Virus record (IMG/VR): IMGVR_UViG_3300047560_001314
DNA length: 50,019 bases
Origin: a virus
Lineage: Duplodnaviria; Heunggongvirae; Uroviricota; Caudoviricetes
Direction: 5' to 3' (one strand)
In this document: positions 1 to 50,019 of the stretch, piece after piece
Layout: the number at the start of each line of letters is the position of its first letter
Numbering within the stretch: position 1 is the stretch's first letter
Program-made: the position numbers and the translations under genes
Notes under the pieces: model-generated
Seen by the model: the letters and a program-made list of their open reading frames with translations, nothing else
Databases searched by the model: none
Told to the model about the DNA's origin: nothing

Positions 1-137
1 CAAGACACTTTGAGAGAAACACCGATAGGCAACGCCTTTGGATATTCTGAAATAAACTGAGCAACTGCACCCTTTGAAGGGAGAGAAACTGACTTAGTTG
101 AGCCATTAAAAGACTCAAGTTTTACAATGTAGTTCAT
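1..137 (-). CDS. Small hypothetical protein, truncated at left edge (MNYIVKLESFNGSTKSVSLPSKGAVAQFISEYPKALPIGVSLKVS...)
   Basis: Manual translation; ATG at 137-135 preceded by RBS GAAAGGTGG; frame open to the window edge. Confidence 0.75.
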   Translation of the reverse strand, partial: MNYIVKLESFNGSTKSVSLPSKGAVAQFISEYPKALPIGVSLKVS

Positions 138-172
138 TTGAACCACCTTTCTTTTTTTAAGTTGATAAGACT

Positions 173-198
173 ATCCTATCAGACTAGACCGACAAATT
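173..198 (-). promoter_or_regulatory. Putative class-II promoter AATTTGTCGGT-N6-TGA-TAGGAT
   Basis: Identical 11-bp box and identical spacing to an extended -10 as the copy at 1062-1087; lies upstream of the ORF starting at 137. Confidence 0.6.
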
Positions 199-202
199 TA
201 GT

Positions 203-256
203 ATTTATTTGCTAAGGCTCACTGTGATTCTAGTCACATTTATTTGCTTAGGCTCA
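203..256. repeat. 19-bp direct repeat ATTTATTTGCT(A/T)AGGCTCA flanking a CRP-consensus palindrome
   Basis: Copies at 203-221 and 238-256 (1 mismatch), with TGTGATTCTAGTCACA at 223-238 between them. Confidence 0.85.
223..238. promoter_or_regulatory. Perfect CRP/GlxR-type box TGTGA-N6-TCACA
   Basis: TGTGATTCTAGTCACA read directly; matches the established CRP-family consensus. Confidence 0.6.
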
Positions 257-292
257 TTACCTTATTTATCTTTATTTAATTTTATAGCAACT

Positions 293-321
293 ATACTAGC
301 AGAGATACCTTGAAAAGTCAA
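293..321 (-). promoter_or_regulatory. Sigma70/SigA-type promoter TTGACT-N17-TAGTAT with extended -10 TG
   Basis: Minus strand reads TTGACTtttcaaggtatctctgcTAGTAT; near-identical to 1237-1265. Confidence 0.8.
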
Positions 322-420
322 GTTTAGACACGGACAATTTGGACATTTTTTAAGTGTTTTACATCACACCGCAAAAGGTATAAATCGGACATTTGGCCAC
401 GTCCCGTTTTTGCAAGTTTT

Positions 421-522
421 TTATTTTATTTTTTCTAAAATCTTTTCTAAATCTTTTAGTTGTTCTAAAGTTAGATGATCCAAATTAATTGCATCAGCAA
501 AACCAAAAATATCTTTTTCCAT
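421..522 (-). CDS. 33-aa hypothetical protein (MEKDIFGFADAINLDHLTLEQLKDLEKILEKIK)
   Basis: Manual translation; AAGGAG RBS; TAATG overlap with upstream ORF. Confidence 0.7.
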   Translation of the reverse strand: MEKDIFGFADAINLDHLTLEQLKDLEKILEKIK

Positions 523-620
523 TAGTACATCTCCTTTTCACATGAACGGCAAATTGAATTATCAGTGCAATAACAACTAGAAACGGTCATTGCGATTTCA
601 TTATCAAAGTCACGGTACAT
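522..620 (-). CDS. 32-aa Cys-rich peptide (MYRDFDNEIAMTVSSCYCTDNSICRSCEKEMY)
   Basis: Manual translation; TAATG coupling at both ends; CxC...CxxC motif. Confidence 0.6.
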   Translation of the reverse strand: MYRDFDNEIAMTVSSCYCTDNSICRSCEKEMY

Positions 621-808
621 TACTTACCTACTTTCCATTTAGAGAAAACGATTCCTCTATCTTCATCATAGAAAGAAAAGCGTGTGATATTTTGTTCACA
701 CACCTCGCAGAAGGTGTATTCATCTGCATCTTCTGCATTATATGCAACGATAGAGATAGCGGATTTATTAGGTGTGTGTGTTACACACTCTTTAATTAGT
801 GTAGTCAT
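620..808 (-). CDS. 62-aa hypothetical protein with CxxC (CEVC)
   Basis: ORF track; RBS AAAGAAAGGTGGT upstream. Confidence 0.75.
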   Translation of the reverse strand: MTTLIKECVTHTPNKSAISIVAYNAEDADEYTFCEVCEQNITRFSFYDEDRGIVFSKWKVGK

Positions 809-836
809 GTTAGACCACCTTTCTTTAGTAGTTATA

Positions 837-1013
837 TTAGTAAGCCTGAGTAGTGATTACTAAACGGCGTTCATTGCGTGTTGCAATGTTTTTCTTAGCG
901 ATTGGGAAGGGTAACTTATAGAGTGAAACATGTGTTTCTGTTTCAGTAGTTACAACACCTTCAAGAAACTTACCATTCTTCATGGTGATTTCTGTCCAAA
1001 GTTTGTTAGTCAT
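837..1013 (-). CDS. 58-aa hypothetical protein (MTNKLWTEITMKNGKFLEGVVTTETETHVSLYK...), possibly Sm/SH3-like small beta barrel
   Basis: Manual translation; RBS GAAAGGT; first gene after the promoter at 1062-1087; fold guess from pattern only. Confidence 0.7.
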   Translation of the reverse strand: MTNKLWTEITMKNGKFLEGVVTTETETHVSLYKLPFPIAKKNIATRNERRLVITTQAY

Positions 1014-1061
1014 TTTCTAACCTTTCTAGTTTGAGAACCTTTCTCAACTTTCTATGTATAT

Positions 1062-1087
1062 ATAGTAGCACCCACCACCGACAAATT
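1062..1087 (-). promoter_or_regulatory. Putative class-II promoter AATTTGTCGGT-N6-TGC-TACTAT
   Basis: Same box and geometry as 173-198; precedes the four-gene leftward operon. Confidence 0.6.
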
Positions 1088-1092
1088 GGAGA

Positions 1093-1215
1093 GGACAAAT
1101 TGGACATATGGGATATATGGGATTGTTATCTACATCACACTAGTTATCCACATAGTTATCCACAGGGCACGTGCCATGTCCAATATGTCCGTTTTGTACT
1201 GTGGTGTATATCACA
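1093..1215. promoter_or_regulatory. Putative replication-origin-like cluster: DnaA boxes, flanking inverted GGACA-N4-GGACAT sites, 10-bp palindrome
   Basis: TTATCCACA at 1144-1152 and 1156-1164; TTATCTACA at 1126-1134; GGACAAATTGGACAT at 1093-1107; ATGTCCAATATGTCC at 1176-1190; GGCACGTGCC at 1166-1175. Confidence 0.55.
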
Positions 1216-1236
1216 CACGACACGCCGATGTAGGAC

Positions 1237-1265
1237 TTGACTTTTTGATATTTATCTGCTAGTAT
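1237..1265 (+). promoter_or_regulatory. Sigma70/SigA-type promoter TTGACT-N17-TAGTAT (extended -10)
   Basis: TTGACTttttgatatttatctgcTAGTAT. Confidence 0.8.
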
Positions 1266-1380
1266 TACATACATAGAAAATTAAATAAAGATAAATCAAG
1301 GTCAATGAGCCTACCAAATAAGATAACAAATTGTTATATGAGCGTAGCAAATAAGTGACCTAAATCACACCCCCAAATGC

Positions 1381-1409
1381 TTGACTTTTGGCAGGGTATG
1401 TGCTAAGAT
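1381..1409 (+). promoter_or_regulatory. Sigma70/SigA-type promoter TTGACT-N17-TAAGAT (extended -10)
   Basis: TTGACTtttggcagggtatgtgcTAAGAT, upstream of RBS GAAAGGT and ATG 1460. Confidence 0.8.
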
Positions 1410-1459
1410 TTATCTATAAAATTAAATAAGAATTAAAATTACTAAAGAAAGGTAGTCAA

Positions 1460-1675
1460 ATGATTACACTAGATAAAAACTACATTAAGTCCGCTAAGTA
1501 CGGACAGTTCAACTTAGAACAGCGTATCGCTATCGCTGCTCAGAAAGTAGCCAATGGCGAGGTAGTATCCTTCCGTGGTGCTTCCGCTGATACCTATAAC
1601 AAGGTTATGCGTCTTGCTAATCGCATTAAGCAAGATATTGAATTCCCACAGTGCCCATGTGGGGAGTGTGAATAA
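1460..1675 (+). CDS. 71-aa hypothetical protein with C-terminal CPCGEC
   Basis: ORF track; RBS ACTAAAGAAAGGTAG; directly after two promoters. Confidence 0.8.
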   Translation: MITLDKNYIKSAKYGQFNLEQRIAIAAQKVANGEVVSFRGASADTYNKVMRLANRIKQDIEFPQCPCGECE

Positions 1676-1676
1676 C

Positions 1677-1811
1677 ATGACTATTTACGCTATCACTATG
1701 GACTATGAGTCTCCATTCGAATACTTTGCTAACAAAGTAGACGCTATTCGTGAATTAGGAAAGTCTTATCACCCTGATTATCATTACATTATAGAAATTG
1801 AGGTTAAGTAA
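1677..1811 (+). CDS. 44-aa hypothetical protein (MTIYAITMDYESPFEY...)
   Basis: Start moved to ATG 1677, two bases after the previous stop; the longer track ORF overlaps the upstream gene. Confidence 0.65.
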   Translation: MTIYAITMDYESPFEYFANKVDAIRELGKSYHPDYHYIIEIEVK

Positions 1812-1934
1812 ATGATAGATTCAATGTATGCTCACACATGCGATGCATGCGGTGACACAGGGATAGTGTTATTTAGTGCTAAAGAAATAAGGATTGACCC
1901 TTGTGCCTGTCCTCCTACTAAGGTGGGGGTGTAG
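1812..1934 (+). CDS. 40-aa zinc-ribbon-like peptide (CDACGDTG...PCAC)
   Basis: Manual translation; ATG immediately after previous stop; CxxC...CxC. Confidence 0.65.
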   Translation: MIDSMYAHTCDACGDTGIVLFSAKEIRIDPCACPPTKVGV

Positions 1935-1950
1935 TACTAAACTAATTGGG

Positions 1951-1986
1951 GGGTGTAGTAGTGAGATCGCAATTGCTACTACACTC
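1951..1986. terminator. Stem-loop after the rightward early operon
   Basis: GTGTAGTAG (1953-1961) and CTACTACAC (1976-1984) are inverted repeats; no clear U tract. Confidence 0.45.
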
Positions 1987-2115
1987 TACAAAAGTGCACA
2001 CTATATTTTTTGATTTTGTTTTATTATTTCCTGTATCATTCATCTGGTAAAAATATTCAGATTTGTGGGTATTTGGATTTTAAAAATTTTTTCAGAATCG
2101 TGCTATAATGAATTT

Positions 2116-2205
2116 ATGACTACAGAATACACTGGAAACAATTGCTGTGCAGCATGCACATGCGCTAATCCACATAAATCAGAGCCTATCTCTACAGAAA
2201 AGTAA
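2116..2205 (+). CDS. 29-aa Cys-rich peptide (MTTEYTGNNCCAACTCANPHKSEPISTEK), probably leaderless
   Basis: TGCTATAAT at 2101-2109 lies 6 nt before the ATG. Confidence 0.5.
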   Translation: MTTEYTGNNCCAACTCANPHKSEPISTEK

Positions 2206-2212
2206 TTTGGCT

Positions 2213-2371
2213 ATGCCTGAAAACACATTTGATCCTCAAGGTGGTTTTGACAACCTATCTCAAAAACTTTTCTCAGACATGGTTTGCAAAGAATGCGAAT
2301 CTAAACCCATGCTAATTACTGATAACATGGGTAGAGAGATGTTTTGGCAAGATCTGGGAAGACCAGAGTAA
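2213..2371 (+). CDS. 52-aa hypothetical protein with CKEC
   Basis: ATG 2213 within track ORF 2147..2371, 7 nt after the previous stop. Confidence 0.6.
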   Translation: MPENTFDPQGGFDNLSQKLFSDMVCKECESKPMLITDNMGREMFWQDLGRPE

Positions 2372-2386
2372 TTTTCGCAGGGTATA

Positions 2387-2572
2387 TTAAACCAATAACC
2401 CAGCACTCTGCATTCGATCATACATATTGCTAAGAATAAGACTCAATGTAGGCTGTGATTGAGCAATTTGAGACTCTGTATCAGACTCACTCATTCCAGA
2501 CTTAAGACATAACTCTCTATTATCTTCATTGATGCTATTTAGCATAAGTTCTACTGCTTGATCTTTTGTCAT
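2387..2572 (-). CDS. 61-aa hypothetical protein
   Basis: ORF track; last gene of the antisense three-gene cassette. Confidence 0.7.
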   Translation of the reverse strand: MTKDQAVELMLNSINEDNRELCLKSGMSESDTESQIAQSQPTLSLILSNMYDRMQSAGLLV

Positions 2573-2577
2573 TTATT

Positions 2578-2772
2578 TCACCATTTCTGTATAGGACACT
2601 CTGCTTGTTTGAGTGTAGATTTTAATTTCATAAAACAACCACATTTACGACATTTTGCTAGACCTTTATGGAACCATTCACATTCGTTGCATATTTTAAG
2701 GCGGGACTCAATGAGTTCACGATCTGATCTTGGCTGATTAGGATCAAACAAATCCGTAAACTTTACTTCCAT
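2578..2772 (-). CDS. Cys-rich small protein (CxxC...CxxCGC...CPxxKW; DUF6171-like), paralog of 9448..9681
   Basis: Motif CNECEWF...CRKCGCFMKLK...CPIQKW; family name recalled, not searched. Confidence 0.8.
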   Translation of the reverse strand: MEVKFTDLFDPNQPRSDRELIESRLKICNECEWFHKGLAKCRKCGCFMKLKSTLKQAECPIQKW

Positions 2773-3533
2773 TCTATCTCCTGATTATATGTAACAGAAT
2801 ACTCTCCAGTGAAGATCTCTGCATAAGAAATTATATCAGACATGTACCTCTTGACGGTGTTTAAGCCTACTTTGTCAGCCATATACTTCTTACCATCTAT
2901 AAGAGGCTTATGGGCTAATCCTTCTTTGATGAATGCATCATTGAGTGTTTGGATATATCGTTCTTTTCCAAATCTTTTTGAAGCAAATTCTTGTCTTAGG
3001 TATCTCCCCCGAAAAATTTCATCTGCTTCGATAACTTCTTCATCATTTCTCAAAATATAAGATACTGCCCCATGCTCCATCCTCTTAGACCAATTTCGCA
3101 TATTAGGTCCGTACTTTTGCATGTTCTGCAAAGTAGAATCGGAGAAAGCCATGCGTATGTGGTCGTCGGGAGATGTTTGAACCTCTGTTGCGAACGAAAT
3201 TAAAAACGCCGTTGCATATGGGAATTTATCGTAATACTTGTCGATTTGATATTTCTGGTTCGGATTAAAGGATCTCTCTGCTGCGCCGTCGCTTAAAAGC
3301 CTCATATGATTTCCAATTGACACATAGTCCGAAGTATTCATATCTATGTCGACGAAAAGACACTCTTTCGGCTCGACTCCATCGGCGAGACATAAAAGAT
3401 TTTTATCATATGTCCCAACCACCTCTGCGCCGTTGTATCGATTGATCAATTGCGCTGACATGAATCCATCCATATCTGGAGAAATTATCAATTTGTCAGA
3501 GTATGACAATGTGTCCAGTATGTCTGTTTTCAT
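2763..3533 (-). CDS. Divergent DHH-superfamily phosphoesterase-like protein
   Basis: ISPDMDG (DxDG motif I), FVDID (motif II), GNH where DHH is expected; 256 aa; AAGGAG upstream. Confidence 0.6.
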   Translation of the reverse strand: MKTDILDTLSYSDKLIISPDMDGFMSAQLINRYNGAEVVGTYDKNLLCLADGVEPKECLFVDIDMNTSDYVSIGNHMRLLSDGAAERSFNPNQKYQIDKYYDKFPYATAFLISFATEVQTSPDDHIRMAFSDSTLQNMQKYGPNMRNWSKRMEHGAVSYILRNDEEVIEADEIFRGRYLRQEFASKRFGKERYIQTLNDAFIKEGLAHKPLIDGKKYMADKVGLNTVKRYMSDIISYAEIFTGEYSVTYNQEIEWK

Positions 3534-3565
3534 TTATATAAAACTCCTTGTATAATAATACAGTT

Positions 3566-3853
3566 ATGAACGCTCAAGACTGGCTTGGCCTAATCCTTAC
3601 TTCATTGTCAATTCTAGCACTTGTTGCAGGCGCTGTCAAATGGTATGTCAATACTCAAGTTGAACCTATTAAGGAAGCAGTAGACGACATCAGAAAAGAA
3701 ACTAAGACAAACGGCGGATCATCAATGCGAGATGAAATTAGATTCATCAAAAAAGATAACGAAGAAGCAAAAAAGATCCGAGAAGAGCAAAAGCAAAAAT
3801 TAGATCACATGTATGATATTCTTTTAGAGTACATCGCTAAATCTGCAAAATGA
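3566..3853 (+). CDS. Membrane protein with N-terminal TM helix and NGGSSMRD motif (actinophage lysis-region-type)
   Basis: Hydrophobic WLGLILTSLSILALVAGAVKW followed by coiled coil; start moved to 3566 because the track start MYN lies in the TGTATAAT promoter. Confidence 0.7.
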   Translation: MNAQDWLGLILTSLSILALVAGAVKWYVNTQVEPIKEAVDDIRKETKTNGGSSMRDEIRFIKKDNEEAKKIREEQKQKLDHMYDILLEYIAKSAK

Positions 3854-3980
3854 TAGATTTCTAGTCTTTGATATATATAATATATATTTAATATAAAACC
3901 CTTTAGAGATAGTTTTCTTTTCTTATATATATTTAAGTATACACCATCCCTACATCTGATGTTCTATGACAAACTATGAT

Positions 3981-4042
3981 AAAACGGACATATAGGATTA
4001 TAACTTTTTGATAACTTTAAATATCATGTCCGTTTTGTACTG
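3981..4042. repeat. 11-bp inverted repeat AAAACGGACAT/ATGTCCGTTTT in an AT-rich intergenic region
   Basis: Arms at 3981-3991 and 4026-4036; 4026-4042 is identical to 1185-1201 over 17 bp. Confidence 0.8.
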
Positions 4043-4135
4043 ATATGATATAATTTATATACTACTATCAAGGAATGTTTTTCATACCCACCTTTCTTGA
4101 TAGTAGTATTATTTTAGTGGTATAATCTTTCTATT

Positions 4136-4522
4136 ATGAATACTTGCTGTAGCCCTGAGACCTTTGGTGCTGATCCCGTCCAAATTAAGTGGAATGTTGT
4201 CAGAGGAGATAAATCTTCAATTCGTGTTGAGTTTTTGAATGATGATGAAGTTACTTACTTTGATACATCTGACTGGTCATTTAAATCTCAAGCCTATGAT
4301 CCTAAGACTGATATTATTGATGAACTAGAAGTATCTGTAGGTGCAGGTTATGTAGATATTATTGCCAACTCTGATATTACACAGTATTGGGGTACTGGGT
4401 TTACTTCTATTGTAAGTGAATTATCTTTTGATCTTCAAGTTACTCTTTCTGACGACACTGTATGGACACCCGTCATAGGCGTTATACGAGTCCTAGGGGA
4501 TGTTTCAGGAGGAAGTCTATAG
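4136..4522 (+). CDS. Virion accessory beta-sandwich protein (BppU/Ig-like, 'RGD' N-motif family)
   Basis: WNVVRGD motif shared with 5357..5710 and 12094..12498. Confidence 0.65.
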   Translation: MNTCCSPETFGADPVQIKWNVVRGDKSSIRVEFLNDDEVTYFDTSDWSFKSQAYDPKTDIIDELEVSVGAGYVDIIANSDITQYWGTGFTSIVSELSFDLQVTLSDDTVWTPVIGVIRVLGDVSGGSL

Positions 4523-4524
4523 TC

Positions 4525-4611
4525 ATGGCTATCATTAAGGTTTCTAATACTCCTAAACCGCTTCCAGCAGTTATTCGCATTAGTGGAAAATCTTTTAAGG
4601 TAACAAAATAG
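4525..4611 (+). CDS. 28-aa hypothetical peptide (MAIIKVSNTPKPLPAVIRISGKSFKVTK)
   Basis: Manual translation; fills the gap between two genes. Confidence 0.5.
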   Translation: MAIIKVSNTPKPLPAVIRISGKSFKVTK

Positions 4612-4623
4612 GCGGGTTAATCA

Positions 4624-5349
4624 ATGGCTATTTCAAAAAGCGTTGATTTTCCAGTATCTAACAAAAGTAGTTATGCTGCACAGGTTGCACAAAGTAAGAC
4701 TAATAACAGTGAAGACAATACTCTTACATTTTTACCAGTACCTGGCCCACAAGGACCGCAAGGACCAGTAGGTAGAGATGGAAAAGATGGCAAGCCAGGA
4801 GAGGCTGGACCACAAGGACCAAAAGGCGATAGAGGTGAAAGAGGATATCCAGGCAAAGATGGTCAGAGTTCTTTATCATCATCAGGGCAGCAAGCAGGAT
4901 GGGCCTCATATAAGAGTACAAAAGATTTATCAATAAGACTTGGAGCAAACTTAGGATCTGATGGATGGGTTAGCGTTTTTATGGGGGACTCAGATAAGTT
5001 TGAAGATTTTATTCCAAATGACTGCGTTAGTTTATGGAACCAAGAACTGAGAACATTAAACTTCAAAGGTCTTAAACTTGGTGCACAAACTTTTATCACC
5101 TATAACTTTGAATTAACTACTTTTACTCCAAATACTGAGTTATGGGTTAGAACTCTTTTGGCTAAAAATGAGACTGGCATAGAGCAGTTAGTTGGATCAT
5201 TTAAATATCAGCATACTTATAACTTGTCTGTTACCCAGCAACTTTTCATTGAAAATAAAGATGTTTGGGGAATCCAGGCATTGCCACAGGCCAGAACAGA
5301 TTTTGACTCATCTATAATTCTTAAATCTATCTATGTCAGCGTGGTATAA
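4624..5349 (+). CDS. Collagen-like (Gly-X-Y) virion protein
   Basis: GPQGPQGPVGRDGKDGKPGEAGPQGPKGDRGERGYPGKDG run followed by a globular C-domain. Confidence 0.85.
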   Translation: MAISKSVDFPVSNKSSYAAQVAQSKTNNSEDNTLTFLPVPGPQGPQGPVGRDGKDGKPGEAGPQGPKGDRGERGYPGKDGQSSLSSSGQQAGWASYKSTKDLSIRLGANLGSDGWVSVFMGDSDKFEDFIPNDCVSLWNQELRTLNFKGLKLGAQTFITYNFELTTFTPNTELWVRTLLAKNETGIEQLVGSFKYQHTYNLSVTQQLFIENKDVWGIQALPQARTDFDSSIILKSIYVSVV

Positions 5350-5356
5350 TAAAAGC

Positions 5357-5710
5357 ATGGCATTTCCAGGAGAACTTAATTTAACATACTACAAGGGTGA
5401 CACCCAAGAGTTTCGCATCTATCCAAAGCAAAATGATGGGTCTGCGTTTAACATGTCTGGATATACGATCAAGTTTTCTATTGCCCCAACTAGAGGATCT
5501 TCTTCTGTTATTGAGTGTTATGCAGTAATTGATGATATTAATCCAACCATAGCAAACTGCACAATTAGACCAGCAGATGGAGCACAATTAACTGCTGGAA
5601 CTGGCTATGTCTATGATGTTGAGATCAAAAAGACAAGCACACCTTATGATTTAGTTTACACAATTTTGACTGGAACAGTTTCAGTAACTGAGCAGGTTAC
5701 TCAGGCATAA
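5357..5710 (+). CDS. Virion accessory beta-sandwich protein (BppU/Ig-like)
   Basis: YYKGDTQEF motif and YVYDVEI; leaderless ATG 6 nt after TGGTATAAT. Confidence 0.7.
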   Translation: MAFPGELNLTYYKGDTQEFRIYPKQNDGSAFNMSGYTIKFSIAPTRGSSSVIECYAVIDDINPTIANCTIRPADGAQLTAGTGYVYDVEIKKTSTPYDLVYTILTGTVSVTEQVTQA

Positions 5711-5712
5711 CT

Positions 5713-6291
5713 ATGGCTAACCTACTAAGTAACAGTGACATTACGGTTCTTGGTGGACCTTCAGAAGTAACTGTTAATTTAGATTTTGGTCCGACTGGTC
5801 AAAGAGGCAGTTATTGGATTGTTGGCAACGGAGATCCAAATGATCCAAATACTCAAATTGGCCAAACTCCACAAATACAGGATATGTATATAAATCTAGA
5901 CACAGCCAATGATGAGTATCTTTCTGTTTATCAGTATCAGGCTGGACTTGGATCTAACTCATGGGTTAAACTTTTAAACCTTATCCCTAACATTTTTAGT
6001 AGCAATATTATTTCTGAATTTTCTGCTGGCTCCACAACCATCAATCTTCCTTTGATTAGCATAGTTCCTCAATCAAATACTGGAAACCTTACAAGTGACA
6101 ACTTTAACCTTCAACACTCAATAGTTAACAACGCACACCCTCTTGCTTCTAGTCTAAATGTTGGTGATATTGTTACAGATAATGGCATTCAGGTTTTGCC
6201 AATTACCATTCTTGCTACTCAATATGCAGAAGGGGCCTGGGAAGATTTATCTGGACAAAAGACAGTCCACTTATTCATTTCCGTGGTATAA
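5713..6291 (+). CDS. Hypothetical virion/tail accessory protein
   Basis: 192-aa ORF in the structural accessory operon. Confidence 0.7.
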   Translation: MANLLSNSDITVLGGPSEVTVNLDFGPTGQRGSYWIVGNGDPNDPNTQIGQTPQIQDMYINLDTANDEYLSVYQYQAGLGSNSWVKLLNLIPNIFSSNIISEFSAGSTTINLPLISIVPQSNTGNLTSDNFNLQHSIVNNAHPLASSLNVGDIVTDNGIQVLPITILATQYAEGAWEDLSGQKTVHLFISVV

Positions 6292-6309
6292 TTTCGGTGG
6301 AGACTACCA

Positions 6310-7032
6310 ATGGCTGACGATATCAATTTAAACGGACCCTATAACACCAAGATGCCTGCCTATAATCAAAAGGCAGACATCCAAGAGGCATTGAAGTTGT
6401 TCCTATATGGAGATGGAAATCTACCAACTACTAGTTCTGAAATATCATCAGTATCTTTAGCAGGTCATTTAAAGACTCTTCAAGAAGGCATAGATACTTT
6501 AGATGCCAGAGGACTTGGATCTGAAGTTCTTTCTACTCAGCCAACTGGAGTCCCAGACGGTTTTATTTGGGTTGATTCAACTGCTTCAGCAAATAGCATT
6601 TCTGTTCCTATGTGGAAAATAAAGAGCAGCGGAAGTTTGTCTGGCGAATCTCTCTCAGTATCTTCTTTAAATGGAGAAAAACTATTTATTATTCTAAAAG
6701 ACTGGAGCCATGATAATTCTGGCTCAGTTGATTTCTCTTTAAGGTTTAACGGAGACTCTGGTCCAAACTATGTTAATACTGGCGGGTTAGTTTCTGCAAG
6801 TCATTTAAGTTCCCCAGAATTTCCAACAAGCGGAACATATGATATGACCGTTTCTGTTGATTTAGCAAATACAGCATCAGCATTGAAGCCAGTATCAACA
6901 ATTGCAGATATTTCTGCAGGATCTTATTTTGGTTATTACAAAAATACATCGCCTATTACATCTATTCAAATTATTCTTCCGTCAGGTACATCTTTTGACT
7001 CTGGATCATATGAAGTTTGGAGTTACGAATAA
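6310..7032 (+). CDS. Hypothetical tail fibre-like protein
   Basis: 240 aa; S/T/G-rich; PTGVPDGFIWVD fibre-linker-type motif. Confidence 0.65.
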   Translation: MADDINLNGPYNTKMPAYNQKADIQEALKLFLYGDGNLPTTSSEISSVSLAGHLKTLQEGIDTLDARGLGSEVLSTQPTGVPDGFIWVDSTASANSISVPMWKIKSSGSLSGESLSVSSLNGEKLFIILKDWSHDNSGSVDFSLRFNGDSGPNYVNTGGLVSASHLSSPEFPTSGTYDMTVSVDLANTASALKPVSTIADISAGSYFGYYKNTSPITSIQIILPSGTSFDSGSYEVWSYE

Positions 7033-7157
7033 TGGCTAAAGTAAAGACAACAGACGAACAACTTCGTGAAACAGGGATTGCAAAACTTATTGCAGTTACA
7101 GGAATCACAGAAGCAGAATTAAGAGCATTGGGGATTACATCAGATGGCAACAATTAA
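7032..7157 (+). CDS. 41-aa hypothetical protein (MAKVKTTDEQLRETGIAKLIAVTGITEAELRALGITSDGNN)
   Basis: Manual translation; TAATG coupling. Confidence 0.6.
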   Translation: MAKVKTTDEQLRETGIAKLIAVTGITEAELRALGITSDGNN

Positions 7158-7794
7158 TTCAGACGGCAAAGTAGCATATATTTATAATCAGTCTAACGAT
7201 ACTTGGTATGCAATTAGTGGTGCAGTAAACACTAATGCTCCATATACTTGGACAGCCGATCAAACATTCTCTTCCGATGTAACATTTGATACAGTTGCAA
7301 CAGCAAAGGCTGGAGTAAATAATTTTCAAAATCCTATTGCAAGAGATACTGTTCTAACTTCTCCAACAAATGGACTTGTGTGTTTTGTTAGACAAGAAAA
7401 TGATGGAACAGTCATTAATCAAATTCAGTATTACCACAATGGTGAGTGGAGAAACTCTTTCGACTCAATGACCCCAGTAGACATCACTGCTGATTATACA
7501 ATTACAAAGAGTGATGCTGGAAAGACATTATTTATTACATCTTCGAGTCCAGTTACGATTACAATTCCTGCAAACAGTACAACAGCATTTGCAAAAAATC
7601 AAAAAATTGAGTTTATCCGAAATGGATCTGGAACAGTTACCTTTGCTGGAGAAGTTACAGTAGTAGGTCAGCCTTCTCCAGTTACAATTAATAGCAAGTT
7701 TTCAAACAAAAAAATTGCTGCACAGTATTCTGGTGCGGTACTTACTAAAAAAGATACAAATACCTGGCTACTCATTGGTGATTTGACGGCGTAG
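7144..7794 (+). CDS. Short fibre protein with C-terminal 'W..(I/Y)GDLTA' domain
   Basis: C-terminal ~90 aa visibly homologous to the C-terminus of 15876..17576. Confidence 0.75.
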   Translation: MATINSDGKVAYIYNQSNDTWYAISGAVNTNAPYTWTADQTFSSDVTFDTVATAKAGVNNFQNPIARDTVLTSPTNGLVCFVRQENDGTVINQIQYYHNGEWRNSFDSMTPVDITADYTITKSDAGKTLFITSSSPVTITIPANSTTAFAKNQKIEFIRNGSGTVTFAGEVTVVGQPSPVTINSKFSNKKIAAQYSGAVLTKKDTNTWLLIGDLTA

Positions 7795-7801
7795 GTTTGA
7801 G

Positions 7802-9208
7802 ATGCTAAATTTTGGGTTCTCGGCATCAAAGGGTATGGTAAGGGTACCAGACCTTTCAGGATTATCAAAAGAAGATGCTATTCTAGCAATTGCAGCAGCA
7901 AGTCTGATATATGTTGACGGAGGCTCTACAGGAACAAGTAATTCTTCTTTGGATAATATAGTTGCTTCACAACTACCAAATGCAGATGAACTTGTTGATT
8001 ATGAAACCGATGTAACATTTATTTACTATGATTATGTTGGTGTCACACCAGTAACTCCAGTTACCCCAGTTACACCTGTTACACCTGTTACTCCAGTAAC
8101 TCCTGCAACTACTGTATATTGGTCGACAGGCTGTTGTAGCACAGCAAACACTCAAGTAACAGGAACAAGCAATGTAAGTCTTGCAAATGCACAAGACAAC
8201 ATGGACTCATTTTGTGTTACAGGGACAATATCTAACATTCAGACTGGATCTTACACAGGCACATCAAATATACCGACGCTAGACTGTTCAGTTCAAGTTA
8301 CACCAGTCACTCCAGTAGACACTACACCAAATTGGGTTGAAAGTTATAGCGAGTACCGTGCAGCATGCTGTGGAGTTGTTACAATCTATGTAGATAATAA
8401 CCCAAATTCAGCAACCTACAATACAGAAAAATACAATCCTTGTTCAAATGGATGGACATACAACGATCCATGTCCAGTTACTCCAGTTACACCAGTAACT
8501 CCTGTAACTCCAGTTACGCCTACACCAGTTTGTACTCCAACAACATATACAGAAAATAGAATTTGTAATGGCATCTCTACTCCAGTAACAATTACTGTGG
8601 CAGCAGACTGTACAGAAACTTACGATTGTCCGCCTGTATCAGTTACTCCAGTTACACCAGTAACTCCTGTAACTCCAGTTACGCCTACGCCAGTTTGTAC
8701 TCCAACAACTTACACAGAGAACAGAATTTGTAATGGAACATCTACATCTGTTACAATTACTGTAGCAGCAGATTGTTCTGAGACATGGGATTGCCCACCA
8801 GCACCTGTAACTCCTGCAGTAACACCTGTAACTCCTGCAGTAACACCTGTAACTCCTGCAGTAACACCTGTAACTCCTGCAGTAACACCTGTAACACCAT
8901 GTACTCCAAATGTTTCAAGTTATAATGAATATAGAGCAGCATGCGGAACTACTGTAACTATTTATGTTGACTCTTGTGGAAATGAGACATATACTTGTCC
9001 TGTAACTCCAGCAGTAACTCCAGCAGTAACTCCAGCAGTAACTCCAGCAGTAACTCCAGCAGTAACTCCAGCAGTAACTCCAGCAGTTACACCTCCATCC
9101 TGTACAGTTGGTGCTATTTGTGAAACTGCTACAAATCCAGAAAATTGCATTGTTTTCTACACCTACGACAGTTCCTGCCAGTGTGTACAGGCATCAACCT
9201 ATTGCTAG
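7802..9208 (+). CDS. PASTA-domain, VTP-repeat, Cys-rich protein (mucin-like putative virion surface protein)
   Basis: N-terminal VPDLSGLS...VASQLPNA...V PASTA pattern; VTP/VTPA tandem repeats; duplicated Cys modules. Confidence 0.75.
   Translation: MLNFGFSASKGMVRVPDLSGLSKEDAILAIAAASLIYVDGGSTGTSNSSLDNIVASQLPNADELVDYETDVTFIYYDYVGVTPVTPVTPVTPVTPVTPVTPATTVYWSTGCCSTANTQVTGTSNVSLANAQDNMDSFCVTGTISNIQTGSYTGTSNIPTLDCSVQVTPVTPVDTTPNWVESYSEYRAACCGVVTIYVDNNPNSATYNTEKYNPCSNGWTYNDPCPVTPVTPVTPVTPVTPTPVCTPTTYTENRICNGISTPVTITVAADCTETYDCPPVSVTPVTPVTPVTPVTPTPVCTPTTYTENRICNGTSTSVTITVAADCSETWDCPPAPVTPAVTPVTPAVTPVTPAVTPVTPAVTPVTPCTPNVSSYNEYRAACGTTVTIYVDSCGNETYTCPVTPAVTPAVTPAVTPAVTPAVTPAVTPAVTPPSCTVGAICETATNPENCIVFYTYDSSCQCVQASTYC
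8804..8887 (+). repeat. 21-bp tandem repeat x4 (PVTPAVT)
   Basis: CCTGTAACTCCTGCAGTAACA, four perfect copies. Confidence 0.95.
9002..9085 (+). repeat. 12-bp tandem repeat x7 (VTPA)
   Basis: GTAACTCCAGCA, seven perfect copies. Confidence 0.95.
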
Positions 9209-9244
9209 TTTGAATATGATATACTTTATAAAAAGGAGAAAAAA

Positions 9245-9448
9245 ATGCCAATTGTAAAATTTGCGGTAGTTGTTGGAAATGATGTTGCTGGTACAGTATC
9301 ATTTGATGATTCTAATAACGGTGAAACTGCTCAGAGATTTATTGCTGCATATAGGTCAAACCCAGTAATGGTAGAAACATCCAATCAGGATGTTATGCAT
9401 GGATGGACATGGGACGGAACTAACTTTATTGAGCCACAGGGTGCATAA
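9245..9448 (+). CDS. 67-aa protein, possible fibre assembly/accessory factor
   Basis: AAGGAG RBS; ends GWTWDGTNFIEP, a pattern seen in small fibre-adjacent proteins. Confidence 0.7.
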   Translation: MPIVKFAVVVGNDVAGTVSFDDSNNGETAQRFIAAYRSNPVMVETSNQDVMHGWTWDGTNFIEPQGA

Positions 9449-9681
9449 TGTCTGCAACCCCTTGGGAACAGTATAAGAAAAATCTTGGAGAAACAAGACC
9501 TTGGGATGTGGTTAACCCTAATACAGAGTGGGTTGACGATGCAAAGTCACTAGAAAGATTTAGCATATGTCAGGCTTGCCCAGAATTTGTTAAACTAACA
9601 ACCCAGTGCAAGAAGTGTGGGTGCTTTATGAAAATAAAAACAAAGTTAGAAAAAGCAACTTGCCCAATAGGAAAATGGTAA
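9448..9681 (+). CDS. Cys-rich small protein (DUF6171-like)
   Basis: CQACPEF...CKKCGCFMKIK...CPIGKW; paralog of 2578..2772. Confidence 0.8.
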   Translation: MSATPWEQYKKNLGETRPWDVVNPNTEWVDDAKSLERFSICQACPEFVKLTTQCKKCGCFMKIKTKLEKATCPIGKW

Positions 9682-10277
9682 TGAATAAAAAAGAACTGGC
9701 TCCAGGTATAGTGGTATATTCTGACGTAATAGATGAATATAAGACCTTGGTTCAAGATATTGAAGAAGGGGCCCTGAGTGCACAAAAGCAATGGGTTCAA
9801 TCTTCCATAAGGGGTGCAGACGGCGTAAAGGTTGATACAGAATATAGAGACACGCAATCAATAGGAGTTTCTTATACACCATCTCCTATAGAAGATTTTT
9901 CTACAATGGATCAAGCATTTAATGTAACTCTCTCTAACATGTTTTTATTGGGTTTTGGTCCAGCAGAGGCAGACTATAAGGCAGAGTACCGATTTGATAC
10001 AACCTGGCATGATCAGTACAGCATATTAAAATATGGCATAGGCCAAAAGTTTGTTAATCACATTGATGATCACACAGAGTACCACAGAAGAATGTCATTA
10101 GTTTATTATATTAACGATGACTACCTTGGTGGAGAGATACTATTTCCAAGATTTGATATATCATATAAGCCTAAAGCAAACGAACTCCTAATATTCCCAT
10201 CAGGGTATACCTATAATCACTCAGTCCTTCCAGTAACTGAAGGAATTCGATATGCGGTAGTAAGTTGGTTAAGATGA
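9681..10277 (+). CDS. 2OG-Fe(II) oxygenase, prolyl-4-hydroxylase-like
   Basis: HID...YINDDYLGGEILFP...H...RY motifs; start moved to the TAATG-coupled ATG 9681. Confidence 0.9.
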   Translation: MNKKELAPGIVVYSDVIDEYKTLVQDIEEGALSAQKQWVQSSIRGADGVKVDTEYRDTQSIGVSYTPSPIEDFSTMDQAFNVTLSNMFLLGFGPAEADYKAEYRFDTTWHDQYSILKYGIGQKFVNHIDDHTEYHRRMSLVYYINDDYLGGEILFPRFDISYKPKANELLIFPSGYTYNHSVLPVTEGIRYAVVSWLR

Positions 10278-10849
10278 CCATAGATATGAAGATGGTAGAG
10301 CAAGCAATTGCTGAAAACAGAATTCATATATTTAAAAACCCATTTCCAAGCCTTCCATCTTTAGACACATTGTTATCAATGGTATCTCAATATGTAGATG
10401 AAGACCTTGAAAGATTTCCAGAGAGGTCCTATCTCTTAAGTGATTTTGTTGAAGGCGAATCCTCTGACATGAGATTAAAGTGTAGGTTTTGGTCAAGAAT
10501 GGCCTTTCAACTTTTTGACCCACAGGACCCATATCTTAAAATTATTCCAGAACTTGCGCCAGTGACCGAGTGGGGGCTTTCGCAGTACCCAGCAAATATC
10601 TATGATGGAAACTTTTGCCTGATATCACTTATGAAAAATCGAGGGGTTGTTGGAAGCAAGCACAGAGATTATGTAGATCAGTTCCAGTGGGTTGTTAAGG
10701 GTGAGATGATCTGGCGTACTGGTGAAAATCTTGAAAACGAGTATCATGTTGTAGAGGGTGACTTTATATTTGTTCCTAAAAATTTGGCCCATGAAGTAGA
10801 GACTGTCAAAGCCCCTAGAGCAGCCATTAATTTAATTTTGAGAAACTAA
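10274..10849 (+). CDS. JmjC/cupin-4-like 2OG oxygenase
   Basis: HRDYVDQFQWVVKGEMIW...GDFIFVPKNLAHEV; ATGA overlap. Confidence 0.8.
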   Translation: MTIDMKMVEQAIAENRIHIFKNPFPSLPSLDTLLSMVSQYVDEDLERFPERSYLLSDFVEGESSDMRLKCRFWSRMAFQLFDPQDPYLKIIPELAPVTEWGLSQYPANIYDGNFCLISLMKNRGVVGSKHRDYVDQFQWVVKGEMIWRTGENLENEYHVVEGDFIFVPKNLAHEVETVKAPRAAINLILRN

Positions 10850-10850
10850 A

Positions 10851-10884
10851 AAGCACCTACAAGAACTTAGCCTTATAGGTGCTT
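10851..10884. terminator. Bidirectional terminator between convergent genes
   Basis: AAGCACCTACAAG / CTTATAGGTGCTT stem with A- and T-rich flanks. Confidence 0.75.
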
Positions 10885-10896
10885 CTTAGTATTTTT

Positions 10897-11448
10897 TTAG
10901 TTAGGAAATTGGCTCATCCAGTATTTTGTCTTTGGAGTTAGACCATGCCATGAAGACCAATCCTTGCCACCATCAGACATATGAAATGCAATCTGTGCAT
11001 TGATTACTGGGTTTAATAGGTCAGAGTTTGTAACAAGTTCAAACTTGTCACGACGGTCTGGACCAAGCATACCGATCATATTGATTTGAAATAAGCCCCA
11101 AGAATTATCCCCAGTCTTAGCGTTAGGGTTTAGTCTAATTGGCTGTCCATTAGTCTCTTTCTTTGCTACTGCCCAAGCCTCTACAAGGTTAGATCCTCTG
11201 AAGCCAACTAGGTATAGAAGTTCTTTTAGTTCTAGATTGGTAAGAGTTCCCTTATTTTCAAAACTCTTTAATTTTTCCTCCTTAGAAACCAAAAAAACCT
11301 CTTGCGAGGTGGTTATCACGGTCTGAGCCTGTTCGGGTTTAGTATTGTTGAATTCAGCAGCATTAGCACTGTTAGAAAATACAGCGAATATTGCTACTGT
11401 GCTGAGTGTGCTAATGATCTCTTTGTTTCTTTCGATAAATTTAATCAT
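10897..11448 (-). CDS. Secreted lytic transglycosylase (SLT/lysozyme-like)
   Basis: Signal-peptide-like N-terminus ending ANA; AVAKKET (catalytic Glu) and SWGLFQIN; start at ATG 11448 with AAGGAGG RBS. Confidence 0.8.
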   Translation of the reverse strand: MIKFIERNKEIISTLSTVAIFAVFSNSANAAEFNNTKPEQAQTVITTSQEVFLVSKEEKLKSFENKGTLTNLELKELLYLVGFRGSNLVEAWAVAKKETNGQPIRLNPNAKTGDNSWGLFQINMIGMLGPDRRDKFELVTNSDLLNPVINAQIAFHMSDGGKDWSSWHGLTPKTKYWMSQFPN

Positions 11449-11553
11449 AGTTTCCTCCTTAGAAAACAATGACACCCTGGTAGGTGTCTTAACTAAGTAT
11501 AACATAATTTTCAACCCAATGTCAAGTTATAGGGATGGTATAATAAATACACT

Positions 11554-12075
11554 ATGGCTACAGGAAATACAGGCGACGGACTATTTAATTTACCATTCCC
11601 AGTTGCAGACGACCCAGTAAATGTACATGGGGATATTGAGTCATTAGTTCAAAGATTATTAGTGATTCTGCCACCACTGGGATTATCTCAGTTTCAGTTG
11701 GGGGTAATCAATAAAAGTGGATCATCTATTCCAGCAGGTACTCCAGTATATGCTTCAGGCTTTGATAATGATTCATCAAAAACAGAGGTATCTAAAGCAC
11801 TTCCAGAAACTGAGAATCCAATTCTAGGATTAGCAAAAACATCAATAGCCAATGACTCAGAGGGAATTGTAGTCGTTGCAGGTGTTATGGAAAATATCAA
11901 TACATCTGGATTTAATCATGGAGATGTTCTTTATGTTGGACCATCTGGAGGATTGTCTACAACTCCGTCAGGAGGAGCAGTTGGTGTTGTTGCTCATGCA
12001 GCAGCATCTGGCGTTATTATTGTTGAAGCAAAAGGAAACGGAACTTGGGGGGCACTTAAGGCTGGACTAGCCTAA
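11554..12075 (+). CDS. Virion accessory protein (N-terminal LPFP..DP.NV.GDI motif; C-terminal cement-like beta domain)
   Basis: ORF track; TGGTATAAT promoter upstream. Confidence 0.65.
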   Translation: MATGNTGDGLFNLPFPVADDPVNVHGDIESLVQRLLVILPPLGLSQFQLGVINKSGSSIPAGTPVYASGFDNDSSKTEVSKALPETENPILGLAKTSIANDSEGIVVVAGVMENINTSGFNHGDVLYVGPSGGLSTTPSGGAVGVVAHAAASGVIIVEAKGNGTWGALKAGLA

Positions 12076-12093
12076 TAGTGATATAATAATCTA

Positions 12094-12498
12094 ATGGCAA
12101 CTTTACGAGGACAATCATCAACATTTGATTTAGGAAATAAACCACCATTAGGTGTTTGGAATGTTGTCCGTGGAGATACTTCTGGATTTAAAGTTTATGC
12201 TACAGATGATGCAAAGATTGCATTAAATATTCCAGACTGGACAATTTCAATGAAGATCAAGCGTCCTAATAGTGTTGCTAATCTTGGAGTAATTACAGAT
12301 GACGCAAGTGTTATCTTGACATTAACTCCTGCTCCAGATTTAAATGATGGACCTGGAGAATTCACTGTATGGTTAACAGCCGAGGAATCTGTACAACTTG
12401 AAACAGGAGACATCTTCGATATTCAGTTATCTGATGCTACAAGAGTCTGGACAGTTTGCCAGGGCAGCATGAAGATTCTTGAAGATGTAACAGATTAA
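12094..12498 (+). CDS. Virion accessory beta-sandwich protein ('RGD' family paralog)
   Basis: WNVVRGDT shared with 4136..4522. Confidence 0.7.
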   Translation: MATLRGQSSTFDLGNKPPLGVWNVVRGDTSGFKVYATDDAKIALNIPDWTISMKIKRPNSVANLGVITDDASVILTLTPAPDLNDGPGEFTVWLTAEESVQLETGDIFDIQLSDATRVWTVCQGSMKILEDVTD

Positions 12499-12719
12499 TG
12501 GCTACAGCAGTAATCACAGATTATAAGCATAACAAACTTGCCAACATATACCCAGTTGACTACCCATTAATTGAAATTACTGAGAAGTTGCCATCTGTTG
12601 TATTGATGGACACATTACCTTTTAGGGTTAGGTTTACAAATATTCAGATTGAGTCTGTATCTTCAAACTTTCCAGCAATTCCATTTCAGATTATTGGATA
12701 CAGTAACTACATTCTTTAA
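12498..12719 (+). CDS. 73-aa hypothetical protein
   Basis: ORF track; TAATG coupling. Confidence 0.7.
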   Translation: MATAVITDYKHNKLANIYPVDYPLIEITEKLPSVVLMDTLPFRVRFTNIQIESVSSNFPAIPFQIIGYSNYIL

Positions 12720-12751
12720 TAGTTTAATTAAATGTGTGTTATAATTACCAC

Positions 12752-13198
12752 ATGGCTAAAATATCAATTCCAGGAGTCAAATCACTATTTCAATCTGGTG
12801 ATAGACCATCTCAAGAAAATTACGAAGACCTCATTGATACGCTGTCAGCACAATCAACAGATTTAGGCACAGCAGGTAACAATGAAAATACAATCACAGG
12901 TATTGAGAACTTAACTGTTATTGATAACTTTGATGCCACCCTTTGGCGTATGGTGAAGTATATTATTTCAATATCAAAAACTTCAGCAGGGGATAATAAA
13001 TTCTACGCAACTGAAATGACAATTCTCGTTGACGGTGCAGATGTATCAGTCAGCGAATATGGAACAATCGACAATGATGGGAATATTGGCACCATTAATG
13101 TCTCTCGCACTGGAAATACAGTGGCTTTAACAGTCACTCCAGATCCTGCGATCAAGCCAGTCACTGTGCGTTTTGCACGTATGGGACTTAAGGCATAA
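12752..13198 (+). CDS. Virion protein with 'KY...TE...DG...SEYG' beta domain
   Basis: Domain homologous to the C-terminus of 13218..15296; leaderless ATG 6 nt after TGTTATAAT. Confidence 0.7.
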   Translation: MAKISIPGVKSLFQSGDRPSQENYEDLIDTLSAQSTDLGTAGNNENTITGIENLTVIDNFDATLWRMVKYIISISKTSAGDNKFYATEMTILVDGADVSVSEYGTIDNDGNIGTINVSRTGNTVALTVTPDPAIKPVTVRFARMGLKA

Positions 13199-13217
13199 AT
13201 AAAAGGAGATATAAAAA

Positions 13218-15296
13218 ATGGCAACAGTAAATAAAGATTTTAAGATTAAGAGTGGCCTTATCGTTGAGGGTACATCTGCTACAGTTAACGGTAATCAAGT
13301 TCTTACAGAAAATGCATCAGATCAATACATCATTGATTTGATTGGTGGACAAACACTCATTACTTCCGTTGAAGCAACACAGATGGAAGTTATCAATGGT
13401 GAACTAAATGTTAAGTCTGGAGTATTTGATGCAGACGGTGCAGCAGCACAGGCACTTACAGATGCTAACTCTTACACAGACGGTGAAATTATTACAGCAC
13501 TTAACACTGCTCAGGGATATGCAGATACAGCAGAGGCTGACGCAAAGTCATATGCTGATGGTCTTGCTACCAACTACGATCCAGCAGGTTCTGCTACAAC
13601 AGCAGAAAACAATGCAAAATCTTACGCTGACGGTCTAGCATCAAACTACGATCCAGCAGGTTCTGCTACAACAGCAGAAAACAATGCAAAATCTTACGCT
13701 GACGGTCTAGCATCAAACTACGATCCAGCAGGCGCAGCAGATACAGCATATAACAATGCAGTATCAGCAGCAGCACAAGATGCTACAACAAAGGCTAATA
13801 ACGCTGAGTCAAATGCAAATGCTTACACAGATGGTGAAATTACTACTGCTCTTACCACAGCACAGGGGTACGCAGATACAGCAGAAGCAAATGCTAATGC
13901 ATACACAGATAATGCTGTCTCTGGTCTCAACTGGAAGCAAGCAGTAAATCTTCTCTACGATGCAGCAATTCCAGTACTATCTGGCTCTGGCGCAACACAA
14001 CTTGCTGTTGATGGACACACAGTGCTTGGAGATGCAGATAGCGGATATAGACTTCTTCTTACTGGTGTAACAAGCCCTGGTATCTATGTTTACAATAGCA
14101 CAGGTGGATCTTGGACACTTACTCGTACCGAAGATGCAGATACATTTGAGGAACTTGTCGGAGCAGCAGTTTATGTTATGGAAGGAACTCAGTATGGCTC
14201 AACCTCTTGGGTTCAGTCAAATCACTACCTAACTGGTTTCTCAGGACAGACATGGACACAGTTCTCAGGTCAAGGTTCCATAACAGCAGGTTCAGGTATC
14301 ACAGTAGACGGTCTTGAAGTTTCTATTAACCGTACAACTGTTGATAACTGGTACGATGCAGCAGGAGATGCAGCAGATGCTCAAGCAGCAGCAGAAGCAT
14401 ACGCTGACAGCCTTGCCCCTAACTATGACCCAGCAGGATCTGCTCAAGGTGCATATAACAACGCAGTTACATATGTAGATGGCGAAATCACAACAGCACT
14501 TAATACTGCTCAAGGTTACGCCGATACAGCAGAACAAGATGCTAAGAACTATGCAGATGCATTAATTGTTGATGGTTCAGCAAGCACAACAACTGTTTGG
14601 TCATCATATAAGACAAGCACAGAAATTGGACTTGCAGAGTCTAATGCTAACGATTACACAGATACATCAATCAATAACCTTGATACAGATGATATTGAAG
14701 AAGGTGTAAATAACCTCTACTTCACAGATAGCCGTGCATCAAACGCAGCAGCAACACTTTTAACAAATGCATCAACAACAAATATTACTATCACAGGTGA
14801 TTCAGTTAATGGTCTTGTTATTACTGCAGAAAATGGTGTAGCAGATTCTACAACTGATGATCTCGATGAGGGTTCAACAAACCTCTACTTCACAGAACCT
14901 CGTGTTCTTACTGCAGTATCTGGAAGTGACATCACACCAGCATCAGTAGAAATCAGCAACTACCGCAAGGAAGAAGCAACACAGCAATATGTTGCATCAG
15001 CCTCAACTGTAAATGTTCACTCATTTGCATACCCTTACGAATCAGTTAAGTATCTTGTTCGTGTAGTTGGTTGGGATGGTGGAGTTAAGCACTCACAGAT
15101 TACAGAAATTCTTATGACGATTGATGGAAATGGAAACATTGCTATATCTGAATACGGAATGGTTCATACATCTACAGCACCACTTGCAACATTCTCAGCA
15201 ACAGTCAACAATACACTTCCAACACTTACTGCAACAACAGCAGTTTCTGGTTGTGAGATTGTTGCAGCAGCAACAATGCTCTCTTGGGCAGACTAA
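13218..15296 (+). CDS. Long tail fibre-like protein with A(K/E)xYAD coiled-coil repeats
   Basis: 692 aa; AAGGAG RBS; NYDPAG and YAD repeats; DDxxEGxxNLYFT repeats. Confidence 0.8.
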   Translation: MATVNKDFKIKSGLIVEGTSATVNGNQVLTENASDQYIIDLIGGQTLITSVEATQMEVINGELNVKSGVFDADGAAAQALTDANSYTDGEIITALNTAQGYADTAEADAKSYADGLATNYDPAGSATTAENNAKSYADGLASNYDPAGSATTAENNAKSYADGLASNYDPAGAADTAYNNAVSAAAQDATTKANNAESNANAYTDGEITTALTTAQGYADTAEANANAYTDNAVSGLNWKQAVNLLYDAAIPVLSGSGATQLAVDGHTVLGDADSGYRLLLTGVTSPGIYVYNSTGGSWTLTRTEDADTFEELVGAAVYVMEGTQYGSTSWVQSNHYLTGFSGQTWTQFSGQGSITAGSGITVDGLEVSINRTTVDNWYDAAGDAADAQAAAEAYADSLAPNYDPAGSAQGAYNNAVTYVDGEITTALNTAQGYADTAEQDAKNYADALIVDGSASTTTVWSSYKTSTEIGLAESNANDYTDTSINNLDTDDIEEGVNNLYFTDSRASNAAATLLTNASTTNITITGDSVNGLVITAENGVADSTTDDLDEGSTNLYFTEPRVLTAVSGSDITPASVEISNYRKEEATQQYVASASTVNVHSFAYPYESVKYLVRVVGWDGGVKHSQITEILMTIDGNGNIAISEYGMVHTSTAPLATFSATVNNTLPTLTATTAVSGCEIVAAATMLSWAD
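13572..13732 (+). repeat. 72-bp perfect tandem duplication (24 aa, NYDPAGSATTAENNAKSYADGLAS) x2 plus partial
   Basis: Copies start at 13572, 13644 and 13716. Confidence 0.9.
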
Positions 15297-15310
15297 TTAA
15301 ATAAAGGTTA

Positions 15311-15333
15311 GGGGGATCCTTTCAAAATCCCCC
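15311..15333 (+). terminator. Stem-loop GGGGGAT-N9-ATCCCCC
   Basis: Perfect 7-bp GC-rich stem just after the fibre gene. Confidence 0.55.
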
Positions 15334-15362
15334 ATATTAAAAGTGGTAAAGAGGAGAAATAA

Positions 15363-15821
15363 ATGGCAACAGTAGAAAAAGACTTTAAGGTCAAAAATGG
15401 CTTAGTCGTTACAAATGGCGGTACATTCGGAGATTCTGTATCTGTAGGAGAGCCAACATTAGACGGACACGCTACTACTAAACTCTATGTGGATAACCTA
15501 GTTGGTTCATCTACAATGACAGTAGGATCTACTGCCCCTTCTTCACCAGCAAATGGCCAACTATGGCTTGATACAGTAACAGAAAGAGTTTATTTTTTCT
15601 ATCAAACAGCATGGCTACCATTGGCAACTTTGGCAGATGCTGAAACATTACAGAACCACATCCACGATACATCAATTGATGGAAACGGTTTAATAGTCAG
15701 CGTTATTGTTGATGCTGGCTTCTATAATTCTGCAGGTGTTCTAACAGATGCTGGTACATACGACCTAACATCTTGGAATACTCTATGGGATGGTGGAATT
15801 GCAATAGATAACTTCAACTAA
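15363..15821 (+). CDS. Fibre-related virion protein
   Basis: N-terminus MATVEKDFKVKNGL matches MATVNKDFKIKSGL of 13218; APSSPANGQLWLD linker. Confidence 0.75.
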   Translation: MATVEKDFKVKNGLVVTNGGTFGDSVSVGEPTLDGHATTKLYVDNLVGSSTMTVGSTAPSSPANGQLWLDTVTERVYFFYQTAWLPLATLADAETLQNHIHDTSIDGNGLIVSVIVDAGFYNSAGVLTDAGTYDLTSWNTLWDGGIAIDNFN

Positions 15822-15875
15822 AATGATGTTATAATAAGATAAGTAATGGGCAGCACCCATAAGGAGATATAAAAT

Positions 15876-17576
15876 ATGGCAACTAGAATGCAACAGCGCA
15901 GAGGTACCGCAGCACAGTGGACATCTGCAAACCCTATCCTAGCATCAGGAGAAATTGGTTTTGAAAGCGATACTAGCAAGTTTAAGATTGGTGACGGAGT
16001 TAACCACTGGGCAGACCTTACATACTTTGCCTCTGCAGCAGAAATTGCAGACCTTATTGATGGAGCACCAGAATTACTTAATACTCTCAATGAGTTAGCA
16101 GCAGCACTCGGTGATGACCCAGCATTTATTACAACTGTTGCAGACAACCTTTCTGCTCATTCTTCAGACACAACTTCTGTACACGGAATTGCAAATACAG
16201 CACTTCTTGCTACATTGCAGAATGTAGATGACAAGATTGCTACCGCAGCAGATGCCCTAGAACAATATGCAGATGGTGCAGTAAGCACACACAGCCTTCT
16301 AACAGGCAATGTACACGGTGTAGCAGATTTCTCACTACTTGCAACAACTTCCAATGTAACTGCTCACACAGACCTTACTACAAATGTTCACGGTATCGCA
16401 GATACATCAGCACTAGCACTTACTGCAGACTTAACAGCCCACTCTACCGCTACAACTAGCGTACACGGTATTGCTAATACTGCAGAACTTGTAACATTTT
16501 CAGATATGACAGACGCTATCGCAGCAGCATCAACAGATCAGTCTGCAGTTGCAGGTGTAGGTATTGACTGGAACACAGTTACACAGGCATTCGACATCGA
16601 TTCAACAGTTGCAACAAAGACATATGCAGATGATGCAGTATCTACACACAACTCTAATAGCACAAATGTTCATGGTATTGCAGATACATCATTGCTTGCC
16701 ACTACTCTTAATGTTTCAACAGCAAAGCAAGAAGCAATTGATGCAGCAGCAGTAGCATCAGAAAATTATGCAGATGGACTTGCAGCAAACTATGATGTAG
16801 CAGGAGCAGCAGCATCTGCTGTTTCAACTCATAACTCAGACACCACAAGTGTCCACGGTATTGCAGATACATCAAAGTTAGTAGCAAAAGATGCTGCCTC
16901 TACAACACTTGATGGAGACTTAGTAATTTCTGGAGACCTAACAGTCACTGGTACAACAACAACTGTTTTAGCACAAGATCTTGTTGTTTCTGACCCACTT
17001 ATCTACATTGGTGAGGGCAACTCAGCAAACCTTGTTGATATTGGAGTAGTTGGTAACTTCAATGACGGCACATATCAGCACTCAGGAGTTGTTCGTGATG
17101 CTTCTGCTGGAAAGTGGAAAATCTTTAAGGGTGTAACAGATGAACCAACAACAACAGTTAACTTTGCACAAGGATCACTTGACGATCTTGCAGTAAATAA
17201 TGTTGAGGTTGCTGGAGTAGTATTTACAGATGGAACACAGTCAAAGGAAGGTGTACCTTCACGCACACCTATTGTTCAAAAGACAGCAGGTTACACACTA
17301 TCATCACTTACTGAAAGAGATTCTTTGATTGAGATGTCTTCATCTTCAGGAATTACACTTACAATTCCTACAGATGCAACACTAAACTTCCCAATCGGAA
17401 CATCAATTGACATTCTTCAAACTTCAACAGGTCAGGTAACAATTGCAGCAGCAACACCTGGCACTACAACAGTAAATGCAACACCTGGTTTGAAGTTAAG
17501 AACACAGTGGTCTTCTGCAACTCTTTTCAAGAGAGCAGCAAATACTTGGGTTGTCTACGGCGATCTAACAGCGTAA
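15876..17576 (+). CDS. Tail fibre with Mtd/hyaluronidase-type N-domain, six H-x7-HG repeats and C-terminal GDLTA domain
   Basis: RRGTAAQWTSANPILASGEIGFESDTSKFKIGDG N-motif; VHGIA(D/N)T repeats. Confidence 0.85.
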   Translation: MATRMQQRRGTAAQWTSANPILASGEIGFESDTSKFKIGDGVNHWADLTYFASAAEIADLIDGAPELLNTLNELAAALGDDPAFITTVADNLSAHSSDTTSVHGIANTALLATLQNVDDKIATAADALEQYADGAVSTHSLLTGNVHGVADFSLLATTSNVTAHTDLTTNVHGIADTSALALTADLTAHSTATTSVHGIANTAELVTFSDMTDAIAAASTDQSAVAGVGIDWNTVTQAFDIDSTVATKTYADDAVSTHNSNSTNVHGIADTSLLATTLNVSTAKQEAIDAAAVASENYADGLAANYDVAGAAASAVSTHNSDTTSVHGIADTSKLVAKDAASTTLDGDLVISGDLTVTGTTTTVLAQDLVVSDPLIYIGEGNSANLVDIGVVGNFNDGTYQHSGVVRDASAGKWKIFKGVTDEPTTTVNFAQGSLDDLAVNNVEVAGVVFTDGTQSKEGVPSRTPIVQKTAGYTLSSLTERDSLIEMSSSSGITLTIPTDATLNFPIGTSIDILQTSTGQVTIAAATPGTTTVNATPGLKLRTQWSSATLFKRAANTWVVYGDLTA

Positions 17577-17607
17577 TAAAAATTTAATAAGAAAATAGGA
17601 GATAACT

Positions 17608-18891
17608 ATGGCAGCAGGTAAGAAATCAGGTAGAAAGTCCCAAGCGTCAAATGACTTCTTGGAGCCACTAGCACCAACAGGCGTAACTGGAACAGATGTT
17701 GGAACAGGAAGAGCCTACAATGATGGCGCTGTCTCTGTATCCTTTTCATTACCAGCACTTTCGCCTGCTGCTACATCCTATACAGTCACAGCAAGCACAG
17801 GACAAACAGCAACTGGATCATCTTCTCCAATTACTGTAACTGGTCTTGCTTCTACATCAACACCAACATTTACAGTAACAGCAACAAATGCTGCAGGAAC
17901 CTCTCAGGCTTCTTCTGCATCTGCTGCAGTAACAGTAACAACAGTTCCAGCAACACCATCAGCCCCAACCGCTACCGCAGGAGTTGACCAAGATACTGTA
18001 TCATGGACAGCATCAGCAAATGGTGGAAAGGCTATTACTGGCTACACCTGGGCATCATCTGACTCAAAAACTGGTACTACGACATCTACATCTGTTGTTG
18101 TAACACAAGAGGGTAACACTTCTCAGACATATACAGTTTATGCAACAAATGCTAATGGAAACTCAGCAACTTCTCCAGCATCAGCATCAGTTACTACAAC
18201 TCCACCATTCTTCCCACCGTTCTTCCCACCGTACTTCCCATACTTCCCATTTTTCCCACCGTTCTTCCCACCATTCTTTCCGTTCTTCCCACCGTTCTTC
18301 CCACCGTACTTCCCATACTTCCCATTTTTCCCACCGTTCTTCCCACCATTCTTTCCGTTCTTCCCACCGTTCTTCCCAAGTTTTATCATCCCTTGGTTTG
18401 GCCCACCGTGTGTTGAGGAAAACACACTGATTGATACACCTAACGGACAGATTCCTGTAAAGAATCTACAAGTTGGAGATGTAATCTGGTCAACACCTAT
18501 CAGTGAGTTGGATCCTTCAGAACCAGATTGGCAAAAGTATGCCTGGTCTGCAAACCAACTAACAACTGGTGAACTAGTTGAGACAACAATCACAGCAATG
18601 GAAGTTGTTGAAGAGTCAGATATCATTTGCTTCAATGGAAACTCTGATATCAGAATCACTTTCACACAGCCAATATTTGTGAAGACAGTCAACAATCAGT
18701 ACAAGATTAAAGAGGCATACTACGTAGAAGTTGGCGAAAGTCTCATAGTTCTAGACTCAACTGGTCAAAAGGTTGAAGTTCCTGTAACAAGTATTGAGCA
18801 CTTCACAGATGAAGTAGTAAATGTATATCAACTATCATGCGAGCCTTATGACTGGTTCTTTGTAAGTGGTATACTAGTACACAACAAGTAA
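17608..18891 (+). CDS. FnIII x2 - (Pro/Phe/Tyr)59 - Hint (intein-like) domain protein
   Basis: FnIII patterns (PLAPTGVT..., SYTVTA, YTVYATNANG); P/F/Y tract; Hint from CVEENTLIDT...LQVGD to VYQL...FFVSGILVHNK. Confidence 0.85.
   Translation: MAAGKKSGRKSQASNDFLEPLAPTGVTGTDVGTGRAYNDGAVSVSFSLPALSPAATSYTVTASTGQTATGSSSPITVTGLASTSTPTFTVTATNAAGTSQASSASAAVTVTTVPATPSAPTATAGVDQDTVSWTASANGGKAITGYTWASSDSKTGTTTSTSVVVTQEGNTSQTYTVYATNANGNSATSPASASVTTTPPFFPPFFPPYFPYFPFFPPFFPPFFPFFPPFFPPYFPYFPFFPPFFPPFFPFFPPFFPSFIIPWFGPPCVEENTLIDTPNGQIPVKNLQVGDVIWSTPISELDPSEPDWQKYAWSANQLTTGELVETTITAMEVVEESDIICFNGNSDIRITFTQPIFVKTVNNQYKIKEAYYVEVGESLIVLDSTGQKVEVPVTSIEHFTDEVVNVYQLSCEPYDWFFVSGILVHNK
18202..18378 (+). repeat. 59-codon Pro/Phe/Tyr-only tract with a 75-bp perfect duplication
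   Basis: Unit FFPPFFPPYFPYFPFFPPFFPPFFP at 18208-18282 and 18283-18357, plus a 21-bp partial. Confidence 0.95.
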
Positions 18892-18913
18892 TCTAGTAGA
18901 GAGTAGGGAGTAT

Positions 18914-19582
18914 ATGTCAGTCGAAAACCACGACGGTATACTCCCTGCCTCATCTATAAGCAGAGAAATACTTATGCCAGGAATGGTACTTTATAAGAAT
19001 ATTTTTCCTGCGGGTATTAAAGTTATAGAAGATCTTGAGGGTGTATTATCTGACGGAAGTAACTATAAGTGGAGCCAGGCCATGGTTGGTAATAGACAAA
19101 GGGTTCCTGAATATAGAGACTGCCTAGATTTTAAATTTAAAAAATCTACAATTGTAGGAACGGATGAAAAATCTGAAACAATTAGACAGTCTTGGCAGTA
19201 CCTACACGATCAAATGAATTCTGCTTTGCAAGACTATTGCACACTCTATCCAATGGAGCCATTAGAATACTGGGAATCAATAAACTTTATTAAGTATTAT
19301 CCAGGCAATCACTTTGAGTCCCATGCAGACGACGGTGCATCCTACAAGGCTGTAGTTTCATTAGTTGGATATTTGAACGATGACTACGAAGGTGGAGAAA
19401 TTTCTTTCCCAGCACATGGAATTACGATCAAGCCAGAAGCAGGAGATCTAGTTATTTTTCCATCAAACTATATGTTTATGCATAAAGCAATGCCAGTAAT
19501 TAGTGGAGTAAAATACTCTATTGTTACTATGTTAGATTATAATGAAAAATTTCACACACAGAGGTTTTATTATGGAAAGTAA
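18914..19582 (+). CDS. 2OG-Fe(II) oxygenase, P4H-like (array 1)
   Basis: HADDG, YLNDDYEGGE, H...KY. Confidence 0.9.
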   Translation: MSVENHDGILPASSISREILMPGMVLYKNIFPAGIKVIEDLEGVLSDGSNYKWSQAMVGNRQRVPEYRDCLDFKFKKSTIVGTDEKSETIRQSWQYLHDQMNSALQDYCTLYPMEPLEYWESINFIKYYPGNHFESHADDGASYKAVVSLVGYLNDDYEGGEISFPAHGITIKPEAGDLVIFPSNYMFMHKAMPVISGVKYSIVTMLDYNEKFHTQRFYYGK

Positions 19583-20117
19583 AGAGTTGGCTTTAGGGAT
19601 AAGACTGTACAGTGGAGTAGAATTACCATGTAAGGAAACTATCTTAGGTTTGGATTTTGAAGGGGCTACAAAGGAAAGCGTTATTGTCAATGATGAATTC
19701 AGAGCAGACTATAGTTCCAGGATCACGCTATCAATTGATGTACCATATATTAATAAAGATAACAATCAGTTTACAGATATTTTTAGACAAACCTTTGACC
19801 CAGTAGAACAAGACTATATGTCTATACATGGAATATCCTTAAAATCTCATAACCCATATAAAATATTAAAGTATGAGGTCGGTGGTAAATTTGATACACA
19901 CATGGACGATGGTGGGGGAAACTTTAGAAGAGTTTCTACTGTATATTATTTAAATGATAACTATGAGGGTGGAGAACTATGCTTCCCACAATTTGGCATA
20001 GAACTAAAGCCAAAGGCGGGAGATATGGTTGTTTTTCCATCATCCTATGTATATTCACATAGTGTCAAACCAGTAACATCAGGAAATAGATTTTCTATTG
20101 CAAGTTGGCTAAAATGA
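19572..20117 (+). CDS. 2OG-Fe(II) oxygenase, P4H-like (array 2)
   Basis: HMDDG, YLNDNYEGGE, H...RF; start moved to ATG 19572. Confidence 0.9.
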   Translation: MESKELALGIRLYSGVELPCKETILGLDFEGATKESVIVNDEFRADYSSRITLSIDVPYINKDNNQFTDIFRQTFDPVEQDYMSIHGISLKSHNPYKILKYEVGGKFDTHMDDGGGNFRRVSTVYYLNDNYEGGELCFPQFGIELKPKAGDMVVFPSSYVYSHSVKPVTSGNRFSIASWLK

Positions 20118-20608
20118 TAGAGACAGTTAGAACCTTTGCCAATGGCGAAGACCTCATTGATATAAAAGAAAAGATTGATAAGGTTCTTCCATTAAATAAA
20201 TTTAATGATGTTCCGAACTGGTCCACCGATGCTATTAGCGCAGATCAGATCTATAGAATACAAAAGTTTGTTGGCAGAGTAGTCGAAGAAACAGGTGTTA
20301 TTTTGCAGAGCCAGGTTATTGATCGATTTAATAATACAAACAAAGTGTTTCCATACATGATACAACTTATTAAGATAGATAGAAATACCTTTAGTACAGA
20401 TATTATTGTAGAGGATCAAATATGTCAAACCATAACACCACTCAAAAATGAGTGTAAGACATATATTTTAATTAATAACTCTGGAAATGTTGTAGTTCCA
20501 GATCTAGTCGATGGAGACTATGCTATAGCAGCATACTGGACCGAATACAGAGATCTAAGATATAAAAACTGGTTTATAGGAAAGTATTTTCAGCGATATG
20601 TTGGATAG
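20114..20608 (+). CDS. Hypothetical protein, possibly a degenerate oxygenase-fold protein
   Basis: ATGA coupling; oxygenase-like N-terminal layout and terminal AIAAYW, but no HxD or H ligands. Confidence 0.6.
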   Translation: MIETVRTFANGEDLIDIKEKIDKVLPLNKFNDVPNWSTDAISADQIYRIQKFVGRVVEETGVILQSQVIDRFNNTNKVFPYMIQLIKIDRNTFSTDIIVEDQICQTITPLKNECKTYILINNSGNVVVPDLVDGDYAIAAYWTEYRDLRYKNWFIGKYFQRYVG

Positions 20609-21068
20609 ATTCGTCATTGAAGATTTTTTATCTCAAGAAGATTGTCATAGTCTTATTTCTGCATGCAATGAAAATGACTGGGTTGATAAAGGCGGAAACT
20701 CAAAGGTATTTATTCAAAAGACAACAAGACACGATATTATAAAAAAAATACATAAAGGCCTAAGTGAAATGTTTGACGATCACTACCACATACAGTTAAT
20801 AAGAATGGTTCATAAAACAGACTCAGAGTCTTTTTGGGAAGAGCATACAGATAGGTCTGACCACAAGGTAACAAGAGACATTGTTTATGGAGTTATAATA
20901 TATCTAAATGATGATTTTTCTGGTGGTACTTTAGACTATAGCGATATGTCTATTACCCCAAAAACAGGAATGCTTGTCTGCCATCCTGGAGACATGCTTC
21001 ACAAAGTATCAAAGGTAGAAGATGGTCAAAGATATACGCTAACTACATTTATTAGGAGTAAGAGTTGA
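20598..21068 (+). CDS. 2OG-Fe(II) oxygenase, P4H-like (array 3)
   Basis: HTD, YLNDDFSGG, H...RY. Confidence 0.9.
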   Translation: MLDRFVIEDFLSQEDCHSLISACNENDWVDKGGNSKVFIQKTTRHDIIKKIHKGLSEMFDDHYHIQLIRMVHKTDSESFWEEHTDRSDHKVTRDIVYGVIIYLNDDFSGGTLDYSDMSITPKTGMLVCHPGDMLHKVSKVEDGQRYTLTTFIRSKS

Positions 21069-21844
21069 GCACTGATATTAAATCTCCAAAGGTGAGGATA
21101 TGTGAAAACTTCATATCAACTGAAGTCTGTGACTTTTTAATAAAATATGCAGAATCCAATGACATTTGGTCACAATTTAATAATTCTGTTAAAAAGCATA
21201 ATTTTAGTGACGAGCATGATCACATGTCAGCATTGAAGCAATGGGATAACAGAAGGGTTGATATTAATGAATTGTATGCACAAGGCATGGGAAAAAGAAA
21301 AGAGTTGTTTGATATAGTTCTTCCACTACAGTATCGGATGCATGACGAGGTTGTTGATTTTTTAAAGCCAGATTTTGATTTGCACAGCGAACTATGGGAA
21401 ATTGTTAGATGGAAAGAGGGAAACTTTCAGGAGCCACATGTAGACCACATTGATCCAGATTTTGACTTATCAACGATAGACCTTGATTCAGTACCAGAAG
21501 AGTGCAAATATTTTTTTGAGGAAAGAAATATTGAGAAGTACAAAAAATTATTTACTAACAAGGCCTTTACCTCTATTATTTACCTTAATGATGATTATCA
21601 GGGTGGAGAACTTTATTTTCCACAGCACAACTCATTTCAAATAAAGCCAAAAAAGGGAACAATGCTAATCTTCAGCGGTACTATTGATAATATGCATGGC
21701 ATTAAAGAAGTAACTGGTGGAACTAGATATACACATGTTACATTTTGGTCTAATAATATATCTAAGTCTAGCAAGATTGCTTTTGATAAAAAGGTTAATC
21801 GTTTAGTGGTAGACGACAACCATAAGCCCGTAATAGATAGTTAA
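21065..21844 (+). CDS. 2OG-Fe(II) oxygenase, P4H-like with insertion (array 4)
   Basis: HVD, YLNDDYQGGE, H...RY; TTG start overlapping the previous stop. Confidence 0.9.
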   Translation: MSTDIKSPKVRICENFISTEVCDFLIKYAESNDIWSQFNNSVKKHNFSDEHDHMSALKQWDNRRVDINELYAQGMGKRKELFDIVLPLQYRMHDEVVDFLKPDFDLHSELWEIVRWKEGNFQEPHVDHIDPDFDLSTIDLDSVPEECKYFFEERNIEKYKKLFTNKAFTSIIYLNDDYQGGELYFPQHNSFQIKPKKGTMLIFSGTIDNMHGIKEVTGGTRYTHVTFWSNNISKSSKIAFDKKVNRLVVDDNHKPVIDS

Positions 21845-21846
21845 AA

Positions 21847-21875
21847 TTGACAAAATGCATAGATCATGCTATACT
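21847..21875 (+). promoter_or_regulatory. Near-consensus sigma70 promoter TTGACA-N17-TATACT inside the oxygenase array
   Basis: TTGACAaaatgcatagatcatgcTATACT with extended -10 TG. Confidence 0.85.
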
Positions 21876-21895
21876 TTACTAAAGGGAGAAAACCT

Positions 21896-22663
21896 GTGAA
21901 CAATATAATTTCTTTTATGTCTAATAGGCCTTGGCTTAAAAAAGACAGCAAGTCGGCACCAACACCAATGATTAAATCAATTCCAGATTGGTACAGAGAG
22001 GCAGATCGATTTGCTAAAATGCCTAATGGAGAGTTTTACAAAGCACCTAAAGAAATATGTCCGTATCCAAAAGAGGGTACGACAGATGACTATGGAAAGA
22101 TCCCGACTTGGAAGGCCTGCCCATCAGTGTTTGATATTATGGGCACAGGATACTCCCTTAATCTACCATGCGATGTTGAGTTTATACAAAAAGATGAAAA
22201 TACTTTGATTGTAAATATTGAAGATAGACAGTATAAAGATTTTGTTACACCAAGACCACCAATGCCACAGTTTAAGCATCCAATGGGATATCATGAAAAT
22301 CACTTTGCTTGGTTTTATGATTGGGGTATTAAAACTCCAGAAGGCTATAGCAGTTTGATTACTCAGCCATTTAATAGGTTTGAATTACCATTTTTAAACA
22401 CCTCTGGTATAATTGACACAGACAGGGTTCATTTTCCAGGATCTTTACCATTCTTTATTGTTAAAGGCTGGTCAGGTGTGCTTAAGGCTGGAACTCCTTT
22501 TGCACAGGTTCTTCCCTTCAAAAGAGAAGATTGGTCATCTGATTTATCAATAGAGAATCCAATGAATATGTATACACGCAATAAAGAGAATTCTGAGTTT
22601 TATAGAGTCCCAGATGGAGGGGTTTATAAAAACAAGGTATGGAGCAGAAGGAGATACGAATAA
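21896..22663 (+). CDS. dUTPase-fold-like protein (DUF6065-related)
   Basis: TWKACPSVFD...GY, KTPEGYS, SGIIDTD, KAGTPFAQV; GTG start after GGGAG. Confidence 0.6.
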   Translation: MNNIISFMSNRPWLKKDSKSAPTPMIKSIPDWYREADRFAKMPNGEFYKAPKEICPYPKEGTTDDYGKIPTWKACPSVFDIMGTGYSLNLPCDVEFIQKDENTLIVNIEDRQYKDFVTPRPPMPQFKHPMGYHENHFAWFYDWGIKTPEGYSSLITQPFNRFELPFLNTSGIIDTDRVHFPGSLPFFIVKGWSGVLKAGTPFAQVLPFKREDWSSDLSIENPMNMYTRNKENSEFYRVPDGGVYKNKVWSRRRYE

Positions 22664-23391
22664 TGACAGTATATGACGAAAATGCAAATCCCTGGTTTAC
22701 AAAAGATAGATCAGAGACAGCATCTAATAGAGTTGAGCCAAGACAATTAAAAGATAATATTGTTGCTGAAAATCTTGGACTTGGGCTACATGTGTATCAT
22801 AAGACCTTCTCAGTAGAAGATGCAGATAGATATATCAATACGCTTGAGTCTAATTTGTCTGGGGACAAGCAATATAAGTGGTCAGAGGCAAAAGTAACAA
22901 ACTCAGATGCTCCAATCAAGAAGGCTAGAGATGCTGTAGATTTTAAATACAAGCAAGAAAATCTTGGTCCAAGAAATGAAAATAATGCAGAACTATTAGA
23001 TCTACATGAGGAAATTTATCAAAAGTTAAAATACTGCATAGATGACTATGCCCAGTACTGGGGAATAAATGTTGTTTATTATGAAGCCTTCAACTTTGTA
23101 AAATATGAGGGCCAGGGAACACACTTTAATATCCATGCTGATCATGGTCCAGCATACAACTGTACAGTATCTGCAGTAATCTATATTAATGACGACTATG
23201 AAGGTGGAGACTTAAAATTCCCACGACTAGATAATCTGGTCTATAAGCCAAAGGCAGGAGATATTGCTGTATTCCCATCTAACTATATTTATGAGCATGC
23301 TTCTCTTCCAATGGAGTCTGGAACAAAGTATTGCGTAGTAGTTATGACAGATATTAATGAACTAGGTCACCAACAAGTTAGGAGCATGTAA
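22663..23391 (+). CDS. 2OG-Fe(II) oxygenase, P4H-like (array 5)
   Basis: HADHG, YINDDYEGGD, H...KY. Confidence 0.9.
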   Translation: MTVYDENANPWFTKDRSETASNRVEPRQLKDNIVAENLGLGLHVYHKTFSVEDADRYINTLESNLSGDKQYKWSEAKVTNSDAPIKKARDAVDFKYKQENLGPRNENNAELLDLHEEIYQKLKYCIDDYAQYWGINVVYYEAFNFVKYEGQGTHFNIHADHGPAYNCTVSAVIYINDDYEGGDLKFPRLDNLVYKPKAGDIAVFPSNYIYEHASLPMESGTKYCVVVMTDINELGHQQVRSM

Positions 23392-24062
23392 TGCAAACAT
23401 GGACAGAAAAAATTGATCACGGCAATGGTATATTTTGCTACAAGAATGTGATCAAAAAAGATATTGATGTAATCAACAGACTTGAGTCAAGTTTAGGGTC
23501 AGTTGCTGGATACGGAGAACTGTCTGACGAAGGAAAGCAGTACCATTGGCATCCAGCCTATGTCGGTTATAAGCAACTTATGCCAGACTACCGTGACTGT
23601 GTAGATTTTAAGTTTAAGAAGACCGATATAGAGTTAGATAAAAGCCAAACATCGCTAGACTTGCAGGCACTTTGGCAAGACCTATACGATGTAAAGTTGC
23701 CTGTTGTACAAGATTATTCTAAGATGTACAACATTAATAATCTTCAGTATTGGGAAGCATTTAACTTTATTAAGTATGGTCCAGGTCAGCACTTTATGGA
23801 GCATCACGACCATGGCTTTTCTTATAACTGTACAGTTTCTTTGGTAGGATATCCAAATGATAACTATGAAGGCGGAGAGTTATTCTTTAGACTTCAGGGG
23901 CTAAAGATTAAGCCAGAGGCAGGGGATCTTTTTGTATTTCCTTCAAACTACATGTATCCACACCAAGCAATGCCAGTACATTCTGGGGTAAAGTATTCAA
24001 TTGTGACAATGCTAGATTACAATAAGAAGTACCATACTCCAGAGATGTATCAGGAGCAGTAA
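23391..24062 (+). CDS. 2OG-Fe(II) oxygenase, P4H-like (array 6)
   Basis: HHDHG, YPNDNYEGGE, H...KY; close paralog of 18914..19582. Confidence 0.9.
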   Translation: MQTWTEKIDHGNGIFCYKNVIKKDIDVINRLESSLGSVAGYGELSDEGKQYHWHPAYVGYKQLMPDYRDCVDFKFKKTDIELDKSQTSLDLQALWQDLYDVKLPVVQDYSKMYNINNLQYWEAFNFIKYGPGQHFMEHHDHGFSYNCTVSLVGYPNDNYEGGELFFRLQGLKIKPEAGDLFVFPSNYMYPHQAMPVHSGVKYSIVTMLDYNKKYHTPEMYQEQ

Positions 24063-24778
24063 TGTTCAATATAAAAGTGGAAAAGACACCTGACTCACTA
24101 TTCAATATTGAGCCAATGTCTATAAAAAGAGACTGGATGGATCTAACATCAGAAAACCATGCCTATCGTTGTTTTCCAGTTACTCAGTCTAATGTGATAG
24201 GATGGAATCTTTCCTGTACAGAGGATGTATCTTTTGAGTGGAATGGAGTTAATGACCAGTCTCCAGATACTGTAAAGATATTCAGCCCAGCGGGATCTTA
24301 TTCTGGCAGAGGTCAATCATCTATAAGTCTTAATACAGGTCTTTATTTCAGAACTGATCAAGATGTTAGTATCTGGACTATTAACCCAGTTAACTATTTT
24401 AGTAATGAGTTTGAAACGATGTCCTCTCTAATGACAACATCTTTTTACGATAATCCACTTCCGTTAGCACTAAAAGCAAAGGCTGCAAATCGTGTTGTTA
24501 CCATTAAAGCAGGAACACCGCTTGCAACAATTATTCCAATATCTCTAACAAATCTTAACAATACAGTTATCGAGATTAATAGATACATGGATCCAGATAG
24601 AAAAAGACAAGAGGCAAACATGTCTTATGGTCAAGCATCACAAGTTGTAAACTCTTCTGGTGAATGGACAGACTGGTACAGAAATGCTGTTAATGAAAAG
24701 GGTGAGTCTTTAGGTACCCACGAAGTAAAAACCCTAAAACTAGGAGTAAAAAATAATATGAACGGTGATATAATATGA
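24062..24778 (+). CDS. DUF6065-like protein (dUTPase-like fold)
   Basis: RDWMD...HAYRCFPVTQSNVIGW, KAGTPLATIIP; family name recalled, not searched. Confidence 0.65.
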   Translation: MFNIKVEKTPDSLFNIEPMSIKRDWMDLTSENHAYRCFPVTQSNVIGWNLSCTEDVSFEWNGVNDQSPDTVKIFSPAGSYSGRGQSSISLNTGLYFRTDQDVSIWTINPVNYFSNEFETMSSLMTTSFYDNPLPLALKAKAANRVVTIKAGTPLATIIPISLTNLNNTVIEINRYMDPDRKRQEANMSYGQASQVVNSSGEWTDWYRNAVNEKGESLGTHEVKTLKLGVKNNMNGDII

Positions 24779-25461
24779 GCATGGAGCAAAATAAAGATCA
24801 ATATTCAGTAGTTCAGAGAACGCCATCCCTTACGCCTTCTGGCTGGTTTGGTGACAGCAAAGATATGATCGTAGAGTTAGAAAATTTCATGACTCCTGAA
24901 GAAATTGAGTTCTTGGAAAAGGCTGCAAAGTCTATTACAATTTGGGATGTTACTCAAAGCCATGTTAATGAAAATGGAACAGTTGTCTACGACTCAGATT
25001 ATTGGAAAGACAGAGTTGCAACAAGTCCAACACTAGACAAGAACGATCCTGCAGTTGCGCCCGTGATTGCTGGTTTATTTCAAAGATTAAAGCCAATTGT
25101 CGAAGAGTTCTATAAAGTAGAAGTGGTTCCAACTGGAACAACTATTGTAAGATGGCTTCCTGGTCAATTCCAAAGACCACACGCAGACAAAGAGTTACAT
25201 GAGGGTCCAGATGCTGGAATGCCTAATGATTTCCCACATTATGACTTATCAAGTTTATTCTATTTAAATGATGACTACGAGGGTGGAGAGTTATACTTTC
25301 CATTGCAGGATGTCAAGTTCAAGCCTAAAAAGGGTGCAGCGTATTTCTTCCCAGGAGATAAAAATTATATCCATGGGGTCACTGAGATAAAGAGTGGAAT
25401 TAGATATACTTGCCCATTTTTTTGGGAGATTACAAAGCATACAGGAGAGAGACAGCCATGA
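24775..25461 (+). CDS. 2OG-Fe(II) oxygenase, P4H-like (array 7); start may be 24781
   Basis: HAD, YLNDDYEGGE, H...RY. Confidence 0.9.
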   Translation: MSMEQNKDQYSVVQRTPSLTPSGWFGDSKDMIVELENFMTPEEIEFLEKAAKSITIWDVTQSHVNENGTVVYDSDYWKDRVATSPTLDKNDPAVAPVIAGLFQRLKPIVEEFYKVEVVPTGTTIVRWLPGQFQRPHADKELHEGPDAGMPNDFPHYDLSSLFYLNDDYEGGELYFPLQDVKFKPKKGAAYFFPGDKNYIHGVTEIKSGIRYTCPFFWEITKHTGERQP

Positions 25462-26204
25462 ATCTAAGCAATAAGAAGAGAATAACAAAAGATATTGTTG
25501 TTTATGAAAACTTTTTAGATGCAGAAACATCTGCTAAGATTATTAAGGTTTTAGATAAGCATGCAGAATTAGGTGGTATCTCATGGATGCCAATTTCATT
25601 TTATGAATCATACTCTTCTGTATTGCCACAAGATGATGATGCAGAGGTAATCGCTGAAGGATTGCCAGCAACAATCTTCTCCGATATCGAAAATATAATG
25701 CCAGAGGCAGTTGCTTCAGTTCACGATCTTGATCCAAAAACAATTTGCAAGATTGGCTATCATACACAAAAGTGGGAGCCAGGAGCATATGCAAGAAAGC
25801 ATTCAGACAATACAGATGACAAGGGTAACTCTGGTGCATTTACTAGAAGTAGGTATGCAGGATTTTTGTATCTTAATGATGACTTTGAGGGTGGCCTTTT
25901 AAGATTCCCAGATAATGATATTGAAATCAAGCCACAGGTGGGAATGCTTGCAGTATTCGACGGTGGATTTAACAATATGCATGAAGTTACACTAATAACA
26001 AAGGGTATTCGATACACGATTGGTTCTTTCTGGGATGATAGAGAAGAGTCTGCCTATCCACAGGAACTAAGAGATGCTTGGGCTGAAGAGATGAAGCAAA
26101 CTAGAGCACAACAAGAAATTGAAAGAGCAGAGTGGCAAGGACTGCTTAAAGAAGGTTATAAGTTGGACGATAAAGGCAATAAGTATAGGGTAGAGGATCT
26201 ATAA
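25458..26204 (+). CDS. 2OG-Fe(II) oxygenase, P4H-like (array 8)
   Basis: HSD, YLNDDFEGG, H...RY; ATGA coupling. Confidence 0.9.
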   Translation: MNLSNKKRITKDIVVYENFLDAETSAKIIKVLDKHAELGGISWMPISFYESYSSVLPQDDDAEVIAEGLPATIFSDIENIMPEAVASVHDLDPKTICKIGYHTQKWEPGAYARKHSDNTDDKGNSGAFTRSRYAGFLYLNDDFEGGLLRFPDNDIEIKPQVGMLAVFDGGFNNMHEVTLITKGIRYTIGSFWDDREESAYPQELRDAWAEEMKQTRAQQEIERAEWQGLLKEGYKLDDKGNKYRVEDL

Positions 26205-26867
26205 ATGGAAGTTTTTTTGAAAAAAGAATTAGAGGCCAGCGGTTTCAAACTTGATGTACTACATGACCATGTTGTAGTCGTAGAAGACTTTTTGTCAAAA
26301 ACAGAACTTGATTTATTGCTAGATATTATTGCAACAACAAAAGAAGAAGATTGGTCTATCGAGTACAAGAGAAGCCTTGCTGAATTTTGCATGGAAAAGT
26401 TTGGTAGGGATGATGTTGACAATCTTGTTGCTGAGGGTAAGTATGAGATTACCAAAGGTTGGGATGATAAAAACCTAGACATTGGTAAGCGAGATGTTAG
26501 CAGAACACTTCAAAAGAGACTTGGGGATATTCTTGCTTTGGCAGACAATACACTAGAACTTGCTGGATTTGCAACTCTTCAAAGAATGCAGTCTGGAGTT
26601 CAATTGAAGTCTCATACTGATCAACACACCGATCCATCAATTAGATATGCTGCAATAGTCTATCTTAATGATGACTATGTAGATGGAACACTGTTCTTTA
26701 AAAATATAGAGAACTCTGATTTAAGACCAAAGCCAGGTTCATTGCTTATATTTCCAGGAAATGAAGAATATGAGCATGGTGTAAGGCATGTTGGTGAAGG
26801 CCCAATCAGATATGTGGTTGTTGGCTTTATCAAGGTTAAAGATTTTTACAAGAATAATAAATACTAG
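26205..26867 (+). CDS. 2OG-Fe(II) oxygenase, P4H-like (array 9)
   Basis: HTD, YLNDDYVDG, H...RY. Confidence 0.9.
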   Translation: MEVFLKKELEASGFKLDVLHDHVVVVEDFLSKTELDLLLDIIATTKEEDWSIEYKRSLAEFCMEKFGRDDVDNLVAEGKYEITKGWDDKNLDIGKRDVSRTLQKRLGDILALADNTLELAGFATLQRMQSGVQLKSHTDQHTDPSIRYAAIVYLNDDYVDGTLFFKNIENSDLRPKPGSLLIFPGNEEYEHGVRHVGEGPIRYVVVGFIKVKDFYKNNKY

Positions 26868-26876
26868 GGGGATAAA

Positions 26877-27581
26877 ATGAATAGACAAATTCTAGAAGAA
26901 AAGGTTTATTACTACGAAGATGGAGTAAAAGACTTTGAGCAGTTGATGAAGACTATCGATGAACTTGATAGCCTTGATGCAGATACTGGAACATCCTCTT
27001 GGCATGACTGGACGGCTTCAAATGACAAAGATTTTATTTATGGATCAACAAAGACATTTGACATAAATCAAATTAATAAGTTGGATGAGCCGTATAAGTC
27101 AAAGATGGCATTTGTTTATAAGACAATCATGGATTCATTTTATGATGTTTCTAAGGATTATGCAACTGCACTTGGTGATAATGATGAGCCAAGACTTTTC
27201 CCAACCTTTAATATTAAAAAGTATAAAAAAGGAACATCTATGGGTGCTCACTTTGATCAACTAGATGGAGACCAAACTCTGAGATATTCTTTAGTTATGT
27301 ACCTAAATGATGATTTTGATGGTGGAGAGATTTCTTTCACTATGTCTGACTATGCTGGTATTCTAAATAAGCAAACACCGCATCCAGACTATGATCACCC
27401 AGATAATGCTAAGTTAATGGATTTTTCAATCAAGCCAAAAGCAGGCAGCATTATTATTTTCCCATCGTCAGCACCATATCATCACACTGCTCACCTTGTA
27501 AAGAGCAAGTTTAAGTATATGGTTCCAGGACACTGGATTCATAATAATATGGATTTCTATCGTTCCTCTGGCAGCATGTAG
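26877..27581 (+). CDS. 2OG-Fe(II) oxygenase, P4H-like (array 10)
   Basis: HFD, YLNDDFDGGE, H...KY. Confidence 0.9.
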   Translation: MNRQILEEKVYYYEDGVKDFEQLMKTIDELDSLDADTGTSSWHDWTASNDKDFIYGSTKTFDINQINKLDEPYKSKMAFVYKTIMDSFYDVSKDYATALGDNDEPRLFPTFNIKKYKKGTSMGAHFDQLDGDQTLRYSLVMYLNDDFDGGEISFTMSDYAGILNKQTPHPDYDHPDNAKLMDFSIKPKAGSIIIFPSSAPYHHTAHLVKSKFKYMVPGHWIHNNMDFYRSSGSM

Positions 27582-28243
27582 TGAAAACAGCAATCGTAAC
27601 TGGCGCCAGCAAAGGCGTTGGTTTAGCAACTGTAAAACTTTTATCTGAAAGTGGATATCGGGTTATAGCAGTCTCACGCAATCTGTCTAAGGTTTCTGAA
27701 CTAGTTTCTGATAATGTTGAAGTTTATCAAATGGACATTGCAAATGAAAAAGAGATAGAGAAATTTTATGAAAAGTATCGGGGCATAACTTTGGATCTTT
27801 TAGTAAATAATGCGGGCGGTGGATCAGCACCAACAAACATTATTAGTGAAACAATGGATAATTTTAAGCGGGCCTACGAGATTAATGTCTCTGGTCCAAT
27901 GTATCTATCACAACTATTTGTTTCAGCAATGCAGAAGTCAGAATCTCCAACAATTATATTTATTAGTTCTTTGGGTGGAAAGTTTGCATATCGTGGTGGA
28001 GGAAACTACACTAATGCCAAAAGAGGACAGATGGCTCTAGTTGACACTATGAGGTTAGAGTTTCCAGATTATGGTATCAAGGTAACAGAGATATGTCCTG
28101 GAACAATAGACACACAAGAACAAAAAAGAAATGCTGCATTAAATGCAGAAGACTTAGCAGAATCAATTCGTTGGGTTGCAAGTTTGCCAAGTCATGTTAA
28201 CATTAACCATATAGAATTAAACCATATTCTAAGTGGTAAATAG
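27581..28243 (+). CDS. Short-chain dehydrogenase/reductase (classical SDR, YdfG-like)
   Basis: TGASKGVG, NNAG, YxxxK (YTNAK), ICPG; GTG start overlapping TAG. Confidence 0.9.
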   Translation: MKTAIVTGASKGVGLATVKLLSESGYRVIAVSRNLSKVSELVSDNVEVYQMDIANEKEIEKFYEKYRGITLDLLVNNAGGGSAPTNIISETMDNFKRAYEINVSGPMYLSQLFVSAMQKSESPTIIFISSLGGKFAYRGGGNYTNAKRGQMALVDTMRLEFPDYGIKVTEICPGTIDTQEQKRNAALNAEDLAESIRWVASLPSHVNINHIELNHILSGK

Positions 28244-28342
28244 TATTTTGAATAACTATCAACAATAACTTTAGGGAGAGTTTTGCTTTTTAGAAAACTC
28301 TGCTATAATTAACTCTATTCCGTTTTTGAAAGGACGAAACAC

Positions 28343-30382
28343 ATGTCAGATTTTTTTAGTTTTAGATTAACAGATGAGTTTGTAAATAATTTTGCAACAG
28401 CACCAAATCCTTTTGGATTTAAGGATGCAGCAGAAAACTCACTTGGAGAAATTACCTTTATTCGTACATATTCTCGTGTGAAGGAGGATGGAACTAAGGA
28501 AAGATGGCATGAGGTTTGCCGTCGTGTAATCGAGGGCATGTACTCAGTACAAAAGAATCATGCTAAGGAAAATCGTCTTCCATGGAATGACTATAAGGCT
28601 CAGAAATCAGCACAGGAAGCCTTCCAGAGAATGTTTGAACTTAAGTGGACACCACCAGGAAGAGGTATGTGGACATTTGGAACAGCCATGACAATGGAGA
28701 AGCGTAACTCTGCTGCCCTTCAAAACTGTGCAATGGTATCAACAAAGGATCTTGATAAGAATGATCCAGGAGCATTGTTTGCATGGGTTATGGATGCATT
28801 AATGCTTGGTATTGGCGTTGGATTTGACACTGTAGGACAGGATAAGGGTTTTCAGATCTATGCTCCAACAGAACCAGCAGCGATTTATGATATTCCAGAC
28901 ACTCGTGAAGGATGGGTAGAATCGGTTCGCCTTTTGCTAAACTCTTATCTTCGTTCAAATCAGCCAATCCAGCAGTTTAACTATGACCTCATCCGTCCTC
29001 TAGGAGCCCCAATTAAAGGCTTTGGAGGGGTCGCCAGCGGTCCAGCACCACTTATCCAACTACATACACAGATCGATAAGGTAATCGGCAGTAGAGCAGG
29101 AGAAACTCTTGATTCTCGTGCTATTACAGATATCATTAATCTCATTGGTACCTGTGTTGTTTCTGGAAATGTTCGTCGTTCTGCAACACTTGCTTTAGGT
29201 GCAGCAGGAGACGAAGACTTTATTAATTTAAAGAATGCTGAAGTGTTTCCAGACAGAAACTCATTTGATCCAGAAAACCCAGGATGGGCCTGGATGTCAA
29301 ATAACTCAATTTCTGCAACAGTCGGAATGGACTATGAAAAGTACACCGATCTGATTGTTAATAACGGAGAGCCAGGATTTATCTGGCTTGATGTTGCTCG
29401 TAACTATGGTCGTCTAGCAGATCCTGCAGATGGAAAGGACTATCGTGTTATGGGCTTCAATCCTTGTGCGGAGCAGCCATTGGAGTCGTATGAACTTTGT
29501 ACTCTTGTAGAGGTTCATTTAAATCGACATGAATCCAAGGAGGACTTCCTCAAGACATTGAAGTTTGCTTACCTTTATGGCAAGACAGTTACATTGCTTC
29601 CAACACACTGGCAGCAAACAAACGGTATCATGCAAAGAAACCGTCGCATTGGAACATCTCTTACAGGCATCGCATCATTTGCTGATCAAAAGGGTCTTCC
29701 TATCGTCCGTGAGTGGATGGACGAGGGATATAACACAATCCGTAAGTATGACCGTCAATATTCAGAATGGCTTTGTGTTCGTGAATCGATTCGTGTAACA
29801 ACTGTTAAGCCATCTGGTTCTGTATCAATTCTTTCTGGTGCAACTCCTGGAGTTCACTGGGGACCTGGAGGAAACTTCTTCCTTCGTGCAATTCGTTTTG
29901 GTGAAACAGATCCAATGCTTCATTTATTTAAGGCAGCGGGATACAAGATTGAAAAAGACCTTGTATCAGCAAATACACAGGTAGTTTATTTCCCAGTAAA
30001 GTCTGGTCACCCAAGATCAGAAAAGGATGTAACGCTATTTGAAAAGATTGCTCTCGCAGCAACTGCTCAGAAGTATTGGTCAGACAATGGTGTTTCTGTT
30101 ACACTATCTTTTGATAAGGAAACAGAAGCAAAGCATGTTGCACCAGCACTTCATATGTATGAGGGGCAACTCAAGGCAGTCTCATTCCTTCCAATGGGAA
30201 ACACAGTTTATCCACAACAGCCATACACACAAATTACAGAAGAAGAGTATGAGTCTTATGTAGGAGTTTTAAAGCATATTGACTTCTCTGCTATTTATGA
30301 TGGAAACGATAATCTTGAGGCACAGGGTGAAGCCTATTGCACAACCGATTATTGCGAAATTAAGGTAGAAACTAAAAAGTAG
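28343..30382 (+). CDS. nrdJ: Class II (adenosylcobalamin-dependent) ribonucleotide reductase, monomeric RTPR type
   Basis: NCA, GNVRRSA, NPCAEQPL, TVKPSGSVS, C-terminal CTTDYC redox pair; no intein seen. Confidence 0.9.
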   Translation: MSDFFSFRLTDEFVNNFATAPNPFGFKDAAENSLGEITFIRTYSRVKEDGTKERWHEVCRRVIEGMYSVQKNHAKENRLPWNDYKAQKSAQEAFQRMFELKWTPPGRGMWTFGTAMTMEKRNSAALQNCAMVSTKDLDKNDPGALFAWVMDALMLGIGVGFDTVGQDKGFQIYAPTEPAAIYDIPDTREGWVESVRLLLNSYLRSNQPIQQFNYDLIRPLGAPIKGFGGVASGPAPLIQLHTQIDKVIGSRAGETLDSRAITDIINLIGTCVVSGNVRRSATLALGAAGDEDFINLKNAEVFPDRNSFDPENPGWAWMSNNSISATVGMDYEKYTDLIVNNGEPGFIWLDVARNYGRLADPADGKDYRVMGFNPCAEQPLESYELCTLVEVHLNRHESKEDFLKTLKFAYLYGKTVTLLPTHWQQTNGIMQRNRRIGTSLTGIASFADQKGLPIVREWMDEGYNTIRKYDRQYSEWLCVRESIRVTTVKPSGSVSILSGATPGVHWGPGGNFFLRAIRFGETDPMLHLFKAAGYKIEKDLVSANTQVVYFPVKSGHPRSEKDVTLFEKIALAATAQKYWSDNGVSVTLSFDKETEAKHVAPALHMYEGQLKAVSFLPMGNTVYPQQPYTQITEEEYESYVGVLKHIDFSAIYDGNDNLEAQGEAYCTTDYCEIKVETKK

Positions 30383-30405
30383 TTGTATGGTAAAATAGAC
30401 TTATA

Positions 30406-33400
30406 ATGTCTACTGCATCAAACCTATACGCTGAGAAGGTGTTTTCAGAACACCCTCTAGCGTTGTGGGCTTTGGATGATAAAGCAGACTATATTTCTGT
30501 TATAACAGAGCAACAAAGGATCTTTTCAAATTGGCAAATTACAGGTGGAACTTCTAGTCAATCTTATAATGCCACAAGTCCATTTCCAGAAAGTATCACT
30601 AATCAAATAGATGTAACAGTGTCTAGCACTGGTTTTGGTCAAATTGTTTGCATTAGTGATGACATAGTAAACTTTTCAGATCTAAACCAAGCGTTAAAAA
30701 CATTTTCTATTGGTGGGTACTTTTATTCTGCCTCTGCAGCAATTTCAGGGTTTGAATTAGGGTACGAATATTATGATGTTACAACTGGAACTGTAGTCCA
30801 ATATCTAAAGTCTTTTAATGCTCCTATTAACGATAATTGGATCTTCTTGTCTGAGACATTTGAGATTCCAAATGACAATACAACTTTGAGAATTGTGGCA
30901 AAAATAAACTACTTTTCTTCAATTACAATAGAGGACACATATACATTTTTAGTAAATGGTATTACTCTGGGCCAATGGTCGGAAGAATTTAACTCTACAT
31001 CTTTGGGTGTAATTGAATCAGAAATTCCAGAGGGTATTTTAAGTGGAGGTCCCCATTATGGCGTTGAGGTTGTGGCATACGGACTAGCAGAAAACCCTGG
31101 ATACTATCTAACATCTAATAAATCTTTTGTTGCAAAAAATACTGGAATTCCAATGGTGTATGGTGCAACAGGAATAACCAAACTTTTTCCTAACAACGGA
31201 CTTCCTTCTTTGGTTTTGCCAGGGGAGGGATTCTTACATGAAAATGGAAAGTATAACAATTATACATTTGAAATGTGGACAAGAATCTCAAATGATTCTA
31301 CTACTCCAAAGAAAATTTTTGGACCTATAAATGGATCAGATGGACTGTGGGTGGATGGACCATTTATAGTTTTAAAGATAAATGATCATGTAGGAACTCA
31401 CTATGTTGGTGAATGGGGCAAACCAATGCTTCTAGATATTGTTTATGGTTCTACGGGGGCTAACCTCATCCTGAATGGGGACCAAGCAATATCCCTATCA
31501 TTTAATAGTTCCGACCTTAACTTTGCTGACAATACTTCTGACTGGCTTGGATTTTGGTCTTATTCAGATGTTCCGTCAGTTGAACTAGATGCCGTAGCAA
31601 TATATTCATATCAGGTTTCGGCAATTCTTGCAAAGCGCAGATTTGTATATGGGCAGGGAGTTGAGTTTCCAGAAAATATTAATACTGCATATAGTGGATC
31701 CTCTGTATTCATTGATTATCAGTATGCAGATTATACTAACAACTATGTGTACCCAGATCTGGGAAGATGGAATCAGGGAATTAAAAACAACTTAATTATT
31801 AAAAATAATATATTGTCTGCTCCAGATTACCAGGTTCCAACTTTAGTTTTAGAGTCTGGAGTCTCATCAGAACTTTCAGATCTTGTTTTTACAGATACGG
31901 TCCAATCTGAGTCGCAGACATTTTTTACATTTAAACCAAACTCTCAGTGGAGTAAGAAGGGCTATTTGCTTTTTGATAATTTTAACTTTTTGCAGGAAGA
32001 GGTAAAAGCATTCTACGCACTGATCAAGGTAAAGGAAGTGCCATCTGCAGAAGAAGTCGTTCTACATATTGAGTCTGAAAACACTAACAACTATTTTTCT
32101 ATTGTTATTAATGGTACAAACATAGATTACAAACTTTCTTATAATGGAACTACATCTGTTGTATATTCTGGACTTGAGTATGATCTAGGAGAAATTTTTC
32201 CAGTAGGAATAGATATTGATAAATTTTCTTCATATTTTGGAGGAAACCTACTTTCATTTTTTGGCAATAGAACTGGTCTCAAAATGTATGTCGGAGGCAC
32301 AAAGAACTTTACATCAAGTTTTTCTGGAAACATCTATAATGTCGGATTCTCAAATGCTGCAAACCTTTATGAGATTAAAGATCTATTTAATGTCAAGGGA
32401 TGCGTATTAGAGTACGAAGATGTGTTTGATCTTTACACATCGCAAATAGATTATGACGGAGGGCAATATACTGGCAATGATGCTAACTTTTGGAGATTCT
32501 ATGTAGATGGCGGATCTCCTACAGATTACTCCTCTTATAGACTAACAGACCATGTTGCTAGTTATACACTAATAGTTAAAAACTATTTTGATAAGTATTA
32601 TTTTGATATTGCTGTAAAGTCTTCTTGGAAAGATTATATTCCTCTTACATATTTTGCAGAGTTGGTAAAAGATGTTAATGGGGACGAGTATTACGACTTA
32701 GATTTTATTCAATTTAATATAGACTACCCAGCCCCATCTAGTTTTATAGAGGTTCCATCAACACCAATTCCTTGGAAATATGGAAATCCAACGGTATTAG
32801 ATGATGGTCAAGTAATACCTTCATTAACTGAGACATACTCCAACCCAGTTAAAAGAACCTATTCGGCTTTGGACAATAGGCTTTTTACTGGATATAATGA
32901 CTACGAAGACTTAAAAAATAAATCGGCAAAGACATACACATATGATACCTCTGGCTCATATGTTAGGTCGTATGTAACATTTGAATATACTGCTTCAGGA
33001 CTAAACACTACAGATTCATATTTTACAAATGTGCTAGGTGCTCCAAGAGAAGGTATTGTCGATCCAGATTCACAGTGGCTTACAACAAAGTACGAGGTTG
33101 TAGATAGCATGCTTATTTATCCTCCAACAGAGGACATATCAGAACTATCCCTTGTAACTAGAATTGATTTTGCGATAGACGGAATCCTAACACATAACAT
33201 AAAATTAAAAACATTAGAGTATGCTGCAGAGGCATTTAACGAATCGATACCAAATCCAGTTGGAACAAAGTTTGGAACACCAATATACCCATACAGAAAA
33301 ACTGGGTACTATTATAATTACAAGAACAAGAATCCTTTTGTTATTTATAAAAAGAGTAGCCCATACCTTTATTTAACTAGATATAGCGGTATAACTTTAA

Positions 33401-34119
33401 AGGGGCAGTATGACCCTGCTATTGATAGAGGACTCGCTATACCAGTAAACCAGACTCTAGCAGAGCAGTATAAGGTTATGGCTATGCAGGCAGCAATAAG
33501 ATTTGACCAAGACTTTTTTCCATATGCTCCAACACAAATTTTTGAGATTGAAGCAAAAAATCAACACATAAAGTTTTTTATGGTTGCAAATAGTGCTGAT
33601 GGAAATCGAGCAAGAATTTATGGAATTAATGCAAAAACTGGTCAACTTGAAAACGGTATTAGTTTTTATTGGAACGGTAAACTAGTAAGAGAGCCAATCC
33701 TAACAATTAAAGAGTGGGGATTCCTAGGAGTCTCGTTCTCTAATGTTTTAGACTTTAGAAATGTCTCAGGACTGATTAAGATCACTGGTCCAGTAACCTT
33801 TAACACTATTTCTTACTATCAAACAACAACCCTTCAAGAGGTACAGAATGTTACAACAAGGCCCTGGTTTAAGGTTTTGTATGCTGGGGCATCCGAACTA
33901 GATTGGCAATTCTGGAACATTCCAGCCTATCAGTGGGGAGATGTCATGGTTATTTCGACAAAAAGTTACTATGGAGTAGATCCTGAGATTATTTATAAGA
34001 GTTATACTGGCACAAATAAGATTATTGTTGGTAGCGATGATGTTTTTAGTCTTGGAAACTATGAGTATAACTTCTATCAGGCAGCCTCATGGCAACAAAC
34101 CACTGCCAATGCTGTTTAA
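30406..34119 (+). CDS. Large virion protein with LamG/concanavalin-like domain(s)
   Basis: 1237 aa; starts YAEKVFSEHPLALWALDD; YTFEMW and ELDAVAIYSY LamG-type strands. Confidence 0.65.
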   Translation: MSTASNLYAEKVFSEHPLALWALDDKADYISVITEQQRIFSNWQITGGTSSQSYNATSPFPESITNQIDVTVSSTGFGQIVCISDDIVNFSDLNQALKTFSIGGYFYSASAAISGFELGYEYYDVTTGTVVQYLKSFNAPINDNWIFLSETFEIPNDNTTLRIVAKINYFSSITIEDTYTFLVNGITLGQWSEEFNSTSLGVIESEIPEGILSGGPHYGVEVVAYGLAENPGYYLTSNKSFVAKNTGIPMVYGATGITKLFPNNGLPSLVLPGEGFLHENGKYNNYTFEMWTRISNDSTTPKKIFGPINGSDGLWVDGPFIVLKINDHVGTHYVGEWGKPMLLDIVYGSTGANLILNGDQAISLSFNSSDLNFADNTSDWLGFWSYSDVPSVELDAVAIYSYQVSAILAKRRFVYGQGVEFPENINTAYSGSSVFIDYQYADYTNNYVYPDLGRWNQGIKNNLIIKNNILSAPDYQVPTLVLESGVSSELSDLVFTDTVQSESQTFFTFKPNSQWSKKGYLLFDNFNFLQEEVKAFYALIKVKEVPSAEEVVLHIESENTNNYFSIVINGTNIDYKLSYNGTTSVVYSGLEYDLGEIFPVGIDIDKFSSYFGGNLLSFFGNRTGLKMYVGGTKNFTSSFSGNIYNVGFSNAANLYEIKDLFNVKGCVLEYEDVFDLYTSQIDYDGGQYTGNDANFWRFYVDGGSPTDYSSYRLTDHVASYTLIVKNYFDKYYFDIAVKSSWKDYIPLTYFAELVKDVNGDEYYDLDFIQFNIDYPAPSSFIEVPSTPIPWKYGNPTVLDDGQVIPSLTETYSNPVKRTYSALDNRLFTGYNDYEDLKNKSAKTYTYDTSGSYVRSYVTFEYTASGLNTTDSYFTNVLGAPREGIVDPDSQWLTTKYEVVDSMLIYPPTEDISELSLVTRIDFAIDGILTHNIKLKTLEYAAEAFNESIPNPVGTKFGTPIYPYRKTGYYYNYKNKNPFVIYKKSSPYLYLTRYSGITLKGQYDPAIDRGLAIPVNQTLAEQYKVMAMQAAIRFDQDFFPYAPTQIFEIEAKNQHIKFFMVANSADGNRARIYGINAKTGQLENGISFYWNGKLVREPILTIKEWGFLGVSFSNVLDFRNVSGLIKITGPVTFNTISYYQTTTLQEVQNVTTRPWFKVLYAGASELDWQFWNIPAYQWGDVMVISTKSYYGVDPEIIYKSYTGTNKIIVGSDDVFSLGNYEYNFYQAASWQQTTANAV

Positions 34120-34137
34120 TATGGTATACTTATGGTT

Positions 34138-34542
34138 ATGAACTTAGAAAATCCAAATAAAAAGCGTAAGAACTTGCCCAAAATGAAGGGTCAAGTTGGA
34201 GAATCCCGTGTTAAGGTTATTGAAAAGCATTATGACTGGGGCCTATATGTTTACAAGAAGGCCGATGGTAAGTGGTTCACTGACGGTACTGGATCTGTTC
34301 TAAACATTGAATCCATGAAGGGTGATATTTCTGCTATCTCTAAGTTGAAAGATGCAGCAAAATATTACGGGGATCCAGGAGATGGAACATGTGTATTTGT
34401 TCCAGGACTTACAAGAATTACAGAAGAAGAATACTCTGAGCAAAAGCAAAGACTTGCAGAAGGCCTTATTCCATCTATGAACGACCTTGGTGCTTGGAAG
34501 GCTGCTCAAGATACATACAATAAGTATGGAAGTGAAGACTAA
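34138..34542 (+). CDS. Conserved-looking hypothetical protein upstream of portal
   Basis: ORF track; likely leaderless start 7 nt after TGGTATACT. Confidence 0.75.
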   Translation: MNLENPNKKRKNLPKMKGQVGESRVKVIEKHYDWGLYVYKKADGKWFTDGTGSVLNIESMKGDISAISKLKDAAKYYGDPGDGTCVFVPGLTRITEEEYSEQKQRLAEGLIPSMNDLGAWKAAQDTYNKYGSED

Positions 34543-36143
34543 TGTCAGATGAGTTAAGAATACCTGCAAGAATTGATGATCTTCCAAAAGAAGATGATAC
34601 TTTTATTAAACAAGATCCATTCAATAAGTCTTGGGACGATCTAAAGTCATTAGATGGTATGGACAATAACTTCAAGCGTCGTGCTACAAGAATGTCAAAG
34701 GTTGACGCACCACAAGGGTACATTGATTCTGCAAGAGCAGAAAGCACAGGTATTGGCGGGGCAAAGTCAAAAGAAATTAATCCAGGACTCATCTACCGCA
34801 ATGGCTACGGACTATTTGATGTAATCACACCACCATGGAATTTATATGAATTAGCAAACTACTACGATACATCATTTGCAAACCATGCTGCTATTGATGC
34901 TAAGGTAGAAAATATTGTTGGACTTGGTTATGATTTTGAAATATCATCTAGAACAATGTTGAAGTTAGAATCATCTACAGATAAAGAAGCGGTTGCTCGT
35001 GCTCGTAAGAGAATTGAGAGAGCAAAGATTGAGGTCCGTGATTGGTTAGAGTCTTTAAATGATGAAGACTCGTTTACTGCATCTATGGAAAAAGTTTTTA
35101 CAGATCTTCAGGCAACTGGAAATGGATACCTTGAAATTGGTAGAACGATTAAGGGTGAGATTGGATATGTAGGACATATTCCTGCAACTACAATTCGTGT
35201 TCGTAGACTTCGTGATGGCTTTGTTCAAGTTATTGGAAACAAGGTTGTTTACTTCCGTAACTTTGGTGCTACAAATCCAAACCCACTTGGAACAGATCCA
35301 AGACCAAATGAGATTATTCACTTTAAGTCATATTCGCCACTGAACACATTCTATGGTGTTCCAGATATTTTGTCAGCAATCAACTCTCTCTATGGAGACT
35401 CACTTGCAGCACAGTACAACATTGATTACTTTAGCAATAAGGCTGTACCAAGATATGTTGTAACATTGAAGGGTGCAAAGTTATCTCCTGAAGCAGAAGA
35501 CAAGATGTTCCGATTCTTGCAGACTGGACTTAAGGGGCAAAACCACAGAACTCTTTATATTCCACTTCCAGGAGATTCAGATACAAATAAGGTTGACTTT
35601 AAGATGGAGCCAATTGAAAATGGAATTCAGGAAGGTTCATTTAAAGAATACCGCAAGCAAAATCGTGATGACATCCTTGTTGCACACCAAGTGCCACTAT
35701 CTAAACTTGGTGGAGCAGACTCAGCAGCAATCGCTGCAGCACTTGCTCAAGACCGTACATTTAAAGAGCAAGTTGCTCGTCCAGCACAAGATAAGTTAAA
35801 TAAGATGGTAAACAAGATCATTCGTGAAAAAACAGATATCTTAGATTTTAAGTTTAACGAACTAACCCTTACAGATGAAATTGCTCAGTCACAAATCCTT
35901 GAGCGCTATGTTAAGAACCAGATCATGCTTCCAAATGAAGCAAGAGTTATTCTTGGAATGCCACAGCGTGAGGGTGGAGATGAGCCACTTCAGACAAAAC
36001 CTGAAGCAACAAATAATCCTGCAGATCGTGAAAGAGATGCAGAAAGAGTTAACAACCAATCAGATGGATCTGCAACCGTTGCTGGTCGTAACCCAAAGGG
36101 TGAAGGCCGTAAGTTTGATGACCTGTCTGAAATGTCCGAATAG
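34542..36143 (+). CDS. Portal protein (PBSX/HK97-like)
   Basis: 533 aa; GNGYLEI, GHIPA, EIIHFK, YGVP, YFSNKAVP motifs; position before the protease. Confidence 0.9.
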   Translation: MSDELRIPARIDDLPKEDDTFIKQDPFNKSWDDLKSLDGMDNNFKRRATRMSKVDAPQGYIDSARAESTGIGGAKSKEINPGLIYRNGYGLFDVITPPWNLYELANYYDTSFANHAAIDAKVENIVGLGYDFEISSRTMLKLESSTDKEAVARARKRIERAKIEVRDWLESLNDEDSFTASMEKVFTDLQATGNGYLEIGRTIKGEIGYVGHIPATTIRVRRLRDGFVQVIGNKVVYFRNFGATNPNPLGTDPRPNEIIHFKSYSPLNTFYGVPDILSAINSLYGDSLAAQYNIDYFSNKAVPRYVVTLKGAKLSPEAEDKMFRFLQTGLKGQNHRTLYIPLPGDSDTNKVDFKMEPIENGIQEGSFKEYRKQNRDDILVAHQVPLSKLGGADSAAIAAALAQDRTFKEQVARPAQDKLNKMVNKIIREKTDILDFKFNELTLTDEIAQSQILERYVKNQIMLPNEARVILGMPQREGGDEPLQTKPEATNNPADRERDAERVNNQSDGSATVAGRNPKGEGRKFDDLSEMSE

Positions 36144-36180
36144 TAACAATTAATAAAAAAGGGTATATAATAGAATAACC

Positions 36181-37512
36181 ATGACCATCTCTAAAGCCCA
36201 TTGGAATTCAGAAGGTGACAATCTTCGCCTTTCTATGCCATTCAGTAAAGTCGACAAAGAAAGACGCACAGTCTCAGGTTTTGCATCTCTAGATAATCTA
36301 GATAAGCAGATGGACATCGTTACAGCAGAAGCATCTATGGCAGCATTTGCAAAGTTCCGTGGTAACATTCGTGAAATGCACCAGCCATCAGCAGTAGGCA
36401 AAATGGTAAACTTTAAAGAAGATAAGTATTTTGATCCAGAGACAAAGAAGTTTTATAAGGGCGTTTATGTCTCCGCCTATATTTCAAAAGGCGCACAGGA
36501 TGCATGGGAAAAGGTTCTTGATGGAACCTACACTGGTTTTTCTATCGGCGGTAGAATGAATAAGTGGGATGACGCTTATGATGAGAAGTCAGATTCACAA
36601 ATTAGAATTATTAAAGAATATGATTTGGTAGAGTTGAGTCTTGTAGATTCACCAGCAAATCAATTTGCAAATATTGTTTCAGTAGAAAAGGTTGATGGTA
36701 TTGATATGATCAAGGGTGATGAAACTGTAATTGAAAATGTTTTTTGGGACAAGGAATCTGGAATTGTTACTGTTTCAGAGAATGAGTCAGAGGTTAGCCC
36801 AGTTTCTGGTGAACCAATGAAGAATATAGGGTTCGTTGAAAAAACGGATAATGAAAAAGTAAATATGATAAAGTTCTTAGTTGATAGTGCTAAAGGCATT
36901 AATACTTCTAAGATTACCAAGGAGGTAAATCCTATGACAGAAGCAACAAATGAAGTAGTAGAAGAGATCGTTGAGAAATCTGATGCTGCAGTTGTAGAAT
37001 CAGAGGTCGCTCCAGAGGCAGATGCTAAGGCAGATACCGTAACAGAAGAAGAAACAACAGAGAAGGCTGCAAAGCCACACGCTGATGAAGAAACTCCTGC
37101 AGAAGATGCTGGCGAAACACCAGCAGATGAAGAAGCGGAAGACAAGAAGCCAATGGCACCAAAGTCAGATGAAGTAATTGCAGAGTCAATTGCAGAAATC
37201 AAGAACACTCTAACATCAGCCTTTAGCGATCTAGTATCAACAGTCAAGTCATTACAAGCCGAAGTGGAAGCACTTAAGGTTTCTAAGGTTGATGTTGATG
37301 TAGTAAAGGAATCATTTGATTCAGTAGCAAAAGATATTGCTGCAGTATCAACTGGTTTTAATGAGTTTGGTAAGCGTGTAGATGCTGTAGAAGCAGACAC
37401 CGCTTTCCGAAAGTCTGGCGATCTCGGCGAGATTGTACAGGATCAACCTGTAATGGTTGAAAAATCCCTATGGGGCGGTAGTTTCCTCAAAACAGCCGAT
37501 CTATTAAGTTAG
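36181..37512 (+). CDS. Prohead protease (HK97-type) fused to acidic scaffold
   Basis: VSGFAS, NIREMH, GFSIGG, ELSLVDSPANQ; acidic coiled-coil C-half. Confidence 0.88.
   Translation: MTISKAHWNSEGDNLRLSMPFSKVDKERRTVSGFASLDNLDKQMDIVTAEASMAAFAKFRGNIREMHQPSAVGKMVNFKEDKYFDPETKKFYKGVYVSAYISKGAQDAWEKVLDGTYTGFSIGGRMNKWDDAYDEKSDSQIRIIKEYDLVELSLVDSPANQFANIVSVEKVDGIDMIKGDETVIENVFWDKESGIVTVSENESEVSPVSGEPMKNIGFVEKTDNEKVNMIKFLVDSAKGINTSKITKEVNPMTEATNEVVEEIVEKSDAAVVESEVAPEADAKADTVTEEETTEKAAKPHADEETPAEDAGETPADEEAEDKKPMAPKSDEVIAESIAEIKNTLTSAFSDLVSTVKSLQAEVEALKVSKVDVDVVKESFDSVAKDIAAVSTGFNEFGKRVDAVEADTAFRKSGDLGEIVQDQPVMVEKSLWGGSFLKTADLLS
36934..37512 (+). CDS. Nested in-frame scaffold protein (internal start)
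   Basis: AAGGAGGT at 36919-36926, 7 nt before in-frame ATG 36934 (MTEATNEVVEE). Confidence 0.6.
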   Translation: MTEATNEVVEEIVEKSDAAVVESEVAPEADAKADTVTEEETTEKAAKPHADEETPAEDAGETPADEEAEDKKPMAPKSDEVIAESIAEIKNTLTSAFSDLVSTVKSLQAEVEALKVSKVDVDVVKESFDSVAKDIAAVSTGFNEFGKRVDAVEADTAFRKSGDLGEIVQDQPVMVEKSLWGGSFLKTADLLS

Positions 37513-37533
37513 AAAATCACAGGAGGTGACAAT

Positions 37534-38691
37534 ATGTCGGAACAAAATACAGAAATAATCAAGAACCAGCCTGGAACAACAGGTGAACTAGGTGGAACAG
37601 CACCAGGACTCTATCAGGGTCAAGGCGCATTTGCATCAGGTTCAACAGCAGGTTCAAACGTACCAGGTAACTATACCGATGGTGGTGCATTGGGTAATAT
37701 CCCAGTTGCAAGCCTAGGTGTTACAGATGGTCCAAACGCAGTAAATCCTTCAGGTGAGGCTGGAAGCGGAATCCTCCGCCCAGAGCAAGCACGTCGTTTT
37801 ATTGACTACGTGTGGGATGCTACAATCCTCGCCCAAGATGGCCGTCGTGTTACTATGAGAGCCAATACAATGGAACTCGAAAAGGTAAACGTCGGAGAGC
37901 GTGTTATTCGTGCAGCAGCGCAAGCAGTTGGCGATTATACAAACGCAGGTGCAACATTCTCAAAGGTTGAATTGACTACAAAGAAGATTCGTCTTGACTG
38001 GGAAGTATCTGCAGAAGCACTAGAAGATAACATCGAAGGTGCAGCACTAGAAGATCATATCGTTCGTCTTATGACAAACGCATTTGGTAATGACATTGAG
38101 GACCTTGCCATTAACGGTACAGGTGACTCAGGAGACGGCGCATTCCTCGGAATCATGAACGGTTTCGTAAACCGTGTAAAGAACGATGGAGATGCACACG
38201 AAGCAGTTGTTACAGTATCTAACGATAACTGGACAACAGATGCTATGCAGAAGATCATTCTTGCAATGCCACGTAAGTACCGTGCACTTAAGTCAAACCT
38301 TAAGTTCTACGCAGGTACAGATGCATTCCAGGGAATCATCAAGAACAACGGTACACTTGCTGACGCAATCGCTGAAGCATTCGCTGGTACACCAGCAGGT
38401 ACCCCTGCAAACCGTCAGGCATACCTTGATGGTCAAGGACAGACATTCGGTGGAGCACGTACAACTCGTGTTCTCGGAATCGATGTTCAAGAAGTTCCTT
38501 ACTACCCTTCAGGTTATGTCGATTTGACATTCCCACAGAACCGTGTATGGGGCTTCCAGCGTGATATCACTGTTAACCGTGAGTACAAGCCAAAGAAGGA
38601 CACTGTAGAGTATACAGTCTTCGTTCGCTTCGGTATTCAATGGGAAGAGCAGGATGCTATTGCGTTCGCTGATGCTGCAGCAGATGCATAA
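37534..38691 (+). CDS. Major capsid protein (HK97 fold)
   Basis: 385 aa after the protease; GILRPEQARRFIDY...EALEDNIEG; strong AGGAGG RBS; biased codon usage; followed by a terminator. Confidence 0.9.
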   Translation: MSEQNTEIIKNQPGTTGELGGTAPGLYQGQGAFASGSTAGSNVPGNYTDGGALGNIPVASLGVTDGPNAVNPSGEAGSGILRPEQARRFIDYVWDATILAQDGRRVTMRANTMELEKVNVGERVIRAAAQAVGDYTNAGATFSKVELTTKKIRLDWEVSAEALEDNIEGAALEDHIVRLMTNAFGNDIEDLAINGTGDSGDGAFLGIMNGFVNRVKNDGDAHEAVVTVSNDNWTTDAMQKIILAMPRKYRALKSNLKFYAGTDAFQGIIKNNGTLADAIAEAFAGTPAGTPANRQAYLDGQGQTFGGARTTRVLGIDVQEVPYYPSGYVDLTFPQNRVWGFQRDITVNREYKPKKDTVEYTVFVRFGIQWEEQDAIAFADAAADA

Positions 38692-38712
38692 TCTGTAAAC
38701 AGTACATTTTAG

Positions 38713-38742
38713 GGGGAGTAGGAGTTAACGCTCCTGCTCCCC
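38713..38742 (+). terminator. Terminator after MCP
   Basis: GGGGAGTAGGAG-ttaacg-CTCCTGCTCCCC. Confidence 0.8.
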
Positions 38743-38781
38743 TTATCACTTATAATGATATAATACTACAAGGAGGTAATC

Positions 38782-39249
38782 ATGGAAAATTTAAATAATC
38801 CAGTTGAAGAAAAGATTGAAGAGCCTATTGTTGAAGCAGCACCAGTTGTTGAAGAAACACCTGTTGTTGAGCAAGCGCCAGTTGCTGAAGAGGTAGCACC
38901 AGAACCTGTAAAGGAAGAGGAAGCACCAAAGGCAGAAGAGCCAACAGCAATTCGTACAACAGATTTTGGTACTTCATCACTAGAACAACAAGCAGTAGGG
39001 TCAGTTGCTAATGGAGCAATTGGTGTAACTACAGCACCTAAGTCAGCACCAAAGAAGGCTGCTGCTAAGAAGGCTGAAAAGCCAGAGACAGTCGCAATTC
39101 ACTCTACAAAGAATGTTACTTGGGAAGGTGTTGGTAAGGTCTACCGTGGCTACAACATCGTAACTAAGGAAGCATCTGAGAAGTGGCTTACAAGATCACA
39201 TACTCGTCTTGCTACACCTGAAGAGGTTGCAAAGGAATTTGGTAAGTAA
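38782..39249 (+). CDS. Hypothetical head-associated protein (acidic/Pro-rich N-half)
   Basis: AAGGAGG RBS; own TGATATAAT promoter. Confidence 0.75.
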   Translation: MENLNNPVEEKIEEPIVEAAPVVEETPVVEQAPVAEEVAPEPVKEEEAPKAEEPTAIRTTDFGTSSLEQQAVGSVANGAIGVTTAPKSAPKKAAAKKAEKPETVAIHSTKNVTWEGVGKVYRGYNIVTKEASEKWLTRSHTRLATPEEVAKEFGK

Positions 39250-39252
39250 GCA

Positions 39253-40161
39253 ATGGAAGTAATGAGAGTTCCACCATATCCTATCACAACAACATGGACT
39301 TTGCCATACCCAAATTATGAGTATGTGGTCTATGTTGAGGATTTGGTGGACCACTCATTTACTGAGACAAACATGGTATCTGATGAAAATGGCATTATTG
39401 TTTATGAGTTGCCACTTGCACAGGTGCAATATGACCGCAAGTTCTTTATTAAGTTTTATGACACAGAGCATGAACATACTCTCTATGAGAGCAACCTAGA
39501 TATTATTCGCCCATATGTTAATCCAGAAACTTTGGGCACAACAGCATCTGAGATCGCAGAATATAAAATGCTTGAACTCGTTGCTAGATCAATTATTGAT
39601 ACACAAATTAACGATGGCTTTTATAACCACAAGCAAGTTATCCAGTGCGTAGGCCAGGGTACAGATTATTTACCATTATGGGTAGATTCATACAAGGTAT
39701 TAAAGGTATATGAAAACAATGTACTCGTATACGATGTAGAAACACCAGAAGCAAACATTTATGATTATAAAATTACGCTAGATAATACAGCAATTCAGAG
39801 AACAATTACTGAAGCATTTAATAGAAATGAAATTGCACCACCAAGCATTCCAGTTGCTCGTGGTGATCTTGGTTATTATGGATATCAAGCAGTAGCATTT
39901 CCAAATGGATATGACTACACATTAATTGTTGATACTGGATACAAGGCTATTCCGCCAGATGTTGAGTACGCAACCAAACTTCTTATTGAAGATATTAAGT
40001 GTGGAAAACTTGATTATTATAAGAGATATGTTACTGCATATAACACAGATCAGTTTAGAATTCAGTTTGACAAGGCGTTGTTCAGTGGAACTGGTAACCT
40101 CATAGTAGATAAGATTTTGGATAAGTACTCAAATACAATTACCAAACCAGGATTGCTATAA
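39253..40161 (+). CDS. Head-to-tail adaptor
   Basis: Position; C-terminal GYKAIPPDVEYATKLL adaptor-type motif. Confidence 0.7.
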   Translation: MEVMRVPPYPITTTWTLPYPNYEYVVYVEDLVDHSFTETNMVSDENGIIVYELPLAQVQYDRKFFIKFYDTEHEHTLYESNLDIIRPYVNPETLGTTASEIAEYKMLELVARSIIDTQINDGFYNHKQVIQCVGQGTDYLPLWVDSYKVLKVYENNVLVYDVETPEANIYDYKITLDNTAIQRTITEAFNRNEIAPPSIPVARGDLGYYGYQAVAFPNGYDYTLIVDTGYKAIPPDVEYATKLLIEDIKCGKLDYYKRYVTAYNTDQFRIQFDKALFSGTGNLIVDKILDKYSNTITKPGLL

Positions 40162-40607
40162 TGATTTGCGAAACACCTGACTTTACATTTCCGATGCAGG
40201 CTGATGTCTTTTATCCTGTCGTAGAACAAGGGCTGTATGGAGATATCAAAAAGCAGTGGATCATTGATAGAACAATTATTGGCAACTTTATTCCAGCAGG
40301 CAATGCGGGTAAGGAAGAAGTTCAGCCTAATGTCAATATTACAAAAGATGTTATTCTTGTGGGCAGAATTAAAAATGACATTCGCATTTCCAGTTTAGAT
40401 AACGATAATGCTATTACAAATGTTTTGGTAACCAATATTAAGGATAGAAACTCTAAGCAGATTTATATGGAAACATCTGGTGTTAGAAAAGGCAAAGCAA
40501 CAATATTTGAAGTTGCGACACAAGAGCCTTACACAGGTCCATTTGGTACAGTTGAATACTACAATGTTGTTTTGAGAAGGTCAGAGAACCAGGCGAGTGA
40601 CCTATGA
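40161..40607 (+). CDS. Head closure/stopper protein
   Basis: Position, size and beta-rich sequence. Confidence 0.6.
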   Translation: MICETPDFTFPMQADVFYPVVEQGLYGDIKKQWIIDRTIIGNFIPAGNAGKEEVQPNVNITKDVILVGRIKNDIRISSLDNDNAITNVLVTNIKDRNSKQIYMETSGVRKGKATIFEVATQEPYTGPFGTVEYYNVVLRRSENQASDL

Positions 40608-41278
40608 TAAAGTTAAAATTTGATACAAAGGCTTTTAACAAAGAACTTAAGAATATTATTGATTATTCTGCAGGATTTGTTGATGGTGTGCAAACTGGTA
40701 AAAAAGAATTTCTCAACAGCCTTGGTCCAGAGATAGCAGAGCAAGCATCTCAGTTTATTGACATTAATGCTAGAGTAGACTATCAATCATTACACCATGT
40801 TTATGAGTGGGGTAAAACAGGGGATGCATCAGACAGACTCTTCGATATAACCTATACAGTAAGCAACCTAGGTCTTTCCTTTACCTCTAACTTTAGACAG
40901 TCTACAAGCGTCCAGCAAGGCTCTAAAACACCATTCTATGACAAGGCGTCAATTATGGAAAGTGGAAGATCTGTGACAATTGCTCCAGTCCAATCTGAGG
41001 TTTTAAGATTTGAAGTTGGTGGAGAAACTGTTTATACAAAGAAGCCAGTAACCGTAGCAAATCCTGGGGGAAATACACAGGGTCAGTTTGCGAATGTCTT
41101 TGATATGTTTTTTGGCAAATACTTTACACAAGCGTTTTTAAGATCTAGTGGTTTGGCTCAGTACTTTAGTAATCCAGAAGTATATAAAAAGAATCTGGCA
41201 AGCGGAGCAAAGCAGGGTAGAGCAAGAGGCATGGCTATTGGAAATAGATGGATAGCAAATGCAGGGAGGGCAGTATAA
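40604..41278 (+). CDS. Neck/tail-completion protein
   Basis: Position between closure and terminator genes. Confidence 0.5.
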   Translation: MIKLKFDTKAFNKELKNIIDYSAGFVDGVQTGKKEFLNSLGPEIAEQASQFIDINARVDYQSLHHVYEWGKTGDASDRLFDITYTVSNLGLSFTSNFRQSTSVQQGSKTPFYDKASIMESGRSVTIAPVQSEVLRFEVGGETVYTKKPVTVANPGGNTQGQFANVFDMFFGKYFTQAFLRSSGLAQYFSNPEVYKKNLASGAKQGRARGMAIGNRWIANAGRAV

Positions 41279-41814
41279 TGGCAGAGACAACACTTAATAC
41301 TCCAATGCTTTGGATTAACAAATACCTACAAGAAAAAATATTTAATGACACGGATATTGCTGTCCCATTCTTTCCAGCAAGACCAAGCACACTTGATGAC
41401 CTGACCGAACAGTGGATTGTTATTAATGATGAGCGTGTATCTTATAGTGGCGTTGTTTCTACATATGATAGGCTCGTTAGAATGAGAAGAAGCCCTTTCC
41501 CACATATTAAGCAAGAGCAGGCACTTTATTACTTTTATGCGACACAGGAAGATGTGACTGCCAATATGGTACAGATCCAAGAGGCTGTTCTAAGATTAAT
41601 GGATAGAGAAGATGAAACAGCAGAAGAGATCAACGAGTGGGCAAAAGGAAAGACATTTGGTGGTTTAAAAAATAAGTTCTACTTCCATAAATTTAGGGTA
41701 TATCAACTAGAAGAAGTAAGGGATATTATAGATTTTGGTACAGCCAGAACCTATGGCGGAAATAAGATTATTATCGATTTTGAATATCACCAAGACTCGT
41801 CTGTTATTAATTAG
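41278..41814 (+). CDS. Tail terminator-like protein
   Basis: Position immediately before the tail tube; TAATG coupling. Confidence 0.55.
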   Translation: MAETTLNTPMLWINKYLQEKIFNDTDIAVPFFPARPSTLDDLTEQWIVINDERVSYSGVVSTYDRLVRMRRSPFPHIKQEQALYYFYATQEDVTANMVQIQEAVLRLMDREDETAEEINEWAKGKTFGGLKNKFYFHKFRVYQLEEVRDIIDFGTARTYGGNKIIIDFEYHQDSSVIN

Positions 41815-41907
41815 TGGGGTATTTTACCACAAAATGATTGAAAAGGGGTGTTATAATTATAAACGAGGAAACAGCCCTTTATTCCATAAGAAAAAAGAGG
41901 TGAAAAT

Positions 41908-42531
41908 ATGGCATATACAAGAGGTACTAGCAACAACATCATCGTTGGTGCTGCAGCACTTTTTACATACGAAGCAGGTCTCCTATCAGAGGCTGATCTT
42001 CCAACTTTCGTAAACGGAACATCATTTAAGGATACACTTTCTGATGATGCAGATTTCCGTAACGTAGGTTATACAATGAACGGACTTGAACTCCAGTTCC
42101 AGCCTGACTTCGGTGAAGTTTCAGTGGACCAGGTTCTTGACGTTGCAAAGTTGTACAAGCAGGGTATGCAGGTTAACCTAAATACCACATTTGCTGAATC
42201 TACACTTGAGAACCTTTTGTTCTCACTTGCAGGTAAGGATGCAGATCTTTCAACAGTTGGTGGAAACCCAACACTTAACCTTTCAGCGGGAGACATCGGT
42301 GAATGCCCTGTTGAGCGTGGTCTGGTTGCAGTAGGTCCAGGTACAGGTGACTGTGCAGTTGGATCATCACTTGAAAGAATTTACGTTGCATACCGTGCAC
42401 TCTCAATTGAGAATGTAACAGTATCAGCAAAGCGTGATGAGGCTACAATGTTTGAAGTTTCATTCCGTCTTCTTCCAAATGATAATGCATCATACGGTAA
42501 GATCGTTGATCGCACTATCCCAGCAGTATAA
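41908..42531 (+). CDS. Major tail tube protein
   Basis: 207 aa; NVGYTMNGLELQFQPDF; followed by a terminator and chaperones. Confidence 0.8.
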   Translation: MAYTRGTSNNIIVGAAALFTYEAGLLSEADLPTFVNGTSFKDTLSDDADFRNVGYTMNGLELQFQPDFGEVSVDQVLDVAKLYKQGMQVNLNTTFAESTLENLLFSLAGKDADLSTVGGNPTLNLSAGDIGECPVERGLVAVGPGTGDCAVGSSLERIYVAYRALSIENVTVSAKRDEATMFEVSFRLLPNDNASYGKIVDRTIPAV

Positions 42532-42550
42532 TACAATTAAATATATGAGA

Positions 42551-42577
42551 GGCCCATCCCTTCGGGGGTGGGCTTTT
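42551..42577 (+). terminator. Rho-independent terminator
   Basis: GCCCATCCC-TTCG-GGGGTGGGC-TTTT. Confidence 0.9.
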
Positions 42578-42597
42578 CTGTTTGGTATACTTGTATA

Positions 42598-43281
42598 ATG
42601 GCAACCGAAATTTATAAAACAGGCATAGTATTTTCAGTGGACGGAACTGAGTTAGAAATCTCACCACTTAAGATTAAATATCTTAGGAGATTTATGGAAG
42701 CGTTTGAAAATGTTCGTGCTGCCAAAAATGACATAGAGGCAATTTCAGCACTAGCAGTGTGTGGAGCAATCTGCATGAAGCAATTCAAACCAGAGATATC
42801 CACATCCGTTGAGGTGTTTGAGGATAACTTTGATATCAAGACTGTTTATAAAATTTTAGAGTATGCTGCAGGAATTAATGTTAACGAGAAGTCAGAAGAA
42901 TCTGTCAAAGATCAGGCGGTTAAAAGCGGATCAACTTGGGACGAACTAGACCTTGCTAAACTTGAGTCAGAGGTATTTTTGCTGGGTATTTGGAAAGACT
43001 ACAATGAACTAGAGTCTTCTTTATCTATGCAAGAGTTAACGGCCATTCTAAATGTCAAAAGAGAAGAAGACTATGCACATAAAAAATTTCTTGCAGCAAT
43101 GCAGGGGGTAGATCTAGATAAGAATACATCTAAGTCAAATGCCTGGGAAGAACTAAAGGCAAGAGTATATAGTAAGGGCCAAGCAACTGATGCAAATGAC
43201 ATTCTTGCCCTACAAGGTGTAAATGCTCAAAAGGCTGGATTTGGTATTGGAATGGGTCTAGAGTACGAAAGAATAGACTAA
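42598..43281 (+). CDS. Tail assembly chaperone, long (G+T-like) form
   Basis: Between tube and TMP; N-half homologous to 43330..43644; leaderless start 6 nt after TGGTATACT. Confidence 0.7.
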   Translation: MATEIYKTGIVFSVDGTELEISPLKIKYLRRFMEAFENVRAAKNDIEAISALAVCGAICMKQFKPEISTSVEVFEDNFDIKTVYKILEYAAGINVNEKSEESVKDQAVKSGSTWDELDLAKLESEVFLLGIWKDYNELESSLSMQELTAILNVKREEDYAHKKFLAAMQGVDLDKNTSKSNAWEELKARVYSKGQATDANDILALQGVNAQKAGFGIGMGLEYERID

Positions 43282-43329
43282 AAATAAGTATGCCCTATGG
43301 TATAATTAACTAACAAACCTAATGGAGGA

Positions 43330-43644
43330 ATGATGTCAGAAAATACAACAAAGAAGGTCACCCTTATTGACGGAACAACCGTAGAAGTTCGACCACTAAA
43401 AATTTCTTTGCTAAAGCCATTTATGAAGAGATTCCAGGATCTCGCAGAAGTATCAGAAAATAATGATGAGTCTATGGATGTTCTATTGGACTGTGTAGAG
43501 ATCGCATTTAAGCAGTACATGAAGGAAGCAGTTACTCGTGAAGAACTCGAAGAAAATATCGATCTTCCAACAGTATACGAAGTAATTGATGCAGCATCAG
43601 GTATCCAACTTACCGATCCAGCATCAATTCTTTCAGCAAGATAA
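43330..43644 (+). CDS. Tail assembly chaperone, short (G-like) paralog
   Basis: DGT.VEVRPLKI..L..FM..F...ENIDLPTVY; GGAGG RBS; own TGGTATAAT promoter. Confidence 0.7.
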   Translation: MMSENTTKKVTLIDGTTVEVRPLKISLLKPFMKRFQDLAEVSENNDESMDVLLDCVEIAFKQYMKEAVTREELEENIDLPTVYEVIDAASGIQLTDPASILSAR

Positions 43645-43672
43645 ATTAATTAAATAAGGGGTGTTATGAAAA

Positions 43673-46600
43673 GTGTCTGATGTAAACGCTAATATTGGTA
43701 TACATTTTGATACTGCCGACGCCCTTGCTCAGTTAAGACGCCTTCAGGCTGGTCTTAGCAAATTTAATCAATCTCTCACTCAGGGTAATATTGCTGCTGA
43801 GAATGCACAAAAGGGTTTAAATGCTCAGTTAATTCAGTCTATCAATGCAACTGGAAAGTTTGTAGCATCTCAAAAGAATATTGTTTCAAGTACAACTGCA
43901 TTTACAGATGCACTTGAAAAGAATAAACTTAGCATGGGGCAGTACTTTAAATTTACTGCTGCTGCTGCAACGGCAAATACAAAGGTATTTAAGAATGCCT
44001 TTGCCTCTGAGCGAGAGATTATTAATCGTGCAAGAAAAGATAGAGTCAAGGCTTTACAGACACAATATATTCAATTAACTAATGCCAATGGTGAGTTGGT
44101 CAAGGTTTTACAGGTTGTTCCAAAACACCTTAAGATGGTCAATGGAGAGTATGCTGACTATGCTACAAGAACTCAGATGGCTGCTCAAAGACAGCAACTT
44201 CTTAACCAATTGCTTAAGCAGGGGTCTACACAACTTTTAAATTTTGGTAAGAACACTCAGTGGGCTGGTCGCCAGTTGATGGTTGGTTTTACTGTTCCAC
44301 TTACAATGCTTGGCTCTGTTGCTGCAAAAGCATTCAAAGACATGGAAGAAGCCGTAATTAAGTTTCAAAGAGTTTATGGAGACATGGCTACTTCAATTGA
44401 GGATACTGACAAGGCAGTTAGAGGAATTCAGTTACTTGCAAAAGAGTTTACAAAGTATGGAATTGCTGCTTCGGAAACTGTTAAGATGGCAGCCGATGCT
44501 GCTGCAATGGGTTTGACTGGAGCAGATTTAACTGCACAGGTCACAGCAGCAACAAAACTTGCAGTGCTTGGACAAGTAGAGCAACAGCAAGCACTAGAAA
44601 CAACAATCTCTTTGCAAAATGCTTTTGGTATTTCTGCAGAAGAGTTAGCAAAAAAGATTAACTTCCTTAACGCAGTAGAAAACCAAACAGTTCTTTCTAT
44701 TGCAGACTTAACTGAAGCAATTCCAAAGGCTGGACCAGTTGTAAAACAACTTGGTGGATCTGTAGAAGATCTCGCATTCTTTATGACCGCAATGAAAGAA
44801 GGCGGAATCAATGCATCAGAAGGTGCAAACGCACTTAAATCTGGTCTTGCATCATTAATTAATCCTTCTAAGAAGGCTAGTGAAATGCTTGCTGGATTTG
44901 GAATCAATGTTAAGGGCCTCGTTGATGCAAATGCTGGAGATTTAAAGGGAACAGTTATTGGCTTTGCTAGAGCATTAGATACACTTGATCCACTAAATCG
45001 TGCAAGAGCAATTGAGACAATGTTTGGTAAGTTCCAGTTTGCAAGACTATCTACATTATTTCAAAACATTACAAAAGACTCATCTCAGGCTGCAAGAGCA
45101 CTAGGACTTGCTGGTGCATCAGTTGAAGAACTTGCTATCCTGTCTGAGCGAGAATTAGGAAAGGTTGAAAATGCAGTTGGAGTTAAGTTTCAAAAGCAGA
45201 TGGAAAATATCAAACTTCAACTTGTTCCAATTGGAAAAGCATTCCTTGAAGCCGTTACACCTATTGCAAAGTTTGCTGCAGGAGTACTTGAAAAGTTTAA
45301 TAACTTAGGAGAAGGAACCAAGAAATTTGTTGTTGGCATGGTTGGGTTCCTTGGTTTAATTGCACCTGCTGCCCTCATGACATTTGGTCTCCTTGCTAAC
45401 GGTGTTGCAAATTTAATTAAGTTCTTTGCAATGCTTCGTGGCGGAATGGCAAAACTTAATGGACAAAATAATGTACTTGGTGGAGGATTTGATTATCTTA
45501 CACAGCAAGAAATTGAAAACCTTGCACAATCAGAAGCACTACATACATCACATAAAAATCTTATATCAACATTTAATGTTGAGGCAGCATCTGTAAATGC
45601 ACTTGCAACTGCCTATCAAAATGCAGCATCTCAGGCAAGAGCACTTGCCTCTGGTTCTCCAGGACTATTTAATACATCACCAGGTCCAAGCGGTGCTGTT
45701 AGTGGTCTTCCAAAGAAGTTTGCAACTGGTGGCGTGGTTCCAGGTACAGGAAACAAGGATACAGTTCCAGCACTACTTACACCTGGAGAGTTTGTTGTTA
45801 CAAAAGAAAATGTTAAGAATAATCCAGAATTAGTTGCAGCACTTGCAAATGGAAATGTACAAAAGTTTTCTGAGGGTGGAGTTGTTGCGTCTCAAGCAGG
45901 TGCAGCCTCTGGAAAAACTCCAGGGTGGCTTCAAAAAGAATATGACAGAATTAGTGCACTAAGTGATACAAATCTTAAGCGATACGCAGAACTTACTGGT
46001 ATGGGTGTTGACAAAACCATGGATGAGATTCGTGCTGCAGTATTAAAGAATTTTGAAGAACTACTTGATGAAGTAAAGGCAAAAACTGGATCATTAACAA
46101 AGGAAGGCCTAGAGAAAATTGGTAAGGCTCCTGGTCAAGATGGCAGTCCAAGCATTATGGGTAGATGGTTTAAGAAGTTTGATGAGGGTCAGGGTGGCTC
46201 ATTTGCCCATGTTGGTCAAACAGAAAAGATCTCTGCTGATAAGGCAATGCAATTAAATGTTGCTCCAGAAATTGCAAAGCAAATGGAAATTGTCAAAAAG
46301 TACTACGAGGCAAAGGGTCAAAAGGCACCAGATGTTAGAGTAGCCGATGCGTTTGGTTTTACAATGAAGCAGAGTGTAAACCGAGGCATGGCTAGCGAAG
46401 ATCAGACTAACTTTAAAGAAAAATATGGCAAGTCAGTTGGAGATGCATTCCAAGAAGACTTTGCAAAGACTGGTGCAGAAAAATGGCGCACAATGACAGA
46501 ACTTGTTGGTGCTGATTTTGATAAAGTTAAGGACCAGGCTGAGATTTATGATAAGGCACTTCTTGACAAGGTTACATCTTGGAATGCTGAAAATGCAAAG

Positions 46601-49600
46601 AAAGATATACCAGAACCATTCACAGATGATGTATTTAGAAACTTGGAAAAACAAGTAAGAGAAGACATCTCTGGCTTGATTCCAGATTTTGCAAAGGTTA
46701 TCGAGACAGCAAAGAAAAGCATAACAGCATTAAGAACATCTATTCCACAATCAGATCTTAATGATATTAATGCAGAGTTAAAGACTCAAAATGCTGGATC
46801 ACTTGGTCCAAAGTCTAGCAATGCAAAATATGGAAATGTTGAAGCAAGAACTGAATCAGAACTTCTTGGAACCATTGAGACTTTGCCAGACACTGTAGAA
46901 AAGTCTTTATCAGAAGCAGAAAAAGTAGCAGAGACACAATCTCCATCAAAAAGAACAAGGCGCTTAGGTGTTAATATTGGAGAAGGTCTTAGAATCGGAC
47001 TTGAGCAAAAAACTGCGGAAGTTAAGTCACAAGCAGACAAGATGGCAGAGTCATCAATACCAAAGGTAGACACAGTAAACCAAGCAAAGTATGATGCTCT
47101 TAAAAATGATCCAAATCAAAGACAAATTCAAAAGTCTATTGATAGACATTATAGAGATAAGTTTGGTGTTTCTAGAATGCAAACCCCTGCATCTTCATCA
47201 ACAACATCTATGACTGTCGATGTTAATCCAAAAGCACTTGCAAAAGATATTGCGGATGCTAAAAAGGCTCGTACAAAGGCAAAGCAGGATGCAGCAGTTA
47301 AAAATGCAAAGGCATCTGCAAAAGAAGCAGGTAAAACACGAAATGCTCAAGAGCAAGTCACAGACTCTACTGAAAAACTATCTGTAGAACAAGATAAGTA
47401 TACAAATGAAGTCAAGAAAGCAAAGAAGAAGGCAAAGAAAACTGCAGATGCTGCAGGAGATGTCTTAGTAGCAGAAAATGATATTGCAAATAGCGCAAAC
47501 CTTACATCAAGTGCAGCACAAGCACAAGCGCAAAATACAATTAGTGCTGCTGAATTAACTCAGGCAACCGAGAACGCACTTGTGGCTTCTGCCGATAACA
47601 ATAATCAAATTAATAATGCTGAAGAAGATAGAGTAAGGTCTGCAGAAGAAACCGCTAAACTTCAAAATGATATTGAAGAACTTAAGCGCAAAGAAAAAGA
47701 AAGAGGAATGGCTGCAGTTGCAGCATCGGGACAAACTCCTATAATTCCTGAAGGATCACAAACAGACAATAAGTTTGTTAATCCTGCTACTGCAATGAGT
47801 TATGAAAATGCCTATGAAGAAGCATCTGCCTATACTAGAGATAGGAATGGTCAACTTCTGCTTGATCCAGAAACAGGTAGGCCAACTACTTTAACAAAGA
47901 AGCAGATTGGACAAAAGAAGCGTGGAATGCGTAGAGAAAAGGTTGGAAAGTTCTCTGGTAAGGTTTCTGGTGGACTCGGAACTGCAGCAATGGTTGCAGG
48001 TATGGCAGGTGCACCACCACAAGTAACTGCTGCTCTTGGTACCGCAGCAACCCTTGCACAGTTTGCACCTATGCTTGCTGGACTCTCTGGACCACAAGCA
48101 GCAGTTGCTGGACTAGTTGCCCTTGGTGCAAGTGCATATTTGCTTAATAAAAAACTGCAGGGGACAGCAGAAGCGATTGCTAAGTTTACAAGAACTACCA
48201 CAGTGTCATCCGATTTGCTACAAAAGATTGGTGAGCAAACTGGCAAAGTAGGTGCTAATCAGGTTATGAACCGCCGTAGAGGAGAGGGTTCACTTAACAC
48301 ATATATTGAAACTGGTCGCAAGGGAACAATGGAAGCGACAAAGTTCCTTGAGGGTGAAGCAGGAAAGGCGCTACAAAAAGCATATAAAGAAAATGCATCT
48401 AAGTTTGGAGCAGATGTTGCTGCAAAAGATTTTGCACTACAGTTAGCAGCAGCAATATCTGACGGAACAATACCAGAGTACCTTGGCGCAGAAATTGCAT
48501 ACCAGATGGGTGTAAACCTTAGAGATGCTGTAACTGGAATTAGAATTAAGGCTAATTTGAGATCACTTATTGGTCCAGGTGGAGAAGACTTATTAAAGGA
48601 TCCGTTAGTGGTGAGAACAAGACTTGCTACTGCTGCTTCACAAAAGTCTGCAGATGTGTATTCACAAATGACATCTTCTGATCAATCTATTGTTGGAAAT
48701 AATAGTGGTTTGTCAAGATGGGCAACGCTTGGACTTATTGGAAATGCATCTGGATCAGACAAATCTGCAGCACTTGCAGTTACAGGATCTTCTGCAATTG
48801 AAACGGCACAAGCACAAGCAGATGCGATGCAACTATACTATGACAACCAGTTAAAGACATTGCAAAACGAATTAGCAGCAACAGCCAATAAAGAAAAGCA
48901 ACTAGAACTTCAGACCAAGATTAAAGATATGATCGATCAGCAAAATGCTGGTATGAAACAGATGAACAACCTTGTAGCATCACAATTAACTATCCAAGTC
49001 GGATATGCAAATAAAATGATTGATACAGTAGGTGCAAATCAGGTTCAGGGTCAGGGCTTTTGGGATCTTTCTCAACACTGGCTAAACGATAGTGCACGAA
49101 GAGAAGATGCATATTTTGATGCACAAAAGGCAGATGTAAAGGCAAAATATAAGGGTACAGAGTTTGAGTCTTCAGCACAAAGAGTCCTAGATATAACAAG
49201 TGACGCAGATGAAGATAGCAGTTTTGCTAATAAGGTTGAAGGTAGAACATTTGAAGCAAAGATGAATCTTATTATGCAGTCTGGACAAATGAATCCTGCT
49301 CAAGTTGAAACAATGCTTAAGATTTTTGAAGGCAATCTAAAAGATATGGACTTAGCGCTTAACATTGGTATGCGTACTCATGGTGGAGCAAAGATGGCAG
49401 AACTTGCGTCACTTCTTGTGGGAGTGGATAAAAAGAAGGCTCGTTCAATTGTTGTACAGATGAGTCGCAAAAATCCAGAAGAGTTTGATAGAGTTGGCAA
49501 AACATTAGCAATTCTTCAAAGATCTGATGGGCTTGAAGTAGATATGACTGCATTTATTGATACAGTTGGTATGCCAGGGCTTGAAGCATTGTCAAAGAAG

Positions 49601-50019
49601 TTGGATAGCATTGAAGCACTTAAAGATCCAATTACAAAGGAAGTTGCAATTAAATGGGCAGAAGATAATAATGTTGACCCAGCACAACTTATTGACGATT
49701 GGGAATACTATGATGCACTCAAGCCCGAAGTAAGAAAAGAGGCGTTACAGACATACACAACATTATTTACAACTGCAACATCATTTAAAACAGTAGCAGA
49801 AAGAGATGCCTGGGCAGTAGCACAAGCAGAAATTGCAGCAGCACAAAAGGGTGGGATAGGTTCAAATGCATATAAGACAGAGTATTCAACTGTCTTAAAG
49901 TTGCTTACAGAAGGTCCAGATGGCAAACCATTACCGCTAAATGATTATAATGCTGCAGCAGAGTTTGCACAGCGTGGCGTTGTTGCAATTCATGGAACAC
50001 CTTCAGTTGCTAATTCAAA
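43673..50019 (+). CDS. Tape measure protein, truncated at right edge (>2115 aa)
   Basis: GTG start (MSDVNANIGIHFDTADALAQLRRLQ); GRQLMVGFTVPL TMP-domain motif; Ala/Lys-rich helical sequence; absent from the track, consistent with having no stop in the window; frame spot-checked, not translated in full. Confidence 0.88.
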   Translation, partial: MSDVNANIGIHFDTADALAQLRRLQAGLSKFNQSLTQGNIAAENAQKGLNAQLIQSINATGKFVASQKNIVSSTTAFTDALEKNKLSMGQYFKFTAAAATANTKVFKNAFASEREIINRARKDRVKALQTQYIQLTNANGELVKVLQVVPKHLKMVNGEYADYATRTQMAAQRQQLLNQLLKQGSTQLLNFGKNTQWAGRQLMVGFTVPLTMLGSVAAKAFKDMEEAVIKFQRVYGDMATSIEDTDKAVRGIQLLAKEFTKYGIAASETVKMAADAAAMGLTGADLTAQVTAATKLAVLGQVEQQQALETTISLQNAFGISAEELAKKINFLNAVENQTVLSIADLTEAIPKAGPVVKQLGGSVEDLAFFMTAMKEGGINASEGANALKSGLASLINPSKKASEMLAGFGINVKGLVDANAGDLKGTVIGFARALDTLDPLNRARAIETMFGKFQFARLSTLFQNITKDSSQAARALGLAGASVEELAILSERELGKVENAVGVKFQKQMENIKLQLVPIGKAFLEAVTPIAKFAAGVLEKFNNLGEGTKKFVVGMVGFLGLIAPAALMTFGLLANGVANLIKFFAMLRGGMAKLNGQNNVLGGGFDYLTQQEIENLAQSEALHTSHKNLISTFNVEAASVNALATAYQNAASQARALASGSPGLFNTSPGPSGAVSGLPKKFATGGVVPGTGNKDTVPALLTPGEFVVTKENVKNNPELVAALANGNVQKFSEGGVVASQAGAASGKTPGWLQKEYDRISALSDTNLKRYAELTGMGVDKTMDEIRAAVLKNFEELLDEVKAKTGSLTKEGLEKIGKAPGQDGSPSIMGRWFKKFDEGQGGSFAHVGQTEKISADKAMQLNVAPEIAKQMEIVKKYYEAKGQKAPDVRVADAFGFTMKQSVNRGMASEDQTNFKEKYGKSVGDAFQEDFAKTGAEKWRTMTELVGADFDKVKDQAEIYDKALLDKVTSWNAENAKKDIPEPFTDDVFRNLEKQVREDISGLIPDFAKVIETAKKSITALRTSIPQSDLNDINAELKTQNAGSLGPKSSNAKYGNVEARTESELLGTIETLPDTVEKSLSEAEKVAETQSPSKRTRRLGVNIGEGLRIGLEQKTAEVKSQADKMAESSIPKVDTVNQAKYDALKNDPNQRQIQKSIDRHYRDKFGVSRMQTPASSSTTSMTVDVNPKALAKDIADAKKARTKAKQDAAVKNAKASAKEAGKTRNAQEQVTDSTEKLSVEQDKYTNEVKKAKKKAKKTADAAGDVLVAENDIANSANLTSSAAQAQAQNTISAAELTQATENALVASADNNNQINNAEEDRVRSAEETAKLQNDIEELKRKEKERGMAAVAASGQTPIIPEGSQTDNKFVNPATAMSYENAYEEASAYTRDRNGQLLLDPETGRPTTLTKKQIGQKKRGMRREKVGKFSGKVSGGLGTAAMVAGMAGAPPQVTAALGTAATLAQFAPMLAGLSGPQAAVAGLVALGASAYLLNKKLQGTAEAIAKFTRTTTVSSDLLQKIGEQTGKVGANQVMNRRRGEGSLNTYIETGRKGTMEATKFLEGEAGKALQKAYKENASKFGADVAAKDFALQLAAAISDGTIPEYLGAEIAYQMGVNLRDAVTGIRIKANLRSLIGPGGEDLLKDPLVVRTRLATAASQKSADVYSQMTSSDQSIVGNNSGLSRWATLGLIGNASGSDKSAALAVTGSSAIETAQAQADAMQLYYDNQLKTLQNELAATANKEKQLELQTKIKDMIDQQNAGMKQMNNLVASQLTIQVGYANKMIDTVGANQVQGQGFWDLSQHWLNDSARREDAYFDAQKADVKAKYKGTEFESSAQRVLDITSDADEDSSFANKVEGRTFEAKMNLIMQSGQMNPAQVETMLKIFEGNLKDMDLALNIGMRTHGGAKMAELASLLVGVDKKKARSIVVQMSRKNPEEFDRVGKTLAILQRSDGLEVDMTAFIDTVGMPGLEALSKKLDSIEALKDPITKEVAIKWAEDNNVDPAQLIDDWEYYDALKPEVRKEALQTYTTLFTTATSFKTVAERDAWAVAQAEIAAAQKGGIGSNAYKTEYSTVLKLLTEGPDGKPLPLNDYNAAAEFAQRGVVAIHGTPSVANS

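Follow-up and report, generated by a model that had tools for sequence, protein, structure and literature searches.

Proline-rich repeat proteins followed by prolyl hydroxylase-like oxygenases in the tail fiber region of a freshwater phage

Introduction

Viral prolyl 4-hydroxylases (P4Hs) with Pro-rich substrates are an already known kind of system. A passage of PMC3634087 that cites Eriksson 1999 states that the P4H of PBCV-1 hydroxylates virus-encoded (Pro-Ala-Pro-Lys)n repeat peptides in vitro. Among cellular enzymes, the P4Hs of Bacillus anthracis, Chlamydomonas (Cr-P4H-1), and Pseudomonas (PPHD) act on collagen-like peptides, Ser-Pro or poly-Pro stretches, and EF-Tu; no PPFF repeat is among their known substrates. 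In tailed phages, 2OG-Fe(II) oxygenases can be numerous: T4-like cyanophages carry up to 24 such genes per genome, and their functions are stated to be uninvestigated (PMC3037559, PMC9602691).

Here, we analyzed a 50,019-nucleotide (nt) stretch (the window) that forms part of a phage contig of 71 kb, recorded in IMG/VR and derived from a freshwater metagenome. The host of the phage is probably an actinobacterium. As in PBCV-1, monomeric P4H-type 2OG oxygenases and Pro-rich repeat ORFs are encoded in one genome. However, PBCV-1, a giant virus of eukaryotes, has only one such enzyme, whereas the window belongs to a tailed phage whose block comprises as many as 11 divergent paralogs. Its repeats are aromatic (PPFF) or of the VTP type, and the putative substrate has a Hint end. 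With the T4-like cyanophages, this aquatic phage shares many divergent PF13640-family paralogs. The cyanophage genes have been described as scattered auxiliary metabolic genes and read via 2OG and nitrogen metabolism; in contrast, those of the window, which represents a non-cyanophage lineage, are packed tightly into one block that follows a candidate substrate gene. We found no description in the literature of a P4H paired with a Pro-rich substrate in tailed phages. Pro-rich repeats offer a testable candidate substrate for the long-unexplained oxygenase arrays of phages.

Results

Two modules of one design in the tail fiber region

The tail fiber region harbors two modules in which a fiber gene is followed by a gene for a surface-display protein with a Pro-rich low-complexity repeat and then by PF13640-type oxygenase genes. 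All named ORFs are on the + strand. An earlier note on this DNA had proposed that the same architecture occurs twice, and our analysis confirmed this together with the coordinates of all named genes. Fiber A (7144..7794) and fiber B (15876..17576), the latter with an Mtd_N N-terminus, have in common a C-terminal domain of ~140 aa ending in GDLTA (30% identity, E=4e-13).

In module 1, fiber A is followed by a PASTA domain protein (7802..9208; PF03793, 25.2 bits, above the cut-off), which contains (VTP)n/(VTPA)n tandem repeats and duplicated Cys-rich modules. Unlike its orthologs in relatives, which end in a Hint domain, the protein encoded here lacks one. Next come the PF13640 2OG/Fe(II) oxygenase ox0 (9606..10277; H152-x-D, H205, R215) and a cupin protein (10265..10849). 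The latter had been taken for a JmjC protein. Pfam lists only a sub-threshold Cupin_2 match (26.3 bits versus a cut-off of 27.2) and no JmjC_2, and no PDB relative was found by sequence. In the nearest ESM Atlas clusters (score 0.96), 66-98% of the members carry JmjC_2. We treat the protein as a cupin, possibly of the JmjC_2 type. Upstream of module 1, the presence of a collagen-like fiber protein (4624..5349) was verified (PF01391, 31.3 bits, above the cut-off; PHROG tail fiber matches). It has 14 G-X-Y triplets, with X-Pro-Gly in two only, and is a possible alternative oxygenase substrate.

Module 2 contains fiber B, a protein with two FN3-like domains, a (PPFF)n repeat and a Hint-like C-terminus (17608..18891), and ten PF13640-type oxygenase genes interspersed with accessory genes, the last of which encodes a short-chain dehydrogenase/reductase (SDR). 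FN3 takes the place that PASTA has in module 1 as the surface-display domain. From the Hint gene to the SDR gene, the module is one co-directional block with operon-like packing: intergenic gaps range from -52 to +22 nt, and the SDR gene overlaps ox9 by 1 nt. A gap of 99 nt separates the SDR gene from the ribonucleotide reductase (RNR) gene. The array is located between the fiber module and RNR, a stretch that could be a variable island gathering accessory genes.

The PPFF protein ends in a Hint-like domain

The P/F/Y tract of the PPFF protein comprises 59 residues (repeat roughly at nt 18187-18411). The repeats of this protein and of the PASTA protein agreed with the initial reading, as did the PASTA domain; the FN3 and Hint_2 matches were below the curated Pfam cut-offs. 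The Hint_2 match (21.8 bits versus a cut-off of 28.4) covers block A only, and a Hint profile gave weak matches in the PDB to the gp41-1 intein and a BIL domain (E 0.01-0.02). The domain (nt 18391-18888) starts at Cys267 (GPP/C) and ends with VHNK, so that the C-terminal His-Asn is present.

Like the peptidase S74 domain of phage tail fibers, which is an intramolecular chaperone, and like BIL/Hint domains, it is the C-terminal domain of a tail-associated protein and is expected to remove itself. S74 belongs to a fold family different from Hint. Differences to BIL/Hint domains were found at two positions: in the clade of the window, the block B His is replaced (TFTQ, versus [ST]xxH in relatives) and Pro precedes Cys1. 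The nucleophile is Cys1 in this clade, and relatives have a Ser near the predicted domain start. In cultured jumbo phages, homologs are annotated as 'tail protein, contains intein domain'.

The oxygenases resemble prolyl 4-hydroxylases

Ten of the 11 oxygenases matched PF13640 with 35.8-71.1 bits (cut-off 27). These are ox0 and nine proteins encoded in 18914-27581: ox1 (18914-19582), the overlapping ox2 (19542-20117), ox3 (21065-21844), ox4 (22639-23391), ox5 (23391-24062), and ox6, ox7, ox8, and ox9 (24775..27581). Ten P4H-like genes had originally been counted in the array; the tenth (20598-21068) is a truncated paralog, recognized by BLAST to the neighboring oxygenases and not by PF13640. 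The HxD...H triad is present in 11/11 oxygenases. It is followed, ~7-10 residues past the distal His, by a basic 2OG-binding residue, which is Lys in ox1, ox4, ox5, and ox9 and Arg in the others. Judged by these residues, all 11 oxygenases appear catalytically intact.

When compared with proteins of solved structure, ox2 aligned over nearly its full length with the collagen-type P4H of B. anthracis (3itq/5hv0; E=5e-8), which is the best sequence match. A model of ox4, the sole oxygenase folded, had a pLDDT of 86 and a double-stranded beta-helix fold. Its top structural matches (TM 0.6-0.73, E about 1e-9 to 1e-10) were PHD2-HIF peptide complexes, Cr-P4H-1 with (Ser-Pro)5, PBCV-1 vCPH, PPHD-EF-Tu, and BaP4H; the alignment with the vCPH structure 5c5t gave TM 0.54-0.73. 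With the bacterial and algal P4Hs, the oxygenases share the triad, the Lys or Arg 2OG-binding residue, and a YxNDDYxGGEL-type motif; however, identity is only about 15-20%, and the N-terminal halves are unlike. The enzymes thus resemble peptidyl-prolyl 4-hydroxylases by sequence and, for the ox4 model, by predicted fold. The ox2 match, the ox4 fold, and the intact motifs all support the prolyl hydroxylase type that had been suggested for them.

The accessory genes, previously mentioned only collectively, can now be specified. A 167-aa protein (20105..20608) had no match in Pfam or the Atlas; it is conserved within arrays and has orthologs in relatives. Two proteins belong to the DUF6065 superfamily. 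One (24062..24778) matches PF19541 above the cut-off (90.3 bits). The other (21866..22663) is a distant member with a Pfam DUF6065 E value of 0.064 only, which merged with DUF6065 on iterated search. Its model (pLDDT 88) shows a dUTPase-like beta-barrel fold, with Foldseek and VIA-align pointing to dUTPase/dCTP deaminase (Z up to 9.3). The fourth is the SDR at the end of the block (27581..28243; PF00106, E=1.4e-40).

Oxygenase number co-varies with proline in the repeats

For a census, 94 dereplicated Hint-terminated repeat genes were used, and an oxygenase was counted if it was located within 3 kb. Oxygenases accompanied 43/54 Pro-rich but only 5/40 Pro-poor repeat genes (odds ratio 27, p=6e-11). 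The proline content of the repeat correlated with the number of oxygenases (Spearman 0.70, 94 loci), and arrays of at least four oxygenases were present at 20/26 PPFF-type loci compared to 4/68 others. Co-variation of this kind had been proposed as a check in the earlier note, and the raw association is strong. The phylogenetically controlled test agreed in direction (of eight independent contrasts, 4.3 in the same and 0.1 in the opposite direction; median p 0.125), with too few contrasts for significance. The Hint tree was blurred by recombination. Eleven Pro-rich repeat genes, for example of the APPAD, VPQPVP, and PFSPF types, had no oxygenase within 3 kb. Five contigs with oxygenase-less Pro-rich genes were checked as a whole, and 2/5 were without any PF13640 gene.

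In 8/8 close relatives, the PPFF-Hint gene is directly upstream of 9-11 oxygenase genes. In contrast, in two syntenic relatives (G001 and G002), the slot is occupied by a gene for a Pro-free (AFG)n-Hint protein and the whole array is absent. Enzyme type also followed the repeat motif. The ox4, ox5, ox6, ox7, and ox9 orthogroups were found solely with PPFF, PPPF, or PPGFF repeats, with ox4 and ox5 as a core pair present in every PPFF-type array, and ox0-type enzymes accompany TP, VTP, or NPV (non-aromatic Pro) repeats in relatives. At one locus, L116, the oxygenases are 58-86% identical to those of the window, and conservation is much stronger in the FN3+PPFF part than in the Hint domain (~25% identity to that of the window), indicating that the array goes with the repeat rather than with the type of Hint domain.

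Discussion

Judging from sequence comparisons and the ox4 model, we favor, with about even odds, a mechanism in which the oxygenases hydroxylate proline residues in the adjacent repeat proteins that the phage itself encodes. Late in infection, the PPFF tract would be the target of the ox4/ox5 core and the further paralogs, and the VTP tract that of ox0. The hydroxylated repeats may then form a stiffened or functionalized, polyproline-II-like appendage of the virion. The Hint-like domain of the PPFF protein would probably remove itself by autoproteolysis or pass the C-terminus of the repeat to an acceptor. Several divergent paralogs may cover different sequence contexts or different ring positions. 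Hydroxylation of Phe, Tyr, or Thr, also raised in the earlier note, is a pure inference. Of the modification system envisaged there, the enzyme type, the co-variation, the tracking of repeat motifs, and the slot with either PPFF and an array or AFG and no array are in agreement with our data. The suggested priming of the repeats for glycosylation received no support: a search of the phage contig and of one complete relative revealed no GT1 or GT2 glycosyltransferase. Several points count against the mechanism, among them the contrasts too few for significance, the Pro-rich repeat genes without a nearby oxygenase, the oxygenase clusters of distant phages (see below), and the possible variable island. 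Furthermore, to our knowledge, ten paralogs per simple repeat exceed the need of any known protein hydroxylation system, and the SDR and dUTPase-fold proteins inside the block fit a small-molecule or nucleotide pathway too.

It is also conceivable, albeit unlikely, that the oxygenases target host proteins or metabolism (EF-Tu, ribosomal proteins, 2-oxoglutarate levels) and adjoin the repeats only because a variable island extends from the fiber module to RNR. The array slot indeed varies between relatives. Furthermore, in more distant phages, outside this phage family, 3-4 such oxygenases are clustered, and the flanks retrieved for these clusters contain no Pro-rich low-complexity gene, an independence of arrays from Pro-rich genes that had been named in advance as evidence against repeat modification. 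The structural matches include PPHD-EF-Tu and the B. anthracis P4H, which modifies EF-Tu, and cyanophage papers tie such genes to 2OG/nitrogen signaling (PMC3037559, PMC9602691). However, host targets leave unexplained why Pro-rich and Pro-free repeats differ so strongly in the census, why orthogroups track the repeat motif, and why the two are associated again in module 1, a second site at a large distance from RNR.

We consider it improbable that the oxygenases, the SDR, and the dUTPase-fold DUF6065 proteins form a small-molecule or nucleotide modification pathway beside RNR. The best sequence and fold matches of the oxygenases are protein prolyl hydroxylases. PolD, a nucleoside-pathway oxygenase that would speak for such a pathway, was among the lower structural matches of the ox4 model. 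The nucleic acid oxygenases AlkB and TET/JBP belong to families other than the PF13640 type, which also argues against such a pathway; Tet_JBP was seen as a single weak sub-threshold match. In favor of the pathway, an SDR closes the block, a dUTPase-like fold is predicted for or shared by both DUF6065-superfamily proteins, and genes similar to that at 21866..22663 adjoin RNR even where the array is absent and occur in the haloarchaeal virus HF2. However, the SDR was found only in the larger arrays of the relatives compared, and a nucleotide pathway would not explain why the oxygenases co-vary with the proline of the repeat next to them.

Least probable of all, the enzymes would modify mainly the collagen-like protein (4624-5349) or the fibers instead of the adjacent repeats, as could be suspected from the vicinity of this protein, its conservation in relatives, the collagen-type P4H as the closest solved enzyme by sequence, and the Pro-rich G-X-Y repeats in some Hint-terminated tail proteins of the cultured jumbo phages; but the collagen-like tract offers only the two X-Pro-Gly sites, G001 and G002 keep the collagen-like gene without the array, and oxygenase number goes with the PPFF repeat rather than with the collagen gene.

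Two modules combine a fibre, a proline-rich repeat protein, and oxygenases

The genes named in the earlier note are all present in the window. In module 1, fibre A (7144-7794) is followed by a protein at 7802-9208 that has a PASTA domain, (VTP)n/(VTPA)n repeats, and Cys-rich modules in duplicate; next come the 2OG-Fe(II) oxygenase ox0 (9606-10277) and, at 10265-10849, a cupin. Module 2 is made up of fibre B with Mtd_N (15876-17576), a FN3x2-(P/F/Y)59-Hint protein (17608-18891), in which Hint is a C-terminal intein-like domain, and an enzyme block (18914-28243). Of the oxygenases in this block, nine score above the PF13640 cut-off and a tenth is a truncated paralog; the block also encodes one 167-aa protein, two DUF6065-superfamily proteins, and one short-chain dehydrogenase/reductase (SDR). 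Fibres A and B have in common a C-terminal domain of approximately 140 aa ending in GDLTA (E=4e-13).

From the Hint gene to the SDR gene, packing is tight (gaps of -52 to +22 nt), and 99 nt then precede the ribonucleotide reductase (RNR) gene. Across 12.5-30.5 kb, promoter-like and terminator-like sites were no more frequent than expected from shuffled sequence, and the stretch separating ox1 from the Hint gene had no terminator-like site. The strongest sigma-70-like match in this region (21847-21875; 11/12 positions, extended -10 TG), where overall counts were not above chance, lies inside the array just 5' of the DUF6065-superfamily gene u21866. In module 1, a 77-aa ORF (9448-9681; DUF6171 match, E=4.5e-6) is located between the PASTA/VTP gene and ox0, overlapping the predicted start of ox0.

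Judged from its sequence, the PPFF reading frame of the module 2 repeat protein is genuine, because it is continuous with the upstream FN3 and downstream Hint domains and because the amino acid repeat is kept in lineages with Hint identity below 30%. A perfect 75-bp unit is present in 2.3 copies at 18208-18378 within the tract, and tract length differs among relatives, pointing to recent expansion of a length-variable segment.

The phage and its probable host

The window, with a GC content of 35-43%, occurs in freshwater metagenomes and is part of a 71,023-base IMG/VR viral contig (completeness estimate 64%), in which every PF13640 match falls inside the window. The head module consists of portal, protease, and major capsid protein, the last being ~43% identical to its counterparts in large Streptomyces siphophages. 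No near relative was found among 50,697 deposited phage genomes, and the oxygenase array gave no match to these records by megablast. G004, a 113-kb relative that is complete and has terminal repeats, encodes a WhiB-family protein above the Pfam cut-off (G004:C1:90112-90285). Together with the PASTA domain in the window, this suggests freshwater Actinobacteria as hosts of the phage group. We also scanned genome contigs with the Hint-domain profile. Just three short MAG contigs from unrelated taxa were detected; they are most likely mis-binned phage DNA and were not used for host assignment.

Oxygenase number correlates with the proline content of the repeat

The earlier note proposed that the oxygenases hydroxylate the adjacent repeats and that the two should co-vary across related phages. 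Using an alignment of Hint domains, we recovered 79+79 IMG/VR loci, and co-variation was analyzed in 94 dereplicated Hint-bearing genes for which 3 kb or more of downstream sequence was available. An oxygenase was located within 3 kb of 43/54 genes with a Pro-rich tract but of only 5/40 others (odds ratio 27, Fisher p=6e-11), and proline content correlated with oxygenase number (Spearman 0.70, n=94). Arrays of at least four oxygenases accompanied 20 of 26 PPFF-type tracts and 4 of the remaining 68. At least one of the five genes classified as Pro-poor with oxygenase (L052) has a short PPFF-like stretch just 5' of the Hint domain. The type of enzyme followed the repeat as well: ox4-, ox5-, ox6-, ox7-, and ox9-type genes were found only beside PPFF, PPPF, or PPGFF tracts, and ox0-type genes adjoin non-aromatic Pro repeats.

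On the Hint-domain tree, eight independent pairs differed in the repeat trait; the oxygenase was concordant in 4.3, opposite in 0.1, and did not differ in 3.6 (sign test, median p 0.125). Thus, the predicted co-variation is seen in direction and raw strength, although its phylogeny-controlled version is underpowered.

Eleven Pro-rich repeat genes in the set had no oxygenase within 3 kb; in five such cases whole contigs were inspected, and an oxygenase was present elsewhere on the contig in three and absent from two. Oxygenase arrays without Pro-rich genes, which the earlier note had counted as evidence against its proposal, exist outside this phage family: more distant phages carry clusters of 3-4 oxygenase genes whose fetched flanks contain no Pro-rich gene of low complexity. 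Hence, repeat-linked use cannot be the only one for this enzyme family.

Relatives provide a natural experiment

In all eight close relatives (ox2 identity 77-84%), a PPFF-Hint gene lies directly 5' of 9-11 oxygenases. For further relatives, we reconstructed whole contigs. In one of these (G005), a PPFF/PPSFC repeat protein without Hint is followed by five oxygenases. Two relatives, G001 and G002, have a FN3-(AFG)n-Hint protein with a Pro-free repeat in the same slot behind fibre B; here the whole array is absent, and a u21866-like gene is all that lies between the Hint gene and RNR. Relatives also retain module 1, in which an ox0-type or short oxygenase comes after a protein with Pro-rich repeats (VTP, TP, APV, or PTAV) and, in many cases, a terminal Hint domain. 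A minimal PPFF cassette was found in locus L098, consisting of the repeat-Hint gene, ox4-like and ox5-like genes, and two DUF6065-family genes. In locus L116, the FN3 and PPFF part is far better conserved with respect to the window than the Hint domain (~25% identity), and the oxygenases are 58-86% identical to those of the window, indicating that the array moves together with the part bearing the repeat rather than with any one Hint domain. The PPFF-type array of L116 also has an inserted gene with a glutathione-peroxidase domain (15844-16617; PF00255, E=2.5e-8).

The oxygenases resemble prolyl hydroxylases

The 11 oxygenases of the window are old paralogs with pairwise identities of 25-53%. 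HxD...H and the Lys or Arg after the distal His are kept in 11/11, and a YxNDDYxGGEL-type motif in 10/11. In a sequence search, ox2 aligned over nearly its full length with the collagen-type prolyl 4-hydroxylase (P4H) of Bacillus anthracis (E=5e-8), followed by PiuC-type hydroxylases and P3H1. An AlphaFold2 model of ox4 (30 homologs, pLDDT 86) matched almost exclusively protein prolyl hydroxylases (TM 0.6-0.73), among them PHD2 with HIF peptides, Chlamydomonas P4H with (Ser-Pro)5, the PBCV-1 enzyme vCPH, PPHD with EF-Tu, and the B. anthracis enzyme BaP4H. An NCBIfam scan gave just weak PKHD-type matches far below threshold. The enzymes look active and of the right, prolyl-hydroxylase-like type.

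The modification system envisaged in the earlier note is partly supported: by the enzyme type, the intact motifs, the direction and raw strength of co-variation, and the tracking of repeat chemistry by enzyme sets. Against it stand the oxygenase clusters of more distant phages that lack a flanking Pro-rich gene, the location of the array where the fibre module meets RNR, a junction that is variable, and the presence of the SDR and of dUTPase-fold proteins inside the block. Substrate and chemistry are what we infer, and we consider the chances evenly balanced that at least some of these oxygenases hydroxylate the adjacent repeat proteins. Searches with GT2 and GT1 glycosyltransferase profiles detected nothing in the contig of the window, in the complete G004, or in G002.

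Many 2OG-Fe(II) oxygenase genes in aquatic phages have been known since about 2010. Those present in multiple copies in cyanomyoviruses have been interpreted via 2OG and nitrogen metabolism, their function being explicitly uninvestigated (PMC3037559; PMC9602691). The nearest precedent is chlorovirus PBCV-1, whose P4H hydroxylates virus-encoded Pro-rich repeats (PMC3634087). A non-exhaustive literature search found no report of hydroxyproline in tailed-phage proteins or of Hint-terminated PPFF-type repeats. The locus and its ~94 relatives place a candidate substrate beside the enzymes and form a natural series in which some repeat types have enzymes and others lack them; the L098-type cassette (repeat-Hint, ox4-like, ox5-like) is small enough for co-expression. 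The old question of what phage oxygenase arrays do thereby becomes a simple co-expression and mass spectrometry experiment. Should this be confirmed, it would represent, to judge from our literature searches, the first system for hydroxyproline-type modification of virion-associated proteins in tailed phages, and it would show how a paralog array can be diversified around one repetitive substrate.

Hint-terminated repeat proteins form a broad class

The Hint-bearing genes of the recovered loci are built alike, with a display domain of FN3, PASTA, or fibre type, then a low-complexity tract and, at the C-terminus, Hint. Discrete types of tract can be distinguished (PPFF, PPGFF, PPPF, AFG, GFxHY, FTPFG, PVIIAE, NPPPY, NPGPxF, and APPAD). 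The Hint assignment is based on a sub-threshold Hint_2 match of the window domain, on profile searches in which the gp41-1 mini-intein and a BIL domain matched weakly, and on conserved alignment features, namely an initial Cys or Ser, the [ST]xxH block of relatives, CEPxD as an invariant motif, and, in the clade of the window, a terminal HN. In this clade, the block-B His is replaced (TFTQ) and Pro precedes the Cys, so cleavage competence is uncertain.

An exhaustive profile search yielded 927 clusters at 50% identity, 262 of them at E<=1e-10. The Hint domain was C-terminal in 102/112 full-length representatives, and in approximately 80 of the 112 it was preceded by a stretch that was rich in aromatic residues or Pro or otherwise of low complexity. 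Cultured relatives were found in jumbo Erwinia and Dickeya phages and in phage NCTB; these proteins are annotated as tail or virion structural and contain collagen-like G-X-Y repeats, supporting a tail-associated role. Whatever the oxygenases do, Hint-terminated aromatic repeat proteins represent a broad, unstudied class of tail-associated phage proteins.

A more far-reaching scenario can be formulated, which we regard as improbable. In tailed phages, fibre-associated appendages would make up a large class that has gone unrecognised (the 927 clusters), each member joining a display domain to a low-complexity tract rich in aromatic residues (PPFF, PPGFF, AFG, GFxHY, FTPFG, NPPPY, and others) and to a C-terminal Hint that removes itself. 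Each tract type would have its own dedicated modifying enzymes, with the PPFF type being made by up to 11 hydroxylases and the SDR into a heavily hydroxylated polymer like extensins or mussel adhesives, which Hint would attach covalently to the virion or the host envelope.

Pro-free aromatic repeats, (GFxHY)n and (AFG)n, precede Hint in L071 (9311-10438), L068 (693-1787), L110 (9179-10507), and L028 (G001 16894-18471); they resemble FG-nucleoporin or His-rich structural repeats. The genes behind them encode ~165-250 aa, have no Pfam match, and could represent other modifying enzymes. When ten unannotated genes in the enzyme slot of non-PPFF and PPFF-variant loci were scanned against Pfam, nothing was obtained for eight; the two matches, a glutathione-peroxidase domain and a weak sub-threshold TetR_C_42, were both in L116.

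Pro-rich collagen-like G-X-Y tail proteins with a C-terminal Hint, distantly related to that of the window, are encoded by Dickeya phage AD1 (AD1_108; L195 5017-6456) and phage NCTB (L196 4969-6489), the latter having three 'intein domain' genes in its tail-fibre cluster. Hint processing could be studied experimentally in these phages.

Accessory genes of the modules

The u21866 gene (21866-22663) had no significant Pfam match (DUF6065 at E=0.064), and an iterated search joined it with the DUF6065 gene at 24062. Its model (pLDDT 88) shows a dUTPase/dCTP-deaminase-like beta-barrel (Foldseek E=8e-4; VIA-align Z up to 9.3, falling sharply outside that family), and its AlphaFold DB neighbours were uncharacterised proteins, then dUTPases. 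Homologs adjoin RNR in G001, G002, and haloarchaeal viruses such as HF2. Because of this fold and the RNR adjacency, the DUF6065 superfamily may be an unrecognised part of nucleotide metabolism rather than of the repeat system; on the same grounds, we dropped DUF6065/u21866 as a constant partner of Hint proteins. A literature search found no papers on DUF6065. Superfamily members (21866-22663 and 24062-24778 in the window; L197 4857-5741 in HF2) recur beside RNR, both in this phage family and in the haloarchaeal tailed viruses HF1, HF2, HRTV, and HCTV.

An Atlas search gave no usable match for the gene at 20105. The cupin at 10265 matched Cupin_2 in Pfam below threshold, and its Atlas neighbours were viral JmjC_2 clusters; a PDB sequence search returned nothing useful for it. 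In G001, a cupin is fused behind an N-terminal region of ~360 aa in a protein of 551 aa (L012 8991-10646).

Follow-up and report, generated by a model that had tools for sequence, protein, structure and literature searches.

The gene at positions 17608 to 18891 of a 50,019-nucleotide stretch of tailed-phage DNA (IMG/VR record IMGVR_UViG_3300047560_001314; the whole stretch is referred to here as the window) encodes a 427-aa protein that is best explained as a small accessory protein, a fiber or adhesin, made by an uncultured tailed phage from fresh water. In order, the protein consists of a basic N-terminal peptide, two FnIII domains, a run made only of P, F, and Y, a junction, a Hint domain, a single Lys, and the stop codon. 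The repeat, junction, terminal Hint, and Lys form a portable C-terminal cassette. It is on balance probable that the cassette Hint is a self-removing end-piece of the A-type bacterial intein-like (BIL) kind, which would detach after forming a thioester at Pro267|Cys268. This reading builds on the observed architecture, fold, pattern of catalytic residues, conservation, and cassette distribution. The features of the gene are as follows.

17608..18891, + strand: whole gene, FnIII-FnIII-(P/F/Y repeat)-Hint, 427 aa plus stop, 45.8 kDa.
17608..17667, + strand: basic N-terminal peptide MAAGKKSGRKSQASNDFLEP, conserved in FnIII-type relatives, low pLDDT.
17668..17937, + strand: FnIII domain 1, approximately residues 21-110, Pfam fn3 on 38-105, AF2 pLDDT >90.
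17947..18195, + strand: FnIII domain 2, approximately residues 114-196, AF2 beta-sandwich, pLDDT >90.
18202..18378, + strand: Pro/Phe/Tyr tandem repeat (TRF), residues 199-257, predicted disordered, pLDDT 38-55.
18379..18408, + strand: junction SFIIPWFGPP, N-extein residues -10 to -1, ending at the putative scissile bond Pro267|Cys268.
18409..18885, + strand: Hint (BIL-like) domain, residues 268-426, 159 aa, from AF2, Foldseek, and profile.
18409-18411, + strand: Cys268 (Cys1), first Hint residue.
18658-18669, + strand: block B T351-F-T-Q354, aligned with the TxxH of relatives and of 2lwy.
18880-18885, + strand: His425-Asn426, Hint C-terminus.
18886..18888, + strand: Lys427 (from translation), the sole C-flank residue, followed by the stop.

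The gene starts with ATG, with an AGGAG Shine-Dalgarno sequence 7 nt 5' of it, and full-length homologs have the same N-terminus, which in FnIII-type relatives follows the pattern M..KK.GRKS...NDFL.P. An antisense open reading frame (18138-18695) and one in the +2 frame (18140-18430) are most likely artifacts of the repeat. DNA searches of cultured phage genomes with the gene and with a 12-kb neighboring stretch returned no match, and the phage has no close cultured relative. The only sequencing run found to contain the stretch was its probable source sample, a freshwater metagenome, and there was no RNA run among the runs listed. With the whole 427-aa protein as the query, PHROGs assigned no family; the C-terminal part by itself matched phrog_38766, annotated as a "virion structural protein."

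Two FnIII domains had been read from the letters in an earlier note on this DNA, and both were recovered. AF2 modeled two beta-sandwiches, Pfam placed two fn3 stretches within residues 1-200 (25.2 bits against a cutoff of 25.0), and the best Foldseek matches of the N-terminal part were tandem FnIII structures spanning about 200 residues (E 2e-9). The protein thus combines an fn3 match at the cutoff with the beta-sandwich fold of fibronectin type III domains. The 59 consecutive P/F/Y residues described in the same note are also present in the sequence, as 28 F, 27 P, and 4 Y (46% proline), and a run of this kind is far beyond chance. Its DNA is a tandem repeat with a period of 75 bp, 2.3 copies, 100% identity, and a TRF score of 342. 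Independent Logan contigs assembled from the probable source sample end within the repeat, at approximately 18237, 18283, and 18349; because none spans it, the copy number and the figure of 59 are those of the original assembly.

Tract length varies among relatives. Counted up to Cys1 with the junction included, the aromatic/Pro stretch has 70 aa in the window and 65-102 aa in close orthologs, and in long-fiber relatives the aromatic/Pro residues are cut to about 10-15. Most relatives carry FGFTP- or YSFTP-type repeats, not PPFF. The junction IPWFGPP|CVEENT is conserved in nearly all relatives of the clade, even those with an aromatic repeat of about 10-15 residues. Residue -1 is Pro267, as first described, and across the family (n = 107) this position holds G in 24 members, F in 11, R in 10, P in 10, and other residues in the remainder.

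The Hint fold proposed in the earlier note was upheld by both structure prediction and profile search, with BIL domains as the best matches, ahead of inteins and Hedgehog. AF2 modeled the domain with a pLDDT of 93.4, and the top Foldseek match of this model was BIL2 (6y75, E 1.9e-8), followed by the BIL 2lwy, mini-inteins, and Hedgehog 1at0. There were 62 PDB matches at E ≤1e-3, and all of the 50 matches listed were BIL domains, inteins, or Hedgehog. A 94-sequence family profile searched against the PDB returned 2lwy first (E 8e-18), with the next match at E 1.6e-11. On these models, the domain is a genuine Hint fold of the BIL/intein kind. None of the Pfam models Hint_2 (PF13403; 24.0 versus 28.4 bits), Intein_splicing (PF14890; 19.6 versus 35.8 bits), and PT-HINT (PF07591) reached its gathering threshold, placing the domain in the clan but outside current family models. 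At E ≤0.01, Intein_splicing matched 64 of the 94 relatives, Hint_2 matched 23, and PT-HINT matched 21. The clade comprises 327 cluster representatives at 50% identity.

The domain has the fold and first-residue nucleophile (Cys268) of the HINT (Hedgehog/intein) superfamily, and of the block-B TxxH it has Thr351, with Gln354 at the position of the His. The earlier note had described this His-to-Gln change (TFTQ), a Hint running from the Cys after GPP to VHNK-stop, and the absence of a C-extein nucleophile, with K after HN; the sequence agrees on each point, and homologs show the change to be widespread. Conservation was counted over relatives at 25-40% overall identity, down to about 25%. Within 94 aligned domains, the Cys1 column was C in 90, S in 3, and T in 1, and Cys occupied each of the 107 domain starts. 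Block-B Thr/Ser was present in 93/94 relatives, the terminal His-Asn was present in 85/94, and the block-F Asp was present in 72/94. The block-B His column was the variable one (H48/Q37/E7/D1/A1). Within the Gln-type subset (n = 37), Cys1 was kept in 37/37 and Asn was kept in 30/37. Since Cys1 and His-Asn are conserved in this subset too, Gln is a recurrent variant rather than a sign of decay, which argues against a dead domain. In canonical inteins, Gln at the block-B His and Pro at -1 each slow the N-terminal reaction, which weighs against self-removal. Inteins that naturally lack the block-B His are known to work, and its loss can be tolerated or compensated (PMC6333167). The attenuated variant entertained in the earlier note is therefore possible but not required, with Gln or Glu replacing His in 44/94 relatives and the nucleophile kept.

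Because the Hint sits at the extreme C-terminus, only a reaction at its N-terminal end can alter the protein, and because Lys occupies +1 and is followed by the stop, no C/S/T nucleophile lies after the domain. In the proposed sequence of events, the Hint would fold and an N-to-S acyl shift would take place at Pro267|Cys268. The thioester would then be resolved, by hydrolysis as the assumed default. This would detach an 18-kDa Hint and leave a 27.7-kDa FnIII-FnIII protein whose Pro/aromatic C-terminus ends in WFGPP, and His425-Asn426 could cyclize, clipping off Lys427. BIL domains without a +1 nucleophile yield mainly cleaved products (PMC7664689). The conservation pattern favors the proposal in the earlier note that the Hint either frees the N-terminal portion or ligates it, with the catalysis itself predicted from sequence. 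We infer in the same way that cleavage occurs, when it occurs, and what role the exposed aromatic tail has.

It is unlikely, though worth weighing, that the Hint is instead non-catalytic and stays attached. It would then form a structural tip, or serve in docking or receptor binding, on a stalk made by the aromatic repeat, and the Cys and His-Asn would be kept for structural reasons. Fiber proteins often end in a domain used for binding or docking, and both the block-B Gln and the Pro at -1 would fit such a role. So would stand-alone Hint-like proteins without the Cys1 strand, which adjoin cassette genes in relatives, occur also in phage NCTB, and score E 3e-8 to 5e-21 against the family profile; their existence means that the fold can have a non-catalytic role in these phages. 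However, a nucleophile at 107/107 domain starts and a terminal Asn in 85/94 relatives at 25-40% identity would be unexpected of a purely structural domain, and the nearest solved relatives are all autoprocessing domains.

The top structural match raises a different alternative. BIL2 of the Tetrahymena thermophila BUBL locus (6y75/6tmm; E 1.9e-8, TM 0.67-0.74) converts its thioester to a Lys-epsilon isopeptide and in this way attaches its N-terminal flank to other proteins, with no need for ATP (PMC8616854). By analogy, the phage Hint could be a single-turnover ligase, in which an amine captures the Cys268 thioester, the C-terminus of the FnIII-repeat portion is joined to it covalently, and the Hint leaves; we rate this as rather unlikely. 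Proposed acceptors are Lys427 (BIL-style splicing or isopeptide formation), a Lys in a different virion protein, or an amine on the host envelope. Because BIL2 passes its thioester to a Lys epsilon-amine, the conserved Lys after His-Asn is suggestive. K or R occurs at +1 or +2 in 77/94 relatives (K at +1 in 42/94), and bacterial tandem-Hint proteins among them have VHNK-GGG-C junctions, so that a role for Lys is indicated and the residue hints at something more specific than hydrolysis. Conservation of the terminal Asn is likewise hard to explain with N-terminal hydrolysis alone, and the two cassette genes found in some genomes agree in both repeat type and Hint type, as might be expected if they used one acceptor.

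Against ligation, five or six relatives without His-Asn (tails ..VIS and ..IA) keep Cys1, so some of them do without the C-terminal step, and a Lys freed by Asn cyclization would diffuse away unless held. Sequence offers no feature that distinguishes ligation from hydrolysis. BIL2 also differs from the phage domain in several respects: identity is 17%, BIL2 comes from a eukaryote and has ubiquitin-like domains on its flanks, and it retains a block-B His (His69) that is implicated in catalysis, while the phage Hint has no downstream acceptor domain. A stronger form of the idea, that the Hint is a built-in, single-use ligase handing a latent thioester at the fiber C-terminus to an amine, seems to us quite improbable. 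Adhesin modules would then be fastened covalently without enzyme or ATP, as a phage counterpart of BUBL-type conjugation, and the aromatic/Pro tract would be a spacer or recognition element. The acceptor could be the neighboring conserved Lys, a Lys in a virion protein, or an amine in the host cell wall, where relatives bearing PASTA domains point to peptidoglycan.

Self-removal by hydrolysis, the preferred reading, fits the cassette's position across the clade. Among 98 representatives with a single Hint, the domain lay at the extreme C-terminus (≤20 residues after it) in 93. Cassette carriers in related freshwater phages included proteins with two FnIII domains, PASTA proteins, Cys-rich/PT-linker proteins, and tail-fiber-like proteins, all with the same repeat type, junction, and Hint, and a genome often had two such genes. 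The terminal Hint cassette is common on fiber proteins of uncultured phages, and these domains probably remove themselves.

The ten PF13640 oxygenase genes that begin 23 bp past the stop codon suggest yet another function for the tract. It could be the substrate of these neighboring P4H-like 2OG oxygenases, with hydroxylation of the -1/-2 prolines gating cleavage, as the earlier note had conceived, or the tract could be a RiPP-like multi-core peptide. Two of the oxygenase genes lie at 18914-19582 and 19542-20117. The 46% proline content fits the idea, and a 2OG oxygenase gene lies two genes 3' of a PASTA (or PASTA-Hint) gene in the window and in relatives L003, L006, and L008. Chloroviruses are known to have prolyl 4-hydroxylases of their own that act on Pro-rich repeats of the virus. 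However, comparison with three syntenic relatives (L003, L006, and L007) showed no such array 3' of the orthologous gene; its site contained one to three genes, none a recognized 2OG oxygenase and only one matching the window. In L007, which has two cassette genes, the 21 kb shown around both contained no gene of a recorded 2OG-oxygenase family. Pro at -1 in just 10/107 family members, the prevalence of FGFTP and YSFTP repeats, and the reduction of the tract to about 10-15 residues in long-fiber relatives also speak against it. Hydroxylation gating is thus not supported, and we regard this explanation as highly improbable.

A-type BIL domains, reportedly described by Amitai et al. in 2003 and Dassa et al. 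in 2004, are the closest class for the phage Hint. Like them, it is a small fold of 159 contiguous residues without a homing-endonuclease insert, it starts with Cys and ends with His-Asn, and its +1 residue is not C/S/T. Both occur in variable, non-conserved, and non-essential surface-type proteins rather than at conserved sites of essential enzymes, the cassette on at least four unrelated N-terminal architectures. The best solved sequence relative by profile, 2lwy, is a Clostridium thermocellum BIL, which ranked third with Foldseek and was the second distinct structure after 6y75. In contrast, A-type BIL domains are usually internal and are followed by a genuine C-terminal flank, which in many cases is a toxin, whereas the phage Hint is terminal with just Lys after it in place of a cleavable or spliced flank. 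Gln in place of the block-B His, the preceding Pro/aromatic repeat, and the fiber-type carrier are further differences. The terminal position, Lys at +1, and lack of a C-extein set the domain apart from canonical inteins.

Hedgehog/Hog (1at0; fold match E 9.5e-6) shares the overall logic: the N-terminal part is of extracellular type, the Hint behind it is C-terminal and can act on no junction other than the one at its own N-terminus, and the outcome is a hydrophobic C-terminus. The phage protein, however, ends one residue past the Hint and has neither a sterol/adduct-recognition region nor a GCF junction. Its Hint has the His-Asn that Hog lacks, and its hydrophobic tail is encoded by the gene rather than added as a lipid. 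In role, the closest analogy is the S74 intramolecular chaperone domains of phage tail fibers and spikes, C-terminal modules on low-complexity fiber proteins that help these to assemble and then detach themselves (PMC7824862). Fold and chemistry are unrelated, with a Ser-Lys dyad in S74 and a Cys thioester in the Hint; neither Pfam nor PHROGs gave a peptidase S74 match, and the phage domain has the Hint fold, not that of S74.

Members of the same clade end proteins of cultured jumbo phages, where they are annotated as tail or virion proteins (Erwinia phage Y3 gp110 and Phage NCTB BN7874_136, "containing intein domain"), and FnIII, PASTA, and Hint proteins of "uncultured Caudovirales phage" in UniProt. 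These were related to the window's Hint at 26-33% tblastn identity, profile E 1e-26 to 1e-35, and BFVD TM 0.82-0.92. The jumbo-phage domains differ in keeping the block-B His, in having tails of 8-10 residues, and in lacking the aromatic repeat. The jumbo-phage and UniProt relatives are known by annotation, and literature searches found no functional study of them. Similarly, no experimental study of the cassette and no described C-terminal Hint on phage tail or fiber proteins was found; all that these searches returned were genuine inteins in genes such as those for terminase and RNR.

Two fiber genes, one with an Mtd_N domain, precede the gene, and this order is kept in relatives. Neighboring fiber proteins are encoded at 13218-15296, 15363-15821, and 15876-17576. 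Incorporation of the 427-aa protein into virions is suggested by two lines only, this neighborhood and the annotations of distant relatives. A complex predicted without controls for three copies of residues 190-427 scored 0.00, which speaks neither for nor against a fiber-like trimer. The portal was 47% identical to portals of Streptomyces phages, and together with the PASTA domains it hints weakly at a Gram-positive host. A search of the 71-kb record for WhiB (PF02467), sought as a hint of an actinobacterial host, gave no match.

Few natural roles are known for BIL/Hint domains outside inteins and Hedgehog, and in this large clade they serve as terminal end-pieces on the fibers and adhesins of uncultured phages that are abundant in fresh water. 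The clade has a distinctive signature that combines an aromatic/Pro repeat with a conserved junction, His, Gln, or Glu in block B, and His-Asn followed by Lys. If the Hint cleaves, it would be a second, independent self-removing fiber cap beside S74, one that leaves a C-terminal tail of unusual hydrophobicity. Ligation, if that is what it does, would allow enzyme-free building or anchoring of virion appendages and might offer a protein-engineering tool. The block-B His/Gln/Glu series with its nucleophile kept could serve as a natural test set for activation of a scissile bond without histidine.

Nine IMG/VR contigs carried two cassette genes each, with the same repeat type in both. Strict homogenization of the two cassettes within a genome was considered and rejected, as orthologs from close genomes were 88-94% identical versus 68-78% for pairs within a genome. 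Co-variation of the two cassettes of one genome was visible over longer distances only.

The window lies within an IMG/VR viral contig of 71 kb, which is ~64% complete and whose source is probably a freshwater metagenome. Its Hint-bearing protein has the following layout.

17608-18891, + strand: open reading frame with ribosome-binding site AGGAG, encoding 427 residues
Residues 1-20: basic N-terminal peptide
About residues 21-110 and 114-196: two beta-sandwich domains
Residues 199-257: Pro/Phe/Tyr run of exactly 59 residues (P 27, F 28, Y 4, nothing else)
Between this run and Cys268: junction SFIIPWFGPP
Cys268 to His425-Asn426: C-terminal domain of 159 residues
Directly after His425-Asn426: a single Lys, then the stop codon

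This layout bears out the earlier note, which had described two FnIII domains, 59 P/F/Y residues, and a C-terminal Hint domain. At the DNA level, this run is a perfect tandem repeat of 75 bp in 2.3 copies, and the antisense and +2-frame open reading frames overlapping the gene are most likely by-products of this repeat. Independent contigs from the probable source sample end within the repeat and none spans it, so the unit count is that of the original assembly alone. Several other contigs from the same freshwater sample (sequencing runs X1 and X2) overlap parts of the repeat (18202-18378) and carry differing unit types; one loose end, for instance, translates as a GFFAPPGF-type unit. Because the unit types differ, related phages with other repeat variants seem to co-occur in this sample.

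Pfam fn3 matched the protein narrowly (25.2 bits against a threshold of 25.0), and in an AlphaFold2 model both N-terminal domains had a pLDDT of >90 and matched tandem FnIII structures (Foldseek, E 2e-9). The P/F/Y run had a pLDDT of 38 to 55 and is therefore predicted to be disordered as a monomer. Searched alone, the C-terminal domain touched Pfam Hint_2 and Intein_splicing with scores under both cut-offs. Modelled together with 94 relatives, it reached a pLDDT of 93.4, and its best structural matches were bacterial intein-like (BIL) domains, namely BIL2 of the Tetrahymena BUBL locus (6y75, E 1.9e-8) and a Clostridium thermocellum BIL (2lwy), with mini-inteins and the Hedgehog autoprocessing domain ranking below them. 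The best solved sequence relative of the 94-relative profile was 2lwy (E 8e-18), followed by CDC21-1 inteins. Given this model, the BIL structural matches, and the profile match, the domain is a genuine Hint, of bacterial-intein-like type, as had been claimed from sequence. Within the HINT superfamily, the protein stands nearest to A-type BIL domains; unlike them, its Hint is terminal, has Gln at block B, is followed by a conserved Lys, and is tied to an aromatic/Pro repeat on phage fibre proteins.

An exhaustive HMMER search recovered 327 cluster representatives of the Hint family at E <=1e-3 (50 at <=1e-10), and the Hint was the extreme C-terminus in 93 of 98 single-domain representatives. 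Across 94 aligned domains, position 1 was Cys in 90, Ser in 3, and Thr in 1. The block-B Thr/Ser was present in 93, an Asn nine residues upstream of it in 91, the block-F Asp in 72, and the terminal His-Asn in 85; K or R stood at +1 or +2 past His-Asn in 77, with K at +1 in 42. Across 107 family members, residue -1 varied (G in 24, F in 11, R in 10, P in 10, and others). The block-B His, correctly reported earlier as Gln in the window protein, was H in 48 domains, Q in 37, and E in 7. Since Gln is this frequent and Cys1 is kept in 37/37 Gln-type domains, the window protein included (terminal Asn in 30/37), the alignment indicates that Gln is a recurrent variant of a nucleophile-keeping family rather than evidence of decay. 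According to published work, the block-B His can be compensated for, and it is naturally absent from CDC21-1 inteins (PMC6333167). The same clade includes proteins of ~450 to 1130 aa with 2 to 6 tandem Hint domains (P0036, P0059, P0063, P0064, P0070, P0080, P0088, P0109, P0113, and P0122), which look bacterial. Their domains are linked through ...VHNK-GGG(G)-C(F)... junctions in which the Lys after His-Asn is conserved as well, and a possible signal peptide, in the form of a hydrophobic N-terminal stretch, is present in several.

The aromatic/Pro repeat, junction, Hint, and Lys form a C-terminal cassette carried by 2xFnIII, PASTA, Cys-rich/PT-linker, and large FnIII-array proteins. The 40 residues ahead of Cys1 were at least 25% aromatic in 50 of 98 representatives, compared to 9.5% over the remainder of these proteins, and Pro-rich in a further 11. 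Repeat type, which the earlier note had proposed comparing in homologues, differed by lineage (PPFF, PPGFFA/S, FGFTP/FGAFGFTP, YSFTP, or PPHF) with a constant layout. The junction IPWFGPP|CVEENT was kept almost throughout the window protein's own clade, including proteins of 680 to 1000 residues that have tail-fibre-like N-termini, PT/VTP linkers, and Cys-rich modules and retain just ~10-15 aromatic/Pro residues. Close FnIII-type orthologues had near-identical N-termini, Hints 82-94% identical, and aromatic/Pro stretches of 65 to 102 residues up to Cys1. Nine IMG/VR contigs each carried two cassette genes, with repeat type and junction common to both genes of one genome. Over long distances, the two Hints within one genome resembled each other more than Hints of the same type from distant genomes did (48% versus ~25-28% in the phage sequence L007); among close genomes, orthologous Hints were more similar than within-genome pairs. 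Only a single cassette is present in the window genome. Its 468-aa protein at 7802-9208 (PASTA domain, VTP repeats, Cys-rich modules) ends without aromatic repeat or Hint, making it a naturally cassette-less relative; the same modules are found again in the 680- to 1000-aa cassette-bearing fibres of close relatives (L018-L027). Related Hints end annotated tail/virion proteins in the cultured jumbo phages Y3 and NCTB, and UniProt holds 'uncultured Caudovirales phage' FnIII, PASTA, and Hint proteins (automatic names) with the same domain. No functional study of a C-terminal Hint on phage tail/fibre proteins was found in the literature searched.

With an invariant nucleophile and retained Thr/Ser, Asp, and His-Asn, the conservation pattern fits a working autoprocessing domain. 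As the Hint is terminal, the consequential step would be an N-to-S acyl shift at Pro267|Cys268, after which the Hint would be lost and an FnIII-FnIII protein of 27.7 kDa would remain, its C-terminal tail being Pro/aromatic. BIL domains have no +1 nucleophile and yield mainly cleavage products (PMC7664689), so self-removal of the Hint end-piece is the default reading. Self-detaching S74 chaperone domains on low-complexity fibre proteins (PMC7824862) are a parallel in role. The main rival is ligation, in which the thioester flank would be handed to an amine rather than simply released: BUBL BIL2, the top structural relative, passes the flanking segment on to a Lys epsilon-amine (PMC8616854), and the Lys directly past His-Asn is conserved in the Hint family. 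A non-catalytic, structural role is possible and would suit the block-B Gln and the Pro at -1, as well as the stand-alone Hint-like proteins that relatives encode beside cassette genes, but it leaves the invariant Cys unexplained. These stand-alone proteins are encoded in related phages at the following positions.

L008: 4623-5198
L003: 478-1095
L006: 436-1008
L060: 10501-10860
L002 (Phage NCTB): 6489-6950

They comprise ~150-205 aa, score E 3e-8 to 5e-21 against the family profile, and begin at profile position 13-16, thus lacking the Cys1 strand. Their genes directly follow a cassette-bearing PASTA or tail gene, the NCTB copy still has the C-terminal end ILVHNKVD, and the window has no such gene.

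Gene order around the cassette gene is conserved in relatives: PASTA protein, reverse-strand SLT lysozyme-like gene, cement-like gene, 520- to 690-residue fibre, conserved 152-residue protein, Mtd_N fibre, cassette gene, variable block, RNR, ~1200-residue protein, portal, and prohead protease. In the window, the variable block between the cassette and RNR genes (18914-28243) holds 14 short genes, with ten PF13640 (P4H-type) 2OG-Fe(II) oxygenases, one gene with weak oxygenase hits only, one without a family, two DUF6065-like genes, and a short-chain dehydrogenase (SDR) at the block's end. Proline hydroxylation by these neighbours had been proposed as a gate on Hint cleavage. The variable block of the syntenic phages L003, L006, and L007 has 1 to 3 genes and no recognised 2OG oxygenase, and just one of those genes matches something in the window. 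Because relatives lack recognised oxygenases there, the array is by gene content a lineage-specific expansion, not a conserved partner of the cassette, and gating finds little support. The earlier interpretation is partly borne out: its Hint call and the residues it flagged stand, but its link to the oxygenases does not.

The portal (34542-36143) is 47-48% identical to portals of 120- to 130-kb Streptomyces phages (BillNye, Circinus, and others), which with the PASTA domain weakly hints at a Gram-positive or actinobacterial host; the whole viral record yielded no WhiB gene. The 692-aa fibre-like protein at 13218-15296 and the 152-aa protein at 15363-15821 have a common N-terminal motif, MATV.KDFK.K.GL.V, which may mark a shared virion-attachment segment. 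Among relatives, the 152-aa protein shows 57-76% identity, exceeding the conservation of the surrounding fibres.
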